From Hydrogenophaga sp. (lineage in GTDB: Bacteria > Pseudomonadota > Gammaproteobacteria > Burkholderiales > Burkholderiaceae_C), in the NCBI RefSeq assembly GCF_011390835.1, contig NZ_JAABRQ010000018.1:20255-84254 (forward strand): a stretch of 64,000 nt of DNA. The letters run 5' to 3'. The notes below the pieces were generated by a model. That model searched no databases. It was given only the letters and a program-made list of their open reading frames with translations, and was not told where the DNA came from. A program made the position numbers and the translations under genes. Of this stretch, positions 1 to 64,000 are shown piece after piece (the first letter of the stretch is position 1; every line of letters starts with the position of its first letter).

Positions 1-75
1 ATCGAAAGTCTGGGAGAAGCCGGCGAGGCAGCGAGCGCGGCGAGATTGAAGCCAACAAAGCGACCAGGAAATTAA

Positions 76-93
76 TGACTGACCGGTTAGTAA
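76..93. promoter_or_regulatory. Imperfect palindrome TGACTGACCGGTTAGTAA, resembling a TetR/AcrR-family operator
   Basis: Core ACTGACCGGTTAGT (78-91) is self-complementary except for one pair and lies in an AT-richer intergenic stretch; no cognate regulator in the window. Confidence 0.35.
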
Positions 94-235
94 GCAAAAT
101 TGTAGTGCAATCGCCAAACCCCATCGGGGCTGCGTGGGGCGTACTGTCGCACGGCCACGTCCGCGAGCAGGGGTCGACGCTGGCAAGGCTGACAGACGCA
201 TCACAGCGGAGGGCCGCGGACGCGCGGAGCCGGCC

Positions 236-1135
236 ATGAGCACCACCAACCCAGGTGCCGCTGCGCGCGCACCCTCCCCGATCGCTGGTGTCGAGCACTA
301 CGAAAACTTTCCAGTCGCGTCTTGGCTGTGCCCGCCCGAGCTGCGCCCGGCGGTTCAAGCCGTCTATCACTTTGCCCGCACCGCCGATGACCTGGCCGAC
401 GAGGGTGAGGCCTCTGCCGAACAGCGCCTGGCCGAACTGGACGGCTACCGCCACGAGCTGGACCGCTGCCTGGCGGGAGAGGCGCCGGTCGACGCCCGCT
501 GGCCGGGCATCTTCAAGCCGTTGCGCGCCGCGGTGGCGCAGCATCAGCTGCCTGGCCCGCTGCTGTATGACCTCATCAGCGCTTTTGAGCAAGATGTGCG
601 CCACACCGCCAGCGGCCACCGCTATGCCAACACCCCCGAGCTGCTCGACTACGCACGCCGCTCGGCTAACCCGGTGGGTCGCCTGCTGCTGCACCTGTAT
701 GGCGTGCGCGATGCAGCGTCCTTGAAACAGAGCGACCAGATCTGCAGCGCCTTGCAACTGATCAACTTCTGGCAAGACATCCGGGTCGACCATGCGCGTG
801 GACGTCACTACCTGCCGATCGATGCGCTGGGCCGCCACGGAGTGCAGTTGGCCGACTTCGCGGCCGACGCCCGGCCCGAACCAGCGACCCAGGTGCGCAT
901 GGCGCGTGCCGTGGCCGCGCTGTGTCTGCAGGCGCATGGCCTGATGCTGGAAGGCGCGCCGCTGGCGCGCCGCGTGCAGGGCCGGGCCGGCTGGGAGTTG
1001 CGCCTGGTGATCCAGGGTGGACTGCGCATCCTGGACAAGCTGGCCGCCGGCGGCTACCGCAGCTGGCAGGTTCGACCGCGCCTGCGGGTCTGGGATGTGC
1101 CGGTGCTGCTGTGGCGCGCGGTGTGGATGCGCTGA
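236..1135 (+). CDS. hpnC: Squalene synthase HpnC (hydroxysqualene synthase)
   Basis: HYENFPVAS N-terminal signature, FARTADDLADEG and QLINFWQD Asp-rich motifs; ATG 236 preferred over the track's GTG 134. Confidence 0.92.
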   Translation: MSTTNPGAAARAPSPIAGVEHYENFPVASWLCPPELRPAVQAVYHFARTADDLADEGEASAEQRLAELDGYRHELDRCLAGEAPVDARWPGIFKPLRAAVAQHQLPGPLLYDLISAFEQDVRHTASGHRYANTPELLDYARRSANPVGRLLLHLYGVRDAASLKQSDQICSALQLINFWQDIRVDHARGRHYLPIDALGRHGVQLADFAADARPEPATQVRMARAVAALCLQAHGLMLEGAPLARRVQGRAGWELRLVIQGGLRILDKLAAGGYRSWQVRPRLRVWDVPVLLWRAVWMR

Positions 1136-1158
1136 ACACCGGCACCGCAGAGGAAATC

Positions 1159-1176
1159 TGTATTAGAACTTGGACA
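1159..1176. promoter_or_regulatory. PpsR/CrtJ box upstream of bchI
   Basis: TGT-ATTAGAACTTGG-ACA is an exact TGT-N12-ACA match. Confidence 0.7.
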
Positions 1177-1245
1177 CTCAGTACCGTAACCAATCCGGCT
1201 TTCGCGCCGCCTGTGCCATACTGAATTCCCAACCTTTACTACCTT

Positions 1246-2274
1246 ATGGCACAGGCATTCCCCTTTTCGGCCATCGTCGGCCAGGAAGAAATGAAGACGG
1301 CGATCCTGATCGCTGCGATCGACCCCAGCATCGGCGGCATCCTGGTGCTGGGCGACCGAGGCACCGGCAAATCGACCGCGGTGCGCGCACTTGCCGCGCT
1401 GTTGCCCAAGATGAAAGCAGTGCAAGGCTGCCGCTACGGCTGCGACCCGACCGAGGCCGCTGGTGGCTGCACCGAATGTGCCACCCTGCGGCCTGCGGGC
1501 AGCTCGCCCAAGACCCACCTCATTCCGGTGCCCGTGGTCGATCTGCCACTGGGCGCAACCGAAGACCGCGTGGTCGGCGCGCTCGATCTGGAGCGCGCCC
1601 TGTCGCAAGGTGTGAAGGCGTTTGAGCCCGGCCTGCTGGCCCAGGCGCATCGCGGTTTTCTCTACATCGACGAAGTCAACTTGCTGGAGGACCACCTGGT
1701 CGACCTGCTGATCGACGTGGCCGCCTCGGGCGAAAACGTGGTCGAGCGCGAAGGCCTGTCGGTGCGGCACCCGGCGCGCTTTGTGCTGGTAGGCAGCGGC
1801 AATCCGGAAGAAGGCGAGCTGCGGCCACAGTTGCTGGACCGGTTTGGCCTGTCGGTCGAGGTGAAAACGCCCGACCAGCTGGTCGATCGGGTGGAAGTCG
1901 TCAAGCGGCGCGACGCCTTTGAACAGGACCGCAGTGCCTTCATCGCGCAGTGGCAGCCCGACGACGAACGCATCCGCAAACAGATCGTCGCGGCCCGCAA
2001 GCGCCTGCCGGCGGTGAGCGTGAGCGACGCCGTGCGCGAGCGCATTTCCAGCCTCTGCGCCGCACTAGGCACCGACGGCTTGCGCGGTGACCTTACCCTC
2101 TTGCGCGCGGCCCGAGCGCTGGCCGCGCTGGACGGCGACAAGGCGGTGGCGGACCATCACATCCGCCGCATCGCCGCGCCCGCCCTGCGCCACCGACTGC
2201 GCCGCAATCCGCTGGACAACGCCGGCTCGTCCACCCGCGTGGAGCGGGCGGTGGCCGAACTGCTGCCGGCATGA
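1246..2274 (+). CDS. bchI: Magnesium chelatase ATPase subunit I
   Basis: FPFSAIVGQEEMK, Walker A GDRGTGKST, LYIDEVNLL, GSGNPEEGELRPQLLDRFG. Confidence 0.97.
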   Translation: MAQAFPFSAIVGQEEMKTAILIAAIDPSIGGILVLGDRGTGKSTAVRALAALLPKMKAVQGCRYGCDPTEAAGGCTECATLRPAGSSPKTHLIPVPVVDLPLGATEDRVVGALDLERALSQGVKAFEPGLLAQAHRGFLYIDEVNLLEDHLVDLLIDVAASGENVVEREGLSVRHPARFVLVGSGNPEEGELRPQLLDRFGLSVEVKTPDQLVDRVEVVKRRDAFEQDRSAFIAQWQPDDERIRKQIVAARKRLPAVSVSDAVRERISSLCAALGTDGLRGDLTLLRAARALAALDGDKAVADHHIRRIAAPALRHRLRRNPLDNAGSSTRVERAVAELLPA

Positions 2275-4070
2275 ACATCAGCCAGCGTCCCGCGCTGGCA
2301 CCCGACGCGGTGCTCGCCGCGGCGCTGCTCGCGGTGGACCCGGTGGGTCTGGGCGGCGTGGCGCTTCGGGCGCCTGCCAGCGAGCTGCGCGGCGACTGGC
2401 TGGCCTTGGCCAAATCCCTGTTGCCGGCCTCGGCACCCTGGCTGCGTGTGCCGCACCACGCCAGCGACAGCGCCTTGCTGGGCGGTCTCGATCTGGCCGC
2501 CACCTTGAGCGCGGGTCGGCCGGTGGCCCTGCCAGGGCTGCTGGCGCGGGCCGATGGTGGTGTGCTGCTGCTGGCCATGGCCGAGCGCTGTGGCCCCGGC
2601 GTGGCTGCCTACCTGAGCGCGGCGCTCGACCAACACGAGGTGCATCTGCAACGCGATGGCCTGTCGCATGCCGCGCCGGCTCGGCTCGCGCTGATCGCAC
2701 TGGACGAAGGACAGGCCGACGACGAACACCTGCCTGCCACCTTGCTGGACCGGCTTGCATTCTGGCTGTCGCTCGAGCCAGCGGGCGCGGAGCAGGATGC
2801 GCCGGTGTTCGACCTCGCCGACATCACCGCCGCCCGCGCCGCCTGGCCCAGCGTCGCTGTGCCCGACGCGCTGGTGCAGGCCTTGTGCGCCGCCGCCATG
2901 GCCTGGGGCGTGCCATCGATGCGCGCGCCGGTGATGGCGGTGCGCGCGACCCGTGCCCTGGCGGCGCTGGCGGGCCTGAGCGAAGCCGACGAAGACCACG
3001 CCACCCTGGCCGCGCGCCTGGTGCTGGCACCACGGGCCACCCAGTTGCCGTCTTCAGAGGAAGCACCCGAGCAAGCTGAGGAGCCACCGGAGGCTGAAAG
3101 CCCACCCGACCAGGATCCACCGACCGACGATCCGCCCGCGGCTGAAGACGACGCCCAAAGGCCACCAGCGCCAGATCCCCAGGCACTGGAGGACAAGCTC
3201 ATCGAAGCCATGCAGGCCGCGCTGCCGCCCGGCCTGCTCGCCGCGCTGCAGCTGGGCCAGCAGCGCCAGGCCCAAGCCAAAACCGCCGGCACCGCAGGTG
3301 CTCAGCAAAAGCACGCGCACCGCGGTCGCCCGGTGGGTACGCGGCGCGGCGAACCGCGCCACGGGGCCCGGCTGCATGTGCTCGACACGCTGCGCGCCGC
3401 AGCGCCATGGCAGCGCTTGCGGCGCCGGGCAGACACGCCTGCTAAGCGCATTGAGGTGCGGCGCGAGGACTTTCATGTGCGGCGGTTCCGGCAGCACCGC
3501 CCGACCACCACCGTGTTCGTGGTCGATGCCTCGGGCTCGGCTGCGTTGCACCGGCTGGCCGAGGCCAAGGGCGCGGTGGAGCTCTTGCTGGCCGAGTGTT
3601 ATGTGCGGCGCGACCGGGTCGCGGTGCTGGCGTTTCGCGGCGCGGGCGTGGAACTGCTGCTGCCGCCCACACGCTCGCTGGCACGCGCCAAACGCTCTCT
3701 GGCCGCCCTGCCCGGCGGCGGCGGCACACCGCTGGCGGCTGGCATCCACGCCGCGCGCGAACTGGCCACGCAGCTGGCGCGGCAAGGCGACTCGCCGCTG
3801 GTCGTGTTCCTCACCGACGGCCGCGCCAACATCGCCGCCGACGGCACGCCCGGTCGCACCCAGGCCGCCGCCGATGCGCTGCAGGCCGCCGCCGAGTTCA
3901 GGACGCAGGCTCTCAGCGCCCTGCTGATCGACACCTCACCACAACCCAGCGAAGCCGCGCGCCTGCTGTCGGTCGAGATGGCCGCGTCTTACATACCCCT
4001 GCCACACGCCGGCGCCCAGGGTCTGAGCCAGGTGGTGTCGCTGGCCGCCTCGCCAGCGGCGGTGCGGTGA
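2271..4070 (+). CDS. bchD: Magnesium chelatase subunit D
   Basis: Degenerate AAA N-terminus, acidic/Pro-rich linker, vWA MIDAS VVDASGS; ATGA overlap with bchI. Confidence 0.95.
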   Translation: MNISQRPALAPDAVLAAALLAVDPVGLGGVALRAPASELRGDWLALAKSLLPASAPWLRVPHHASDSALLGGLDLAATLSAGRPVALPGLLARADGGVLLLAMAERCGPGVAAYLSAALDQHEVHLQRDGLSHAAPARLALIALDEGQADDEHLPATLLDRLAFWLSLEPAGAEQDAPVFDLADITAARAAWPSVAVPDALVQALCAAAMAWGVPSMRAPVMAVRATRALAALAGLSEADEDHATLAARLVLAPRATQLPSSEEAPEQAEEPPEAESPPDQDPPTDDPPAAEDDAQRPPAPDPQALEDKLIEAMQAALPPGLLAALQLGQQRQAQAKTAGTAGAQQKHAHRGRPVGTRRGEPRHGARLHVLDTLRAAAPWQRLRRRADTPAKRIEVRREDFHVRRFRQHRPTTTVFVVDASGSAALHRLAEAKGAVELLLAECYVRRDRVAVLAFRGAGVELLLPPTRSLARAKRSLAALPGGGGTPLAAGIHAARELATQLARQGDSPLVVFLTDGRANIAADGTPGRTQAAADALQAAAEFRTQALSALLIDTSPQPSEAARLLSVEMAASYIPLPHAGAQGLSQVVSLAASPAAVR

Positions 4071-4072
4071 GC

Positions 4073-4978
4073 ATGTCCGGCGCGCTGGACTGGGAGCGCG
4101 ACGGCCCTGAATGGCCGCACGCACAGCACAGCCGCTTTGTGCATGCGGCTGGTCTGCGTTGGCATGTGCAGCACTTCCCGGGACCGGCGCCTGATGCGCC
4201 CTGCCTGCTGCTGCTGCACGGCACCGGCGCCTCCACCCACTCCTGGCGGGACCTGGCACCACTGCTGGCCAAGCGCTATCAGGTCATCGCGCCCGATCTG
4301 CCCGGCCATGCCTTCACCGGCCTGCCACCCGGCGGGGTGGGTTCGCCCCAACTCACCTTGCCCGGCATGGCCGCTGCGCTAAAGGGTTTGATGCAAGCCC
4401 TCGACCAGCGCCCAGCCCGCGTGGTGGGTCATTCAGCTGGCGCGGCGATCGCGGTGCGCATGTGCCTGGACGGCCTCATCAACCCGCAGCGCCTGAGCGG
4501 GCTGAACGCGGCCCTGCTGCCGCTGGGCGGGCTCGCCGGCGCGGTGTTTTCACCGGCCGCCAAGCTGATGGCGTCTGTGCCGCTCGTGCCGCGCCTGTTT
4601 GCCTGGCGCGCGGGCGAGCCGGCCGTGCTGCAGCGCCTGCTGCAGAGCACCGGCTCCACGCTCGACCCCACCGGCACCGCGCTCTACCGGCGCCTGGTCA
4701 GTAGCCCGGCACACGCCACCGGCGCACTGGGGATGATGGCCAACTGGGATCTCCCGACCCTGGCCGCCGACCTACCGCGACTGGCGGTGCCACTCGATTT
4801 GCTGGTGGGTTCGCGCGACCGCACCGTGCCGCCGGAGCAGGCGCAGCGCGTCTTGGCCCGCCTGAGCGATGCAGCGCGCGGACGCATCACCGTGCTCGAC
4901 GGGCTGGGTCACCTGGCGCACGAGGAAGACCCGGCGCGCGTGGCCGAATACCTGTTGGACGCGGAGCAGGTGGCATGA
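4073..4978 (+). CDS. bchO: Alpha/beta hydrolase BchO
   Basis: LLLHGTGASTHSWR, GHSAG nucleophile elbow, GHLAHEE; follows bchID. Confidence 0.9.
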   Translation: MSGALDWERDGPEWPHAQHSRFVHAAGLRWHVQHFPGPAPDAPCLLLLHGTGASTHSWRDLAPLLAKRYQVIAPDLPGHAFTGLPPGGVGSPQLTLPGMAAALKGLMQALDQRPARVVGHSAGAAIAVRMCLDGLINPQRLSGLNAALLPLGGLAGAVFSPAAKLMASVPLVPRLFAWRAGEPAVLQRLLQSTGSTLDPTGTALYRRLVSSPAHATGALGMMANWDLPTLAADLPRLAVPLDLLVGSRDRTVPPEQAQRVLARLSDAARGRITVLDGLGHLAHEEDPARVAEYLLDAEQVA

Positions 4979-6249
4979 CCCCCGCTCGCGAGCCCTGGAC
5001 ACCCGCGCTACCCGACGCGCCACCGCGCCATTTCTGCACCGACTGCGGTCTCTCGCGCACCCAGGATCCCAAGCGCTGCGGCCAGGCTTGTCAGTTCATC
5101 GCACCCGACTACCCGCGCCTGGAGCAGCAGGTGCATGGCCGCGCGCGGCGCCTGCCTGGGGCCGATGGCGCGGCGGACGACGAGCTGTTTTTCGGACCAC
5201 ACCAGCAGATGCTGCAGGCGCGGCTGAAAACGCCGCTGGTGGGTGCGCAGTGGACGGGCATCACCACCCGCATAGCCGAGCGGCTGCTGGCCCGCGGTGA
5301 AGTGGACGCGGTGATTGCGATGGCACCGCACCCCGACGACCCCTGGCGCCCGCTGCCCGTGGTGGTGACGCGCGCCGAGGACATGGCCCGCTGTCGCGGC
5401 ATGCGCATGGGTTACGCACCGCTGGTGGCGCTGGTGGAGCCCGCGCTGGCGCAAGGCCACAAGCGGCTGGCGGTGATCGGCATTCCCTGCCAGATCTACG
5501 CGCTGCGCGCAATCCAGCCACAGCTGGAGCGCGAACACGGCCTGAAAGAACTGCTGGTGATCGGCACGCCCTGCTCCGATAACACCACCACCGAGCGATT
5601 CCATGAGTTCCTGACCCTGGTCTCTCCCAAACCACAAGACGTGACCTACCTGGAGTTCCGCGCCGACTACCACGTGGAGATCCGCATGAAGGGTGGCGAG
5701 GTGCGCACCATCCCGTTCCTGCAGCTGCCGCTGTCTACCCTGCCGCCCGACTTTTTCCCCATGACCTGCCGCACCTGCGTGGACTACACCAATGCGCTGT
5801 CCGACATTACGGTGGGTTACATGGGCGGGCGCGGCGAGCAGTGGCTGCTGGTGCGCAACTCGCGCGGCCAGGCGCTGCTGGACAGTCTAAGTGACGAGGT
5901 CATCACCCACGCGCCGAGCTCGGCCGGCCAGCGCGCGGGCGCCGTGAAAGGCTTTCTGAAGAACGTGGAACGTGCCGCGGGCGGTCTGCCACTGCGGCGC
6001 ATGCCCGACTGGCTGCGCCCCATCGTGGGCTGGCTGATGCCGCGAGTCGGGCCGCGCGGCCTGGAATTCGCACGCGCGCGGGTCGAGATGAAGGCGGTGG
6101 AAACGGTGGTGCATCTGGAACGGGAATCACCGGCACGCCTGAAATCCATGGTGCCCGAGCACGTGGTGCACCTGGTGCGGCCCTATGGGTTGGCCGCACG
6201 CGCCCAGGCGGGGCAGGTTGCCGCGCCTGCGCCCCCAGACCCGACTTAA
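4975..6249 (+). CDS. bciB: FrhB-family Fe-S flavoprotein, probable ferredoxin-dependent 8-vinyl (divinyl chlorophyllide) reductase BciB
   Basis: CTDCG..CGQAC, GAQWTGI, IPCQ, GTPCSDN, CRTCVDYTNALSDITVGYMG motifs; ATGA overlap with bchO. Confidence 0.85.
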   Translation: MTPAREPWTPALPDAPPRHFCTDCGLSRTQDPKRCGQACQFIAPDYPRLEQQVHGRARRLPGADGAADDELFFGPHQQMLQARLKTPLVGAQWTGITTRIAERLLARGEVDAVIAMAPHPDDPWRPLPVVVTRAEDMARCRGMRMGYAPLVALVEPALAQGHKRLAVIGIPCQIYALRAIQPQLEREHGLKELLVIGTPCSDNTTTERFHEFLTLVSPKPQDVTYLEFRADYHVEIRMKGGEVRTIPFLQLPLSTLPPDFFPMTCRTCVDYTNALSDITVGYMGGRGEQWLLVRNSRGQALLDSLSDEVITHAPSSAGQRAGAVKGFLKNVERAAGGLPLRRMPDWLRPIVGWLMPRVGPRGLEFARARVEMKAVETVVHLERESPARLKSMVPEHVVHLVRPYGLAARAQAGQVAAPAPPDPT

Positions 6250-6303
6250 ACCCACGGGAAAACCCTGAACCGCGGTGCCGCAAAGCCGCTTGACATCCGA
6301 TAG

Positions 6304-6347
6304 TGTCATGTTAGATTGACACATGTAGATGTCACACGTTGATGACA
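6304..6347. promoter_or_regulatory. Tandem PpsR boxes 8 bp apart at the crtE promoter
   Basis: TGTCATGTTAGATTGACA (6304-6321) and TGTCACACGTTGATGACA (6330-6347) are both exact; TTGACA(6290-95)-N16-TAGATT(6312-17) promoter candidate. Confidence 0.88.
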
Positions 6348-6370
6348 TCACGTCTGCAGGCGAGAAGTCC

Positions 6371-7288
6371 ATGCCCATGATGTCACGCATCCAGCAAGCG
6401 CTAGACGCCCAGCTTCAGCGCGCTGCCGGCGCCAGCGCACCGCCCCGATTGATTGCCGCCATGCGACACGCCGTGTTTCCCGGCGGTGCACGCATCAGGC
6501 CCCAGCTCTGTCTGGCTGTCGCGCAAGCCTGCGGTGAAGACGCCCCCGCGCTGACCGACGCCGCGGCCGGCGCCATCGAGATGCTGCACTGCGCCTCTCT
6601 GGTGCACGACGACATGCCCTGCTTCGACGACGCGGCGACACGCCGCGGTCAGGCAACGGTGCACACTGTGTTCGGCGAGCCGCTGGCCCTGCTCACGGGC
6701 GACGCCCTCATCATCCTGGCCTACCAGACCCTGGCGCGGGCCGGCGCCGCACAGCCGGCGCGGCTCGCGGGCCTGCTGCAAACCATAAGCGATGGCGTGG
6801 GCGCACCCGACGGCATCGTGGCCGGCCAAGCCTGGGAATGTGAATCGAGAGTCTCGCTCAGCCAGTACCAGCGCGCCAAGACCGGCGCGCTGTTTGTGGC
6901 ATCCACCTGCGCTGGCGCGCAGGCGGCCGGTGCCGACCCCATGCCGTGGCGCGGTCTGGGCGAGTGCCTGGGCGAGGCCTACCAGGTCGCCGACGACATC
7001 CGCGATGTGCTGCTGCATTCGGACCAGTTGGGAAAACCCGCCGGACAGGACGCTCAGCACGGCCGGCCCAGCGCCGCGCACGACCTCGGCTTGGCCGACG
7101 CCATTCACCTGTTTCGCCGCCTGATGCAGAACGCCATCGACTCGGTGCCCGACTGCCCCAGCCGTACCGCCATGCGCCAGATCGTGCTGCGCGAATCCGA
7201 GCGGCTGATGCCCCAAAGCACCTGCGAGCGCGCCGTGCTCGAAGGCCGCATCGCCAGCGCCCCGGCGCCCCTGCAAATCGCCGCCTGA
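6371..7288 (+). CDS. crtE: Geranylgeranyl diphosphate synthase
   Basis: GGARIRP, HCASLVHDDMPCFDDA (FARM), YQVADDIRD (SARM); start could be 6329, 6371 or 6377. Confidence 0.93.
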   Translation: MPMMSRIQQALDAQLQRAAGASAPPRLIAAMRHAVFPGGARIRPQLCLAVAQACGEDAPALTDAAAGAIEMLHCASLVHDDMPCFDDAATRRGQATVHTVFGEPLALLTGDALIILAYQTLARAGAAQPARLAGLLQTISDGVGAPDGIVAGQAWECESRVSLSQYQRAKTGALFVASTCAGAQAAGADPMPWRGLGECLGEAYQVADDIRDVLLHSDQLGKPAGQDAQHGRPSAAHDLGLADAIHLFRRLMQNAIDSVPDCPSRTAMRQIVLRESERLMPQSTCERAVLEGRIASAPAPLQIAA

Positions 7289-7299
7289 GCACCCCGCCC

Positions 7300-8520
7300 A
7301 TGTCCACTCTGCACACCCCCGAGCCTCTGCCCCGCCTGCTCAGCGCACCATCCTGGCGCGAGCGATGGGCTTCGCAAGTGGACGATTGGATGACCCGGCC
7401 CGCCCTGCACCGTTGGGCGCAGCACAACCCGCTGACACGTTGGCTGGTGCGCCGCCGCTCGGCCCAGCTGTTTGAACTGATGGCCGGCTTCGTGCATTCG
7501 CAGGTCTTGCTAGCCTGCGTCCGGTTGCGCTTGCTGGAAACCGTGCGGGAGCAGCCTCGCAGCCTCGACGAGCTGGCCCGGCTCACCCAGCTGCCCGCCG
7601 CGGGACTGCAGCGCCTGCTGGCGTCCGCCGTTTCCATGCGGCTGCTCGACCAGCGCAGCGGCAGTCGCTACGGCCTTGGCGCCCTTGGCGCGCCGGTGGC
7701 CACCCACCCTGGCATCCGCGACATGGTCGAGCACAACGCCACGCTCTATGAAGACCTACGCGACCCGCTGGCCTTGCTGCGCGACCCCGATGGCGCGCAC
7801 ATGCACCGTTACTGGCCTTACACCGATCATCAGGTCGGTGAGCAGGCAGGGCAACCCCAGCCGCCCGCGCCCGAGGCACAGTTCGCGCGCTACTCGTCGC
7901 TGATGGCGACCTCGCAACGCTTCGTGATCGACGAGCTGCTGGCTGCCTACCCGTTTGCCCAGCACCAGCGGGTGCTCGATGTGGGCGGCGGCATGGGCGG
8001 CTGGGTCAGCGCGCTGGCAGAGCGCCACCCCCAGCTGTCTCTGCAGCTGTTCGACCTGCCGCCGGTGGCCGCCCTGGCCCAGGAGCAAATCATCCGCCGA
8101 GGGCTGGCGGACCGCATTACCACCCACGGCGGCAGCTTCACGACCGACGCGCTCCCGGGCGGCGCCGATCTGGCCACGCTGGTGCGTGTGGCCCACGACC
8201 ACGACGACCGCACCGTGCTCACCGTGTTGCGCGCCATTCACAAAGCCTTGCCGCTGGGAGGGGCCCTGTTGCTTGCCGAGCCTATGGCGAAGACCGATGG
8301 CCAGCCGTCCAGCAGCGACCCCTATTACCACTTCTACCTGATGGCCATGGGCTCCGGCCGGCTGCGCACTCCCCAGGCGCTGAGCGCGCTGATGAGCGAG
8401 GCCGGCTTCACCCATATCGAGCTGGTGCCCAACCCCATGCCGCTGCACGCGCAGTTGCTGGTGGGTCGCAAATCTAGGGGTTTACCCGCTGACTTGGGTA
8501 AAAGCGTCAATTTAGATTGA
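7300..8520 (+). CDS. crtF: Hydroxyneurosporene/demethylspheroidene O-methyltransferase
   Basis: LFELMAGFVHSQVL, SAM-binding LDVGGGMG, VAHDHDD; crtE-crtF-bchC synteny. Confidence 0.93.
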   Translation: MSTLHTPEPLPRLLSAPSWRERWASQVDDWMTRPALHRWAQHNPLTRWLVRRRSAQLFELMAGFVHSQVLLACVRLRLLETVREQPRSLDELARLTQLPAAGLQRLLASAVSMRLLDQRSGSRYGLGALGAPVATHPGIRDMVEHNATLYEDLRDPLALLRDPDGAHMHRYWPYTDHQVGEQAGQPQPPAPEAQFARYSSLMATSQRFVIDELLAAYPFAQHQRVLDVGGGMGGWVSALAERHPQLSLQLFDLPPVAALAQEQIIRRGLADRITTHGGSFTTDALPGGADLATLVRVAHDHDDRTVLTVLRAIHKALPLGGALLLAEPMAKTDGQPSSSDPYYHFYLMAMGSGRLRTPQALSALMSEAGFTHIELVPNPMPLHAQLLVGRKSRGLPADLGKSVNLD

Positions 8521-8548
8521 CAGTTGTAGTTGTCAGTTCTTTAATACA
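8505..8548 (+). promoter_or_regulatory. bchC promoter with tandem PpsR boxes 8 bp apart
   Basis: CGTCAATTTAGATTGACA (8505-8522, one mismatch) and TGTCAGTTCTTTAATACA (8531-8548, exact); TTGACA(8517-22)-N17-TTTAAT(8540-45). Confidence 0.88.
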
Positions 8549-8552
8549 TTTC

Positions 8553-9521
8553 ATGAACGCCGACGCCATTGTTTTCCAGCAGCCCTGCCAGCTCTCGGTC
8601 CGTAGCCTGCCAATGCGCGCCATGGTGGACGGTGACGTGGAAGTCGAAGTGAGCCACAGCGGCATCAGCACCGGTACCGAGCGCCTGCTCTGGGACGGCA
8701 GCATGCCGCCCTTCCCCGGCATGGGCTACCCGCTGGTTCCTGGCTACGAAACCGTGGGCCGGGTGGTAAGCACCCAGGGAGCCTGTGGCCAAGGCCAGGG
8801 CCAGGGCTGCATCAGCGTCGGAGACTGGGTGTTTGTGCCCGGCTCCTACAGCTTCGAAGGCGTGCACAACCTGTTTGGCGGCGCAGGCTCGCGACTGATC
8901 GTGCCCCACGACCGTGCGGTGCGCCTAGCGCGCGACCTCGGCGCCGACGCCGTGCTCCTCGCCCTGGCTGCCACCGCGTACCACACCGTGGCCTGCGGCG
9001 GCGGACGCGATCCAGCTGCCCCACCCGACCTCATCGTCGGCCACGGCGTCATGGGTCGGCTGCTGGCCCGCCTCACCGTGGCCGCCGGCGCTCCCGCTCC
9101 GGTGGTCTGGGAAACCCAGCTTCGCCGTCAAGCCGGTGCCAACGGCTACAGCGTGATCGCACCCGATGACGACGACCGCAAGGATTACCGCGCGATCTAC
9201 GACGTGAGTGGCGACGCCGCCATCCTGCACCGCGTGATTCCGCGCCTGGCCAAGGGCGGCGAGGTGGTGCTGGCCGGCTTCTACAAGCAAGACATCTCTT
9301 TCGCCTACGCCCCCGCCTTCATGCGCGAGGCGCAGATCCGCATTGCCGCCGAATGGAAACGCGCCGACCTGCTCGCCGTGACCCAGCTGGTGCAAAGCGG
9401 GCGCCTTTCGCTCGACGGCCTGATCACCCACTCGCAAACCCCGGACCACGCGGCCCGGGCTTACGAAACCGCTTTTGCGGACCCCGACTGTCTAAAGATG
9501 GTCCTCGACTGGAGACACTGA
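8553..9521 (+). CDS. bchC: 3-hydroxyethyl bacteriochlorophyllide a dehydrogenase
   Basis: SGISTGTERLLW.G.MPPFPGMGYPLVPGYE, KMVLDWR C-terminus; precedes bchX. Confidence 0.95.
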   Translation: MNADAIVFQQPCQLSVRSLPMRAMVDGDVEVEVSHSGISTGTERLLWDGSMPPFPGMGYPLVPGYETVGRVVSTQGACGQGQGQGCISVGDWVFVPGSYSFEGVHNLFGGAGSRLIVPHDRAVRLARDLGADAVLLALAATAYHTVACGGGRDPAAPPDLIVGHGVMGRLLARLTVAAGAPAPVVWETQLRRQAGANGYSVIAPDDDDRKDYRAIYDVSGDAAILHRVIPRLAKGGEVVLAGFYKQDISFAYAPAFMREAQIRIAAEWKRADLLAVTQLVQSGRLSLDGLITHSQTPDHAARAYETAFADPDCLKMVLDWRH

Positions 9522-10528
9522 TGAACGCACCCGAAATCAAGAGTCACCCGGTCAACTTCCAGGCCCAGTTGCGCCAGGAAGCGGCCATCGAGCCCGATCC
9601 GGTGCACACCGGTGAGGTGAAAAAAGAGACGCAGATCATTGCGATCTACGGCAAGGGCGGCATCGGCAAAAGCTTCACCCTGGCCAACCTCAGCTACATG
9701 ATGGCGCAGCAGGGCAAGAAGGTGTTGCTGATCGGCTGCGACCCCAAGAGCGACACAACCAGCCTGCTGTTTGGTGGCCGTGCCTGCCCCACCATCATCG
9801 AAACCAGCAGCAAGAAAAAGCTGGCAGGTGAGGCGGTGGCCATCGGCGACGTCTGCTTCAAGCGCGACGGCGTCTACGCCATGGAGCTCGGCGGTCCCGA
9901 GGTCGGCCGCGGCTGCGGCGGTCGCGGCATCATCCACGGCTTCGAGCTGCTGGAGAAGCTGGGCTTTCACGAGTGGGGCTTTGACTACGTGCTGCTCGAC
10001 TTCCTGGGCGACGTGGTCTGCGGCGGCTTTGGTCTGCCAATCGCCCGCGACATGTGCCAGAAGGTCATCGTCGTGGCGAGCAACGACCTGCAGTCGCTCT
10101 ATGTGGCCAACAACGTGTGCAGCGCGGTTGAATACTTCCGCAAACTCGGCGGCAACGTCGGCGTGGCTGGCATGGTGATCAACCGCGACGACGGCACCGG
10201 CGAGGCCAAAGCCTTTGCCGAGCAGGTCGGCATCCCGGTGCTCTCGGTGATTCCGGCCGACGACGACATCCGCCGCAAGAGCGCCAGCTACGAAATCATT
10301 GGCCGGCCCGACTCGGTCTGGGGTCCGATGTTCGCCGAGCTGGCGCACAACGTTGGCGAGTCCACCCCGAAGCGGCCCAACCCGCTGTCGCAAGACGACC
10401 TGCTCGCCCTGTTCTCTGCCGCCTCGGTGGGGCGCGACGTGGTGCTTGAGCCTGCCACGCAGTTCGACATGTGTGGCCGCACCGAATCCACCAAGCCCTC
10501 CCTCGAAGTGGTCTACGACGAGGTCTGA
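9521..10528 (+). CDS. bchX: Chlorophyllide a reductase iron protein subunit X
   Basis: [47 protein letters not shown]. Confidence 0.97.
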   Translation: MNAPEIKSHPVNFQAQLRQEAAIEPDPVHTGEVKKETQIIAIYGKGGIGKSFTLANLSYMMAQQGKKVLLIGCDPKSDTTSLLFGGRACPTIIETSSKKKLAGEAVAIGDVCFKRDGVYAMELGGPEVGRGCGGRGIIHGFELLEKLGFHEWGFDYVLLDFLGDVVCGGFGLPIARDMCQKVIVVASNDLQSLYVANNVCSAVEYFRKLGGNVGVAGMVINRDDGTGEAKAFAEQVGIPVLSVIPADDDIRRKSASYEIIGRPDSVWGPMFAELAHNVGESTPKRPNPLSQDDLLALFSAASVGRDVVLEPATQFDMCGRTESTKPSLEVVYDEV

Positions 10529-10531
10529 GCC

Positions 10532-12073
10532 ATGAACGGCACCACCATCCCCATCGTCCCGCTGAAGGTGCCCACGGCCGTCGACGGCGATGGCATGGGC
10601 TGCCATTCGGGCGGTGACACGCTGCTGGCGGCGGCGAAGTCCGCCGGCAAGAGCGAGGTACTGAACCGCTACGCCCAGGACTATCCCAAGCGCGAACAGC
10701 AAGGCCCGCACGACCAGCCGCAAAGCATGTGCCCCGCATTCGGCTCGCTGCGCGTCGGTCTGCGCATGCGTCGCACCGCCACCATCCTCAGCGGCTCGGC
10801 CTGCTGCGTCTATGGCCTCACCTTCACCAGCCACTTTTACGGCGCGCGCCGCAGCGTGGGCTATGTGCCGTTCAACAGCGAATCGCTGGTCACCGGCAAG
10901 CTGTTTGAAGACATCCGCGAGGCGGTGCACGCCCAGGCGGATCCGACCCAGCTCGACGCCATCGTCATCATCAACCTCTGCGTACCCACCGCCAGCGGCG
11001 TACCGCTGCAGCTGCTGCCCACCGCCATCAACGGCGTTCGCATCATCGGCATCGACGTGCCCGGCTTTGGCGTGCCGACACACGCCGAGGCGAAAGACGT
11101 GCTCACCGGTGCGATGCTGAAGTACGCGCGCCAGGAGATCATGGCTGGCCCGGTGCCGGCGCCGCGCCAGGCCCGCAGCGACAAGCCCACCATCACGCTG
11201 CTGGGCGAAATGTTCCCGGCAGACCCGATGCTGATCGCGCAGATGATCGCGCCCATGGACCTGGCCGTGGGCACGGTCGCCCCCACCCGCGAATGGCGCG
11301 AGTTGTATGCCGCGCTGGACGGCACGGCTGTGGCCGCCATCCACCCCTTCTACACCGCCAGCATCCGGGAGTTTGAGGCCGCTGGCCGGCCCATCGTCGG
11401 CTCGGCGCCGGTGGGCGTGGACGGCACGCACGACTGGCTGGGCGCCATTGGACAGGCCACCGGTGTGCCGCAGGCGCGCATTGACGCCGCGCGCAACCAG
11501 ACGCTGGCCGCCATCCGCGGCGTGCTGTCACAACAGAAAATCCACGGTCGGATCACGCTCAGCGGCTACGAAGGTTCCGAGTTGCTGGTGGGCCGCCTGC
11601 TGGTCGAGTGCGGCGCCGATCTGCGCTATGTCGGCTCGGCCTGCCCGGCCACGCCCTGGAATGCACATGATGCCGAGTGGCTGCGCGCCAAGGGTGTTCA
11701 GGTGCAGTTCCGCGCCTCACTCGAAAACGATCTCGACGCGCTGCACGAATACCAGCCGCAGCTGGCCATCGGCACGACGCCGGTGGTGCAGGCCGCCAAG
11801 GAAGCCTGCGTGCCGGCGCTTTACTACACCAACCTGATTTCGGCGCGCCCTCTGATGGGCGTCGCTGGCGCCGGATCGTTGATCCAGGTGATCAACGCCG
11901 CCATAGGCAACCAGGCGCGCTTCGACGCAATGAAAGACTTTTTCGGCAGCGTCGGCCAAGGCGACAAAGCTGGCGTGTGGGAAGGCGTGCCCCAGGCGTT
12001 CCCGAACTTCCGCAAGGAAATGCGACGCCAGAATGAAAAAGCCGCCAAGAAGCGCGAGGCGATCGGATCATGA
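10532..12073 (+). CDS. bchY: Chlorophyllide a reductase subunit Y
   Basis: GPHDQPQSMCPAFGSLRVG, GSACCVYG, NLCVPTASG. Confidence 0.96.
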   Translation: MNGTTIPIVPLKVPTAVDGDGMGCHSGGDTLLAAAKSAGKSEVLNRYAQDYPKREQQGPHDQPQSMCPAFGSLRVGLRMRRTATILSGSACCVYGLTFTSHFYGARRSVGYVPFNSESLVTGKLFEDIREAVHAQADPTQLDAIVIINLCVPTASGVPLQLLPTAINGVRIIGIDVPGFGVPTHAEAKDVLTGAMLKYARQEIMAGPVPAPRQARSDKPTITLLGEMFPADPMLIAQMIAPMDLAVGTVAPTREWRELYAALDGTAVAAIHPFYTASIREFEAAGRPIVGSAPVGVDGTHDWLGAIGQATGVPQARIDAARNQTLAAIRGVLSQQKIHGRITLSGYEGSELLVGRLLVECGADLRYVGSACPATPWNAHDAEWLRAKGVQVQFRASLENDLDALHEYQPQLAIGTTPVVQAAKEACVPALYYTNLISARPLMGVAGAGSLIQVINAAIGNQARFDAMKDFFGSVGQGDKAGVWEGVPQAFPNFRKEMRRQNEKAAKKREAIGS

Positions 12074-12191
12074 ACACCCTCGCGTCGACCTGCGGTCGCC
12101 ACCCCCTCAAGAGGGCCAAGCGATCTGACCAGAAAAGCCGGATCTTCGGCATGTGCTGGAACGCTTCCCCGCTCTCAACGGAGGTGCTGAC

Positions 12192-13685
12192 ATGCTGGTT
12201 CTAGACCACGATCGAGCCGGCGGCTACTGGGGCGCGGTGTATGTCTTCACCGCCATCAAAGGCCTGCAGGTGGTGATCGACGGCCCGGTGGGCTGCGAGA
12301 ACCTACCGGTCACCTCGGTGCTGCACTACACCGACGCGCTGCCTCCACACGAGCTGCCCATCGTCGTCACCGGCCTGGCCGAAGAACAGCTTGGTCGCGA
12401 AGGCACCGAAGGCGCGATGAAGCGCGCCCATGCCGTGCTCGACCCTGAGCTTCCTGCTGTGGTGGTCACCGGCTCGATTGCCGAGATGATCGGCGGTGGT
12501 GTGACACCCGAGGGCACGAACCTGATGCGCTTCTTGCCGCGCACCATCGACGAAGACCAGTGGCAGTGCGCCAACCGCGCCATGTTCTGGCTCTGGAGCG
12601 AATTCGGCATGAAACAGGTGCCGGCCCGCAAGCCTTTCGCCGAGCGCCCCGCAGGTGAAAAGCCCCGCGTCAACATCATCGGGCCGAGCTACGGCACCTT
12701 CAACAGCCCCAGCGACCTTGCCGAGATCCGCCGCCTGGTGCAAGGCATCGGCGCCGAGATCAACCTGGTGTTCCCGCTGGGGTCGCACCTGTCCGAGGTA
12801 TCGCGCCTGGTCGAAGCCGATGTGAACATCTGCATGTACCGCGAGTTTGGCCGCATGCTCTGCGAAGCACTGGATCGGCCCTATCTGCAAGCGCCGATCG
12901 GCCTGCACAGCACAACCAAGTTTTTGCGCAAGCTTGGCGAACTGCTGGGACTGGACCCCGAGCCCTTCATCGAGCGCGAAAAGCACACCACCATCAAGCC
13001 GGTGTGGGACCTCTGGCGCTCGGTCACGCAAGACTTTTTCGCCACCGCCAGTTTTGCGGTGGTGGCCACCGAAACCTACGCGCGCGGCCTGCAGCACTTC
13101 CTGGAAACCGAGATGGGCTTGCCTTGCAAGTTCGCCGTCTCGCGCAAGTCCGGCGAGAAGACCGACAACGCGGCGGTGCGCGAGCTGGTGAAGACGCAGA
13201 CACCCCTGATTCTGTTCGGCAGCTACAACGAACGCATGTACTTGGCCGAGGCCGGCAGCACGGGCCCGATGCGTGCCGCCTTCATCCCGGCCTCGTTCCC
13301 AGGCGCCATCATTCGCCGCCACACCGGCACGCCGTTCATGGGCTACAGCGGTGCCACCTACCTGATTCAGGAAGTGTGCAACGCGCTGTTTGATGCGCTG
13401 TTCCACATCCTGCCGCTGGGTACCGACATGGACAAGGTCGACCCCACGCTGGCGCGCAGCACGAGCGCTGCCGCCACACCTTGGGATGACCAGGCCCAGG
13501 TCCGGCTGCACGCCCTCATTGCCAACCAGCCGGTGCTGGTGCAGATCTCGGTGGCCAAGCGGCTGCGCGACACCGCCGAGCAGCAGGCCCGGGAGGCCGG
13601 TGCACCCACAGTCCTTGCCAGCCATGTGAACACCGCCGGCGAAACGCTGGGCATGACAGCCCAGGCAGAGCGGGAGCCGGCATGA
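12192..13685 (+). CDS. bchZ: Chlorophyllide a reductase subunit Z
   Basis: [17 protein letters not shown] start with GGAGG SD; [10 protein letters not shown]; PCP-red-like C-terminus. Confidence 0.96.
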
Positions 13686-13827
13686 GCCGCGCTGCCCTCA
13701 CCCCCATTCGCGATTCGGGCCCTGCGGCCCGGTCCACCCCATGTCGTGGCATCTCGCTGCGGCTACCCATGTTGCGCGGGTTGGGCGCAGCACTGGCCTC
13801 ACGGCCAATTTGAGAAGGAGCATTCGT

Positions 13828-13971
13828 ATGGCAACGCGGACATCGATTTCCGGCCTGACCGACGAGGAAGCTCAGGAGTTCCACCAGTACTACATCCAAG
13901 GCTTTATTGGGTTCACGGCAATTGCCGTGGTGGCCCATCTCTTGGTCTGGTTCTGGCGGCCCTGGCTCTGA
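13828..13971 (+). CDS. pufB: LH1 (B870) beta polypeptide
   Basis: [12 protein letters not shown]...[14 protein letters not shown]; AAGGAG SD. Confidence 0.97.
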
Positions 13972-14011
13972 GTCGAGACCGGCTTAACTTTTCATGAATG
14001 GAGAAACCGCC

Positions 14012-14236
14012 ATGAACGACATGTCTTATGACACCCATAAGTCAACGCCGAGAGAAGACAAGCTGTCGTTTGTCCTGATCTTCGCACCGTGTTTCGTGCT
14101 GCTGCTGTCTGTCGCGCTGCTGGGCCATCTGGTCGGGCTGCACTGGCAGGACTGGCTGCCGGGCGCAGAGCACAAGACCAACCTCTTTGCGGGCGTGCAT
14201 GCCGCGGTTTTCACACTCATGTCCCAACTGATTTAA
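14012..14236 (+). CDS. 74-aa membrane protein between pufB and pufA (PufQ-like / puf ORF1-type)
   Basis: GGAGA SD, one hydrophobic helix (SFVLIFAPCFVLLLSVALLGHLV), WLPGAE motif; size like PufQ. Confidence 0.75.
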   Translation: MNDMSYDTHKSTPREDKLSFVLIFAPCFVLLLSVALLGHLVGLHWQDWLPGAEHKTNLFAGVHAAVFTLMSQLI

Positions 14237-14248
14237 GGAGTATTCATC

Positions 14249-14449
14249 ATGTGGAGAATTTGGCGTCTTTTCGACCCCCTTCGCACCATGGTTGCCCAGG
14301 CAGTGTTTCTGTTTGCGCTCGCAGCCATGATCCACCTCATCCTGTTGAGCACCAACAAGTTCAACTGGCTCGACGGCCCCAAGAAGGCCCCAGCTGGCTC
14401 GGCGCTCATCGCGCCCATGCCTGCTGCCACCCCAGCTGCGACGTCCTGA
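14249..14449 (+). CDS. pufA: LH1 (B870) alpha polypeptide
   Basis: [10 protein letters not shown]..., [13 protein letters not shown]; AAGGAG SD; Ala/Pro-rich C-terminal tail. Confidence 0.97.
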
Positions 14450-14465
14450 ACGTTGCACGAGGTGT

Positions 14466-14523
14466 GCAGATGCCGCGACCGCGCGTTTGGCTTGGCGCAG
14501 CATCTGCCCCCTCCCCATTTTTT
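14466..14523 (+). terminator. pufA-pufL intercistronic stem-loop followed by a T-run
   Basis: GCAGATGC (14466-73) pairs with GCATCTGC (14500-07); T-run near 14518-23. Confidence 0.5.
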
Positions 14524-14565
14524 GCTTGACGACCACAACACCACCTGAGTCAGGAGGGCCGCACC

Positions 14566-15405
14566 ATGGCCATGCTCAACTTTGAAAAGAAATACCGTGT
14601 TCGAGGCGGAACACTGGTTGGCGGCGACCTGTTTGATTTCTGGGTGGGCCCGTTCTGGGTCGGCTTCTTTGGTGTCACCACGATCTTCTTCACGATCCTG
14701 GGCACCGCCATGATCCTCTGGGGCGCCTCGCAAGGGCCGACCTGGAACCTCTGGCAGATCAGCATCGCCCCGCCCGACCTGTCCTACGGCCTGCGCTTCG
14801 CTCCGCTGATGGAGGGCGGCCTGTGGCAGCTCATCACCGTGTGCGCCATCGGGGCCTTCGGCTCCTGGGCCATGCGCGAGGTGGAGATCTGCCGAAAACT
14901 CGGCATCGGTTACCACGTGCCAGCCGCCTTTGCGGTGGCCATCCTGGCCTATGTGACGCTGGTGGTGATTCGCCCGGTGCTGCTGGGCGCCTGGGGGCAC
15001 GGCTTTCCCTACGGCATCTTCAGCCACCTCGACTGGGTGTCCAACGTGGGCTACCAGTACCTGCATTTCCACTACAACCCCGCACACATGATCGCGGTGA
15101 GTTTCTTTTTCGCCACCGTGTTTGCGCTCTCGCTGCACGGCTCGCTCATCCTCTCGGCGACCAATCCCATGAAGGGTGAGACGGTCAAGACGCCTGAGCA
15201 CGAGGACACCTTCTTCCGCGACACCATCGGCTACTCGATCGGCACCCTCGGCATCCACCGCCTGGGCCTGTTCCTGGCGCTGGCCGCGGTGCTGTTCAGC
15301 GCGCTGTGCATCGTCATCAGCGGACCGTTCTGGAGCCGTGGATGGCCCGAGTGGTGGGGCTGGTGGCTGAACATGCCGATCTGGGCGCAGTGGCCGCTGC
15401 AATAA
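14566..15405 (+). CDS. pufL: Reaction centre L subunit
   Basis: [43 protein letters not shown]; cofactor His residues present. Confidence 0.99.
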
Positions 15406-15426
15406 GCACAACACGAGGAGCACAAC

Positions 15427-16404
15427 ATGGCGCAATACCAAAACCTCTTCACCACGGTGCAGGCCACTGGGCCGCTGCACCACGGTGTACCCTTGGGCCA
15501 CGGCAACAGTCCGCGCACCGGTGAGAAGCCGGCGAGCTTTCACCTGCTGGGCCGGCTGGGCAATGCCCAGATCGGACCCATCTACCTGGGCGGTCTGGGC
15601 ATTGCTTCGCTGATCCTGGGCACACTGGCCTTCAACATCATGGGCATGAACATGCTGGCCTCGGTGAACTGGGATCCGATCCAGTTCATCCGCCAGTTGT
15701 TCTGGCTCTCGCTGGAGCCGCCGCCGCCGCAATACGGCCTGTCGTTGCCGCCGCTCAACCAGGGCGGCTGGTGGCTGATGGCTGGTGGCCTCTTGACCGC
15801 CTCCTTGCTGCTCTGGTGGGCTCGCACCTACAGGCGTGCCCGAGAGCTCGGCATGGGAACGCACGTGGCCTGGGCATTTGCTGCCGCCATCTGGCTGTTT
15901 CTGGTGCTGGGGTTCTTCCGCCCCATCCTGATGGGCTCATGGAGTGAAGCCGTGCCCTTTGGCATCTTCCCCCACCTCGACTGGACCGCGGCGTTTTCAC
16001 TGCGCTATGGCAACCTGTTCTACAACCCCTTTCACGCGCTGTCGATTGCGTTCCTGTATGGCGCTACCCTGCTGTTTGCCATGCACGGCGCAACCATCCT
16101 CGCGGTGAGCAAGTTCGGTGGCGAGCGCGAGATCGAACAGATCGTGGACCGCGGCACCGCCAGCGAGCGCGCGGCCCTGTTCTGGCGCTGGACCATGGGG
16201 TTCAACGCCACCATGGAATCCATTCACCGCTGGGCCTGGTGGTTTGCGGTCCTCTGCCCCCTGGTGGGCGGCATCGGCATCCTGCTGACGGGCACCGTGG
16301 TCGACAACTGGTACCTGTGGGCCGTCAAACACGGCGTCGCACCGGCCTACCCCAATGTGTTCCCGGCCGTGATGGATCCGGCCCTGACCCCAGGAGGCCA
16401 GTGA
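15427..16404 (+). CDS. pufM: Reaction centre M subunit
   Basis: [53 protein letters not shown]. Confidence 0.99.
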
Positions 16405-17483
16405 TGAAAGACCTGCTCAAAACCCCCGCCACCTGGCTCAAGACGCTGGCGCTCGGCTCCCTGGTACTGCTTACTGCCTGCGAGCGTCCACCCATGGACA
16501 CCGTGCAACACGGCTACCGGGGCACTGGCATGGTCCAGGTGTACAACCCGCGCACCCTGGAGGGCGTGATCGAGGCCAACGTGGTTCCAGAGGCCCAACC
16601 GCCCGCCTCGGCAGATGGCCCCAAGGCCGGCGATGTTTATCAGAACGTCAAGGTGCTCGGCGACCTGAGCGTGGGTGAGTTCACCCGGCTGATGGTGTCG
16701 ATGACGGCCTGGGTATCGCCCGAGAAGGGTTGCAACTACTGCCACAACGCCGGCAACTTCGCCGACGACAGCCTCTACACCAAGATCGTGGCTCGCAAGA
16801 TGGTGCAGATGACGCAGACCATCAACAGCAAGTGGCAGAACCACGTGGGTCAGGCAGGTGTCACTTGCTTCACTTGCCACCGCGGTCAACCCGTGCCCAA
16901 GTTCGTCTGGTTCACCGCCGATTCGCAGCCCCAGGGATCCAATTTCATCGGTGACAAGGCCGGGCAGAACACGCCAGCGCCAAGCGTCAAGCTGACTTCG
17001 CTGCCCTACGACCCGTTTACGTCGTATCTGCTGGGCAACGAGCCGATCCGCGTGGCCGGCACCACCGCCCTGCCCGCCGGCAACACCAGCAGCATCCAGC
17101 GCACCGAAAAGACCTACGCGCTCATGACGCACATGGCGGGCTCGCTGGGCGTGAACTGCACCTTCTGCCACAACACACACTCCTTTGGCGCCTGGGACGG
17201 CGCACCGCCGCAGCGTGCCACCGCATACCACGGTATCCGCATGACCCGCGAGGTCAACAACGACTTCCTCGTGCCCCTGACCGACACCTTCCCCACCGAG
17301 CGCAAGGGCGAACTGGGCGACGTGGCCAAGCTCAACTGCGCCACCTGCCACCAGGGCGCGTACAAGCCGCTGTTTGGCCAGTCCATGCTCAAGGATCACC
17401 CGGAACTGGCCACGCTGCGCGCGGCCTTTGCCAAAGCGCCTGCGGTGGTGGAGCCGGTGGCAACGCCCGCTGCTGCACAGTGA
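16404..17483 (+). CDS. pufC: Reaction-centre-bound tetraheme cytochrome c subunit
   Basis: Lipobox LTAC; four CxxCH motifs (CNYCH, CFTCH, CTFCH, CATCH). Confidence 0.98.
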   Translation: MKDLLKTPATWLKTLALGSLVLLTACERPPMDTVQHGYRGTGMVQVYNPRTLEGVIEANVVPEAQPPASADGPKAGDVYQNVKVLGDLSVGEFTRLMVSMTAWVSPEKGCNYCHNAGNFADDSLYTKIVARKMVQMTQTINSKWQNHVGQAGVTCFTCHRGQPVPKFVWFTADSQPQGSNFIGDKAGQNTPAPSVKLTSLPYDPFTSYLLGNEPIRVAGTTALPAGNTSSIQRTEKTYALMTHMAGSLGVNCTFCHNTHSFGAWDGAPPQRATAYHGIRMTREVNNDFLVPLTDTFPTERKGELGDVAKLNCATCHQGAYKPLFGQSMLKDHPELATLRAAFAKAPAVVEPVATPAAAQ

Positions 17484-17524
17484 TTGCCTGAGCACCAGCG
17501 GTCTTGCCACAGGATGTGTCCCCC

Positions 17525-18466
17525 ATGCAAGTTGTGCTGGCCCAGCCGCGCGGCTTCTGCGCTGGGGTGACGCGAGCGATCGAGATCGTTGAGCGCGCAC
17601 TCGCCGGGCATGGGGCGCCGGTCCATGTATTCCACGAGATCGTGCACAACCAGTGGGTGGTGAACGATCTGCGTGACCGCGGTGCGGTGTTTGTTGACAG
17701 CATCGAACAGGTGCCGGTCGGCGGCACCGTGGTGTTCAGTGCCCATGGCGTGTCCACCCAGGTGGTGGCGCAGGCTCGGCGGCTCGGCCTGAACACCATC
17801 GACGCCACCTGCCCACTGGTGAGCAAAGTCCATCAGCAGGCGCAGCGCTTCGCGCGCATGGGTCATGTGCTGGTGATGATCGGTCACGCCGGTCACGAGG
17901 AAGTGCAAGGCACGATCGGTTGCGTCAACGCGCCGGTGCACCTGGTGAGCAGCACCGCCGATGCGAACGCCTTGCGCCTGCCTGCCGATGCCCCGGTGGC
18001 CTACGTGACGCAGACCACCTTGAGCATCGACGACACGCGAGACATCATTGATGCCCTCTCAAAGCGTTTTGTGCACCTCGTTGGTCCCGATGTGGACGGT
18101 ATCTGCTACGCCACGCAGAACCGCCAGATCGCGGTCCGCGCGCTGGCCGAGCAAGTCGATCTGGTGCTGGTGGTCGGCGCGCGAAACAGCTCCAACTCCA
18201 ACCGCTTGCGCGAAGTGGCCGATCGCGTCGGCGTGGATGCTCACCTGGTGCAAGACGCCACCGAGATCCGCGCCGAGTGGCTCTCAGGTGCCGCCCGCGT
18301 GGGCGTGACCTCGGGCGCCTCCACGCCCGAGTTACTCGTTCAAGAAGTGGTCCATGCCCTTCAGGCCCGGCACAACGGGCCGGTGGTCCCGGTGCTGCAG
18401 TTGCCAGGGGTGCAGGAAGACGTGCTGTTCCGGCTGCCAGCCGAGTTCAGCGAGCCTGTCAGCTGA
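17525..18466 (+). CDS. ispH: 4-hydroxy-3-methylbut-2-enyl diphosphate reductase
   Basis: PRGFCAGV, HEIVHN, FSAHGV, DATCPLVSKVH, GHAGHEEV, ICYATQNRQ, SSNSNRL, GVTSGASTPE. Confidence 0.96.
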   Translation: MQVVLAQPRGFCAGVTRAIEIVERALAGHGAPVHVFHEIVHNQWVVNDLRDRGAVFVDSIEQVPVGGTVVFSAHGVSTQVVAQARRLGLNTIDATCPLVSKVHQQAQRFARMGHVLVMIGHAGHEEVQGTIGCVNAPVHLVSSTADANALRLPADAPVAYVTQTTLSIDDTRDIIDALSKRFVHLVGPDVDGICYATQNRQIAVRALAEQVDLVLVVGARNSSNSNRLREVADRVGVDAHLVQDATEIRAEWLSGAARVGVTSGASTPELLVQEVVHALQARHNGPVVPVLQLPGVQEDVLFRLPAEFSEPVS

Positions 18467-18477
18467 GGCATCACCGG

Positions 18478-19290
18478 ATGGCCACCGCCAATCCCGACCT
18501 CATCACGCTCTCGGGCGTGGTGGTGGTGGTGCTTGTGAACACGCTGCGCGAACATCAGGCTTGGGCCTGGATGCGGCTGGTGCAAGGCCCCGGGGCGCTC
18601 AAGGACACGCCCGGGCTGATCTTCGCCAAGGTCATGGGCAGCGGTCACGAAGGCGGCTTTGGCCTGCGGCCCAGCGCGACCCACCAGGGTCTTATCACGG
18701 TGTTTGACCACGCCGATCAGGCGCGCGCCTTTCTCGCCAGCCCCCTGGTGAACACCTACCAGGAAAGGGCGGCCGATTTCTGGACCGGTATGCTCGAAGT
18801 GGTCTCGGCCCGCGGCCAATGGGACGGCCAGGCTTGGGGCACCACGCCGGCCACCCAGCTCGGCTCACACGCCTGCGCCGCCAACGACGCCGAGCCACCC
18901 CGACCACTCGCCGCGCTCACCCGCGCCAGCATACGGCCCGCCAAGGCCATGGCCTTCTGGCGCAATGCACCGGCGGCGCAAAACGCCATGCAGCACGCCA
19001 AAGGCTGTTCGCTGGCCGTGGGCTTGGGCGAGGCACCGCTGATCCGGCAGTGCACCTTCAGCCTCTGGGATGACACACCCTCGATGCTGGCCTATGCCCA
19101 CCAGGGCGCGCACCAGGCGGCGATAGAGGCGGCTTACCGCCACCACTACTTTTCCGAATCGATGTTTGTGCGCATGCGCCTGCTGGAGCAGCAGGGGCAG
19201 TGGCCGTCCCCCGCTTCGCAAGCCGCGGCCCAGGCCGCCAGCCCGCCAGAAGGCCCACCACCACCTCTGATGCCAGGGCCTCCTCCATGA
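18478..19290 (+). CDS. crtA: Spheroidene monooxygenase
   Basis: FAKVMGSG..GGF.L.PS, LAALTRASIRP, GLGEAPLIRQCTFSLW, HQAAI, FSESMFVR. Confidence 0.9.
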   Translation: MATANPDLITLSGVVVVVLVNTLREHQAWAWMRLVQGPGALKDTPGLIFAKVMGSGHEGGFGLRPSATHQGLITVFDHADQARAFLASPLVNTYQERAADFWTGMLEVVSARGQWDGQAWGTTPATQLGSHACAANDAEPPRPLAALTRASIRPAKAMAFWRNAPAAQNAMQHAKGCSLAVGLGEAPLIRQCTFSLWDDTPSMLAYAHQGAHQAAIEAAYRHHYFSESMFVRMRLLEQQGQWPSPASQAAAQAASPPEGPPPPLMPGPPP

Positions 19291-20843
19291 CGCAACAACG
19301 GGTGGTTGTGGTCGGTGCGGGCATGGGTGGGCTGGTGTCGGCCTTGCAGCTCGCACACCAGGGCGTGGACGTGACCGTGGTTGACAGCGCGGCCGCACCC
19401 GGCGGCAAGCTGCGCCAGCTGCAGGTTGGCGGCGGCGCTATCGACAGCGGTCCCACGGTGTTCACCATGCGCTGGGTGTTCGACCAGATCCTTGCCTCGG
19501 TCGGCACCTCGCTGGAAGCCGAGCTCACCATCCGACCACTGGAGGTGCTGGCGCGGCACTGGTGGGACGACGGTTCCTCGCTCGACCTTTTTGCAGACCC
19601 GGCGCGATCGTTTGATGCGGTCACGAGTTTTGCCGGGCTCGACGAGGCGCACCGCTTTCGCCGCTTCTGCCTGGAGGCCGCCGAGGTCTACCGCACGCTG
19701 GAGCCGCATTACATCCGAGGACCGGCGCCGGACTTCTGGGGCCTGACGAGGGCGCTCGGCATTGGAGGCCTCAACACGCTCGCCCAGCTCGGTCCGATGC
19801 GCAGCCTCTGGTACACGCTGGGGCGTCATTTCCGCGACCCGCGCATGCGCCAGCTGTTCGGCCGCTACGCCACCTACACCGGCTCCTCCCCCTGGCAGGC
19901 ACCCGCCACGCTGATGCTGATTGCGCAGGTGGAGCTCGATGGCGTGTGGACTATCGATGGCGGCATGCACGCCCTGGCGCGCTGCCTGGAGCGCCTGGCC
20001 ATCGCGCGCGGCGCGCGCTTTCGCTATGGCACGGCTTGCGAAACGATCGAGATGCACAACGGCCACGCCGTGGGCGTGCGGCTGGAGAACGGCGAACGCC
20101 TGAGCGCCGAGGCCGTGGTCTTCAACGGCGACACCGCTGCGCTGCGCAGCGGCCTGCTCGGCGCGCCCGCGAAACGCGCTGTGTCCACCAGCGCCCCACC
20201 TCGCTCACTCTCGGCCATCACCTGGTCGATGCACGCCCCCACGCAGGGCCTCGCGCTCGACCGCCACAACGTGTTTTTCCAGCGCGACTACGCCAGCGAG
20301 TTCACCGACATCTTCCAGCGACACCAGCTGCCGCAAGCGCCCACAGTCTATGTCTGTGCCCAGGACCGCGGCACCGGCCTTGCACCCACAGGGTCCGAGC
20401 GCCTGCTGTGCCTGGTCAACGCCCCCGCCACCGGCGACAGCGACACCCTCACCGCCAAGGACATCGAGACATGCGAGACCAGCAGCTTCAACCTCTTGCA
20501 CCGCTGTGGCCTGACGATCATGCCCGGCCACGAAACGCCGATCCGCACCACCCCGGTGGACTTCCATCGCCTGTTTCCCGCGACGGGCGGGGCACTGTAC
20601 GGCCAGGCCAGCCACGGCTGGATGTCGGCCTTCGCGCGCTCGGGGGCGAGCAGCTCGGTGCCAGGGCTGTTTCTGGCGGGGGGCAGCGTGCACCCGGGGC
20701 CGGGCGTGCCGATGGCGGCGTTGTCAGGCCAGCTGGCGGCCGCGGCCGTGATGGCGAGCCCCGCTTTGACCAGGCGGTGCCCAGCGGCGGTTACCTCTGG
20801 TGGTACATCGACGCCCTCAGCGACGACGGCACGCACGGCCTGA
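19287..20843 (+). CDS. crtD: 1-hydroxycarotenoid 3,4-desaturase
   Basis: VVVVGAGMGGL, IDSGPTVFTM, GGSVHPGPGVPMAALSG. Confidence 0.94.
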   Translation: MTQQRVVVVGAGMGGLVSALQLAHQGVDVTVVDSAAAPGGKLRQLQVGGGAIDSGPTVFTMRWVFDQILASVGTSLEAELTIRPLEVLARHWWDDGSSLDLFADPARSFDAVTSFAGLDEAHRFRRFCLEAAEVYRTLEPHYIRGPAPDFWGLTRALGIGGLNTLAQLGPMRSLWYTLGRHFRDPRMRQLFGRYATYTGSSPWQAPATLMLIAQVELDGVWTIDGGMHALARCLERLAIARGARFRYGTACETIEMHNGHAVGVRLENGERLSAEAVVFNGDTAALRSGLLGAPAKRAVSTSAPPRSLSAITWSMHAPTQGLALDRHNVFFQRDYASEFTDIFQRHQLPQAPTVYVCAQDRGTGLAPTGSERLLCLVNAPATGDSDTLTAKDIETCETSSFNLLHRCGLTIMPGHETPIRTTPVDFHRLFPATGGALYGQASHGWMSAFARSGASSSVPGLFLAGGSVHPGPGVPMAALSGQLAAAAVMASPALTRRCPAAVTSGGTSTPSATTARTA

Positions 20844-21682
20844 GCCTGATCGCCTTCGTCGGCAGCGTCTTCTCCCCCTACTACGCCTGGGCCCGGCGCG
20901 GTGGCGCCGCCACCCGGCCAGACAACCACTGCGCGCTCAACGTCGCGCTCTACAGCCGCCACGCGAGGCGCTGGAGCATGACCGAGCGCGGTGAGCGCCA
21001 CAACCACCGCGAGCGCACTCACTTCAGCATCGGCCCCAGCCAAATGCACTGGAACGGCAGCTCGCTGGACATCCACATCGACGAGGTTGGTGTGCCCATC
21101 CCGCGCCGCATCCAGGGCCGCATCCGCCTCTTTCCCGAGCAACTGTTCAGCTTCAGCACGACGCTCGATGCCGAAGGCCGGCATCGCTGGGGGCCACTCG
21201 CGCCGCAGGCGCGTGTGGAAGTGGAGCTGCGGCACCCGGCTCAGCGCTGGAGCGGATCGGCCTATCTGGACAGCAACGAAGGCGATGAGCCGGTGGAGCG
21301 CGCCTTCACCGAATGGGACTGGTCACGCAGCCGCCTCGCCGACGGCAGCACCGCGGTGTTGTACGACGTAGAGCCCGAGCAAGACCACGGCCGCCTGCTG
21401 GCGCTGCGCTTCCAGCGCGACGGCCAGGTCACGCCTTTCGAAGCGCCGCCGCAGCACGCCCTGCCCCACACCGCCTGGCGCGTCGCGCGCCGACAGCGCA
21501 GCGACTCGCCGCCACAGATCGTCGAGCAGCTGGAAGACACGCCGTTCTACCAGCGCGCCATGCTGCGCCAGCAGCTGCTGGGCGAGACTGTCACCAGCTT
21601 CCACGAAACCCTGCACGTGCCGCGCCTTGTGTCGCCCGTGGTGCAGGCCATGCTGCCCTGGCGCATGCCAAGGCGAGGGTGA
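20471..21682 (+). CDS. crtC: Carotenoid 1,2-hydratase (hydroxyneurosporene synthase); start uncertain (ATG 20471 or GTG 20777)
   Basis: RFDQAVPSGGYLWWYIDALSDDG, FVGSVFSPYY, HCALNVALY, WSMTERG, YLDSNEG, WDWSR, LEDTPFY. Confidence 0.93.
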   Translation: MRDQQLQPLAPLWPDDHARPRNADPHHPGGLPSPVSRDGRGTVRPGQPRLDVGLRALGGEQLGARAVSGGGQRAPGAGRADGGVVRPAGGRGRDGEPRFDQAVPSGGYLWWYIDALSDDGTHGLSLIAFVGSVFSPYYAWARRGGAATRPDNHCALNVALYSRHARRWSMTERGERHNHRERTHFSIGPSQMHWNGSSLDIHIDEVGVPIPRRIQGRIRLFPEQLFSFSTTLDAEGRHRWGPLAPQARVEVELRHPAQRWSGSAYLDSNEGDEPVERAFTEWDWSRSRLADGSTAVLYDVEPEQDHGRLLALRFQRDGQVTPFEAPPQHALPHTAWRVARRQRSDSPPQIVEQLEDTPFYQRAMLRQQLLGETVTSFHETLHVPRLVSPVVQAMLPWRMPRRG

Positions 21683-21707
21683 CGGTGAGTGCGGGACAAT
21701 CGCCTGC

Positions 21708-21929
21708 ATGAACCGCATCCATCCCAAAAAGCTGCTGCTGAGCAAATGGACTGCGGTCGCCCCGTTGCACAAAGACAAACACTTTCTCGTCACCGTGGTG
21801 GTGAAACCCGAACCGCCGGCCGAGGCCATCGAATGGGTGGAGATCGAAGCCGTGATGTCGCGCGCTGTGCACCGCATCGCGTGGCGCGAACTCAAAGACC
21901 CGAATCGCTGGCGCCAGGGCTGGGTGTGA
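21708..21929 (+). CDS. TIGR02450-family Trp-rich protein
   Basis: MNRIHPKKLLLSKWTAV.P..K.KHFLV...W..GW signature. Confidence 0.88.
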   Translation: MNRIHPKKLLLSKWTAVAPLHKDKHFLVTVVVKPEPPAEAIEWVEIEAVMSRAVHRIAWRELKDPNRWRQGWV

Positions 21930-21949
21930 GGTCAGCCACCTGAACGCGG

Positions 21950-22516
21950 TCAGGGCACCAGCCACTCCACGCGCTGAGCATCGAGGCGCGCGCGGCGGTG
22001 CCCGGCGCGCGCCAGTTCCAGCCAGTCCATGGCGATCACCTGGCCGCTCAAAACCGCGATCTGTGGCGTGTCCAGCACGGCCTCATACGCACCGGCCAAG
22101 GCGCTGCCGGGTGCGCGCGCCGCGAGGTAGTCGTTGGCGGAAGGCGACTGCCGCACCCGCTCCCAGGCGGCGCTGGCTTCTTCATCGTTTTGCGACACCT
22201 CAAAGCGCAGCTGCAATCGCAGCTGCCAGTTCAGGCGGGTGCTCCAGCACACCAGACTGGCCACGGGCTGTGCCAGCAGTTCCGCCACCTTGGGGCTGCG
22301 CGCATCGGTGTAAATCAACAACTGCGCTTGCGGCTGGCGCACTTCGCGCAACACCACGGTGCGCGCCTGGGCCAGCCCGTCCAGACCAGTGGTGGCCAGC
22401 ACCGGGGTGCGCCACTCGTGATGACGGTCCACCGCAGCGCGCCGCAGCTCTTGCCAGAGCCGTTGCCGAAGTTCGTCCCCATCGGCGAAGTGTTCGCGCT
22501 CGGGTTCAGCGGCCAT
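21950..22516 (-). CDS. Pyridoxamine 5'-phosphate oxidase-like FMN-binding protein
   Basis: LAT.G.DG..ARTVVLR, YTDARSPKVAEL, W....WQLR motifs. Confidence 0.85.
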   Translation of the reverse strand: MAAEPEREHFADGDELRQRLWQELRRAAVDRHHEWRTPVLATTGLDGLAQARTVVLREVRQPQAQLLIYTDARSPKVAELLAQPVASLVCWSTRLNWQLRLQLRFEVSQNDEEASAAWERVRQSPSANDYLAARAPGSALAGAYEAVLDTPQIAVLSGQVIAMDWLELARAGHRRARLDAQRVEWLVP

Positions 22517-22904
22517 GGGCGCTCGCGCCGAGCCAGCGGTTCAAGCCGCGCTGAATCCAGGGCCGCACCGGCAGGAAGGCGCGGTAAGCGAGCTCGGCCA
22601 GCCAGGACACCGGCGGGACCGCTGACAGCCAGCCCAGCCAGCGCCAGCCGGGCAACTGCCGCCACAGCTGGGAGAAGGCCGCCGCGCCGCTGAACAGCTC
22701 GCCCTGGGCGTCGCGCACATGAAATCGCGCCATGGCCGATCGGCAGTCCAGACCCGCTCCCAGCTCAGCCGACTGGCTCACGTCCACCCAGCCCAGCGCT
22801 TGCGCCGCGGGCATACGACGGTAGAAACCGATCTCGCGCTGGCACAGCGGACAGCTGCCATCGAAGTAGACGGTGAGGGGAAGAGGCGGCTGGGTCGCAG
22901 GCAT
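22506..22904 (-). CDS. DCC1-like thiol-disulfide oxidoreductase (DUF393)
   Basis: VYFDGSCPLCQREI, AMARFHV, GAAAF..LW; start set at MPATQ. Confidence 0.87.
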   Translation of the reverse strand: MPATQPPLPLTVYFDGSCPLCQREIGFYRRMPAAQALGWVDVSQSAELGAGLDCRSAMARFHVRDAQGELFSGAAAFSQLWRQLPGWRWLGWLSAVPPVSWLAELAYRAFLPVRPWIQRGLNRWLGASAHGR

Positions 22905-23017
22905 AAAGGGGATCTTGCCCCATTCCCCAAGACCTTGCCCATGGACAGGCTCCAGCCCATGCACCGCCCTTGACCTCAGCCACTGCGGGGAAAATCCGAT
23001 CGCGGCACGATAGCGCC

Positions 23018-23734
23018 ATGCCCTTTCCAGCCGCCCTTGATCGCCGAACGCTGCCTCTCGCGTTGTTGACCGCCGTCTGCGGCGCTGCCGCCCAACCCGC
23101 CGACCGCGTGACACTGCCCGACTTCGTCATCGACCGCACCGAGGTGACCATCGCCCAGTTCACCCGCTTCGCCGCTGCTACAGGCTTGCGCACGCGGGCC
23201 GAGCGCGAAGGCGGTGGCTTTGAATACGTGGGGGGCTGGCAGCAACGCGCTGGCTGGACCTGGCGCACGCCCGACGGCAGCCCCATCGCCAGCGACCAGC
23301 TGCCGGCGGTTCACCTCACGCACGGCGAGGCACAAGCCTATTGCCAGTGGGCTGGCGGACGACTACCGACGGCGGCCGAGTGGATGAGCGCGGCCTACAC
23401 CGAACAGCGGTCGTCTCCACCGTCACCCTGGCAACGTGGCAAGACCTACGACTACCCCACCGGCGACAGTCCGCAAGGCGCCAACACCAGCGCGCCTGAC
23501 GCTTGGCCCCGCGCAGCGCCAGCAGGCGCCACCGCCGCTGGCGTCAACGGCCTGCTCGACATGGGGGCAAACGCATGGGAATGGGTGAGCGATGCGCGCG
23601 GCGCCGAGCGGCGAACCATGGGTGGTTCCTGGTGGTACGGCGCATCTCAAATGCGCGCCGAGGTCAACGCCTGGAAAGACGCCGACTTCGCCGCGGTCTA
23701 TATCGGCTTTCGCTGCGTCTACCCGAACCGCTGA
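23018..23734 (+). CDS. Formylglycine-generating-enzyme (SUMF1/PvdO)-domain protein, probably exported
   Basis: IDRTEVTIAQF, PAVHLTHGEAQAYC.WAGGRLPT.AEW, GLLDMGANAWEWV, GGSW, IGFRCV; hydrophobic N-terminal signal. Confidence 0.85.
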   Translation: MPFPAALDRRTLPLALLTAVCGAAAQPADRVTLPDFVIDRTEVTIAQFTRFAAATGLRTRAEREGGGFEYVGGWQQRAGWTWRTPDGSPIASDQLPAVHLTHGEAQAYCQWAGGRLPTAAEWMSAAYTEQRSSPPSPWQRGKTYDYPTGDSPQGANTSAPDAWPRAAPAGATAAGVNGLLDMGANAWEWVSDARGAERRTMGGSWWYGASQMRAEVNAWKDADFAAVYIGFRCVYPNR

Positions 23735-23746
23735 GTGGGCGGTGGC

Positions 23747-24856
23747 TCAGTGCGACAGTCGAGGGTGGGCGCGCGGCACGCCTTCGCGCTGCGCCAGCTT
23801 CTGCGCTTCCAGCCGCTCGAACAAATCGAGCATCCAGGCCACCCGGCCGTTGATCGACGCACTGGCCATCGCTTCGCCGTCAGACAGTGCCAGGGCCGAG
23901 GCATGGCAATGCTCCACCAGGTAAGCAATCGCGGCCAGCGGCGGGACCACCGGCGGGCGGCGGCTCACCCAGCCCGATTGCACACCGGCACAGGCCAGCA
24001 GGACCAGCTTGCGTGAGCGCGGCACCACCGCGCGCTGCGCCAGCGGATCGAGTCCGTTGCGCCGCAGCTGCTGCCCGATTTCGGCGTAGACCAGGCGCGC
24101 GGCCAAGATGGCCGAACGGCAGTCTCGCGGCAGCAGCGCGATGCCGCTGCTGGCCTGCGTATAAAGCTGGTCGGCCTCCACCAGCAAGCGATCGACCACG
24201 CTTTGCAGCGCCGGGCTGCAGCCTGGGCGGGCGAGCCACGCATCGGCATCGATGCCGGCGTCGACCAGCCACTGACGCGGAAGATAGAGGCGACCCTTGC
24301 GCGCGTCTTCACCCACATCACGCGCAATGTTGGTCAGCTGCATCGCCACACCCAGCTCACAGGCTCGGGCCAGAGCCTGTGCGCTGCGCACGCCCATGAT
24401 CCAGCACATCATTGCCCCTACGCTGCCGGCCACACGGGCGCCGTAGTCGTGCAGGTCTTCGAGCGTGTCGTAGGCGCGGCCTTGCGCGTCCCAAGCAAAG
24501 CCGTCAAGCAAGGCATCAAGCAGCGGGCGCGGCAGGTCGTGGCGGCGCACCACCTCGGCCAGGGCGCGGTCTTCCAGGTGGTCGAGTGGATCGTTGTCGT
24601 AAATATGGTCCAGCCGCAGGCCGAGCTGGGCCAAGGCCTGATCCAGCCTCAGGTCACCATCGTCGACCAGGTCGTCGGCCACGCGGCAAAACGCATAGAG
24701 CGCAATCGCGGCGCAGCGCACGCGGGGCGGCAGCAGGCGGCTGGCCGCGAAGAAGGTGCGCGAGCCGGTGCGCATCAGCGCCACGCAGGCGGCCAGATCA
24801 TCGGCGCCCGCAGCACGTTGCACAGCGGCTTGTTCCAAAGCGGAGCTCGGCATCAT
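23747..24856 (-). CDS. crtB: Phytoene synthase
   Basis: GSRTFFAAS, YAFCRVADDLVD, ELGVAMQLTNIARDVGEDA..GRLYLP. Confidence 0.95.
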   Translation of the reverse strand: MMPSSALEQAAVQRAAGADDLAACVALMRTGSRTFFAASRLLPPRVRCAAIALYAFCRVADDLVDDGDLRLDQALAQLGLRLDHIYDNDPLDHLEDRALAEVVRRHDLPRPLLDALLDGFAWDAQGRAYDTLEDLHDYGARVAGSVGAMMCWIMGVRSAQALARACELGVAMQLTNIARDVGEDARKGRLYLPRQWLVDAGIDADAWLARPGCSPALQSVVDRLLVEADQLYTQASSGIALLPRDCRSAILAARLVYAEIGQQLRRNGLDPLAQRAVVPRSRKLVLLACAGVQSGWVSRRPPVVPPLAAIAYLVEHCHASALALSDGEAMASASINGRVAWMLDLFERLEAQKLAQREGVPRAHPRLSH

Positions 24857-26439
24857 GCGCCTTGGGCCGCACGGGCCTGGGCATACAACTGGGCGTGGGG
24901 CACCACCGAGTCAAGCGCCTTGGCCGACATAAGCACACCCGGCACACCGGCTCCCGGGTGGGTGCTCGCGCCCACCATGTAAAGGCCGTCCACATCTTCG
25001 CTGCGGTTGTGCGGGCGGAACCAGGCGCTTTGCATCAGCAACGGCTCCAGGCCAAAGGCCGCGCCCTTGAAGGACAGCAGGCGGTCGTGAAAGTCTTGCG
25101 GCGTGCGCACGAAGGAGGCGCTGAGCTGCTGCTCAAACCCAGGCATCACCGTGCGGTCCAGCACCTCGGCCACCGCGCGGCGCATGGGCTCCGCTTGCTC
25201 GGCCCAGTCCGTGCCGCTGTCCAGATGCGTCACCGGTGCCAGCGCGTAATAGGTGTCGTGACCGGGTGGCGCCATGCTGGCGTCGGTCGCTGTGGGGCGG
25301 TGCAGGTAAAGGCTGAAATCAGGTGCCAGCTTATGGCGGCGGAAGATGTCTTTCAGCAGCTCCTTGTAACGCGGTCCGAGCAGCATGGTGTGGTGAGGCA
25401 CGTCGTGGTACTGGCGCTTGGTGCCGAAGTACCAGACGAACAGACTCATGGAATAGCGCCCGCGATCGATGCGGCGGTCGGTCCAGTGGCGGCGGTGCTC
25501 GGGCGCCACGAGGTTGCGGTAGGTCCACGCGGTGTCGCCGTTGGAGATCACGATGTCGGCGGCGATGTGTTCACCGCTGGCCAGGGTGACGCCGCGCGCC
25601 CGGCCGTTTTCAATATCGATGCGCCGCACCTCGGCGTTGCAGCGCAGCGTGCCGCCCTGCCCCTTCAAAAGGCCTGCCAGACCTTGCACCAGCTTGCCGG
25701 TGCCGCCGACCGCCCAATGCACGCCCCACTGGCGTTCCAGCGCGTTGATGAGGCTGTAAATGCAGGTGACCGAAAACGGATTGCCGCCGATCAGCAGGCT
25801 TTGCAGGCTCATCGCGATACGTAGCTTGGGGTGCTTGATATGGCTGGCCACCATGGCGTGCAGACTGCGCCAGCCGCGCATGCGGAAGATCGCGGGGCTG
25901 GCCTTGATGAGGTCGCCTACGGTGTCGAATGCCTTGGCGCCCAGAGCCTCGAAGCCGAGCTTGTAGCAATAGTCAGCCTCTGCCATGAAGCGCTCGTAGC
26001 CCGCCGCATCGCTCGGGCTGATGCGGCGCACCTCGGCGCGCTGCTTGTCCGGATCGCCGCTGTAATTGAAGTGGTCGCCGTCGTCAAAGCGAATGCGGTA
26101 GAACGGATCGAGCGAACGCAACTCGACGTCGTCGCTGCGGCGCTTGCCCGCCAGAGCCCAGAGTTCGTCAAACAGAAACGGCACGGTGATGATGGTCGGG
26201 CCGGCGTCGAACACATGGCCGCCCTGATGGTGCACATAGGCGCGGCCACCGGGCGCATCGAGCTTCTCCAGCACCGTGACCCGCCAGCCCTTGGCAGCCA
26301 GGCGAACCGCTGACGCCAGGCCACCAAAGCCGCTGCCGATGATGACGGCGTGCGGCGTGCCAGGTGGGTGTTGAGGCGACTGGGGAGTGGCCGAGGGAGG
26401 CAATTCCCAGCGGTCTTCTTCGGTGCGAAAAGCGTTCAT
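24853..26439 (-). CDS. crtI: Phytoene desaturase
   Basis: IIGSGFGGL, FDAGPTIIT, AWFRPHN.SE, VGASTHPGAGVPGV. Confidence 0.96.
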   Translation of the reverse strand: MNAFRTEEDRWELPPSATPQSPQHPPGTPHAVIIGSGFGGLASAVRLAAKGWRVTVLEKLDAPGGRAYVHHQGGHVFDAGPTIITVPFLFDELWALAGKRRSDDVELRSLDPFYRIRFDDGDHFNYSGDPDKQRAEVRRISPSDAAGYERFMAEADYCYKLGFEALGAKAFDTVGDLIKASPAIFRMRGWRSLHAMVASHIKHPKLRIAMSLQSLLIGGNPFSVTCIYSLINALERQWGVHWAVGGTGKLVQGLAGLLKGQGGTLRCNAEVRRIDIENGRARGVTLASGEHIAADIVISNGDTAWTYRNLVAPEHRRHWTDRRIDRGRYSMSLFVWYFGTKRQYHDVPHHTMLLGPRYKELLKDIFRRHKLAPDFSLYLHRPTATDASMAPPGHDTYYALAPVTHLDSGTDWAEQAEPMRRAVAEVLDRTVMPGFEQQLSASFVRTPQDFHDRLLSFKGAAFGLEPLLMQSAWFRPHNRSEDVDGLYMVGASTHPGAGVPGVLMSAKALDSVVPHAQLYAQARAAQGA

Positions 26440-26448
26440 GCGAAAGCG

Positions 26449-27300
26449 TCAGTCTGGTTTGATCACCGGGCGGGTGCTGGGTGAGATGACCTGGACTTTT
26501 CCGGCTTTGGTGAACGGTTTGGCGGGCCGCTGCGACATCGCCCAGCCCCAGAGTTTTTGCATGGGTACCGGCAGCACCATGAGCACATGCTCGACGATGG
26601 CCAGCCCCAACAGTGCCGCCAGCAGCACCCAGCCGGTGGTGATGGCCGCGTCACCGCCTGGCACCTGCCAGAGCATCCAGGCCCAGACCCCGCAGGCGCC
26701 GCCCACCGTCACATAAAAAAAAGCGGTAACCGGCCCCCGCTTAAAGTAGGAGCCCAGGTAGACCAGGTGCTTGGGCAGGTACTGTTCGCCAACCTCGGGA
26801 ACGCCCAGGAACAGGTTGAGCTTGGCCGAGGCGCGCATGCACCACAGCAAAGCGAAAGTGCAGATGGCGGTGTGGCTGGGCTGGCCTTGCTGCATCCACC
26901 ACAACAGGCCAAAGTTAGCCAACAAGGCCAGTTCGTGCCACAGCACAGCCTGCAGCGACTGCGCGAGGCGCTTCGCGCCGGTGGCGCCAGCCTGCAGAGG
27001 CAACTTGCGAGGCCCAGCCAGCCAACCAGTGAGAAACGCCAGTTCGTGCCAGCTCCACATGACGATCACGCTGGCGAACGCTAGGTAGGCGTTGGCCACG
27101 GTGTGGGCCTGCATGCTTTGCCAGGTGGTCCAAAAACTGGCTCCCAGCAGTCCGGAGAACGCCAACAGGCTCCAGCGGAAACTGGCCACCGGCCGGCGCA
27201 CCAGCCACAACAGCGCACCCGTGCCGAACCACCAGCACACCAACGCGAACAGCGCGGGTGCAGTGAGTGAGTCGGTGAAATCAGCCAAGGTGTCGATCAT
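26449..27300 (-). CDS. puhE: Photosynthetic complex assembly protein PuhE
   Basis: WWFGTG, WHELAFLTG..GP, LWHEL, RASAKLNLFLGVP, LAIVEH. Confidence 0.92.
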   Translation of the reverse strand: MIDTLADFTDSLTAPALFALVCWWFGTGALLWLVRRPVASFRWSLLAFSGLLGASFWTTWQSMQAHTVANAYLAFASVIVMWSWHELAFLTGWLAGPRKLPLQAGATGAKRLAQSLQAVLWHELALLANFGLLWWMQQGQPSHTAICTFALLWCMRASAKLNLFLGVPEVGEQYLPKHLVYLGSYFKRGPVTAFFYVTVGGACGVWAWMLWQVPGGDAAITTGWVLLAALLGLAIVEHVLMVLPVPMQKLWGWAMSQRPAKPFTKAGKVQVISPSTRPVIKPD

Positions 27301-27315
27301 TTCAAACGCTCAGGC

Positions 27316-28443
27316 TCACCAGACTGGTTCCAGCCGGATGTCCTTGGGCAGTTCACGCTGGATCACCGGCACCAGGTACAACCGGCCGAAGGTGAAAAAC
27401 GCGCGCACCGCGCAGCTGGCTCGCTGCACCGCACCCACCATGCCACCGCGTTCGCGCGCCCTGTCGTTTTCCAGCGAGATCGCCAGCAGGCGGTCCATGC
27501 AGCGGCGGAACACCGGGTGGTCGATGTCGACCTCGACCGGGAACACCTGGCGGCAGATGTCGCTGGTAATGCGGAAAACCGCGTAATCGTATTCGGTGGA
27601 CTCGAAACCCATGGCCTCGTGCAGCATCGGCCGCGTGTGGTCGCGCACGTACATGGTGGCGTAGACCGCGAGGATGAAGAAGCGGATCCAGAGCTTGTTG
27701 ACACCAGTCAGCAGGTGAGGCTGGGCGCGCATCATGAGCGCAAACGATTCGCCATGGCGGAATTCGTCGTTGCACCAGCGCTCGAACCAGCGAAAGATCG
27801 GGTGAAAACGTTTGTCGGGATGACGTTCGAGCTGGCGGAAGATAGTGATGTAACGTGCGTAGCCAATCTTCTCGCTCAGGTAGGTGGCGTAGAAGATGTA
27901 CTTGGGTTTGAAGTAGGTGTAGGCCTTGGTCTTGCGCAGTGCGCCGAGGTCGATGCCGAGACCGAAATCCTTGAGCGACTGGTTGATGAAGCCAGCGTGA
28001 CGCGATTCGTCGCGCGCCATGTAGGCCATCAGCTGTTTGATGTCGGGGTTGCTGATGTTCTTGCGGATCTCGTTGTAGAGGATACAGCCGGAGAACTCGG
28101 AAGTGCAGGAGCTGATGAGGAAATCGAGAAACTCCTTTCGCAATTCGGGCGAGAGCTGGGGCACGAGGACCTTGAGCTCCTCGGCAAACGCAGCATCGCG
28201 CTTGAAGTGGTCCTGGTTGTTGTCGCCCTCGTACTCGGCCATCATCTTGTCCCACTCGGCACGTACCGGCGTGACGTCGAGCGCGTCCATGGCCTTGAAA
28301 TCGGTGGTGTAGAAGCGCGGCGTGAGCATGGTGTCTTGCGCGGCGCGGGCGGTGGAATCCTTGGTGGCGTCCATCGAGTCCATCAGCAGAGCCACATGGT
28401 CGGTCTGGGTGTCGGTGCGGGCGGTATCGAGAACTGGGTTCAT
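27316..28443 (-). CDS. acsF: O2-dependent Mg-protoporphyrin IX monomethyl ester cyclase
   Basis: [53 protein letters not shown] di-iron motifs. Confidence 0.97.
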
Positions 28444-28910
28444 GGCTTCACTCCTTGGGTGGGTTGGGCCCAGCGCAGCTGGCTGAAGACCGCGGCGTTG
28501 GTCGGGCCGAAGGATTCGAGGTTGATGCGCTCGCCGGTGGCGGTGTCACGCAAAGTGACGCGGCCGTCCACATGGCCGATCAGTTCAAACGGGGCTTCAG
28601 GGCCAAGCTGACGAGTTGCCCGCTCGCGCGCCAGGGCACGCAGGCTGCCCCGAACAAAACCTTGCTCGCCCTTGAACCGCGCCACCTCCTGGCCGCTGGC
28701 GGCGTCAATCGCGGCCACATCGCCGTTGGGGCGGTCTTCAAAGCGCAGGGTCTGCTGCCAGGCGACAGCAGGGGTCTCACTGGCAATCACGCCACCGCTG
28801 ACATGGCGCTCCCAGGCCACGCCAGCCAGCGTGGACACCAGCACCGCGCCAATCAGCCAGATCGGCCAAGGGGTTCCCGTGCCGAGCGGCGCGGAGTATT
28901 GCGCGCTCAT
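28440..28910 (-). CDS. puhC: Photosynthetic complex assembly protein PuhC
   Basis: [34 protein letters not shown]. Confidence 0.92.
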
Positions 28911-29599
28911 ACCGCCGCCGTGTGGTGAGGCATGGACGGATCACGCACCGCACGCACCCGAACCGGCAACGGCATGTCCACCCCAGCAGCCTCTGCACCC
29001 ACAACCACTTGCTCGGTCGGGTTGGCCAGCTGCCAGGCGGTCTGCAGGCGAGCGGCCACCGCCGCGGCGTCCGGCAAACAACGCAGGCTGGGCTCGGGTC
29101 GCTTGAGCTGCCAGGGGCGCGCGTGGGGCCAGAGGTTGAGCCAGGCGATGCGGTCTTCGCCTTTGAGGGCGATTGCGATGTCGCCCTGGCCGTCAGCGTA
29201 GGGCTTGATCGAGGCGCCCGCGATCTGCCTGAGCGGCAGGTTGAAGGTCAGCGTGAGCACGATGCCGACGCGCATGATGACGCGGCGGTCGGTGAGGCTG
29301 TAGAGCGTGGTGCGCGCCGAGAACCAAGCGGTAAGACATAGCAGGCCGAGAGCCAGCGAAGCCATCACGACACTGGTGAGCAACGGGCGCAGGAGCGCCG
29401 CCTGTGGGTCGCCCAGCAGGTACAACCATTGCACCGCCAGCATGGCGACGAAGTACAGCGCCAGCTTGCGAACATGGAAGGCGTGCAGCGCCAGCTGCAC
29501 CCAGTTGGGACTGCCTTGCCACAACAGGCGCTCACCCTTCGGTAGCGGCTCGGGCAAGCCGGGGGCTGCCTCGAACTCATGTTCGTGGTGCGCGTTCAT
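28907..29599 (-). CDS. puhB: Photosynthetic complex assembly protein PuhB
   Basis: HEFEAAPGLPE.LP.GE.LLWQG.P, YSLTDRRVIMRVG, LWPHARPW..PEPSLR. Confidence 0.93.
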   Translation of the reverse strand: MNAHHEHEFEAAPGLPEPLPKGERLLWQGSPNWVQLALHAFHVRKLALYFVAMLAVQWLYLLGDPQAALLRPLLTSVVMASLALGLLCLTAWFSARTTLYSLTDRRVIMRVGIVLTLTFNLPLRQIAGASIKPYADGQGDIAIALKGEDRIAWLNLWPHARPWQLKRPEPSLRCLPDAAAVAARLQTAWQLANPTEQVVVGAEAAGVDMPLPVRVRAVRDPSMPHHTAAV

Positions 29600-30354
29600 A
29601 CCAGCGGCTCCTGGCGATCGGGTGTGGCGTACAGCAGGCCGGCGCCAAAGTAAGCCATGATCTTTTCTTCTTCCAGCAGCGTGATCTGGTTGGGTGTGCG
29701 CACCCCGGGCACGTTGACGAACTGCTCGGCCAGCAAGGCGTGCACGTAGATGCCGCTCTTCTTGATGCGCGCGAAGTTCATCGGCAGCAGCACCGAACGG
29801 CCGCTCGGCAGATCGAGCTCAATGTAGCGGAACATCATCTCCGAGCGGTCAACCCACAGGTCTTTGACCGTACCGGCCACCTCGCCATCGGCACCGAACA
29901 CCGACAGGCCCCGCGGGTCGGTGTCCTGCACCGCCACGCCGTGGTCATCGGCCACGCGCAGCGGCACGATCTTGGGCTCACCCTCAAAGGTCATGTCGGG
30001 ATGGTCAGCCCGCGCGGCCCAGGCGCCAGGACCCACACCGGCCAGCAGCGGATCGCCCACTGGCTCCAACGGTGCACCGATCCAACCGTGGCTGGGCTGA
30101 CCGTGGTAAGTGCCATCGACGCGGTTCGGGTCGGGGCTGAGCATCTCGCGGCCATCGGCCAGCTTGTAAGTCTTGGACTCGACCGACGGCCAGCCATCGA
30201 TCTTGGGGCCGTTCTCGCGACCGGGGTCCATCGGGTAACCCTCGCGGTGGCTTTCGCGCTGCAGGTAATAAATGAGGCCAAAAAAGAAGGCCCAGAACGC
30301 GTACAGCACGAGCTGTGCGACGTCGACATACTGGGTGATGGCGCCTGTTTCCAT
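29596..30354 (-). CDS. puhA: Reaction centre H subunit
   Basis: GAITQYVDVAQLVLYAFW, LQRESHREGYP, GDPLLAGVGPG, DLWVDRSE, TLLEEEKI..YFGAG. Confidence 0.97.
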   Translation of the reverse strand: METGAITQYVDVAQLVLYAFWAFFFGLIYYLQRESHREGYPMDPGRENGPKIDGWPSVESKTYKLADGREMLSPDPNRVDGTYHGQPSHGWIGAPLEPVGDPLLAGVGPGAWAARADHPDMTFEGEPKIVPLRVADDHGVAVQDTDPRGLSVFGADGEVAGTVKDLWVDRSEMMFRYIELDLPSGRSVLLPMNFARIKKSGIYVHALLAEQFVNVPGVRTPNQITLLEEEKIMAYFGAGLLYATPDRQEPLV

Positions 30355-30409
30355 GGTGATACTCCTTCGGTGGGTACGGGGCTCGGTGATGGGGAGAAAT
30401 AGAGATGGC

Positions 30410-31843
30410 TCAGCCGGGCAGTTCGGCCAGGCCGATGGGTTGCGCGGATCGGGACGGTGCCGAACCGCTGCGCCGGACCAGCGGGCCCAGTGCAATCAGC
30501 ACGACAAAGAGCAAATAGATTTCCAGGTGGAACACGAAGCTGTAGCCGGTGACGGGTGAGTTCAGCACCTCACCCAGCCAGCCGCCCGTGGCCAGGGCCG
30601 AGACGGCATCGCGCAGCACGCCGCCCAACGCCATAGACACGCCAGCGGCGGTCGCTTGCACTGCGCCCCAGGCCCCCAGCACCAGGCCGGTGAGTTCACG
30701 CTCGGGAAAGGCCATGGCGGTCAGCAACATGCCGACCGAAAACAGGCCACCGGAAAATCCGATCAGCGCAGCGCCGATCTGGAACATCAGAGGCGAGGCC
30801 ATTGGCGCCGAAAAGATCACCAGGGCAAACGCGGGCAAACCCAGCAAGGCACCGATGGCGGCGAGGCGGATGGTGTCCAGCCCCTTACCCAAGATGCGGG
30901 CCGACAGCGCAAATGCGAGCAAGGCGCCGCCCGCGCTCATGGCGGTAAGTGCGCTGGTGAGTCCCACGTTCATGCCCAGCACCTGGCCGCCATAGGGTTC
31001 CAGAACCACGTCCTGCATGCTGAACGCCACCGTGCCCAGACCCACGGTCCATAGAAAGCGGCGAATCTTGGGCATGGCCATCAGCCGAGCCCAGCTCTGG
31101 CTGAAGCCATTGGCCGCGCGCGCACCGCGCCTGGCCCGCCGCGGCTCCTGCTTCCAGAGCGAGGTGATGTTGAGCACCGCCACCAGCACCGCAGCGCCCT
31201 GCACCACCTGAACCAGGCGCGTGGGGCTGAAGTCTTGCAGTACCCAGCCCAGCAGGCCGCTGCCCAGGATCATGCCCACCAGCAGCGTGCCGTACAGGAG
31301 CGCCACGACACGAGGGCGCTTGTCTTCCGCCGAGATGTCGCTGGCCAGGGCCAGGCCGGCAGTCTGGGTGATCTGCATGCCCGCACCGACCAGCAGAAAG
31401 GCCAGCGCGGCGCCCACACGACCAGCCCAGACTTCCATGCCATGCCCGGCGGGCAGTGAAAGCAGCAGCAAGGCAAAAGGCATGATGGCCAGGCCACCAA
31501 ACATGAGCAGAGTGCCGATCCACATGTAGGGCATACGCTTGAGGCCCAGGGCCGAGGGGTGCGTGTCGCTGCGGTAGCCAATGAGAGCGCGCAGCGGTGC
31601 GAACACCAGCGGCAACGCCACCGACAGCGCGACCCACCAAGCGGGAACCCCGAGCTCCACGATCATTACGCGGTTGAGCGTGCCCACCAGCAGGGCCATG
31701 GTCATGCCGATGGACAGTTGGAACAGGGAGAGGCGAAGCAGCCGACCCAAGGGCAGTTCGCTCGACGCAGCGTCGGCAAACGGCACATAGCGCTGGGTGA
31801 TTTTCATCGCCCAGGCGGGTGAGAGCAGCTTGGTTAGGTTCAC
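30410..31843 (-). CDS. lhaA: LH1 assembly MFS protein LhaA (PucC family)
   Basis: PFADAAS.ELPLGRLLRLSLFQ, GTLNRVMIVEL; GTG start overlaps bchM stop, with GGGAG SD. Confidence 0.92.
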   Translation of the reverse strand: MNLTKLLSPAWAMKITQRYVPFADAASSELPLGRLLRLSLFQLSIGMTMALLVGTLNRVMIVELGVPAWWVALSVALPLVFAPLRALIGYRSDTHPSALGLKRMPYMWIGTLLMFGGLAIMPFALLLLSLPAGHGMEVWAGRVGAALAFLLVGAGMQITQTAGLALASDISAEDKRPRVVALLYGTLLVGMILGSGLLGWVLQDFSPTRLVQVVQGAAVLVAVLNITSLWKQEPRRARRGARAANGFSQSWARLMAMPKIRRFLWTVGLGTVAFSMQDVVLEPYGGQVLGMNVGLTSALTAMSAGGALLAFALSARILGKGLDTIRLAAIGALLGLPAFALVIFSAPMASPLMFQIGAALIGFSGGLFSVGMLLTAMAFPERELTGLVLGAWGAVQATAAGVSMALGGVLRDAVSALATGGWLGEVLNSPVTGYSFVFHLEIYLLFVVLIALGPLVRRSGSAPSRSAQPIGLAELPG

Positions 31844-32553
31844 CGCGTCCACTCCCAGGCCTGTGAGGTGTAGAAGCCGCTGGCCACTCGCTCGCATCGG
31901 CGTTCACTCCAACCATCGGACCCGATACCGCGCAGCAGCCCCAGGCGCAACACCGACTGCGACACCGGCGTGAGCGCCGGAGAACGGTCGGTCCGCGGAA
32001 ACCAGCGCCCCACGCTGTGCATGGCAGCCAGCAGCGGCGTGCGCGGCGCAAAGGTGAACAGCATGCTGCTGCGCGTGCGTTGCGAAAGGCGCTGCAAGGC
32101 CTGCGTGATATCGGGCGTGTCGTAGTGGATCAAGGAATCCATCGCCACCACGTGATCAAAGTGCCCCAGCGCATCGTCCAGCATGTCGCCAGACAGGAAC
32201 TGCACGCTGCCACCGCTGCCGTTGGGGGCGAGCGTGGTGCTGCGGTCGCGGGCGAGTTGCACCAGCGTGGGCGAGAGGTCGATAGCGACCACCTCGGCGC
32301 CGCGCTGCATGGCTTCCATAGCCAGCGCGCCGGTGCCGCAACCAGCATCCAGCAAGCGCAGGCCGCGCATGTCAGCCGGCAGCCATCCCAGCAAGGTGTC
32401 GCGCATCTGGTCGCGTCCAGCGCGCACCGAGGCGCGGATGCGGCCGACCGGCGCGGTGGAGGTCAGGCGCTCCCAGGCTTGCGCAGCGGTGCGATCGAAA
32501 TAGTTTTCGATCTCGGAGCGCCGCTCCAGGTAGTTGGCGTTTGAAGTTTTCAT
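31840..32553 (-). CDS. bchM: Mg-protoporphyrin IX O-methyltransferase
   Basis: YFDRTA..AW..LTS, LLDAGCGTG, AMDSLIHY, GFYTSQA. Confidence 0.95.
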   Translation of the reverse strand: MKTSNANYLERRSEIENYFDRTAAQAWERLTSTAPVGRIRASVRAGRDQMRDTLLGWLPADMRGLRLLDAGCGTGALAMEAMQRGAEVVAIDLSPTLVQLARDRSTTLAPNGSGGSVQFLSGDMLDDALGHFDHVVAMDSLIHYDTPDITQALQRLSQRTRSSMLFTFAPRTPLLAAMHSVGRWFPRTDRSPALTPVSQSVLRLGLLRGIGSDGWSERRCERVASGFYTSQAWEWTR

Positions 32554-32566
32554 CTGTGTGTCCCGA

Positions 32567-37321
<4,755 letters not shown>

Positions 37322-37347
<26 letters not shown>

Positions 37348-38938
37348 CGTAGAGGGTCTCTAACGTGATGACGGGCAGGCCCTTGTCCCTGGCGTAGTGC
37401 TCTGTGTTGCGGCGGGCCTTGCCGCGAACAAAAAATGGAATCTTGCGCAGTTCTTTTTCGGCGTCGGCCGACCAAGTGGCCACCGCTTGCGCCGAGCTGC
37501 TGGCTGCGGCGGCAATGGCCTGATCGGCCTCTGCGGTGGCAAGCTCATCTGGCGCATCGATAGCCTCATCCACTGTCACCTGGACCCCTGCGGCGGGCCG
37601 GGACACCGAGCCACCCAGGTGCGACGGCGCGGCATCTTCGTGGAACTCTGCATCGCCACGGAACATACCGATCAGGTGCTCTTCCAAGCCCATCATGAGC
37701 GGGTGCACCCAGGTGTCGAACAGCACGTTGGCGCCCTCAAAACCCATCTGGGGTGAATAGCGCGCCGGAAAATCCTGCACATGCACCGGGGCCGAAATCA
37801 CCGCGCAGGGAATGCCCAGGCGCTTGGCGATGTGGCGCTCCATCTGCGTGCCCAGCACCAGCTCGGGCTGCAGCTCGGCGATGCGCGCTTCCACGTCCAG
37901 GTAGTCGTCACAGATCAGGGCCTCGACGCCGTACAGCTTGGCCGCCTCGCGCACCTCGCGTGCAAACTCGCGGCTGTAGGTGCCAAGGCCAACCACCGTG
38001 AAGCCCATCTCGTCCTGCGCGATGCGCGCGGCGGCCACCACATGGGTGGCATCGCCAAACACGAAAACACGCTTGCTGGTGAGGTAGGTCGAATCGACCG
38101 AGCGTGCATACCACGGGGCGCGGGCGTCGGCACAGGCCAGCACCGGCTCGGGATTCACGTCTGCTAGCGCCGCCACTTCGCGGATGAAGTCGAGCGTGGC
38201 ACCGGTGCCGATGGGCACGGTTCGGGTGGCGGGCTGACCAAAGGTTCGCTGCAACCAGCCGGCTGCCACGCTGGCGATTTCGGGGTAGAGCACGACGTTG
38301 AAGTCGGCATCGCCCAGGCGCGCGAGGTCGGCAGGCGTGGCGCCCTGCGGGGCCACCACGTTGATGTCCACCCCCAGCTGCGTCAGCAGACCGGTGACTT
38401 CGCGCAGGTCATCCCGGTGGCGAAATCCCAGCGCGGTCGGGCCCAGGATGTTGCAGCGGGCGCGCTGGCCGGGTTCGCGTGACGCGCGCTTCACCGAGTT
38501 GTCGGCGAGGTGGCGCACAAGTTGATAAAAGGTTTCCGCCGCGCCCCAGTTTTCCTTGCGCTGGTACGAAGGCAGCTCCAGCGGCACCACGGGCACCGGC
38601 AGGTCCAGCGCCTTGCACAGGCCACCCGGATCGTCCTGGATCAACTCGGCGGTGCAAGAAGCGCCGACGATCATGGCCTGCGGCTGGAATCGCTCAAAGG
38701 CTTCTTTGGCGGCGTTCTTGAACAGCTCGGCCGTGTCGCCCCCCAGGTCGCGCGCCTGGAAGGTGGTGTAGGTGACCGGCGGGCGTTTGGCGTCGCGCTG
38801 GATCATGGTGAACAGCAGATCGGCGTAGGTATCGCCCTGGGGCGCGTGCAACACGTAGTGCACGCCTTGCATCGCCGTGGCCACGCGCATGGCGCCCACG
38901 TGGGGCGGTCCTTCGTAGGTCCAGAGCGTGAGTTGCAT
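37322..38938 (-). CDS. bchB: Dark-operative protochlorophyllide reductase subunit B
   Basis: [43 protein letters not shown]. Confidence 0.97.
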
Positions 38939-38941
38939 GGC

Positions 38942-40797
<1,856 letters not shown>

Positions 40798-40829
40798 CTG
40801 GCGGGTCTCCTTGGTTCTTGCTGGAGGCC

Positions 40830-40908
40830 AATTTAGAGCTTCCCGAGGAAAGTGTCAACTTTTATTGACGTATATTTTTATTGACAATTTCGGCCGCCAT
40901 AGTAAAGT
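40830..40908. promoter_or_regulatory. Divergent bchF / aerR-ppsR promoter region with overlapping PpsR boxes
   Basis: TGTCAACTTTTATTGACG (40853-70) and CGTATATTTTTATTGACA (40869-86), one mismatch each; minus-strand TTGACA-N17-TAAATT toward bchF; plus-strand TTGACA(40881-86)-N16-TAAAGT. Confidence 0.75.
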
Positions 40909-41119
40909 TTTCTGTACGGGCAAATTGAATTGCTTTGACGGGTTGGGTTGACACAGGTAAAACCTCTTCTGGGTAGTCAGCACATCTGGGCAAGACTTCA
41001 GCGCTGCTCTCCAGGAATTTCGTTACGCAAACCATCTGATGGCGTAAGAAAGCACCGGCAATGACCGTGGCCCATGCGTGAATCGGCACAAGCGCACAAG
41101 CGCAAAGGAGACACGGAAC

Positions 41120-42058
41120 ATGGGGTCTATCTCGAGGCATTCCTCACCTCAACCCGAAGACACACCACTCGCTGCCACCAACGAACGGGCCGGCGATGGC
41201 CCCGCCTCAACCGGTCCGCCCGTCATCGGCGACCTGCTTCGATCCGATAGCGAAGAAGCCTCCAACGACGACGGCTTGCGTGCCGTGTTGCTGGCCAAAG
41301 CGGTCGAGTACGAAATCATTCCGCGCCTGATGCTGGCTCACCGCGTGCCTCAGGAATGCGCCGAACATCCGCTCACCACCAACCAGCGTGTCACGCCCGA
41401 AGACGTGGCCCTGTTCGCAGAGCTGGTGCTGCACGAAGAAGACAACGTGGTGCGCGACTGCGTGATCGCGCTGCGCGACCGGGGTGTTCCGGTCGAGGCG
41501 ATCTTCCTCGACCTGCTGGCTCCCGTGGCCCGACACCTGGGCGAAATGTGGGAGCGTGACCTCTGCACCTTTACCGAGGTGACGGTGGGTCTGGGCCGGC
41601 TGCAGAAGGTGCTGCGTGAAAACAGCGCGTCCTTTGGACAGTTCAATGGCTCGCACCACAGCGCAGAAGGCCGGCGCATCCTGCTCATGCCTTGCCCGGG
41701 CGAGCAGCACACATTTGGCCTGTCGCTTGTGGCGGAGTTTTTCCACCGTGCTGGCTGGGACGTGGTGACCAGCTTTCTTGCCACCGATGCCGCGGCCATC
41801 ATGGTCAAGAAAGACTGGTACGACGTGGTCGGCTTTTCGCTCGGTGCTGTGGGCGGCGCACCCAAACTGTCAGCCGCTATCAACCTCGTGCGGGAGGTCA
41901 GCGTCAATCCCCAGATTTCTATCATTTGCGGCGGTCCCGCCTTCCTGCTGCAGCCGGAAGTAGGGGCCACGGTGCAGGCCGACGCCATCATCACCGATGG
42001 TCCCCGGGCACCGGTACAGGCGGAAAAACTGGTGTCAGACAGTCATTTACGTATATAA
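41120..42058 (+). CDS. aerR: Cobalamin-binding antirepressor AerR/PpaA
   Basis: YEIIPRL, FLDLLAPVARHLGEMW, PGEQHTFGL (ExHxxG B12 motif); upstream of ppsR; AAGGAG SD. Confidence 0.92.
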   Translation: MGSISRHSSPQPEDTPLAATNERAGDGPASTGPPVIGDLLRSDSEEASNDDGLRAVLLAKAVEYEIIPRLMLAHRVPQECAEHPLTTNQRVTPEDVALFAELVLHEEDNVVRDCVIALRDRGVPVEAIFLDLLAPVARHLGEMWERDLCTFTEVTVGLGRLQKVLRENSASFGQFNGSHHSAEGRRILLMPCPGEQHTFGLSLVAEFFHRAGWDVVTSFLATDAAAIMVKKDWYDVVGFSLGAVGGAPKLSAAINLVREVSVNPQISIICGGPAFLLQPEVGATVQADAIITDGPRAPVQAEKLVSDSHLRI

Positions 42059-42118
42059 GCATAGAAAGTTTGTTCTGTTGACACTCACCAAACCCCGCCC
42101 TTACCCAGAAAGCACTCC

Positions 42119-43582
42119 ATGACGCAGGCTCTGCCCGTCTCGGCCCAGCGGCGTTTCAATATGCCAGGGCAATTCCTTGGCCAGTTGAGCGCCGATGTCG
42201 CTGCTGAATTGATCACCGCATCGGCCGATGTGGTGCTGATCCTGGACGCGCAAGGCGTGATCCGGGACATTTCCCTTGCCAATGACGAACTCGTCACCGC
42301 CGGTTGCGGAGCATGGGTAGGCCAGCGCTGGACCGACACCGTGAACGACGAGAGCCACAGCAAGATCGAGGCCCTGCTCAAGGGCCGCGGTGAGCCGACC
42401 AGCGATGGCGTGCGGTGGCGTCATGTGAACCACATCCTCAGAGATGGCGGCGAACTGCCACTGTCTTACGCCCTGGTGCCGGTCAGCCGCGCCGACGATG
42501 ATGGCCAAGCCAGCCATTCGGTGGCTTTTGGCCGTGACTTGCGTCCTCAAGTGGCGCTGCAGCAGCGCCTGGTCAATGCTCAGCAGTCCATGGAGCGCGA
42601 CTACTGGCGGCTTCGTCAGGTCGAGACCCGCTACCGCCTGCTGTTCCAGATGGCCTCCGAGCCCGTGCTCATTTTGGAGGGCTCGATCGACAAGCTGGAA
42701 GAAGCCAACCCGGCGGCTTACGAGCTGTTCGGCGAGCGCGCTCAAGTATCGGGCTGGACGCTGAATCAGAGCCTGGAACCTGCCAGCCAGCAGGTCGTTC
42801 GCGATCTGCTGGAAAGGCTGCGGGCCAGCGGCAGGGCCGAGCCCGTCATGGTTCGCTTGGTGGATGGGGTGGAGGACTTGGTCCTGTCGGCTTCGCAATT
42901 CCGGCAGGAGAACTCCCAGCATTTTCTGCTGCGCTTTTCCAAGCCCCAGGACGCCACTCCCACGAGCGCCTCCCGCGCACGCCAGCTGCTGCTGCAGGTG
43001 ATGGAGGGCGCGCCCGATGCGCTCGTGGTCACAGACCCCGAAGGCCGCGTGCTCAGCGCCAACCGCGCGTTTCTCGATCTGGGCCAACTCGGCAGCGAAG
43101 ACCAGGCGCGTGGCGAACTGCTCGACAAGTGGCTGGGGCGCACCGGGGTGGATTTCCGGGTGCTGCTGTCCAACCTGCGTCAGCATGGTGCGGTGCGCCT
43201 GTTCGCCACGCAGCTGCGCGGCGAGTATGGCTCGACGGCGGAGGTGGAAATCTCCGCGGTCGCGGTGAACACGGGCAGCCAGCGCTGCCTGGGCTTCACC
43301 ATCCGCGACATGGGGCGCCGGCTGGTCAACGAAGGCCGTTTGGCCAAGGAACTGCCGCGCTCGGCCAGCCAGATGACCGAGCTGGTGGGCCGCCTGCCAC
43401 TCAAGGATATCGTGCGCGAGACCACCGACTTGATCGAGCAGCTGTGCATCGAGGCCGCCCTTGAACTCACCGGCGACAACCGCGCCTCGGCAGCTGAAAT
43501 GCTGGGCCTTTCGCGTCAGAGCCTCTATATCAAGCTGCGCCGATTCGGCATCCTTGAGGGCACGAGCGAAGACGTGCACTGA
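42119..43582 (+). CDS. ppsR: Photosystem repressor PpsR/CrtJ
   Basis: Three PAS domains, QSMERDYWRLRQ.ETRYR linker, IEQLCIEAAL, AAEMLGLSRQSLYIKLRRFG HTH. Confidence 0.96.
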   Translation: MTQALPVSAQRRFNMPGQFLGQLSADVAAELITASADVVLILDAQGVIRDISLANDELVTAGCGAWVGQRWTDTVNDESHSKIEALLKGRGEPTSDGVRWRHVNHILRDGGELPLSYALVPVSRADDDGQASHSVAFGRDLRPQVALQQRLVNAQQSMERDYWRLRQVETRYRLLFQMASEPVLILEGSIDKLEEANPAAYELFGERAQVSGWTLNQSLEPASQQVVRDLLERLRASGRAEPVMVRLVDGVEDLVLSASQFRQENSQHFLLRFSKPQDATPTSASRARQLLLQVMEGAPDALVVTDPEGRVLSANRAFLDLGQLGSEDQARGELLDKWLGRTGVDFRVLLSNLRQHGAVRLFATQLRGEYGSTAEVEISAVAVNTGSQRCLGFTIRDMGRRLVNEGRLAKELPRSASQMTELVGRLPLKDIVRETTDLIEQLCIEAALELTGDNRASAAEMLGLSRQSLYIKLRRFGILEGTSEDVH

Positions 43583-43605
43583 GTCCGCCCGCTCGCTCAA
43601 ACGCC

Positions 43606-43635
43606 TTCCGCCAGCTTGTCTGGCGGAACCTTTTT
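43606..43635 (+). terminator. Rho-independent terminator after ppsR
   Basis: TTCCGCCAG-CTTGT-CTGGCGGAA followed by CCTTTTT. Confidence 0.75.
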
Positions 43636-43698
43636 GGGCTGGTCCCACGACGAGGTCTTGAGCATGCGCGCGCAAGCCCTTGTTGCCTCGCTGGTGAC

Positions 43699-43739
43699 TG
43701 TCATATTTAATTGACACTCCAATGTGTAAGGTGTACAAC
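43699..43739 (+). promoter_or_regulatory. bchG promoter with a PpsR box
   Basis: TGTCATATTTAATTGACA (43699-43716) exact; TTGACA(43711-16)-N17-TACAAC(43734-39). Confidence 0.8.
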
Positions 43740-43746
43740 CTTGCGC

Positions 43747-44631
43747 ATGGCCCGCCCCGCCCTGTCAGCCGTCACCGAGCTGTTCAAACCCATCACCTGG
43801 TTCCCACCCATGTGGGCCTTTGCCTGCGGCGTCGTGGCCTCGGGCGTCTCGATGGACGGGCGCTGGCTGCTGGCCATCGTGGGCATTGCACTGGCTGGCC
43901 CCTTGGTGTGTGCCACAAGCCAGGCTGTGAACGACTGGTTTGACCGCCATGTCGACGCCATCAACGAACCACAACGCCCCATCCCTTCTGGCCGTATGCC
44001 AGGTCGCTGGGGTCTTTATCTCGCCATTCTCTGGACCGCCATTTCGCTGGCCGTTGCTACGGTGCTGGGGCCCTGGGGTTTTGGCGCGGCCGCGCTGGGT
44101 CTGCTGCTGGCCTGGGCCTACAGTGCACCGCCCGTGCGGCTCAAAGAAAACGGCTGGTGGGGCAACGCCGCCTGCGGCATTAGCTACGAAGGCATTGCCT
44201 GGGTGACCGGCGCGGCGGTCATGGCCGGTGGGGCCATGCCCGGCGGTGAATCGCTGGTGCTGGCCGCGCTGTACAGCGCAGGCACCCACGGCATCATGAC
44301 ACTCAACGATTTCAAGGCGGTTGCCGGTGACCGCCAGATGGGCGTGCGCTCGCTGCCGGTGCAACTCGGCGTGGACCGCGCCGCGCGCGTGGCTTGTTGG
44401 TTCATGGCATTGCCACAACTGGTGGTGATCGCACTGCTGCTGTCATGGGGCCAGCCATGGCACGCGCTGGCAGTGGCGGCCCTGCTCGTGGCGCAAGGCG
44501 CGATGATGCTGCGCTTCCTGGCCGACCCGACGGCGCGCGCTCTTTGGTACAGCGGCTTTGGCGTGCCCCTGTTCGTGGCCGGCATGATGGTGAGCGCCTT
44601 CGCGCTGCGCGGCCTGGGGGCTGGCGCATGA
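43747..44631 (+). CDS. bchG: Bacteriochlorophyll a synthase
   Basis: ELFKPITWFPPMWAF.CG, SQAVNDWFDRHVDAINEP.RPIPSGR, MTLNDFKA..GD. Confidence 0.97.
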   Translation: MARPALSAVTELFKPITWFPPMWAFACGVVASGVSMDGRWLLAIVGIALAGPLVCATSQAVNDWFDRHVDAINEPQRPIPSGRMPGRWGLYLAILWTAISLAVATVLGPWGFGAAALGLLLAWAYSAPPVRLKENGWWGNAACGISYEGIAWVTGAAVMAGGAMPGGESLVLAALYSAGTHGIMTLNDFKAVAGDRQMGVRSLPVQLGVDRAARVACWFMALPQLVVIALLLSWGQPWHALAVAALLVAQGAMMLRFLADPTARALWYSGFGVPLFVAGMMVSAFALRGLGAGA

Positions 44632-45983
44632 GGCCCTTCGGCTGGGGCAGCGTGGCCCGCTTGGGCGTGGCTCAAGCCTGCCTGGGTGCCATCGTGGTGC
44701 TGACCACCTCCACCCTGAACCGGGTGATGGTGGTTGAGCTCGCCCTGCCCGCCTTGCTGCCCGGGCTGCTGGTTGCGCTGCACTACGCGGTGCAGATCGC
44801 ACGCCCGCGCATGGGTCACGGCTCCGACGTGGGCGGGCGGCGCACGCCTTGGATCATCGGCGGCATGGCGGTGCTGGCGCTGGGAGGCGTGCTGTCGGCC
44901 CTGGCCACGGTCTGGATGGCCAGTCAGCCGGGCGCTGGCCTGGCGCTCGCGGTGCTGGGATTTTCACTCGTGGGTCTTGGCGTGAGCGCCAGCGGCACCT
45001 CGCTGCTGGTGCTTCTGGCCAAGCGCGTGCCCGAAGGCCGGCGCGGCGGTGCGGCCACGATGGTCTGGATGATGATGATCGCTGGCTTTGCACTCACCGC
45101 CGGGCTGGCCGGCCACTTCCTCGACCCCTATTCGCCACAGCGCCTGCTGCTGGTGACGGCCACCGTGTCGGTCGCGGCTTGGATCATTTCCGTGTTGGCG
45201 GTGCGTGGTCTGGAAGGTCACGAGACGACCGACCCCGCTGCGCTCGTCAGCAGCGCCGCGCCCAAGCCCCGCTTCCGAGAAGCCCTGGCGCAGGTCTGGG
45301 CCGAACCGGTAGCCCGACGATTCACCATTTTTGTGTTCGTCTCCATGCTGGCCTACAGCGCCCAGGATCTGATCCTGGAGCCATTTGCTGGGGCGGTGCA
45401 TGGATACACACCCGGCGCGTCCACGCAGCTGGCGGGCGTGCAGCACGGCGGCGTGCTGGCCGGCATGCTGCTGGTGGCGCTCGCGGGCGCCATCGCCGCT
45501 CGCTGGTCAGCGCACCCTGTGCTGCGCCACATAGGATCCCTGCGGGCCTGGACGGTGGGGGGCTGCATCGCGTCGGCGCTCGCGCTGCTTGGTCTGATGC
45601 TGGCGGGACTGCAAGGTGCGGGCTGGCCGCTCAAGCTCAACGTGTTTGCGCTGGGCGTGGCGAACGGCGCGTTTTCCATCGGCGCCATCGGTTCGATGAT
45701 GCGACTGGCACACCAGGGCGGCCCTGCGCGCGCCGGCATCCGCATGGGCCTGTGGGGTGCGGCGCAGGCGATGGCCTTTGGTATTGGTGGGCTCATCGGA
45801 ACCGGCGCCAGCGATCTGGCGCACCACCTGCTCGCTCTGCCGGGCAGCGCCTACGCCAGCGTGTTTGCGCTCGAAGGCGCCGTCTTCCTGCTGTCGGCCG
45901 TACTAGCCTGGCGCATCTCGACCACTACCTCCCCGCATGCAACGCGTACCCGCCTGCATTTCCCCACCCCGGCCAGCCCCTGA
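44628..45983 (+). CDS. BCD-family MFS transporter (PucC-like, bch2/orf428 type)
   Basis: STLNRVMVVEL, RPRMGHGSD.GGRRTPWI, YSAQDLILEPF; between bchG and bchP. Confidence 0.9.
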   Translation: MRPFGWGSVARLGVAQACLGAIVVLTTSTLNRVMVVELALPALLPGLLVALHYAVQIARPRMGHGSDVGGRRTPWIIGGMAVLALGGVLSALATVWMASQPGAGLALAVLGFSLVGLGVSASGTSLLVLLAKRVPEGRRGGAATMVWMMMIAGFALTAGLAGHFLDPYSPQRLLLVTATVSVAAWIISVLAVRGLEGHETTDPAALVSSAAPKPRFREALAQVWAEPVARRFTIFVFVSMLAYSAQDLILEPFAGAVHGYTPGASTQLAGVQHGGVLAGMLLVALAGAIAARWSAHPVLRHIGSLRAWTVGGCIASALALLGLMLAGLQGAGWPLKLNVFALGVANGAFSIGAIGSMMRLAHQGGPARAGIRMGLWGAAQAMAFGIGGLIGTGASDLAHHLLALPGSAYASVFALEGAVFLLSAVLAWRISTTTSPHATRTRLHFPTPASP

Positions 45984-46011
45984 GCGGCGGCCTTTACACA
46001 AGGCAATTGTC

Positions 46012-47226
46012 ATGAACACCCAAGAAACCTTCGATGTGGTGGTGATCGGTGGCGGCCCGTCGGGGGCTACCGCGGCGCACGAACTCGCGAAACAAGGCCA
46101 CTCGGTGCTGCTGCTCGACCGCGGCGGTCGCATCAAGCCCTGCGGTGGCGCCATCCCGCCCCGCCTGATCCAGGACTTCGAGATTCCCGACGCGCTGCTG
46201 GTTGCCAAGGCGCGCTGCGCGCGCATGATCGCGCCCTCATCCAAACACGTCGACATCCCCATTGACAACGGTTTTGTAGGCATGGTGAACCGCGAAGCTT
46301 TTGACGAGTGGCTTCGCGCGCGTGCCGAGCACGCGGGCGCGGTGCGCCGCACGGGCAATTTTGATCGCCTCAGCCGCGACAGCGATGGCGTGAGCGTGGT
46401 GCACTACCACGTACGCGAGGGGAAGCGTGGCAGCGAGAGCCTGCCAGCCCAGGTGCGGGCGCGCAGCATCATCGGCGCCGACGGCGCTCGCTCGGGTGTC
46501 GCGCGGCAGGGTTGCGTGCCAGGCGCTGAACGCACGCGCTACGTCTTTGCGTACCACGAGATCGTGCGCGCACCCGAAAGCGCACAGCGCCCAGCTGATT
46601 ACGACGACGCGCGCTGCGATGTGTACTACCAAGGGCGTTTTTCACCCGATTTCTACGGCTGGGTTTTCCCGCACGGCGACACGCTGAGCGTGGGCACCGG
46701 CAGCGCCGACAAGGGCTTCTCGCTCAAAAGCTCGGTGCAACGCATGCGCGAGACCAGCGGACTGGCGGAAGCGGAAACACTGCGGCGCGAAGGCGCGCCC
46801 ATACCCATGAAGCCGCTGCCGCGCTGGGACAACGGGCGCGACCTGGTGCTGGCCGGTGACGCCGCTGGCGTGGTCGCACCGGCGTCTGGCGAAGGCATCT
46901 ACTACGCAATGGTGGGCGGACAGCTCGCCGCAGAAGCTGTGCACGCGCTGCTGCTGACTGGCGATGTGAAATCGCTCCAGCTGGCCCGCAAGCGCTTCAT
47001 GAAGCTGCACGGCCAGGTGTTCTGGGTGCTGGGCATCCTGCAGTGGTTCTGGTACAGCAGCGAAAAGCGGCGCGAGCGTTTCGTGAAGATCTGCGAGGAC
47101 CGCGACGTGCAGCAACTGACATTCGATTCGTACATGAACAAGCGCCTTACCCGCAAGAAACCGATGGCGCATGTGCGCATCTTCTTCAAGGATCTGAGCC
47201 ACCTGCTCGGGCTGGCACGGGTCTAG
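46012..47226 (+). CDS. bchP: Geranylgeranyl reductase
   Basis: VIGGGPSGATAA, IKPCGGAIPP, GDAAG.VAPASGEGIYYA. Confidence 0.96.
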   Translation: MNTQETFDVVVIGGGPSGATAAHELAKQGHSVLLLDRGGRIKPCGGAIPPRLIQDFEIPDALLVAKARCARMIAPSSKHVDIPIDNGFVGMVNREAFDEWLRARAEHAGAVRRTGNFDRLSRDSDGVSVVHYHVREGKRGSESLPAQVRARSIIGADGARSGVARQGCVPGAERTRYVFAYHEIVRAPESAQRPADYDDARCDVYYQGRFSPDFYGWVFPHGDTLSVGTGSADKGFSLKSSVQRMRETSGLAEAETLRREGAPIPMKPLPRWDNGRDLVLAGDAAGVVAPASGEGIYYAMVGGQLAAEAVHALLLTGDVKSLQLARKRFMKLHGQVFWVLGILQWFWYSSEKRRERFVKICEDRDVQQLTFDSYMNKRLTRKKPMAHVRIFFKDLSHLLGLARV

Positions 47227-47231
47227 TCGTC

Positions 47232-47537
47232 ATGACGACCATGCAAGAACTCTGGAGCACCGGCCGCTGGGTTGATCTGGCCCTGGCCATCGTGCTGGCC
47301 GAGGTACTGATCATGGCCTGGCTGGTACAGGTGACCGGGCGCCACACCTGGTTTCGCGCCTACCTGCTCAATCTGGGCTCCGGTCTGTGCCTGATCTTCG
47401 CCCTGCGCAGCAGCTTGGCCGATGGCGGCTGGGCCATGCCTGCCCTGTGGCTGGCGCTCGCAGGCGCACTGCACAGTGCCGACCTCTGGTTGAGGTGGCA
47501 CCATCAGGCCGACCGGGGACCGGTTCGACCTGACTGA
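47232..47537 (+). CDS. Small hydrophobic membrane protein (101 aa) downstream of bchP
   Basis: About three hydrophobic segments, 5 bp after bchP stop, Leu/Ala/Trp-rich. Confidence 0.65.
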   Translation: MTTMQELWSTGRWVDLALAIVLAEVLIMAWLVQVTGRHTWFRAYLLNLGSGLCLIFALRSSLADGGWAMPALWLALAGALHSADLWLRWHHQADRGPVRPD

Positions 47538-47542
47538 AACGC

Positions 47543-47857
47543 TCAGGCCTTTTTCGCGTAGGCAGAGCACCAGCCCTTGGCAGCCACGTGCTTGCCGGGG
47601 AAGATGCCACATGGGCCCGATGCTTCGCCAGCCTTGCCGGTGTAGAGCGCGCAGTTGCTGCACTGCTGGGTGGCGGCGTGCTTGGGGTACTTCTTGGCAT
47701 CCACCTTGGTGGTGTCGGCGGCGTAGCCAAGCGACATGGCCTGGGCGTCTTTTTCGCCGACCATAGGCGCGGCTTGCGCATGGGCGCTGGCCGCCGCGAG
47801 AGCGGCGCCGCCAGCGGCGACCTGAAGCATGAAGACTCGGCGAGTGGAAACAGACAT
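47543..47857 (-). CDS. High-potential iron-sulfur protein (HiPIP) with Tat signal
   Basis: STRRVFM Tat motif, A..LGY, CSNC...GPC.IF.GK.V...GWCSAY; GAGG SD. Confidence 0.93.
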   Translation of the reverse strand: MSVSTRRVFMLQVAAGGAALAAASAHAQAAPMVGEKDAQAMSLGYAADTTKVDAKKYPKHAATQQCSNCALYTGKAGEASGPCGIFPGKHVAAKGWCSAYAKKA

Positions 47858-48064
47858 GGGTAACCTCGTGAAGATGTTTGCAAAAATGCTCATGGATTGT
47901 CGGCCCGCCGGACTTAAGAAAGCCTGACGGCGCACAACGCCTGACCGGCGCGGTAGCCTATTGCCGAACTCGGGTATTGGGCCCCTGGGTCAAGGCGCCT
48001 CAAGACCGCAGGCCCGTGCCGGGTTGTGGCGGCTGTTTACACTCAGCGCAGTTCGCCGCCACCC

Positions 48065-48931
48065 ATGACGCCCCAAGACTACGTTCAGCAGAAAGCAGCC
48101 GCTTCGGGCAGCAGCTTTTATTACGCCTTTCTTTTCCTGCCCTCCGAGCGGCGCGCCGCGATCACCGCCTTTTACGCTTTCTGCCGCGAAGTGGACGATG
48201 TGGTCGACGAAGTGAGTGATGTGGGCATTGCCCAGACCAAACTCGCCTGGTGGCGCAGCGAGGTGGCGCAGGCCTACGCTGGTGAGAAAAGCCATCCGGT
48301 GATGCTCGCCCTGATGCCACACACCGAGCGCTTCGGCATTGAAGCGCGGCACCTGCTGGCCGTGATCGATGGTTGCCAGATGGACCTGGAGCAGAACCGC
48401 TACCTCGACTTCGCCAACCTGCAGCAGTACTGCCACCTGGTGGCCGGCGTGGTGGGCGAGGTTGCGGCCCGCATCTTTGGCCAGACCCAGGCGCTTACCA
48501 CCGCCTACGCTCACCACCTCGGGCTGGCTTTTCAGCTCACCAACATCGTGCGTGACGTGGGTGAGGACGCGGTGCGAGGCCGCATTTACCTGCCGGTCAA
48601 CGAGCTGCAGCGTTTTGATGTCAAGGCCCATGAACTGCTCAAGCGCGGCGAGGCGCCCGGCATGGACAAAGCCGACTTCGAGCGCCGCTTCCGGGCCCTC
48701 ATGCGCTTCCAGTGTGAGCGGGCCCTGCAGACCTACGACGAGGCCCTGGCCCTGCTGCCCGAAGTCGACCGGCGCAGCCAGAAGCCCGGCCTGATGATGG
48801 CCAGCATCTACCGCACCCTGCTTCGAGAAATCGCCGCCGACCCCCTGCTGGTGCTGACCCGGCGTGTGAGCCTGACACCGCTGCGCAAGTTCTGGCTTGC
48901 GTGGAAGGTGCAGGCGTTGGGCAGGCTGTAG
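48065..48931 (+). CDS. hpnD: Presqualene diphosphate synthase HpnD
   Basis: YVQQKAAASGSSFYYAF, YAFCREVDDVVD, AFQLTNIVRDVGEDA.RGRIYLP. Confidence 0.94.
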   Translation: MTPQDYVQQKAAASGSSFYYAFLFLPSERRAAITAFYAFCREVDDVVDEVSDVGIAQTKLAWWRSEVAQAYAGEKSHPVMLALMPHTERFGIEARHLLAVIDGCQMDLEQNRYLDFANLQQYCHLVAGVVGEVAARIFGQTQALTTAYAHHLGLAFQLTNIVRDVGEDAVRGRIYLPVNELQRFDVKAHELLKRGEAPGMDKADFERRFRALMRFQCERALQTYDEALALLPEVDRRSQKPGLMMASIYRTLLREIAADPLLVLTRRVSLTPLRKFWLAWKVQALGRL

Positions 48932-48951
48932 TGAGGGTGGCCCCCATGCTC

Positions 48952-49080
48952 TGCCGCTGCGCGGGTCGCTGCCCCGGGAACTGGGAGGAACCGGCTCCCT
49001 CACCGGTTTGGGGGCTGTTTCGCCTTGGGGCGAGCCAGCGTCGAAACGTGGCTCTGAAACTTTGCCGCTGCGCGGGCCGC
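48952..49080. repeat. Intergenic element with an 18-bp direct repeat (REP-like)
   Basis: TGCCGCTGCGCGGGTCGC (48952-69) and TGCCGCTGCGCGGGCCGC (49063-80), with CGCCTTGGGGCG between. Confidence 0.5.
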
Positions 49081-49109
49081 CCGTACCCGTGAGCCGTGAA
49101 GCCCGGGCC

Positions 49110-50465
49110 ATGAGACTGGCCGTAGTCGGCGGCGGCTGGGCGGGCATGGCTGCCGCCGTGGCAGCCGCCGACGCGGGCATCGACGTCACGGTACTGGAGG
49201 CCACCCGCCAACTGGGCGGGCGCGCGCGCGCGATGCCATCAACCCGGCCCGATGGCGTGGCGGTGCAGCTCGACAACGGGCAGCACATCCTGATCGGAGC
49301 CTACAGCCATTGCCTGGCCCTGATGCAGCGGGTCGGCCTCGACCTGCCGCAGGTGCTCACCGCGCTGCCGCTGGCCCTGCCCTACCCCGATGGCCAGGGA
49401 CTCCAGATGCCCGGCTGGGCAACCCGTCTGCCCGCCCCGCTGGATGCCCTGGTCGCCATCGCCACCGCCCGCGGATGGACCTGGGGCGAGCGGCTGGCGC
49501 TGGTGCGGGCGTCGCTGACCTGGCAACGTTCGGGCTTTGTCTGTGCGCCGTCGCTCACCGTCAGCGGCTTGTGCAGCAGCCTGCCCCAGCGGGTGATGGA
49601 CGAGCTGGTCGAGCCACTGTGCGTTTCGGCGCTCAATCTTCCCGCCAGCCAGGCCAGCGCCGCCGTGTTCCTTCGGGTGATGCGCGATGCCCTGTTCGGC
49701 TCGCGTTCGGGGCCGTGGTCGGCCTCCAGTCTGTTGCTTCCGCGGGCGGATCTCAGCGCGCTGTTTCCCGACGCCGCTGCGCGTTGGCTGGCCACGACCC
49801 ATCCCCAAGCCAGCCGGGTGCTCACTGGCGCCCGGGTGACCACCCTGCTGCCGATGCCCAACGGCTGGTGCCTGGCAGGTCAGCGCGATGGCGAAGCATT
49901 TGACTGGGCATTTGATGCCGTGATCTGGGCAACCGGCGCCGCGCCAGCGACCCGAGCCATGCAAGAAGCATGCAACCACGCACCCGAGGCCACCGCAGTC
50001 GCCCTGCGCGCCTGGGCCCACATGGCCGCCGCCCTTGATTTCACCGCCATCACCACCGTGTACGCCTGGGCGCCCGGTGTCCGGCTGACACAACCCATGC
50101 TCGCGCTGCGCAGCCGAATCGGTGCTCCGGCACAGTTCGTGTTCGACCGCGGGCAGCTGAATTCGGCCGACCCGAGCACGCAGGGCGCGCTGGCGTTTGT
50201 GATCAGCGCCAGCGAAGGTGAGCGCGAGACCCTGGAGCAGTCCGTGCTGCAACAGGCGCGCGATCAACTGGGCCTGCACCACCTGCAGGTCATCCAGACC
50301 GTGGTGGAAAAACGCGCCACCTTCGCCTGCACGCCCGGCCTGCAACGGCCCGAAGTCGCGATCGCGCCTCGCCTCTGGGCAGCGGGCGACTACGTGGCGG
50401 GCCCCTACCCCGCCACCCTGGAGGGCGCGGTGCGCAGCGGGCTGGATGCTGTGACCCGCCTTTGA
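49110..50465 (+). CDS. hpnE: Hydroxysqualene dehydroxylase HpnE
   Basis: VVGGGWAGMAAA, LGGRAR, LDNGQHILIGAY, AGDYVAGPYPATLEGAVRSG. Confidence 0.93.
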   Translation: MRLAVVGGGWAGMAAAVAAADAGIDVTVLEATRQLGGRARAMPSTRPDGVAVQLDNGQHILIGAYSHCLALMQRVGLDLPQVLTALPLALPYPDGQGLQMPGWATRLPAPLDALVAIATARGWTWGERLALVRASLTWQRSGFVCAPSLTVSGLCSSLPQRVMDELVEPLCVSALNLPASQASAAVFLRVMRDALFGSRSGPWSASSLLLPRADLSALFPDAAARWLATTHPQASRVLTGARVTTLLPMPNGWCLAGQRDGEAFDWAFDAVIWATGAAPATRAMQEACNHAPEATAVALRAWAHMAAALDFTAITTVYAWAPGVRLTQPMLALRSRIGAPAQFVFDRGQLNSADPSTQGALAFVISASEGERETLEQSVLQQARDQLGLHHLQVIQTVVEKRATFACTPGLQRPEVAIAPRLWAAGDYVAGPYPATLEGAVRSGLDAVTRL

Positions 50466-50528
50466 CATCGGGGCTTGCGCATTCGGGTGATGTGCGCATG
50501 ATGGTGTTGACTTGTTTCAGTTCACACC

Positions 50529-52958
50529 ATGCCCGCCAAGACCTTGCCCCCCGACCAACTGCGATTGCAGATCGACCCATCCTCCCTGGGATTTGCCTCC
50601 ACCGCCGACCTGCAGGTGCCTACCTTGCCCTGGATCGGTCAGGAACGCGCCGAACAGGCTGCGCGTTTCGGCCTCGCCATGGAGCAGCCGGACTACAACC
50701 TGTTTGTACTGGGCGAGGTCGGCAGCGGGCGCGCCTCGCTGCTACGCCAGCTGACCCAGGCGGTCGCCGCCGAGCGGGCTGTCCCGCCCGACCTGTGTTA
50801 CCTGCACAACTTCAAGGCGCCTGACCGACCGCGCGCGCTGCGCATGCCCGCCGGGCAAGGGCGCGAGCTTCGTCAGTTGATGGTCCGTTTTGTCCGTTTT
50901 CTACAAGTCGAAATTCCAGCCCGTCTGGAACGCGAGGACTTCAAGACCGACAGCGAACGCATTGAGAACGTCTACAAAGCCGAAGAAGCCAAGGCCTACG
51001 CCGAGCTAGACGCTTTTGCCGATGCGCATGGCTTCAACCTGTATCGGGAATCGGGGCGCCTGGTGTTCACGCTGCGCGGCGCCGAGGGCGGCGCCCTGAC
51101 AGAAAACGAAGCCCGCGCCCTGCCCAAGGAACGCCGAGCCCAGGTTGATGAGGCCGAGCAGGCTTTGCGTGAAGAGATTGCGCGCTTCTTGGAGATTACA
51201 CGGCCGCTGCTGCGCACCATGAACGAAGGCCTCGCCGCGCTCAGGAGGCAGGTCGTAAGGCCGCTGATCGACCACGAGCTGCAGGCCATTCGCAACCCAC
51301 TGAAAAAACAGATCAAGGACGCGGTCAAGCTCGGCAGCTACCTCGATCAGGTAGCGCAGGATGTGCTCGAGCACCTGGAACTTTTCCTGCCGCAGGACGA
51401 CGATGATGCTGAGCGCCAGGAAGCCTTGTCTCAGCTGCTGCTGGGCTACCGGGTCAACCTAGTGGTGGACAACGCCGAACTCGCCGGCGCGCCGGTGATC
51501 ATCGAAGACAACCCGGTCTACCACTCGCTGTTCGGGCGCATCGAGTACCAGGCCGAGGAAGACGTGATGCTGACCGACTTCTCCCGCGTGCGGGCGGGCA
51601 GCCTGATCCGTGCGCACGGCGGCTTTCTGCTGCTGCACCTGCGCGATCTGGTGACTGACCCGCTGGTGTGGGAAAAGCTGCGCCGCTTCATGCGCTCGGG
51701 CAAGGTGCAGATCGAGGAGCCGAGCAACATGCTGATGCCGATGACGGCGGTCTCGCTGCAACCGCAGGCGGTTGACGTGCACACCAAGATCATCCTGATC
51801 GGGTCAACTGAGGAGTACTACGCACTGCAGGAAGGGGACCCGGAGTTCGCGCGACACTTCCGCGCCAAGGTCGATTTCGCCGAGAGTTTTTCCGCCACCA
51901 CGGACACACGCGCTGCTACCGCCCTGTTTGTGGCTCAGACCTGCCATAAGCTGGGCCTGCGCCACCTCAGCGCAGCCGCCGTCGCGCGCGTGCTGGAAGA
52001 CGCACACCGTCGCGTCGACGACCAGTCCCGCCAGAGCGCCATCTTTGGCCACATCGAGGCGCTGGTGGCCGAGAGTGCGGCGGCGAGCGATGCGCGCGGC
52101 GGCAGCCTCGTGGAGGCAGTGGATGTTGCCTCGGCGCTCGATGCCCACCGGCTGCGCCACGACTACCCCGAGCAGCGCCTTCGCGAGTCGATCACCGAAG
52201 GTGAACGCCTGATCGATGTACGTGGTGCGCGTGTCGGTCAGATCAACGGCCTGACCCAGATCGATCTGGGCGACTGGCGCTTCGGCCTGCCGGTTCGCGT
52301 GACAGCACACACCTACGCCGGCTCCCGGGGGCTGCTGAACATCGAGCGTGAGGTGGAGATGTCTGGCCCGATCCACGACAAGGGCGTGCTGATCCTGCAC
52401 AGCTACCTGACCCATTTGTTCGCCCACCTCGCGCCCCTGGCGCTCAATGCCGCCGTGGTCTTCGAGCAGGAGTATCACGGTGTCGAGGGTGACTCGGCTT
52501 CGTGCGCCGAGCTGTTTGCCGTGCTATCGGCGCTGGCGGGCATGCCCCTCAAACAAGGCATCGCGGTGACCGGCGCCCTGAACCAGCACGGCGAAGTGCT
52601 GCCGGTGGGCGGCATCAACGAAAAAATCGAAGGCTGGTTCCGCGTCTGCGAGGTCGCCGGGCTGGACGGTGAGCAAGGTGTGCTGATACCGGAGCGCAAT
52701 CACCGCCACCTGATGCTCGATCAGGCTGTCGTCGCGGCGGTGCAACAGGGCCGGTTTCACATTCACACCGCAGCACACGTCAGCGACGGCCTGGCACTGC
52801 TCACTGGGCAAGCCTCCGGCCTGTCATTGAGCGGACTGGAGGGGCCTGGCTATGCGCCCGAGAGCGTGCTCGGACAGGCCGAGCGCAGCCTTCGGCTGTA
52901 CCGCCGGGCGTATCAGCGGGTGCACGGAGTGGGCCGATCGCGAAGGCCCATGCCCTGA
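50529..52958 (+). CDS. Lon-family (S16) protease, LonC/LonB-like
   Basis: IGQERA, RAHGGFLLL, GQINGL, EQ.Y.GVEGDSAS, VTGALNQHG.V.PVGGINEKIEG. Confidence 0.9.
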   Translation: MPAKTLPPDQLRLQIDPSSLGFASTADLQVPTLPWIGQERAEQAARFGLAMEQPDYNLFVLGEVGSGRASLLRQLTQAVAAERAVPPDLCYLHNFKAPDRPRALRMPAGQGRELRQLMVRFVRFLQVEIPARLEREDFKTDSERIENVYKAEEAKAYAELDAFADAHGFNLYRESGRLVFTLRGAEGGALTENEARALPKERRAQVDEAEQALREEIARFLEITRPLLRTMNEGLAALRRQVVRPLIDHELQAIRNPLKKQIKDAVKLGSYLDQVAQDVLEHLELFLPQDDDDAERQEALSQLLLGYRVNLVVDNAELAGAPVIIEDNPVYHSLFGRIEYQAEEDVMLTDFSRVRAGSLIRAHGGFLLLHLRDLVTDPLVWEKLRRFMRSGKVQIEEPSNMLMPMTAVSLQPQAVDVHTKIILIGSTEEYYALQEGDPEFARHFRAKVDFAESFSATTDTRAATALFVAQTCHKLGLRHLSAAAVARVLEDAHRRVDDQSRQSAIFGHIEALVAESAAASDARGGSLVEAVDVASALDAHRLRHDYPEQRLRESITEGERLIDVRGARVGQINGLTQIDLGDWRFGLPVRVTAHTYAGSRGLLNIEREVEMSGPIHDKGVLILHSYLTHLFAHLAPLALNAAVVFEQEYHGVEGDSASCAELFAVLSALAGMPLKQGIAVTGALNQHGEVLPVGGINEKIEGWFRVCEVAGLDGEQGVLIPERNHRHLMLDQAVVAAVQQGRFHIHTAAHVSDGLALLTGQASGLSLSGLEGPGYAPESVLGQAERSLRLYRRAYQRVHGVGRSRRPMP

Positions 52959-53113
52959 CCAGTTGGCCGAGGCCGGTACCATGCAGGGTGCGGCGAGTGC
53001 TTGGCCACGCTGAAATCGCGTGCCCACCTCACCGCCTCAAGGGAACCACCGCCTTCACAGACGCTCCCTTCACACCAGACATCCACCCACCCCATCGAAA
53101 GGACCCTCAGCGG

Positions 53114-53584
53114 ATGACAAGGAAAGCCCCCACCCGAACGATCGTGACCCTGCTGGCCTGGTGCGCCATCGCCCTGGCGCCCACACTGGCTCAGGCGCAG
53201 CCAGCCAAACAAATGGTCAGCGTCAAGGGCAGCATCCTCAACATGCGCGCGGGTCCCGGCACTCAGAACACCATCCTGTGGGAGCTGCAAAAGGGCTATC
53301 CGCTGCAAGTCACCCAGCGCAAGAACCGCTGGCTCAAGGTGAAGGATTTCGAGGGGGATACTGGCTGGGTCGCCGCTTCGCTCACCGGTCGCCAGCCACA
53401 CCACATCGTGAAGGTGAACAACGCCAACGTGCGCAGCGGGCCCGGCACGAAGCACCGCATCGTGGGTAAGGCGACCTACGGCGAACTGATGCGCACGCGG
53501 GAGAACCGCGGCAGCTGGGTGCGCGTGGAGCGCACCGAGGGCAAGAGCGGCTGGATATCCAAAAAGCTGCTCTGGGGCTGGTGA
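53114..53584 (+). CDS. Exported tandem bacterial SH3-domain protein
   Basis: Signal peptide plus two NMRAGPG/NVRSGPG repeats ending GWV/GWI. Confidence 0.88.
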   Translation: MTRKAPTRTIVTLLAWCAIALAPTLAQAQPAKQMVSVKGSILNMRAGPGTQNTILWELQKGYPLQVTQRKNRWLKVKDFEGDTGWVAASLTGRQPHHIVKVNNANVRSGPGTKHRIVGKATYGELMRTRENRGSWVRVERTEGKSGWISKKLLWGW

Positions 53585-53613
53585 GCCCACTCAGGCGCCA
53601 AGGGTCCGGACGG

Positions 53614-54270
53614 TCAAGCGCCCCTGGCCTTGACCGTCTGGTGAGCGGGCCGCTCGATGCAGCGCACGATCCAGTCGTGTGTCAGCGGGTGCGCCGCCAT
53701 CAACTCGCGCGCGGGTCGCGCCCAGTTCAGCACACTGGCCACGCAAAGATCAGCCACAGTGAAACGCGCAGCAGCCAGGTAGCCCTGTGCCTGGTCTCTT
53801 TGCTTCTCCAGATGCTGCTCGATCACACGCAGCGGCGCGGCCAAGCGCTTCTCGGCAGCCTCGGCCAGCTCGGGTTTTCGCCGGTCGGCCGGCATGACCA
53901 TTCGGTGCATCAACACCGTGAGTGCATCGGACTCGGTTTCGGTCACAGCCCAGAAACTCCAGCGCAAGGCGTCGGCGTCTTCGCCCGCATCGGCCGGCGT
54001 GATGCTGTGGCCATCGGGCTGCCCGTGGTGGCGCGCGATGTAGAGAGCGCAGGCCATGCTTTCCCAGACCACCACCTCCTGCCCCGATGAGCGCCGGTCC
54101 ACCACCGCCGGAATATGTCCGTTGGGGTTGACCGCCAGGAAATTCGGGCTGCGCGTAGCGCCGCCCTGGTAGGGCAGATTGACGTGCTCGAAGGACAGGC
54201 CCAGCTCGATCGCTGCCCACAAAGGGCGCACGGCGCGTGAAGCAGGAATGCCGTAAATGGTGAGACTCAT
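53614..54270 (-). CDS. Glutathione S-transferase
   Basis: SRAVRP.W, NPNGHIP, WESMACALY, FTVADLCV. Confidence 0.9.
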   Translation of the reverse strand: MSLTIYGIPASRAVRPLWAAIELGLSFEHVNLPYQGGATRSPNFLAVNPNGHIPAVVDRRSSGQEVVVWESMACALYIARHHGQPDGHSITPADAGEDADALRWSFWAVTETESDALTVLMHRMVMPADRRKPELAEAAEKRLAAPLRVIEQHLEKQRDQAQGYLAAARFTVADLCVASVLNWARPARELMAAHPLTHDWIVRCIERPAHQTVKARGA

Positions 54271-54290
54271 AGAAAATGTAGAGAGAAGGT

Positions 54291-55034
54291 TCAGCCGAAC
54301 GCCTGGCACAGGGCCAGTAGGTCCGAGACGGTGAGGTGGGGCTGCAGCGGCGCATGCTCCCAGGGATGTTCTGCGCGGTTGACCCAGGCCAGCTGCATGC
54401 CGGCGTTGAGCGCCCCCACACCATCCAGGTGCGCGTCGTCGCCGATGTGCAGCACTTGGTCCGCGCTCACGCCAGCCGCGGCGGCAGCGGCATGGAAGAT
54501 GCGCGCATCGGGTTTGCCCACGCCGAACTCGCGCGCGCTGATGCTGGCGCGGAAATGTTCGCCCAGCCCGACACGGTGCACGTCGGCGTTGCCATTGGAC
54601 AAGGCCACCACCGGGAACCGGCTGCTCAGGAAGGCGAGCGCCGGCAAGGCGTCGTCAAACAGTTCGACCCGCTGACGCTCGGCGAAAAACACCTCAAACG
54701 CCGTTTCGGCCAGGGCCGGGTCATCCCCGGCGCGCTGCAACAGCAGGCGAATCGACTCCCTGCGCAGCGCGCTCATGTCGTGCGCCAGGTCGGGGCGCAG
54801 GGTCTGCATCTGGTTGCGTACCTCGCGCAGCGTGCCCTTGTCGCGTCCGAGGGCGGCGGCGGCCGGGGCATGGTCGTCCAGCCACTGCTGCAACACGCCC
54901 TCGGCGCGCGCAATGGTGGGCCAGATCGGCCACAAGGTGTCGTCCAGGTCCAAGGTGATGGCGCGCACCCGCTGTGGATCAAAATCCGACGTTGGTGCCA
55001 TGCCTGACAAAGGCGTATTGATGGGCGTGTTCAT
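54291..55034 (-). CDS. HAD-IA hydrolase (YigB-like)
   Basis: LDLDDTLW, LSNGN, VGKPD.RIF, HIGDD..LD. Confidence 0.9.
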   Translation of the reverse strand: MNTPINTPLSGMAPTSDFDPQRVRAITLDLDDTLWPIWPTIARAEGVLQQWLDDHAPAAAALGRDKGTLREVRNQMQTLRPDLAHDMSALRRESIRLLLQRAGDDPALAETAFEVFFAERQRVELFDDALPALAFLSSRFPVVALSNGNADVHRVGLGEHFRASISAREFGVGKPDARIFHAAAAAAGVSADQVLHIGDDAHLDGVGALNAGMQLAWVNRAEHPWEHAPLQPHLTVSDLLALCQAFG

Positions 55035-55053
55035 GTCTGCGGGAGAATAGCGC

Positions 55054-56145
55054 ATGCCTTTCCAAAAAGAACCTCCCTATTCCCATGGCCAGCCGACGCG
55101 TACGGCCGTGGTGTTTTGCAACCTCGGCACGCCCGATGAGCCCACCGCCCCGGCCCTGCGCCGTTACCTCGCCGAATTCCTGGGCGACCACCGCGTGGTT
55201 GAGATCCCCAGGGCGCTGTGGTGGCTGATCCTGCACGGCATCATCCTGCGCGTGCGGCCCAAGAAGTCGGCGGCCAAATACGCCAGCGTCTGGACGCCGG
55301 AGGGCTCGCCACTCAAGGTCTGGACCGAAAAACAGGCCACCCTGCTCCGTGGCTATCTGGGCGAGCGGGGCCACCAGGTCACGGTGCGCTATGCCATGCG
55401 CTACGGCAACCCGTCGATCGCCTCTGTGCTCGACGAGCTCAAAGCGCAAGGCGTCAACCGGGTGCTGATCGCCTCGGCCTACCCGCAGTACAGCGGCACC
55501 ACCACTGCCAGCGTGTTCGATGCGGTCGCCCATTGGGCGCTGAACACCCGGCAGCTGCCCGAGCTGCGCTTCATCAACCGCTACCACGACGACCGCGGCT
55601 ACATCGAGGCCCTGGCCAAGAAGATCCGCACCCACTGGCAGCACCATGGCCAGAGCGAACAGCTGGTGATGAGTTTTCATGGCGTGCCCGAGCGCACGCT
55701 CGATCTAGGCGACCCCTACCATTGCGAATGCCACAAGACCGGCCGCCTGCTGGCCGAACAGCTCGGCCTTTCCAAGGAGCGCTACAAGGTCACGTTCCAG
55801 TCGCGCTTTGGCAAGGCCAAGTGGCTGGAACCCTACACCGAACCGTCGCTGATCGCACTCGCGCAGGCCGGGACCAAGAGCGTGGATGTGGTGTGCCCCG
55901 GCTTCACCAGCGACTGCCTGGAGACGCTGGAAGAAATCAACATGGAAGCTCGCGAGGCTTTCCTGCACGCTGGTGGCGAGCAGTTCCAGTACATCGACTG
56001 CCTCAACGACAGCCCGGACTGGATCCGCGCCCTGACCGACCTTACCGAGCGTCACCTTCAAGGCTGGCCCACCAAGGCGGCAGACGATCCGATGGCGCTC
56101 AAAGCCAGCCGAGAGCGTGCGCTGGAGTTAGGCGCAAAAGACTGA
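55054..56145 (+). CDS. hemH: Ferrochelatase
   Basis: NLGTPD, SFHGVP, GDPY, FQSRFG..KWLEPYT, PGFTSDCLETLEE. Confidence 0.96.
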   Translation: MPFQKEPPYSHGQPTRTAVVFCNLGTPDEPTAPALRRYLAEFLGDHRVVEIPRALWWLILHGIILRVRPKKSAAKYASVWTPEGSPLKVWTEKQATLLRGYLGERGHQVTVRYAMRYGNPSIASVLDELKAQGVNRVLIASAYPQYSGTTTASVFDAVAHWALNTRQLPELRFINRYHDDRGYIEALAKKIRTHWQHHGQSEQLVMSFHGVPERTLDLGDPYHCECHKTGRLLAEQLGLSKERYKVTFQSRFGKAKWLEPYTEPSLIALAQAGTKSVDVVCPGFTSDCLETLEEINMEAREAFLHAGGEQFQYIDCLNDSPDWIRALTDLTERHLQGWPTKAADDPMALKASRERALELGAKD

Positions 56146-56146
56146 A

Positions 56147-56383
56147 ATGCGGACCTTAGGGTTGCGCAGGCGCGCGGCGGTCCTGCTATTCGTTTGTATC
56201 GGCCCGTCTTGGGCTGTCACTGGCTGTAGCTTGCAGCAAGGCTACGCGAGTGCACAGACCTGGCAACGCAACCAGTGCCTGAAGATCGTCGATGTGCGGG
56301 AACGGCTGCGGTGCATGAAAGAGGCCGATCAGCCGTACGACAGTTACCAGAAAGAGGCCGAGGCCATCAAGGCCCAGCCGTGA
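56147..56383 (+). CDS. Small hypothetical lipoprotein
   Basis: Basic N-terminus, hydrophobic stretch, VTGC lipobox-like motif, C-x9-C; 1 bp after hemH. Confidence 0.55.
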   Translation: MRTLGLRRRAAVLLFVCIGPSWAVTGCSLQQGYASAQTWQRNQCLKIVDVRERLRCMKEADQPYDSYQKEAEAIKAQP

Positions 56384-56411
56384 AGCAGCGCCGTTGGGCG
56401 GCCCTGGTAAC

Positions 56412-57902
56412 TCAAGCCCGACGGTGCCAGGCCAGCAGGCGCGGCGTGACCAGCACCAGCAAAACCAGCGCCAGCAGCGTGGCCGACATGGGCCGCTCGA
56501 CAAACACCCACCAACTGCCCTCGCCAATCGACAGCGCGTTGCGCATCTGCGCTTCAGCCAGCGGCCCCAGGATCAGCCCAACGATGACCGGCGCAGTGGG
56601 GAAGTCGTAGCGGCGCATCAGCACACCGAGCAGGCCCAGGCCGTACATGAGGTAAAGGTCAAACGCGCTCTGGCGCATGCCGTACACACCCACGGTGGCG
56701 AAGATCAGGATACCGGCATAGAGCTGCGGTTTGGGGATCTTGAGCAGCTTGACCCACAAGCCCACCAGCGGCAGGTTGAGCACTAGCAGCATCACGTTGC
56801 CGATGTAAAGCGACGCAATCAGCGCCCACACCAGGTCGCCCGATGTCTGAAAAAGCTGCGGGCCGGCGTTGATGCCGTAGTTCTGCAGCGCGCTGAGCAG
56901 GATGGCTGCAGTCACTGAGGTCGGGATGCCCAGCGTCAGCAGAGGCACGAGCGTGGCGGTGACAGCGGCGTTGTTGGCCGCCTCGGGGCCGGCCACGCCT
57001 TCGATGGCGCCCACAGTGCCGAACTCTGCCTGGTGCTCGGGCTTGGCCAGCTTGCGCTCGGCGGCGTAACTGAGGAAGGTGGGAATTTCCGAGCCCCCTG
57101 CGGGGATGGTGCCAAAGGGAAAACCGATCGCGGTGCCGCGCAGCCAGGCGGGCCAGGAGCGGCGCCACTCGGTGCGCGTCATGTGCACCTTGTTCATCTT
57201 GTTCAGGTCGTTGGCGCTGCGGCCTTCGTACAGCGCGTTGTAAAGCGCTTCGGCCACCGCAAACAGACCTACCGCCACCAGCACTACCTCGACCCCGTCC
57301 ATGAACTCCATCACGCCACCGGTGTAGCGCACCTGGGCGGTGATCTGGTCGATGCCCACCAGACCCAGCGCCAGGCCGAAAAACAGCGCGGTCAGGCCCC
57401 GCAGCGTGCTCTGACCCAGCACGGCGCTCACCGTGGTGAAGGCCAGCAGCATCAGGCAGAAATATTCCGGTGGACCGAGCTGCACCGCGAACTTGGCCAG
57501 GATGGGCGCAAACAGCGTGACCAGCACGGTGGCGATGGTGCCGGCCACAAACGAGCCAATGGCCGAGGTGGCGAGCGCGGCGCCGGCGCGCCCATGCTTG
57601 GCCATCTTGAAGCCTTCCAGAGCGGTCACCATGGTGCCGGTTTCGCCTGGCGTGTTCAGCAAGATGGAAGTGGTGGAGCCGCCATACATCGCACCGTAGT
57701 AAATGCCGGCAAAAAAGATCATCGATGCAGTGGGCTCGACCTGACCGGTGATGGGCAGCAGCATGGCCACCGTCACCGCCGGGCCCAGGCCCGGTAGCAC
57801 GCCGATAGCCGTACCCAGCGCGCAACCCGCCAGCGCCCAGAGAAGGTTGATCGGCGTGCCCGCGGTGGCGAAGCCGCCAAGCAACTGATTGAGGATGTCC
57901 AT
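56412..57902 (-). CDS. tctA: Tripartite tricarboxylate transporter permease TctA
   Basis: [48 protein letters not shown]. Confidence 0.94.
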
Positions 57903-57909
57903 CATGGAT

Positions 57910-58467
57910 TCAAATCCATCCACTGCCGGTGAGCCCGGGCAAGGTCACAGCCAGCAGCTTGGTGAACAACCAGTACACCGGGGCGGCGATCAGCATGCCG
58001 GTGACCGCATCGATCACCGTCTGCCGCAGGTTACCCGCGGATTTACCCTCACTGGCGCGCAGACCGCGCACCGCCAGCGTGAAGCACAGGGCACAGCTCA
58101 GGATGAAGCCGATGGTGGTGATGAGCGAGGCATTGAGCAGCACCCCCGCCGACACCCATGCCAGCGCACCCCAGTCGCCGCGCGGCGCGCCCGACGGCGT
58201 GTCCATCTTCCGATAGCCTCCGGTCAGCGCTTCGAAGACAAGCAGGCTGCCGCAAACGGCCATGGCCACGCTGATCACCCAGGGCAGAAAGTTCGGCCCT
58301 ACGCCCGCGTAGCCGGCCTCGGACGAAATCGAGGTGGCGCCGTAGGCCAACACCGCCGCGACACCCAATGCGCCCACGCCCACCAGCAACTGGCCGGATC
58401 GGCGCGCGGCCGGGGTGGGCACGCCCTGGCCGGGTGGCGATGTTTCAGGGGAAGCACTCGGGTTCAT
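57910..58467 (-). CDS. tctB: Tripartite tricarboxylate transporter TctB
   Basis: Four TM helices, [18 protein letters not shown]; between tctC and tctA. Confidence 0.9.
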
Positions 58468-58579
58468 GCGGGGTCTCCATGCAGCAGCCCCGCCCGGCGC
58501 TGTTGGCGCTCAGGCGGGTGGATCATGACGGTGGGTAGCGGCGACGGGCACCCAGGCTCGGGCCGCCGAGCGAACAGGG

Positions 58580-59539
58580 TCAGACCATGCCAGCGCGCAC
58601 CATGGTCGCGCGCAGGGCGGAGAAGTCGCGGTCCACGAAGTCGTCGAATGCCTTGCCGGTGAGCAGGGCTGCGGTCCAGTTGTTCTTGGTCAGGGCTTCG
58701 GCCCAGCTCGGGCTCTTTGTCGCCCTGACCACAAGGGCGGTCAGCGCGTCGCGCTCGGCCGGAGTGATGCCGGCAGCGCCGAATACGCCGCGCCAGTTGC
58801 CGATCTCCACATTGATGCCCTGCTCTTTCAGCGTGGGGATGCTGATGCCGGGCAGGCGCTGGCCCGAGGTGACGGCGATCGGGCGCATCTTGCCCGATTC
58901 GATGTACTGCTGGAACTCGCTGTAACCGCTACCGCCCACGGTGACGTTGCCGCCCAGAATGGCTGCCGTGGCCTCACCACCGCCCCGGAACGGCACGTAG
59001 TTGATCTTCGAGGCTTCCACACCTACGGCTTGCGCGATTTGCGCAGCGGCGATGTGCTCGGTGGAGCCCCTCGAGCCGCCGCCCCACTTGACGCTGCCCG
59101 GGTCTTTCTTGAGTTGCTCGATCACGTCTTTCATCGTCTTCAACGGCGATTCGGCTGGTAACACGAACACGTTGTATTCGGTCGTGAGGCGGGCAATCGG
59201 GGTGAGCTGGGTGACCGAGACCGGCGGCTTGCCAGTGATGATGCCGCCCAGCATGACGGCGCCCATGACCATCAACGCGTTCGGGTCACCCTTGCTGGCG
59301 TTGAAGAACTGCGCCAGACCGATCGCACCGGCTGCGCCGCCCTTGTTCTCGAAGGTCACAGAAGACGCCGCACCGGCGTCCTGCAAGGCCTTGCCCAGCG
59401 CACGGCCGGTGCTGTCCCAGCCACCACCCGGGTTGGCAGGGATCATCATCTTCATATTGCCATTGGCCCAGGCCTCGGAAGGCAAGGCACCGGCAGCGGC
59501 CAGAGCGGCCAGGGATTTGAGGAAGGTGTCGCGACGCAT
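58580..59539 (-). CDS. tctC: Tripartite tricarboxylate transporter substrate-binding protein (Bug/TctC)
   Basis: IPANPGGGWD..GR, ENKGGAAG.IG, YVPFRGGGEA, GNWRGVF. Confidence 0.93.
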   Translation of the reverse strand: MRRDTFLKSLAALAAAGALPSEAWANGNMKMMIPANPGGGWDSTGRALGKALQDAGAASSVTFENKGGAAGAIGLAQFFNASKGDPNALMVMGAVMLGGIITGKPPVSVTQLTPIARLTTEYNVFVLPAESPLKTMKDVIEQLKKDPGSVKWGGGSRGSTEHIAAAQIAQAVGVEASKINYVPFRGGGEATAAILGGNVTVGGSGYSEFQQYIESGKMRPIAVTSGQRLPGISIPTLKEQGINVEIGNWRGVFGAAGITPAERDALTALVVRATKSPSWAEALTKNNWTAALLTGKAFDDFVDRDFSALRATMVRAGMV

Positions 59540-59714
59540 GGGTGTCTCCTTGTGTGGGTATCTGCACTGGCGATCATGCAAGCTGGCCCTGTCAAACGGC
59601 TGTCCACGCGCTACGGACAAACCCTAGTGGTGGATATGTGGCCCCCAAGCTTCACCGCTGGCGCGGGTTACCGCGCAAGACGAACCTCTGCACGCTGGGG
59701 ATAATCGACAGCGG

Positions 59715-60407
59715 ATGAAACTGCTCCTCATCGAAGACAACCCCACCATGCAGGCCACGCTGCAGCGCAGCTTCGAGCGCAGGGGCATGCAGGTACTGAC
59801 CTGTGGTGACGGGGCCAAGGCGCTGGCGCTGTGGCATGTCAGCCTGCCCGATGCGGTGCTGCTCGACCTCAGCCTGCCCGGGCGCGACGGGCTGCAGGTG
59901 CTGGGCGATGCGCGCGCCGCCGGCCTCACCACGCCGGTCATCATCCTCACTGCCCGCGGCACGGTGGGCGACCGCATCATCGGGCTGAACATCGGGGCCG
60001 ACGACTACCTGCCCAAACCGTTCGATCTCGACGAACTGGAAGCGCGTGTTCGCGCTCTGGTTCGCCGAAGTGCCAGTGCCCATGAGGCTTCACGCGACGC
60101 ACCGGCCGTGTCGGTCGACTGGTGTGGACTTCGGGTGGATCGCGACAGTGGCGCCGTCTATGCCGAGGGCTTGCCGCTAGAGTTGCCGCCGCGCGAGCTT
60201 GCTTTGCTGCGCGCCTTACTGCAGCGCCCGGGCCATGCCATCGCCAAGGAGCGCCTGTTCGACACTGTGTTTCCGGGCGACACCACAGCCCAGCCCGAGG
60301 CGATCGAAGTGGTCGCCTACCGGCTGCGCAAGAAGCTCGCGGACACCGGCGTGCAACTCGTCACTCTGCGCGGACTGGGCTACCTGCTCAAGGCCGGGCC
60401 GGCATGA
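59715..60407 (+). CDS. tctD: OmpR-family response regulator (TctD-like)
   Basis: LLIEDN, LLDLSLPG.DG, ILTAR, GADDYLPKPF, TLRGLGY; divergent from tctC. Confidence 0.88.
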   Translation: MKLLLIEDNPTMQATLQRSFERRGMQVLTCGDGAKALALWHVSLPDAVLLDLSLPGRDGLQVLGDARAAGLTTPVIILTARGTVGDRIIGLNIGADDYLPKPFDLDELEARVRALVRRSASAHEASRDAPAVSVDWCGLRVDRDSGAVYAEGLPLELPPRELALLRALLQRPGHAIAKERLFDTVFPGDTTAQPEAIEVVAYRLRKKLADTGVQLVTLRGLGYLLKAGPA

Positions 60408-60435
60408 ACCTACATCGACCTAGTTGGACCTCCGC

Positions 60436-61902
60436 TTGACGCGCACCGCCGCCCGCCCGCTGTCGCTGCGCCGAACGCTGCTGCTCGGCATTCTGATGCC
60501 GGTGCTGGGCTTTCTGCTCATCAACACGGCGGTGTTGTACCGCCAAGCGCTGACCGCCGCCGACACGGCCTACGACCGCACCCTGCTGGCCACCGCGAAG
60601 TCGCTGGGCGAACAACTACAGGTGGTGGGCACGGCGCAGGCGCCTCAGGTGCAGGCCTCCCTGCTCTACTCGGCCCTCGAAGCATTTGAGGCTGACAACC
60701 GCAGCCGGTTGTTTTACAGGGTGAACGGCTTCTCGGGCGACATCGTGTCCGGCTTCGAAGACCTGCCCGCTCCTCGAGCTCGCCTGCCGGAGCAAAACAT
60801 CTACGCAGCGCTGGTGCACTTTTACGATGAAGACTACCGTGGCACGCCGGTGCGCATGGCGGTGTTGCTGCAGCCCGTGTCGGGCTCGGCAGGCCAGGGC
60901 ATGGCGACCATCCAGGTGGCTGAAACACTGGAACTGCGGCAGACGCTGGCGCGCCAGATCCTGGTCGATACGCTGTGGCGCCAGGCGGCGCTGGTGCTGG
61001 TCATCGTGGGCGTGGTGGTGCTGGTGGTGCAGCGCGCCACCCAGCCGGTGCGAGCGCTGAGCCGGTCGCTTGCCGCGCGCAGCGAAAACGACCTGTCGCC
61101 GCTGCCCGTGGCCGACGCGCCGCGCGAACTGCTTCCGCTGGTGGAAGCCACCAACCAGCACATGGCGCGCTTGTCGCAACTGCTTGAGCACCAAAAGCGC
61201 TTTGTGCGCGACACCTCGCACCAGCTGCGCACCCCGCTGGCCGTGCTCAAAACGCAGTTGCAGTCGGCACGCCGGGGCGACGTCGAGCCGGCACAAGCAC
61301 TCGATGAGATCGCGCACACCGTGGAGCGCGCTACCGAGCTGGCCAACCAGATGCTGGCGCTGGCCAAGGTGGAGCAGCTTCGCGAGGACCGCGACCCGCC
61401 CGTGACCGACTGGGACGATGTACTGCGCCAGGTGGCATTGGACCTGGCGCCCCTGATCGCGGAACGATCTCTTGATTTTTCGCTGGAGAGTCAGGCGGCG
61501 CCAGTGCAGGCGCACACTTGGGCGCTGCGAGAACTCTGCCGCAACCTGATGCACAACGCCATCAAGCACTCACCACCCGGGGCACCGCTGACGGTGGCGC
61601 TGCGCGCATCCGCGGTCGATGCCACACTGACCGTGAGCGACAGCGGCCCCGGGGTGTCTGCTGCCCTGCGCGAGCGCCTGTTCCAGCCCTTTGCCACCGA
61701 AACCGGCGACAGCGCCGCAGGCAGCGTGGGCCTGGGGCTCACCATCTGCCACGGCATCGTGCTATCGCTGGGGGGGCGCATTGCGCTGGATAATCGGCTC
61801 ACCCAAGGCCGCACCACCGGCCTGGACGCTTGTGTGCAACTGCCCCTGGCGCCAGAAGCCCCTTTCACCCTACCGACCGACCCTCCCTCCACCACGGCAT
61901 GA
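60436..61902 (+). CDS. tctE: Sensor histidine kinase (TctE-like); start uncertain (TTG 60424 or 60436)
   Basis: AYDRTLL 2CSK_N domain, HAMP, DTSHQLRTPL H-box, NLMHNAIKH, DSGPG, GLGLTIC. Confidence 0.87.
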   Translation: MTRTAARPLSLRRTLLLGILMPVLGFLLINTAVLYRQALTAADTAYDRTLLATAKSLGEQLQVVGTAQAPQVQASLLYSALEAFEADNRSRLFYRVNGFSGDIVSGFEDLPAPRARLPEQNIYAALVHFYDEDYRGTPVRMAVLLQPVSGSAGQGMATIQVAETLELRQTLARQILVDTLWRQAALVLVIVGVVVLVVQRATQPVRALSRSLAARSENDLSPLPVADAPRELLPLVEATNQHMARLSQLLEHQKRFVRDTSHQLRTPLAVLKTQLQSARRGDVEPAQALDEIAHTVERATELANQMLALAKVEQLREDRDPPVTDWDDVLRQVALDLAPLIAERSLDFSLESQAAPVQAHTWALRELCRNLMHNAIKHSPPGAPLTVALRASAVDATLTVSDSGPGVSAALRERLFQPFATETGDSAAGSVGLGLTICHGIVLSLGGRIALDNRLTQGRTTGLDACVQLPLAPEAPFTLPTDPPSTTA

Positions 61903-62336
61903 GCCCACCCGCCGCCACCGACAAGGTCCGCCTGGACAAATGGCTCTGGGCCGCGCGCTTCTACAAGACGCGCAGCCTGAGCACCGAGGCCATCGACAAG
62001 GGCCGGGTGCGCCTCAATGGCCTGCCCACCAAGCCCTCGCGCGACGTCAAACCCGGCGACCGGCTGGAGCTGCACGTCGGTGCCATGGTGCGCACGGTGG
62101 TGGTGCAAGCACTCAGTAGCGTGCGCGGCTCGGCTACCTTGGCTGCAGGTCTGTTTGAGGAAACGCCCGAGTCGATCGCCGAGCGGCTGGCGCTGGCCGA
62201 GCAACGCCGGCTAGCGCCCGAACCGGCGCACAGCCTGGCGCAAGGCCGCCCGACCAAGCGCGACCGGCGCGACCTGCAAGGCCTGCGTGAAACCGGTGGG
62301 TGGAACGATCGCTGGAGCGCATCGATCGAGGACTGA
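61899..62336 (+). CDS. hslR: RNA-binding S4-domain protein (Hsp15)
   Basis: RLDKWLWAARFYKTRS, GRPTKRDRR. Confidence 0.92.
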   Translation: MSPPAATDKVRLDKWLWAARFYKTRSLSTEAIDKGRVRLNGLPTKPSRDVKPGDRLELHVGAMVRTVVVQALSSVRGSATLAAGLFEETPESIAERLALAEQRRLAPEPAHSLAQGRPTKRDRRDLQGLRETGGWNDRWSASIED

Positions 62337-62348
62337 GCCGATCAAGCG

Positions 62349-63263
62349 TCAGTTGCGCCGTGTACCCAGCCACATCACGGTGGCCACCACCAGCAGGCCA
62401 CCGGCCACCTGCACGGGCGCGATCGACTGACCCAACAGCAGCCACGCCAGCACGAGCGCAAAAATGGGCTCGACATTCATGATGGCCGAGTTGCCCACCA
62501 CCCCCAGGCGCGGCAACACGGTGAACATGATGGTGAACGCGGTGCCGTACAGCGCCGTCAGCCCGAGCAGCCCAACCCACCCCAAGGACGCCTGCGGCAA
62601 ATGAAAGCCGCCCTGAGTGGCCACACCCAGCAGCGCGAGCACCGCCACGATGGACAGCGTGGTGAAGGTGCGCCAGCGGCCATCGATGTCGCCCGCTTCG
62701 TGCTGGGTCAACACCAGCGCCAGGCCAAAGGTGGCCGCCGCCGCAAGGGCAAACGCCACACCCACGCCAATCCGCGCCCAGTGCGCCGACGCCTGCAGGC
62801 CGGAGGCTGCGCCGAACACATCCAACGCGAGCGTCAGCCCGACCAAGATCACCGGCATGGCGCGCAGCACCCGCGGTGCCGGCCGGTGCTGGTACAGCAC
62901 ACGAGCCCACAGCGCTGTCCACAACGGGTAGGTGTTGAAGGCCAGCAGTGCCAGCGCCACCGGCAGGCGCGCCACCGACGAATATAGACAGAGGCTTTGC
63001 ACCGCCACCAGCACACCGATGGCCGGCAAGGCCCTACGCTGCCGCAGCCCGATGCGCAGCGGCACGCGGTACATCCGAAGCACCAAGCCCACCGCCAACA
63101 CGGTCGCACCACTGCGAAACGCCACCGCCGTGGCTACATCAACCCCATGATCAAACGCCAGCCGCGCCGCCACGTGGTTGGCCCCCATCATGAAAGCGAT
63201 CAGCAGCAGGATGGAAAACGCGGTGCCGCTCAGGGGTGATGCGATCGAAGGCTTTGAGGACAT
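62349..63263 (-). CDS. EamA/DMT-family transporter
   Basis: About ten TM helices, NTYPLWTAL, NVEPIFALVLAW. Confidence 0.88.
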   Translation of the reverse strand: MSSKPSIASPLSGTAFSILLLIAFMMGANHVAARLAFDHGVDVATAVAFRSGATVLAVGLVLRMYRVPLRIGLRQRRALPAIGVLVAVQSLCLYSSVARLPVALALLAFNTYPLWTALWARVLYQHRPAPRVLRAMPVILVGLTLALDVFGAASGLQASAHWARIGVGVAFALAAAATFGLALVLTQHEAGDIDGRWRTFTTLSIVAVLALLGVATQGGFHLPQASLGWVGLLGLTALYGTAFTIMFTVLPRLGVVGNSAIMNVEPIFALVLAWLLLGQSIAPVQVAGGLLVVATVMWLGTRRN

Positions 63264-63329
63264 CGCGCGATTGTCCACGCCGATCCACAACAGGCGGGTC
63301 GCCAAAGAGCACTTCAGCACCCGACGAAG

Positions 63330-63364
63330 AAAAACCCGCTCACATGCAGCACATGTGGCGGGTT
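63330..63364 (-). terminator. Rho-independent terminator downstream of tRNA-Ser
   Basis: AACCCGC(T)CACATG / CATGTGGCGGGTT hairpin with an A-run at 63330-34 (U-tail on the minus strand). Confidence 0.7.
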
Positions 63365-63375
63365 AATCAGGTTTC

Positions 63376-63468
63376 TGGCGGAGCGAGAGGGATTCGAACC
63401 CTCGATGAGGCTCTACACCCCATACTCCCTTAGCAGGGGAGCACCTTCGGCCACTCGGTCATCGCTCC
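63376..63468 (-). tRNA. tRNA-Ser(GCT) with encoded CCA
   Basis: Reverse complement: GGAGCGA/TCGCTCC acceptor stem, anticodon loop CTGCTAA, long variable arm, GTTCGAATC T-loop, 3' GCCA. Confidence 0.96.
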
Positions 63469-63521
63469 GGAAGCTGCACATTATGCCTCAACTCCCCTCG
63501 CCTTCTCAGAGAGGCCGTGGC

Positions 63522-64000
63522 TCAGCCGGCGATGGTGTCGGTAGTCTGGTCGAGGTCGAATTCCCGGTGCAAGGCGCGCACCGCGAGCTCCATGTATTTC
63601 TCGTCGATCACCACCGAGGTTTTGATCTCGGAGGTGGAAATCATCTGGATGTTGATGCCCTCGTCGCTCAGACACTTGAACATACGGCTGGCCACGCCCA
63701 CGTGGCTGCGCATGCCGATGCCGACGATGCTGACCTTGCAGATGCGCGCGTCACCCACCACATCGGCCGCACCCAGTTTGGGCAGCACCTGGTCCTTGAG
63801 CAGGTCCATGGCCTTCTGGTAGTCGTTGCGGTGTACGGTGAAGCTGAAGTCGGTCAGGCCACCCTTGCTCACGTTCTGGATGATCACATCGACTTCGATG
63901 TTGGCTTCGGCCACCGTGCCAAGGATCTGGTAGGCGATGCCGGGGGTATCGGGTACGCCCAGCACGGCGATCTTGGCTTCGTCGCGGTTGAACGCAATAC
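63522..64000 (-). CDS. lysC: Aspartate kinase, C-terminal ACT domains (5' part lies outside the window)
   Basis: GVPDTPGIA, DFSFTV, KVSIVGIGMRSH.GVA, ISTSEIK.SV. Confidence 0.93.
   Translation of the reverse strand, partial: IAFNRDEAKIAVLGVPDTPGIAYQILGTVAEANIEVDVIIQNVSKGGLTDFSFTVHRNDYQKAMDLLKDQVLPKLGAADVVGDARICKVSIVGIGMRSHVGVASRMFKCLSDEGINIQMISTSEIKTSVVIDEKYMELAVRALHREFDLDQTTDTIAG

Follow-up and report, generated by a model that had tools for sequence, protein, structure and literature searches.

A photosynthesis gene cluster in a variable slot between hpnC and hpnD marks probable recurrent loss or exchange of phototrophy in Hydrogenophaga

How did a complete photosynthesis gene cluster (PGC) come to lie between two genes of squalene synthesis, and does its position there record the gain or the loss of phototrophy? 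The question is raised by a 64-kb stretch of Hydrogenophaga DNA (64,000 nucleotides; hereafter the window), in which a 46-kb PGC (1246–47226), a small membrane ORF and a gene for a high-potential iron-sulfur protein (HiPIP) separate hpnC from hpnD. The three-step squalene pathway of HpnD, HpnC and HpnE has been characterised in Zymomonas and Rhodopseudomonas, and the window resembles the hpnCDE genes of hopanoid producers in holding all three equivalogs in the order hpnC-hpnD-hpnE and on one strand. An earlier note on this DNA had read the genes as intact, with hpnC ending at 1135, hpnD starting at 48065 on the same strand and the PGC filling the gap, and the NCBIfam equivalog matches, which exceed the curated cut-offs and cover the full length of each model, agree (Table 1). 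The hpnC ORF spans 134–1135, with the ATG at 236 as the likely start, and the match to the HpnE model begins near 49110, at residue 75 of a long ORF. The Asp-rich motifs of HpnC (DDLAD and DIRVD) and both of those of HpnD can be read in the sequence. Unlike in hopanoid producers, however, the genes do not form a contiguous operon of one transcription unit, as 46.9 kb and an opposite-strand HiPIP gene directly upstream of hpnD split hpnC from its partners. No shc/hpnF gene lies within the 64-kb window.

By gene content, the inserted locus is a complete proteobacterial PGC. Genes for the reaction centre (pufL, pufM, puhA) and light harvesting (pufB, pufA) match their families above cut-off (TIGR01157, TIGR01115, TIGR01150 and, for both pufB and pufA, PF00556), with NF040706 also matched in the pufLMC block. 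The full predicted pathway to bacteriochlorophyll a is present as equivalogs (bchHID, bchM, cyclase, bchLNB, bchXYZ, bchF, bchC, bchG and bchP); the cyclase is the oxygen-dependent AcsF, and no bchE was found in the 64-kb window. These genes are accompanied by the carotenoid set crtA, crtB, crtC, crtD, crtE, crtF and crtI and by two regulators, ppsR (TIGR02040, 504 bits) and a B12-binding AerR-like gene. Four non-classical ORFs lie inside the PGC (21323–23734), among which the FGE-sulfatase-like ORF overlaps the DCC1-like ORF, so that one of these two may be a miscall.

Table 1. Features of the window, with coordinates, strand and family matches.
Feature	Position	Strand	Match or remark
hpnC (hydroxysqualene/squalene synthase HpnC; left flank)	236–1135	+	TIGR03464, 307.5 bits (cut-off 250)
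hpnC-bchI spacer, belongs to PGC	1136–1245	+	
bchI, bchD, bchO (about 4109–4978), BciB-like FrhB-family gene (4975–6249)	1246–6249	+	TIGR02030, NF009943, TIGR03056; PF04422/PF04432
crtE, crtF (about 7300–8520), bchC, bchX (about 9521–10528), bchY, bchZ	6329–13685	+	
pufB, 80-aa membrane ORF (13994–14236), pufA (14249–14449), pufL, pufM, pufC (about 16401–17483)	13828–17483	+	
ispH paralogue, crtA (about 18550–19290), crtD, crtC (about 20846–21682)	17504–21682	+	
Non-classical PGC ORF without assigned function	21323–21895	-	
PNPOx-like ORF inside PGC	21950–22516	-	
DCC1-like ORF inside PGC	22506–23114	-	
FGE-sulfatase-like ORF inside PGC	22970–23734	+	
crtB, crtI, puhE, acsF, puhC, puhB, puhA, lhaA (PUCC family), bchM, bchL, bchH, bchB, bchN, bchF	23747–40797	-	
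B12-binding AerR/PpaA-like gene, ppsR, bchG, pucC-like gene, bchP (right end of classical PGC)	41078–47226	+	
101-aa membrane ORF, part of indel	47232–47537	+	no Pfam or NCBIfam match
HiPIP, divergent from hpnD, conserved flank	47543–47857	-	PF01355, 85.7 bits
hpnD (presqualene diphosphate synthase)	48065 (likely ATG)–48931	+	TIGR03465, 370 bits (cut-off 279)
hpnE (hydroxysqualene dehydroxylase)	49110–50465	+	TIGR03467, 292.6 bits (cut-off 283)
Right flank for synteny and trees: Lon-like protease, SH3-domain protein, GST (-), HAD phosphatase (-), ferrochelatase	50529–56145	mixed	

Gene order, the check proposed in the earlier note, was compared across 90 related loci and agrees with what that note predicted. 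An RND-MFP pair lies upstream of hpnC in all relatives, and hpnC and hpnD are adjacent, 13–179 bp apart, in 22 loci that keep RND-MFP upstream and GST-HAD-ferrochelatase downstream. All but one of these 22 belong to other Comamonadaceae groups (labelled Polaromonas, Rhodoferax, Curvibacter, Malikia, Macromonas and Ramlibacter), the remaining one being a MAG (L009) placed near the clade of the window. The Lon-like protease of the right flank is itself present in some relatives and not in others. The bchP-HiPIP-hpnD junction of the window, in the order bchF-ppsR-bchG-pucC-bchP-(small ORF)-HiPIP-hpnD, recurs in 16 of the 48 species representatives of Hydrogenophaga; among these 16, four short contigs reveal the last genes of the order only. 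The run from the AerR/PpaA-like gene to bchP stands in the order of the window upstream of hpnD in 12 related loci. At the left junction, bchI follows hpnC in five other assemblies, directly in L081, L083/L084, L085 and L087 and as hpnC-kinase-Crp-bchI in the type species H. flava (L089). Occupancy of the hpnC–hpnD junction by a PGC on both sides was found in Hydrogenophaga only.

Empty sites define the extent of the indel. In L086 (hpnC, HiPIP, hpnD) both flanks are identical and 296 unrelated bases replace 46.4 kb, while the sequence of H. pseudoflava (L018) follows that of H. flava with 92.2% identity for 7.9 kb, as far as the end of the Crp gene, where it runs straight into HiPIP-hpnD with the PGC missing. 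Homology with the empty sites ends on the hpnC side at about 1136, and the indel runs from 1137 to 47541. The earlier note had given the gap as 1136–48064, filled by PGC and HiPIP together; the HiPIP gene, kept in both empty sites, and the HiPIP-hpnD spacer belong to the conserved flank. The 101-aa membrane ORF goes with the PGC, its tblastn homologues occurring only in PGC-plus loci and missing from the empty sites. In many Hydrogenophaga that are not phototrophic, other cassettes (an MFP-RND pump, a kinase-Crp pair or HiPIP) likewise keep hpnC and hpnD 0.3–9.4 kb apart. The junction thus acts as a variable slot in general, with the operon interrupted even where there is no PGC. Such unlinked genes in non-phototrophic relatives had been named in advance as evidence against the site as a marker of phototrophy; they do occur within Hydrogenophaga, and the outgroup genera keep the genes adjacent. 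Relatives differ in what they carry there: nothing, HiPIP alone, a kinase-Crp pair, an MFP-RND pump, larger ABC-transporter sets or the PGC. In 13 PGC-minus loci, hpnC does not appear within the 8.8–10 kb of upstream sequence that can be seen. The MFP-RND occupant is also present in Tepidicella and basal lineages, which leaves the ancestral slot content uncertain.

In betaproteobacterial phototrophs such as Rubrivivax gelatinosus and Rhodoferax fermentans, HiPIP donates electrons to the tetrahaem cytochrome of the reaction centre. The gene here encodes a Tat-signal HiPIP and adjoins a PufC-encoding PGC, and it is plausible by this analogy that the protein passes electrons to the PufC-bound reaction centre. 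Its gene is found at the site in 16 of 16 PGC-plus loci and in 8 of 31 PGC-minus Hydrogenophaga loci (Fisher p = 6.5e-7), an association that fits HiPIP-only sites being scars of loss. The gene is also retained at the site in eight PGC-minus lineages, which indicates that it is not strictly PGC-dependent.

The presence of the PGC at this site in about one-third of Hydrogenophaga species and its clean absence from close sisters indicate that phototrophy has repeatedly been lost, or exchanged, here within the genus. Trees of the PGC right arm and of the flank have all four major clades in common (bootstrap 89–100) and are congruent, in line with the old event proposed in the earlier note, and pairwise identities of PGC and flank are correlated (r = 0.95); the 'species tree' in this comparison consists of only about 7 kb of linked flank, and if flanks travel with the PGC in recombination, congruence could arise without vertical descent. 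PGC-plus and PGC-minus lineages are interleaved with high bootstrap support: the empty-site L086 is nested in (window,(L011,(L086, L006))) (bootstrap 100), L019 without a PGC pairs with PGC-bearing L022 in (L002,(L022, L019)) (100/96), L010 without pairs with L005 with (100), L044 without is sister to PGC-bearing L016 and L020 (100), and L032, L036 and L047, all without, fall inside a PGC clade (100). The reading that we favour, and consider probable, is a single old insertion of the PGC into the variable slot, with five or more losses since. The ancestral family layout would have been a contiguous hpnC, hpnD and hpnE downstream of a divergent RND-MFP pump, and the gap between hpnC and hpnD would then have come to hold variable content. 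Early in the radiation of Hydrogenophaga, the complete PGC may have been placed there beside the HiPIP gene, leaving either no recognisable mobility signature or one that has since eroded, and would then have diverged together with its flanks. Independent deletions in several lineages would have been either exact (leaving hpnC-HiPIP-hpnD or hpnC-kinase-Crp-HiPIP-hpnD) or have removed HiPIP too. The earlier note had left open whether the PGC was gained at, relocated into or cleanly lost from this junction; the insertion site stands, and for the sampled lineages we infer from the sequence comparisons a single origin, with loss as the main direction. In the present layout hpnC has its own upstream region, and hpnD and hpnE must presumably be expressed from the 207-bp divergent spacer between HiPIP and hpnD.

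A rival reading, which we regard as possible but doubtful, treats the site as a recombination hotspot and the PGC as its presence/absence allele, repeatedly gained and lost through homologous recombination in the hpnC-side and HiPIP/hpnD-side flanks. Chromosomal integration hotspots are variable slots between conserved core genes that are turned over by homologous recombination, and the slot resembles them in its conserved flanks, in its differing or missing cargo in related genomes and in having no mobility genes within it. At least four unrelated cassettes occupy it (the MFP-RND pump, the kinase-Crp pair, a sulfate-type ABC transporter with Crp regulators, and an MCP). Every PGC carrier has the same junctions, as flank-guided replacement would give, and the whole cluster can be present in one and missing from the other of two species that share about 92% nucleotide identity. 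The mosaic L085 switches affinity exactly at the hpnC-bchI boundary, its flank being L086/L087-like and its PGC like those of the window and L081 (94–95% vs 84% protein identity), which places either a recombination event or an assembly chimera at that boundary; L085 comes from an error-prone metagenome assembly, however, and may be chimeric. Nor does any of 45 pairs have a PGC identity clearly above that of the right flank (difference at most about 7 points). Identity between L019 and L022 stays at about 92% throughout 11 kb of right flank and shows no tract boundary, L018 and L089 are likewise uniform over the 7.9 kb of left flank, and HpnC of L086 agrees with its right-flank relationships. 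The cargo also differs from that of known hotspots in being a whole energy-metabolism module, resident long enough to co-diverge with its flanks. A tentative and doubtful extension of this reading is that the slot is exchangeable throughout the genus, with species of Hydrogenophaga passing the whole PGC to and fro, each time in one homologous-recombination event anchored in the hpn/HiPIP flanks. If true, no mobile element would be needed to turn phototrophy on or off, and facultative phototrophy would have gone unrecognised in classical 'hydrogen bacteria', the type species H. flava among them.

Selection for the linkage itself, with squalene/hopanoid genes and PGC kept together for co-regulation of isoprenoid flux or of photosynthetic membrane lipids, appears improbable. 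It would fit the extra isoprenoid genes of the PGC (crtE and the ispH paralogue) and the reading of hpnC towards bchI, between which no terminator is predicted. In relatives, however, the hpn genes flank unrelated cargo or nothing, and phototrophic Polaromonas and Ramlibacter MAGs hold their PGC elsewhere and in another arrangement, with bchIDO beside ccm genes; in a Polaromonas-like MAG it lies about 780 kb from an intact hpnC-hpnD pair. The hpnC-bchI spacer also carries a PpsR-type box (TGT-N12-ACA, 1159–1176), whose position after hpnC puts hpnC apparently outside the PGC regulon. A 12-nt inverted repeat in the spacer (1209–1220/1245–1256) pairs with the bchI start codon in a predicted hairpin (−20.7 kcal/mol, z = −5.9). 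The spacer can be aligned at the nucleotide level among the window, L081, L083, L085, L087 and L089, with the box and left arm conserved, and does not resemble the spacer in the empty-site L086.

Recent horizontal gain of a mobile photosynthesis island by this organism is highly improbable. PGC islands with an integrase beside a tRNA are documented, for example in Erythrobacter sp. AP23 (PMC4919336). Here, however, neither junction has an integrase, transposase or tRNA among the annotated ORFs of the window (its sole tRNA is at 63376–63468), and no repeats of at least 10 nt are common to both. The composition of the PGC is also that of its flank, in GC content (66.3% vs 65.9%), codon fractions (r = 0.996) and tetranucleotides (r = 0.98), so neither the mobility genes and repeats nor the deviant composition or codon usage of a mobile genomic island is seen. 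The absence of integrase, transposase and GC shift had already suggested a possibly old event to the earlier note, and the codon and tetranucleotide profiles bear this out. The same insertion, moreover, is found in at least 16 species representatives and has co-diverged in sequence. The way in which the cluster first entered the site can no longer be reconstructed. An assembly or binning artefact fusing a PGC contig to hpn genes, a concern for a window that derives from a sediment metagenome, can practically be dismissed, as independently assembled contigs from two sediment-metagenome runs (X1 and X2; Logan) span both junctions (X1 record 4 covers 471–1587 and X1 record 6 covers 46695–49500+) and the same junctions occur in isolates (H. 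flava BCTF01000013.1 and Hydrogenophaga sp. XSHU_21) and many unrelated assemblies. Both the mobile-island and the artefact readings are contradicted by this junction, composition, multi-species and independent-contig evidence.

Patchy PGC distributions have been explained by loss and/or transfer in Rhodobacteraceae (PMC6052148), Erythrobacter (PMC4919336) and Bradyrhizobium (PMC10569730), and the present case is a fresh instance of this known phenomenon rather than a new kind of system. As in other purple and aerobic anoxygenic phototrophic Proteobacteria, a single uninterrupted cluster of about 45 kb holds the bch, crt, puf, puh, ppsR and acsF genes, phototrophic and non-phototrophic species are intermingled within the genus, and the flanking genes are adjacent in cluster-less relatives. 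In contrast to Erythrobacter AP23, there is no integrase or tRNA; nor is a plasmid involved. The Hydrogenophaga cluster differs from those of other Proteobacteria in having co-diverged with its flanks, in its site at the hpnC–hpnD junction of the squalene operon, and in its host, a betaproteobacterial genus best known for hydrogen oxidation.

The site between hpnC and hpnD offers a precisely defined, genus-wide marker of phototrophy gain or loss in Hydrogenophaga, as the earlier note had proposed, with at least five changes of state of the photosynthesis gene cluster (PGC) on the tree of the flanking genes and with exact empty sites, that is, loci with conserved flanks but no PGC. NCBIfam and Pfam scans of the window's ORFs agree with the earlier gene calls in placing a complete PGC between the two genes. 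The hpnC, hpnD and hpnE genes, which had been called intact, match their NCBIfam models from end to end, and HpnC and HpnD each show the two Asp-rich motifs.

Genes and sequence elements at the hpnC-hpnD site of the window
Feature	Position	Strand	Content or assignment
HpnC	ORF 134-1135, likely start ATG at 236		TIGR03464, 307.5 bits (cut-off 250)
Empty-site indel	1137-47541		bchI through small ORF
TGT-N12-ACA box	1159-1176		hpnC-bchI spacer
Inverted repeat	1209-1220 / 1245-1256		perfect, 12 nt
PGC, first block		+	bchI-bchD-bchO, FrhB-family (BciB-like) gene, crtE-crtF, bchCXYZ, pufB/pufA/pufL/pufM/pufC, ispH paralogue, crtA-crtD-crtC
Non-classical PGC genes	4975-6249, 17504-18466, 21323-23734		FrhB-family (BciB-like), second-copy-type ispH, PNPOx-like, DCC1-like thiol-disulfide oxidoreductase, FGE-sulfatase-like ORF
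PpsR-type palindromes	6304-6347, 8531-8548, 43699-43716		upstream of crtE (pair), bchC, bchG
80-aa ORF	13994-14236	+	single-helix membrane ORF between pufB and pufA
PGC, middle block		-	crtB-crtI, puhE, acsF, puhC-puhB-puhA, lhaA, bchM-L-H-B-N-F
PGC, last block		+	B12-binding AerR-like gene, ppsR, bchG, pucC-like gene, bchP
101-aa membrane ORF	47232-47537		after bchP; no family match
HiPIP	47543-47857	-	PF01355
HpnD	48065-48931		TIGR03465, 370 bits
HpnE	ORF end 50465, model match from near 49110		TIGR03467, 292.6 bits
Lon-like protease gene	50529-52958		downstream of hpnE

A scan for HpnD in one genome per GTDB species yielded 80 loci, the best matches being 84-91% identical and nearly all labelled Hydrogenophaga; synteny was mapped by tblastn with all window proteins, and the ORFs upstream of hpnD were clustered into families. 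In 22 loci, hpnC lies 13-179 bp from hpnD, and these loci have in common a divergent MFP-RND pair on the upstream side and GST-HAD-ferrochelatase on the downstream side. All but one of these come from other Comamonadaceae groups (21/22, labelled Polaromonas, Rhodoferax, Curvibacter, Malikia, Macromonas and Ramlibacter), the remaining one being a MAG (L009) placed near the window's clade. As in the window, bchN-bchF-aerR-ppsR-bchG-pucC-bchP-(small ORF)-HiPIP, the last being the gene for a high-potential iron-sulfur protein, stands directly upstream of hpnD in 16 of the 48 Hydrogenophaga-clade loci, four of the 16 being short contigs on which only the last genes of this order are visible. Other Hydrogenophaga carry hpnC 0.8-9.4 kb upstream of hpnD, and their gap is filled by an MFP plus AcrB-type RND pump or by a Crp-family regulator with a histidine-kinase fragment, sometimes together with HiPIP. 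In 13 loci lacking the PGC (PGC-minus), no hpnC was visible within 8.8-10 kb upstream of hpnD; sulfate-type ABC transporter, Crp regulator, cation-efflux and DsbA-like genes are found there instead, and HiPIP adjoins hpnD in six of the 13. The earlier interpretation, gain or relocation of the PGC into the hpnC-hpnD junction or its clean loss from there, is supported in a refined form: this junction is a variable slot in general, at which the main direction of change was probably loss. Two PGC-minus Hydrogenophaga loci (L004 and L007) have a composite array upstream of hpnD (MFP-RND pump, sensor-like gene, Crp regulator, PAS-MCP chemoreceptor), which suggests that the slot gains cassettes serially. 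A second indel near that of the PGC is the Lon-like protease gene, variably present in Hydrogenophaga right flanks: it occurs in 11 loci, mostly PGC-minus, and is absent in every PGC-plus locus extending past hpnE.

For the left junction, HpnC homologues were located in their own contigs and the downstream genes read. Four contig sets have hpnC followed directly by bchI-bchD-bchO-BciB-like-crtE-crtF-bchC-bchX, namely L081 (a contig-end locus, HpnC 89% identical to that of the window), L083/L084 (Hydrogenophaga sp. GCA_030373245.1, 86%), L085 (74%) and L087 (73%); the RND-MFP pair stands upstream of hpnC in all of them except L081. With contigs of 66 kb (L081) and 446 kb (L083), these two probably carry the left and the right junction on a single contig. 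The 110-bp hpnC-bchI spacer can be aligned across the window and these four sets, and keeps both a TGT-N12-ACA box and the element CTGTGCCATACTGA. As regards assembly, 93% of sampled words of the junction sequence are present in two sediment-metagenome runs (X1 and X2). Independently built contigs cross from hpnC into bchI (X1 record 4, 471-1587) and span the side of bchP, small ORF, HiPIP, hpnD and hpnE (X1 record 6, 46695-49500+; X2 record 12, 46806-48400). Both junctions were found again in unrelated assemblies, and misassembly is excluded.

The limits of the indel were read from two empty sites. Locus L086 (HpnC 72-74% identical; ten genes upstream and eight downstream are the same) has the order hpnC, HiPIP on the minus strand, hpnD-hpnE, and its homology to the window ends at 1136 and restarts at 47542. 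The 296 bases in between resemble neither the window's hpnC-bchI spacer nor its small membrane ORF, and have no match in the window junctions. The second empty site is that of H. pseudoflava (L018), the sister species of H. flava. The type species H. flava, identified by a BchI search and not among the 48 Hydrogenophaga-clade loci, has the PGC at the site (L089, GCA_001571145.1), in the layout hpnC, kinase (minus; a histidine-kinase fragment), Crp (plus), bchI-bchD-bchO onwards (BCTF01000013.1, 5221-17026). Between the two species, a 7.9-kb stretch that ends with the Crp gene is 92.2% identical; in H. pseudoflava, the HiPIP stop codon follows after ~25 bp, and then hpnD, so that exactly this PGC is absent. 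Together, these empty sites define the indel as bchI through the small ORF; the interval from hpnC to hpnD proposed earlier does contain the PGC, but HiPIP belongs to the flank. Remnants of PGC genes were sought in the PGC-minus loci by tblastn with all window PGC proteins, and none were found.

Vertical descent of the PGC with losses is the account we favour as probable. Neighbour-joining trees were built from query-anchored protein alignments for the right flank (HpnD, HpnE, GST, HAD, ferrochelatase) and for the PGC right arm (BchN, BchF, AerR-like, PpsR, BchG, PucC-like, BchP), the 'species tree' here being linked flank sequence only. Four clades are common to both trees (bootstrap 89-100%), and pairwise identities of PGC and flank correlate (r = 0.95). 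Well-supported nodes of the flank tree, with near and far flank genes alike, mix PGC-plus with PGC-minus loci: (WIN,(L011,(L086 empty, L006))), where WIN is the window, at bootstrap 100; (L002,(L022, L019 without PGC)) at 100/96; (L010, H. palleronii, without PGC, L005 with PGC) at 100; (L044 without PGC,(L016, L020 with PGC)) at 100; and L032/L036/L047, without PGC and nested in a PGC clade, at 100. With congruent trees, junctions that are identical and empty sites that are exact, losses are the economical reading. HiPIP is present at the site in 16/16 PGC-plus versus 8/31 PGC-minus loci (p = 6.5e-7), and HiPIP-only sites fit as scars of PGC loss. The L019 locus had been considered a recombinant, its HpnC deviating by +3 sd in the direction of the kinase-Crp clade; this was set aside, since the H. 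flava layout of hpnC, kinase-Crp and PGC explains its state more simply, as a deletion of the PGC plus HiPIP.

Exchange of PGC alleles by recombination in the flanks appears rather unlikely, given the clades shared by the two trees and a PGC identity that exceeds flank identity by at most about 7 points in any pair; moreover, no tract boundaries were seen between L019 and L022 (~92% over 11 kb) or between L018 and L089. What speaks for exchange is a switch of affinity at hpnC|bchI in the mosaic locus L085 (ENA ERZ25039527 contig_11010, 1-20897), which is L083-like over 1-3.2 kb, L086/L087-like over 3.2-10.9 kb (aminotransferase to hpnC) and WIN/L081-like in its PGC from 11.2 kb (94-95% protein identity, versus only 84-85% to L087). 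Between its BciB-like gene and crtE, this locus also carries 1.6 kb of additional sequence, and it has numerous frameshifts; the switch is either a true recombination breakpoint or the product of chimeric joining in an assembly prone to errors.

The search for signatures of mobility found none, in line with the earlier observation of neither mobility genes nor a GC shift. No integrase, transposase or nearby tRNA was found at the PGC borders, and no repeat of ≥10 nt is common to both junctions. The PGC resembles its flank in GC (66.3% versus 65.9%), and the comparison of codon and tetranucleotide usage proposed earlier gave no signal (within-amino-acid codon fractions, r = 0.996; tetranucleotide profile, r = 0.98). 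Beyond the genus, the nearest named BchI sequences are those of a Ramlibacter MAG (81%) and a Polaromonas-like MAG (79%), in which bchIDO abuts ccm genes and the upstream neighbours are unrelated; the latter has an uninterrupted hpnC-hpnD (L064) ~780 kb from its PGC on the same 1.25-Mb contig. Because these PGCs are located elsewhere, the hpnC|hpnD location is specific to Hydrogenophaga. Patchy PGC distribution with flanks adjacent in relatives has been documented for Erythrobacter AP23 (PMC4919336), whose PGC differs in that an integrase adjoins a tRNA, and for Rhodobacteraceae (PMC6052148). The Hydrogenophaga site is a new, well-resolved instance of this known phenomenon and reveals no new mechanism or system type.

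Hydrogenophaga are described as hydrogen-oxidising chemolithotrophs. The PGC is present in about a third of the species representatives, plus the type species, which may point to unrecognised phototrophs: bacteriochlorophyll synthesis is predicted for culture-collection strains and is directly testable. Hydrogenophaga pufM has been recorded in freshwater amplicon studies of aerobic anoxygenic phototrophs (PMC11229431), and a literature search for a Hydrogenophaga PGC, the hpn/PGC junction or a PGC in H. flava returned amplicon-level mentions only; the PGC of this classical 'hydrogen bacterium' appears unreported in the literature searched. Natural sister pairs differing by the whole PGC (H. 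flava and H. pseudoflava, L022 and L019, L011 and L086) are suited to testing the contribution of phototrophy and the clean loss of 46 kb.

Several smaller features of the cluster were also recorded. The DCC1-like and FGE-sulfatase-like ORFs overlap on opposite strands, so one call may be spurious. The pufB and pufA genes, usually adjacent, are parted by the 80-aa ORF, which has no Pfam match and whose C-terminal part (GHLVGLHWQDWLPG) resembles the light-harvesting beta-chain motif. TGT-N12-ACA is not enriched window-wide (13 versus 8.7 expected), and evidence for a PpsR-type box is limited to positional conservation upstream of bchI; the AT-rich palindromes at crtE, bchC and bchG nevertheless sit in expected promoter regions. 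Through the inverted repeat, a non-coding element ahead of bchI pairs with the start codon of this gene (RNA fold -20.7 kcal/mol, z = -5.9), which makes the structure a candidate translational hairpin for bchI; the left arm of the repeat, CTGTGCCATACTGA, is kept in 6/6 PGC-plus lineages examined, with a loop varying from ~10 to 32 nt.
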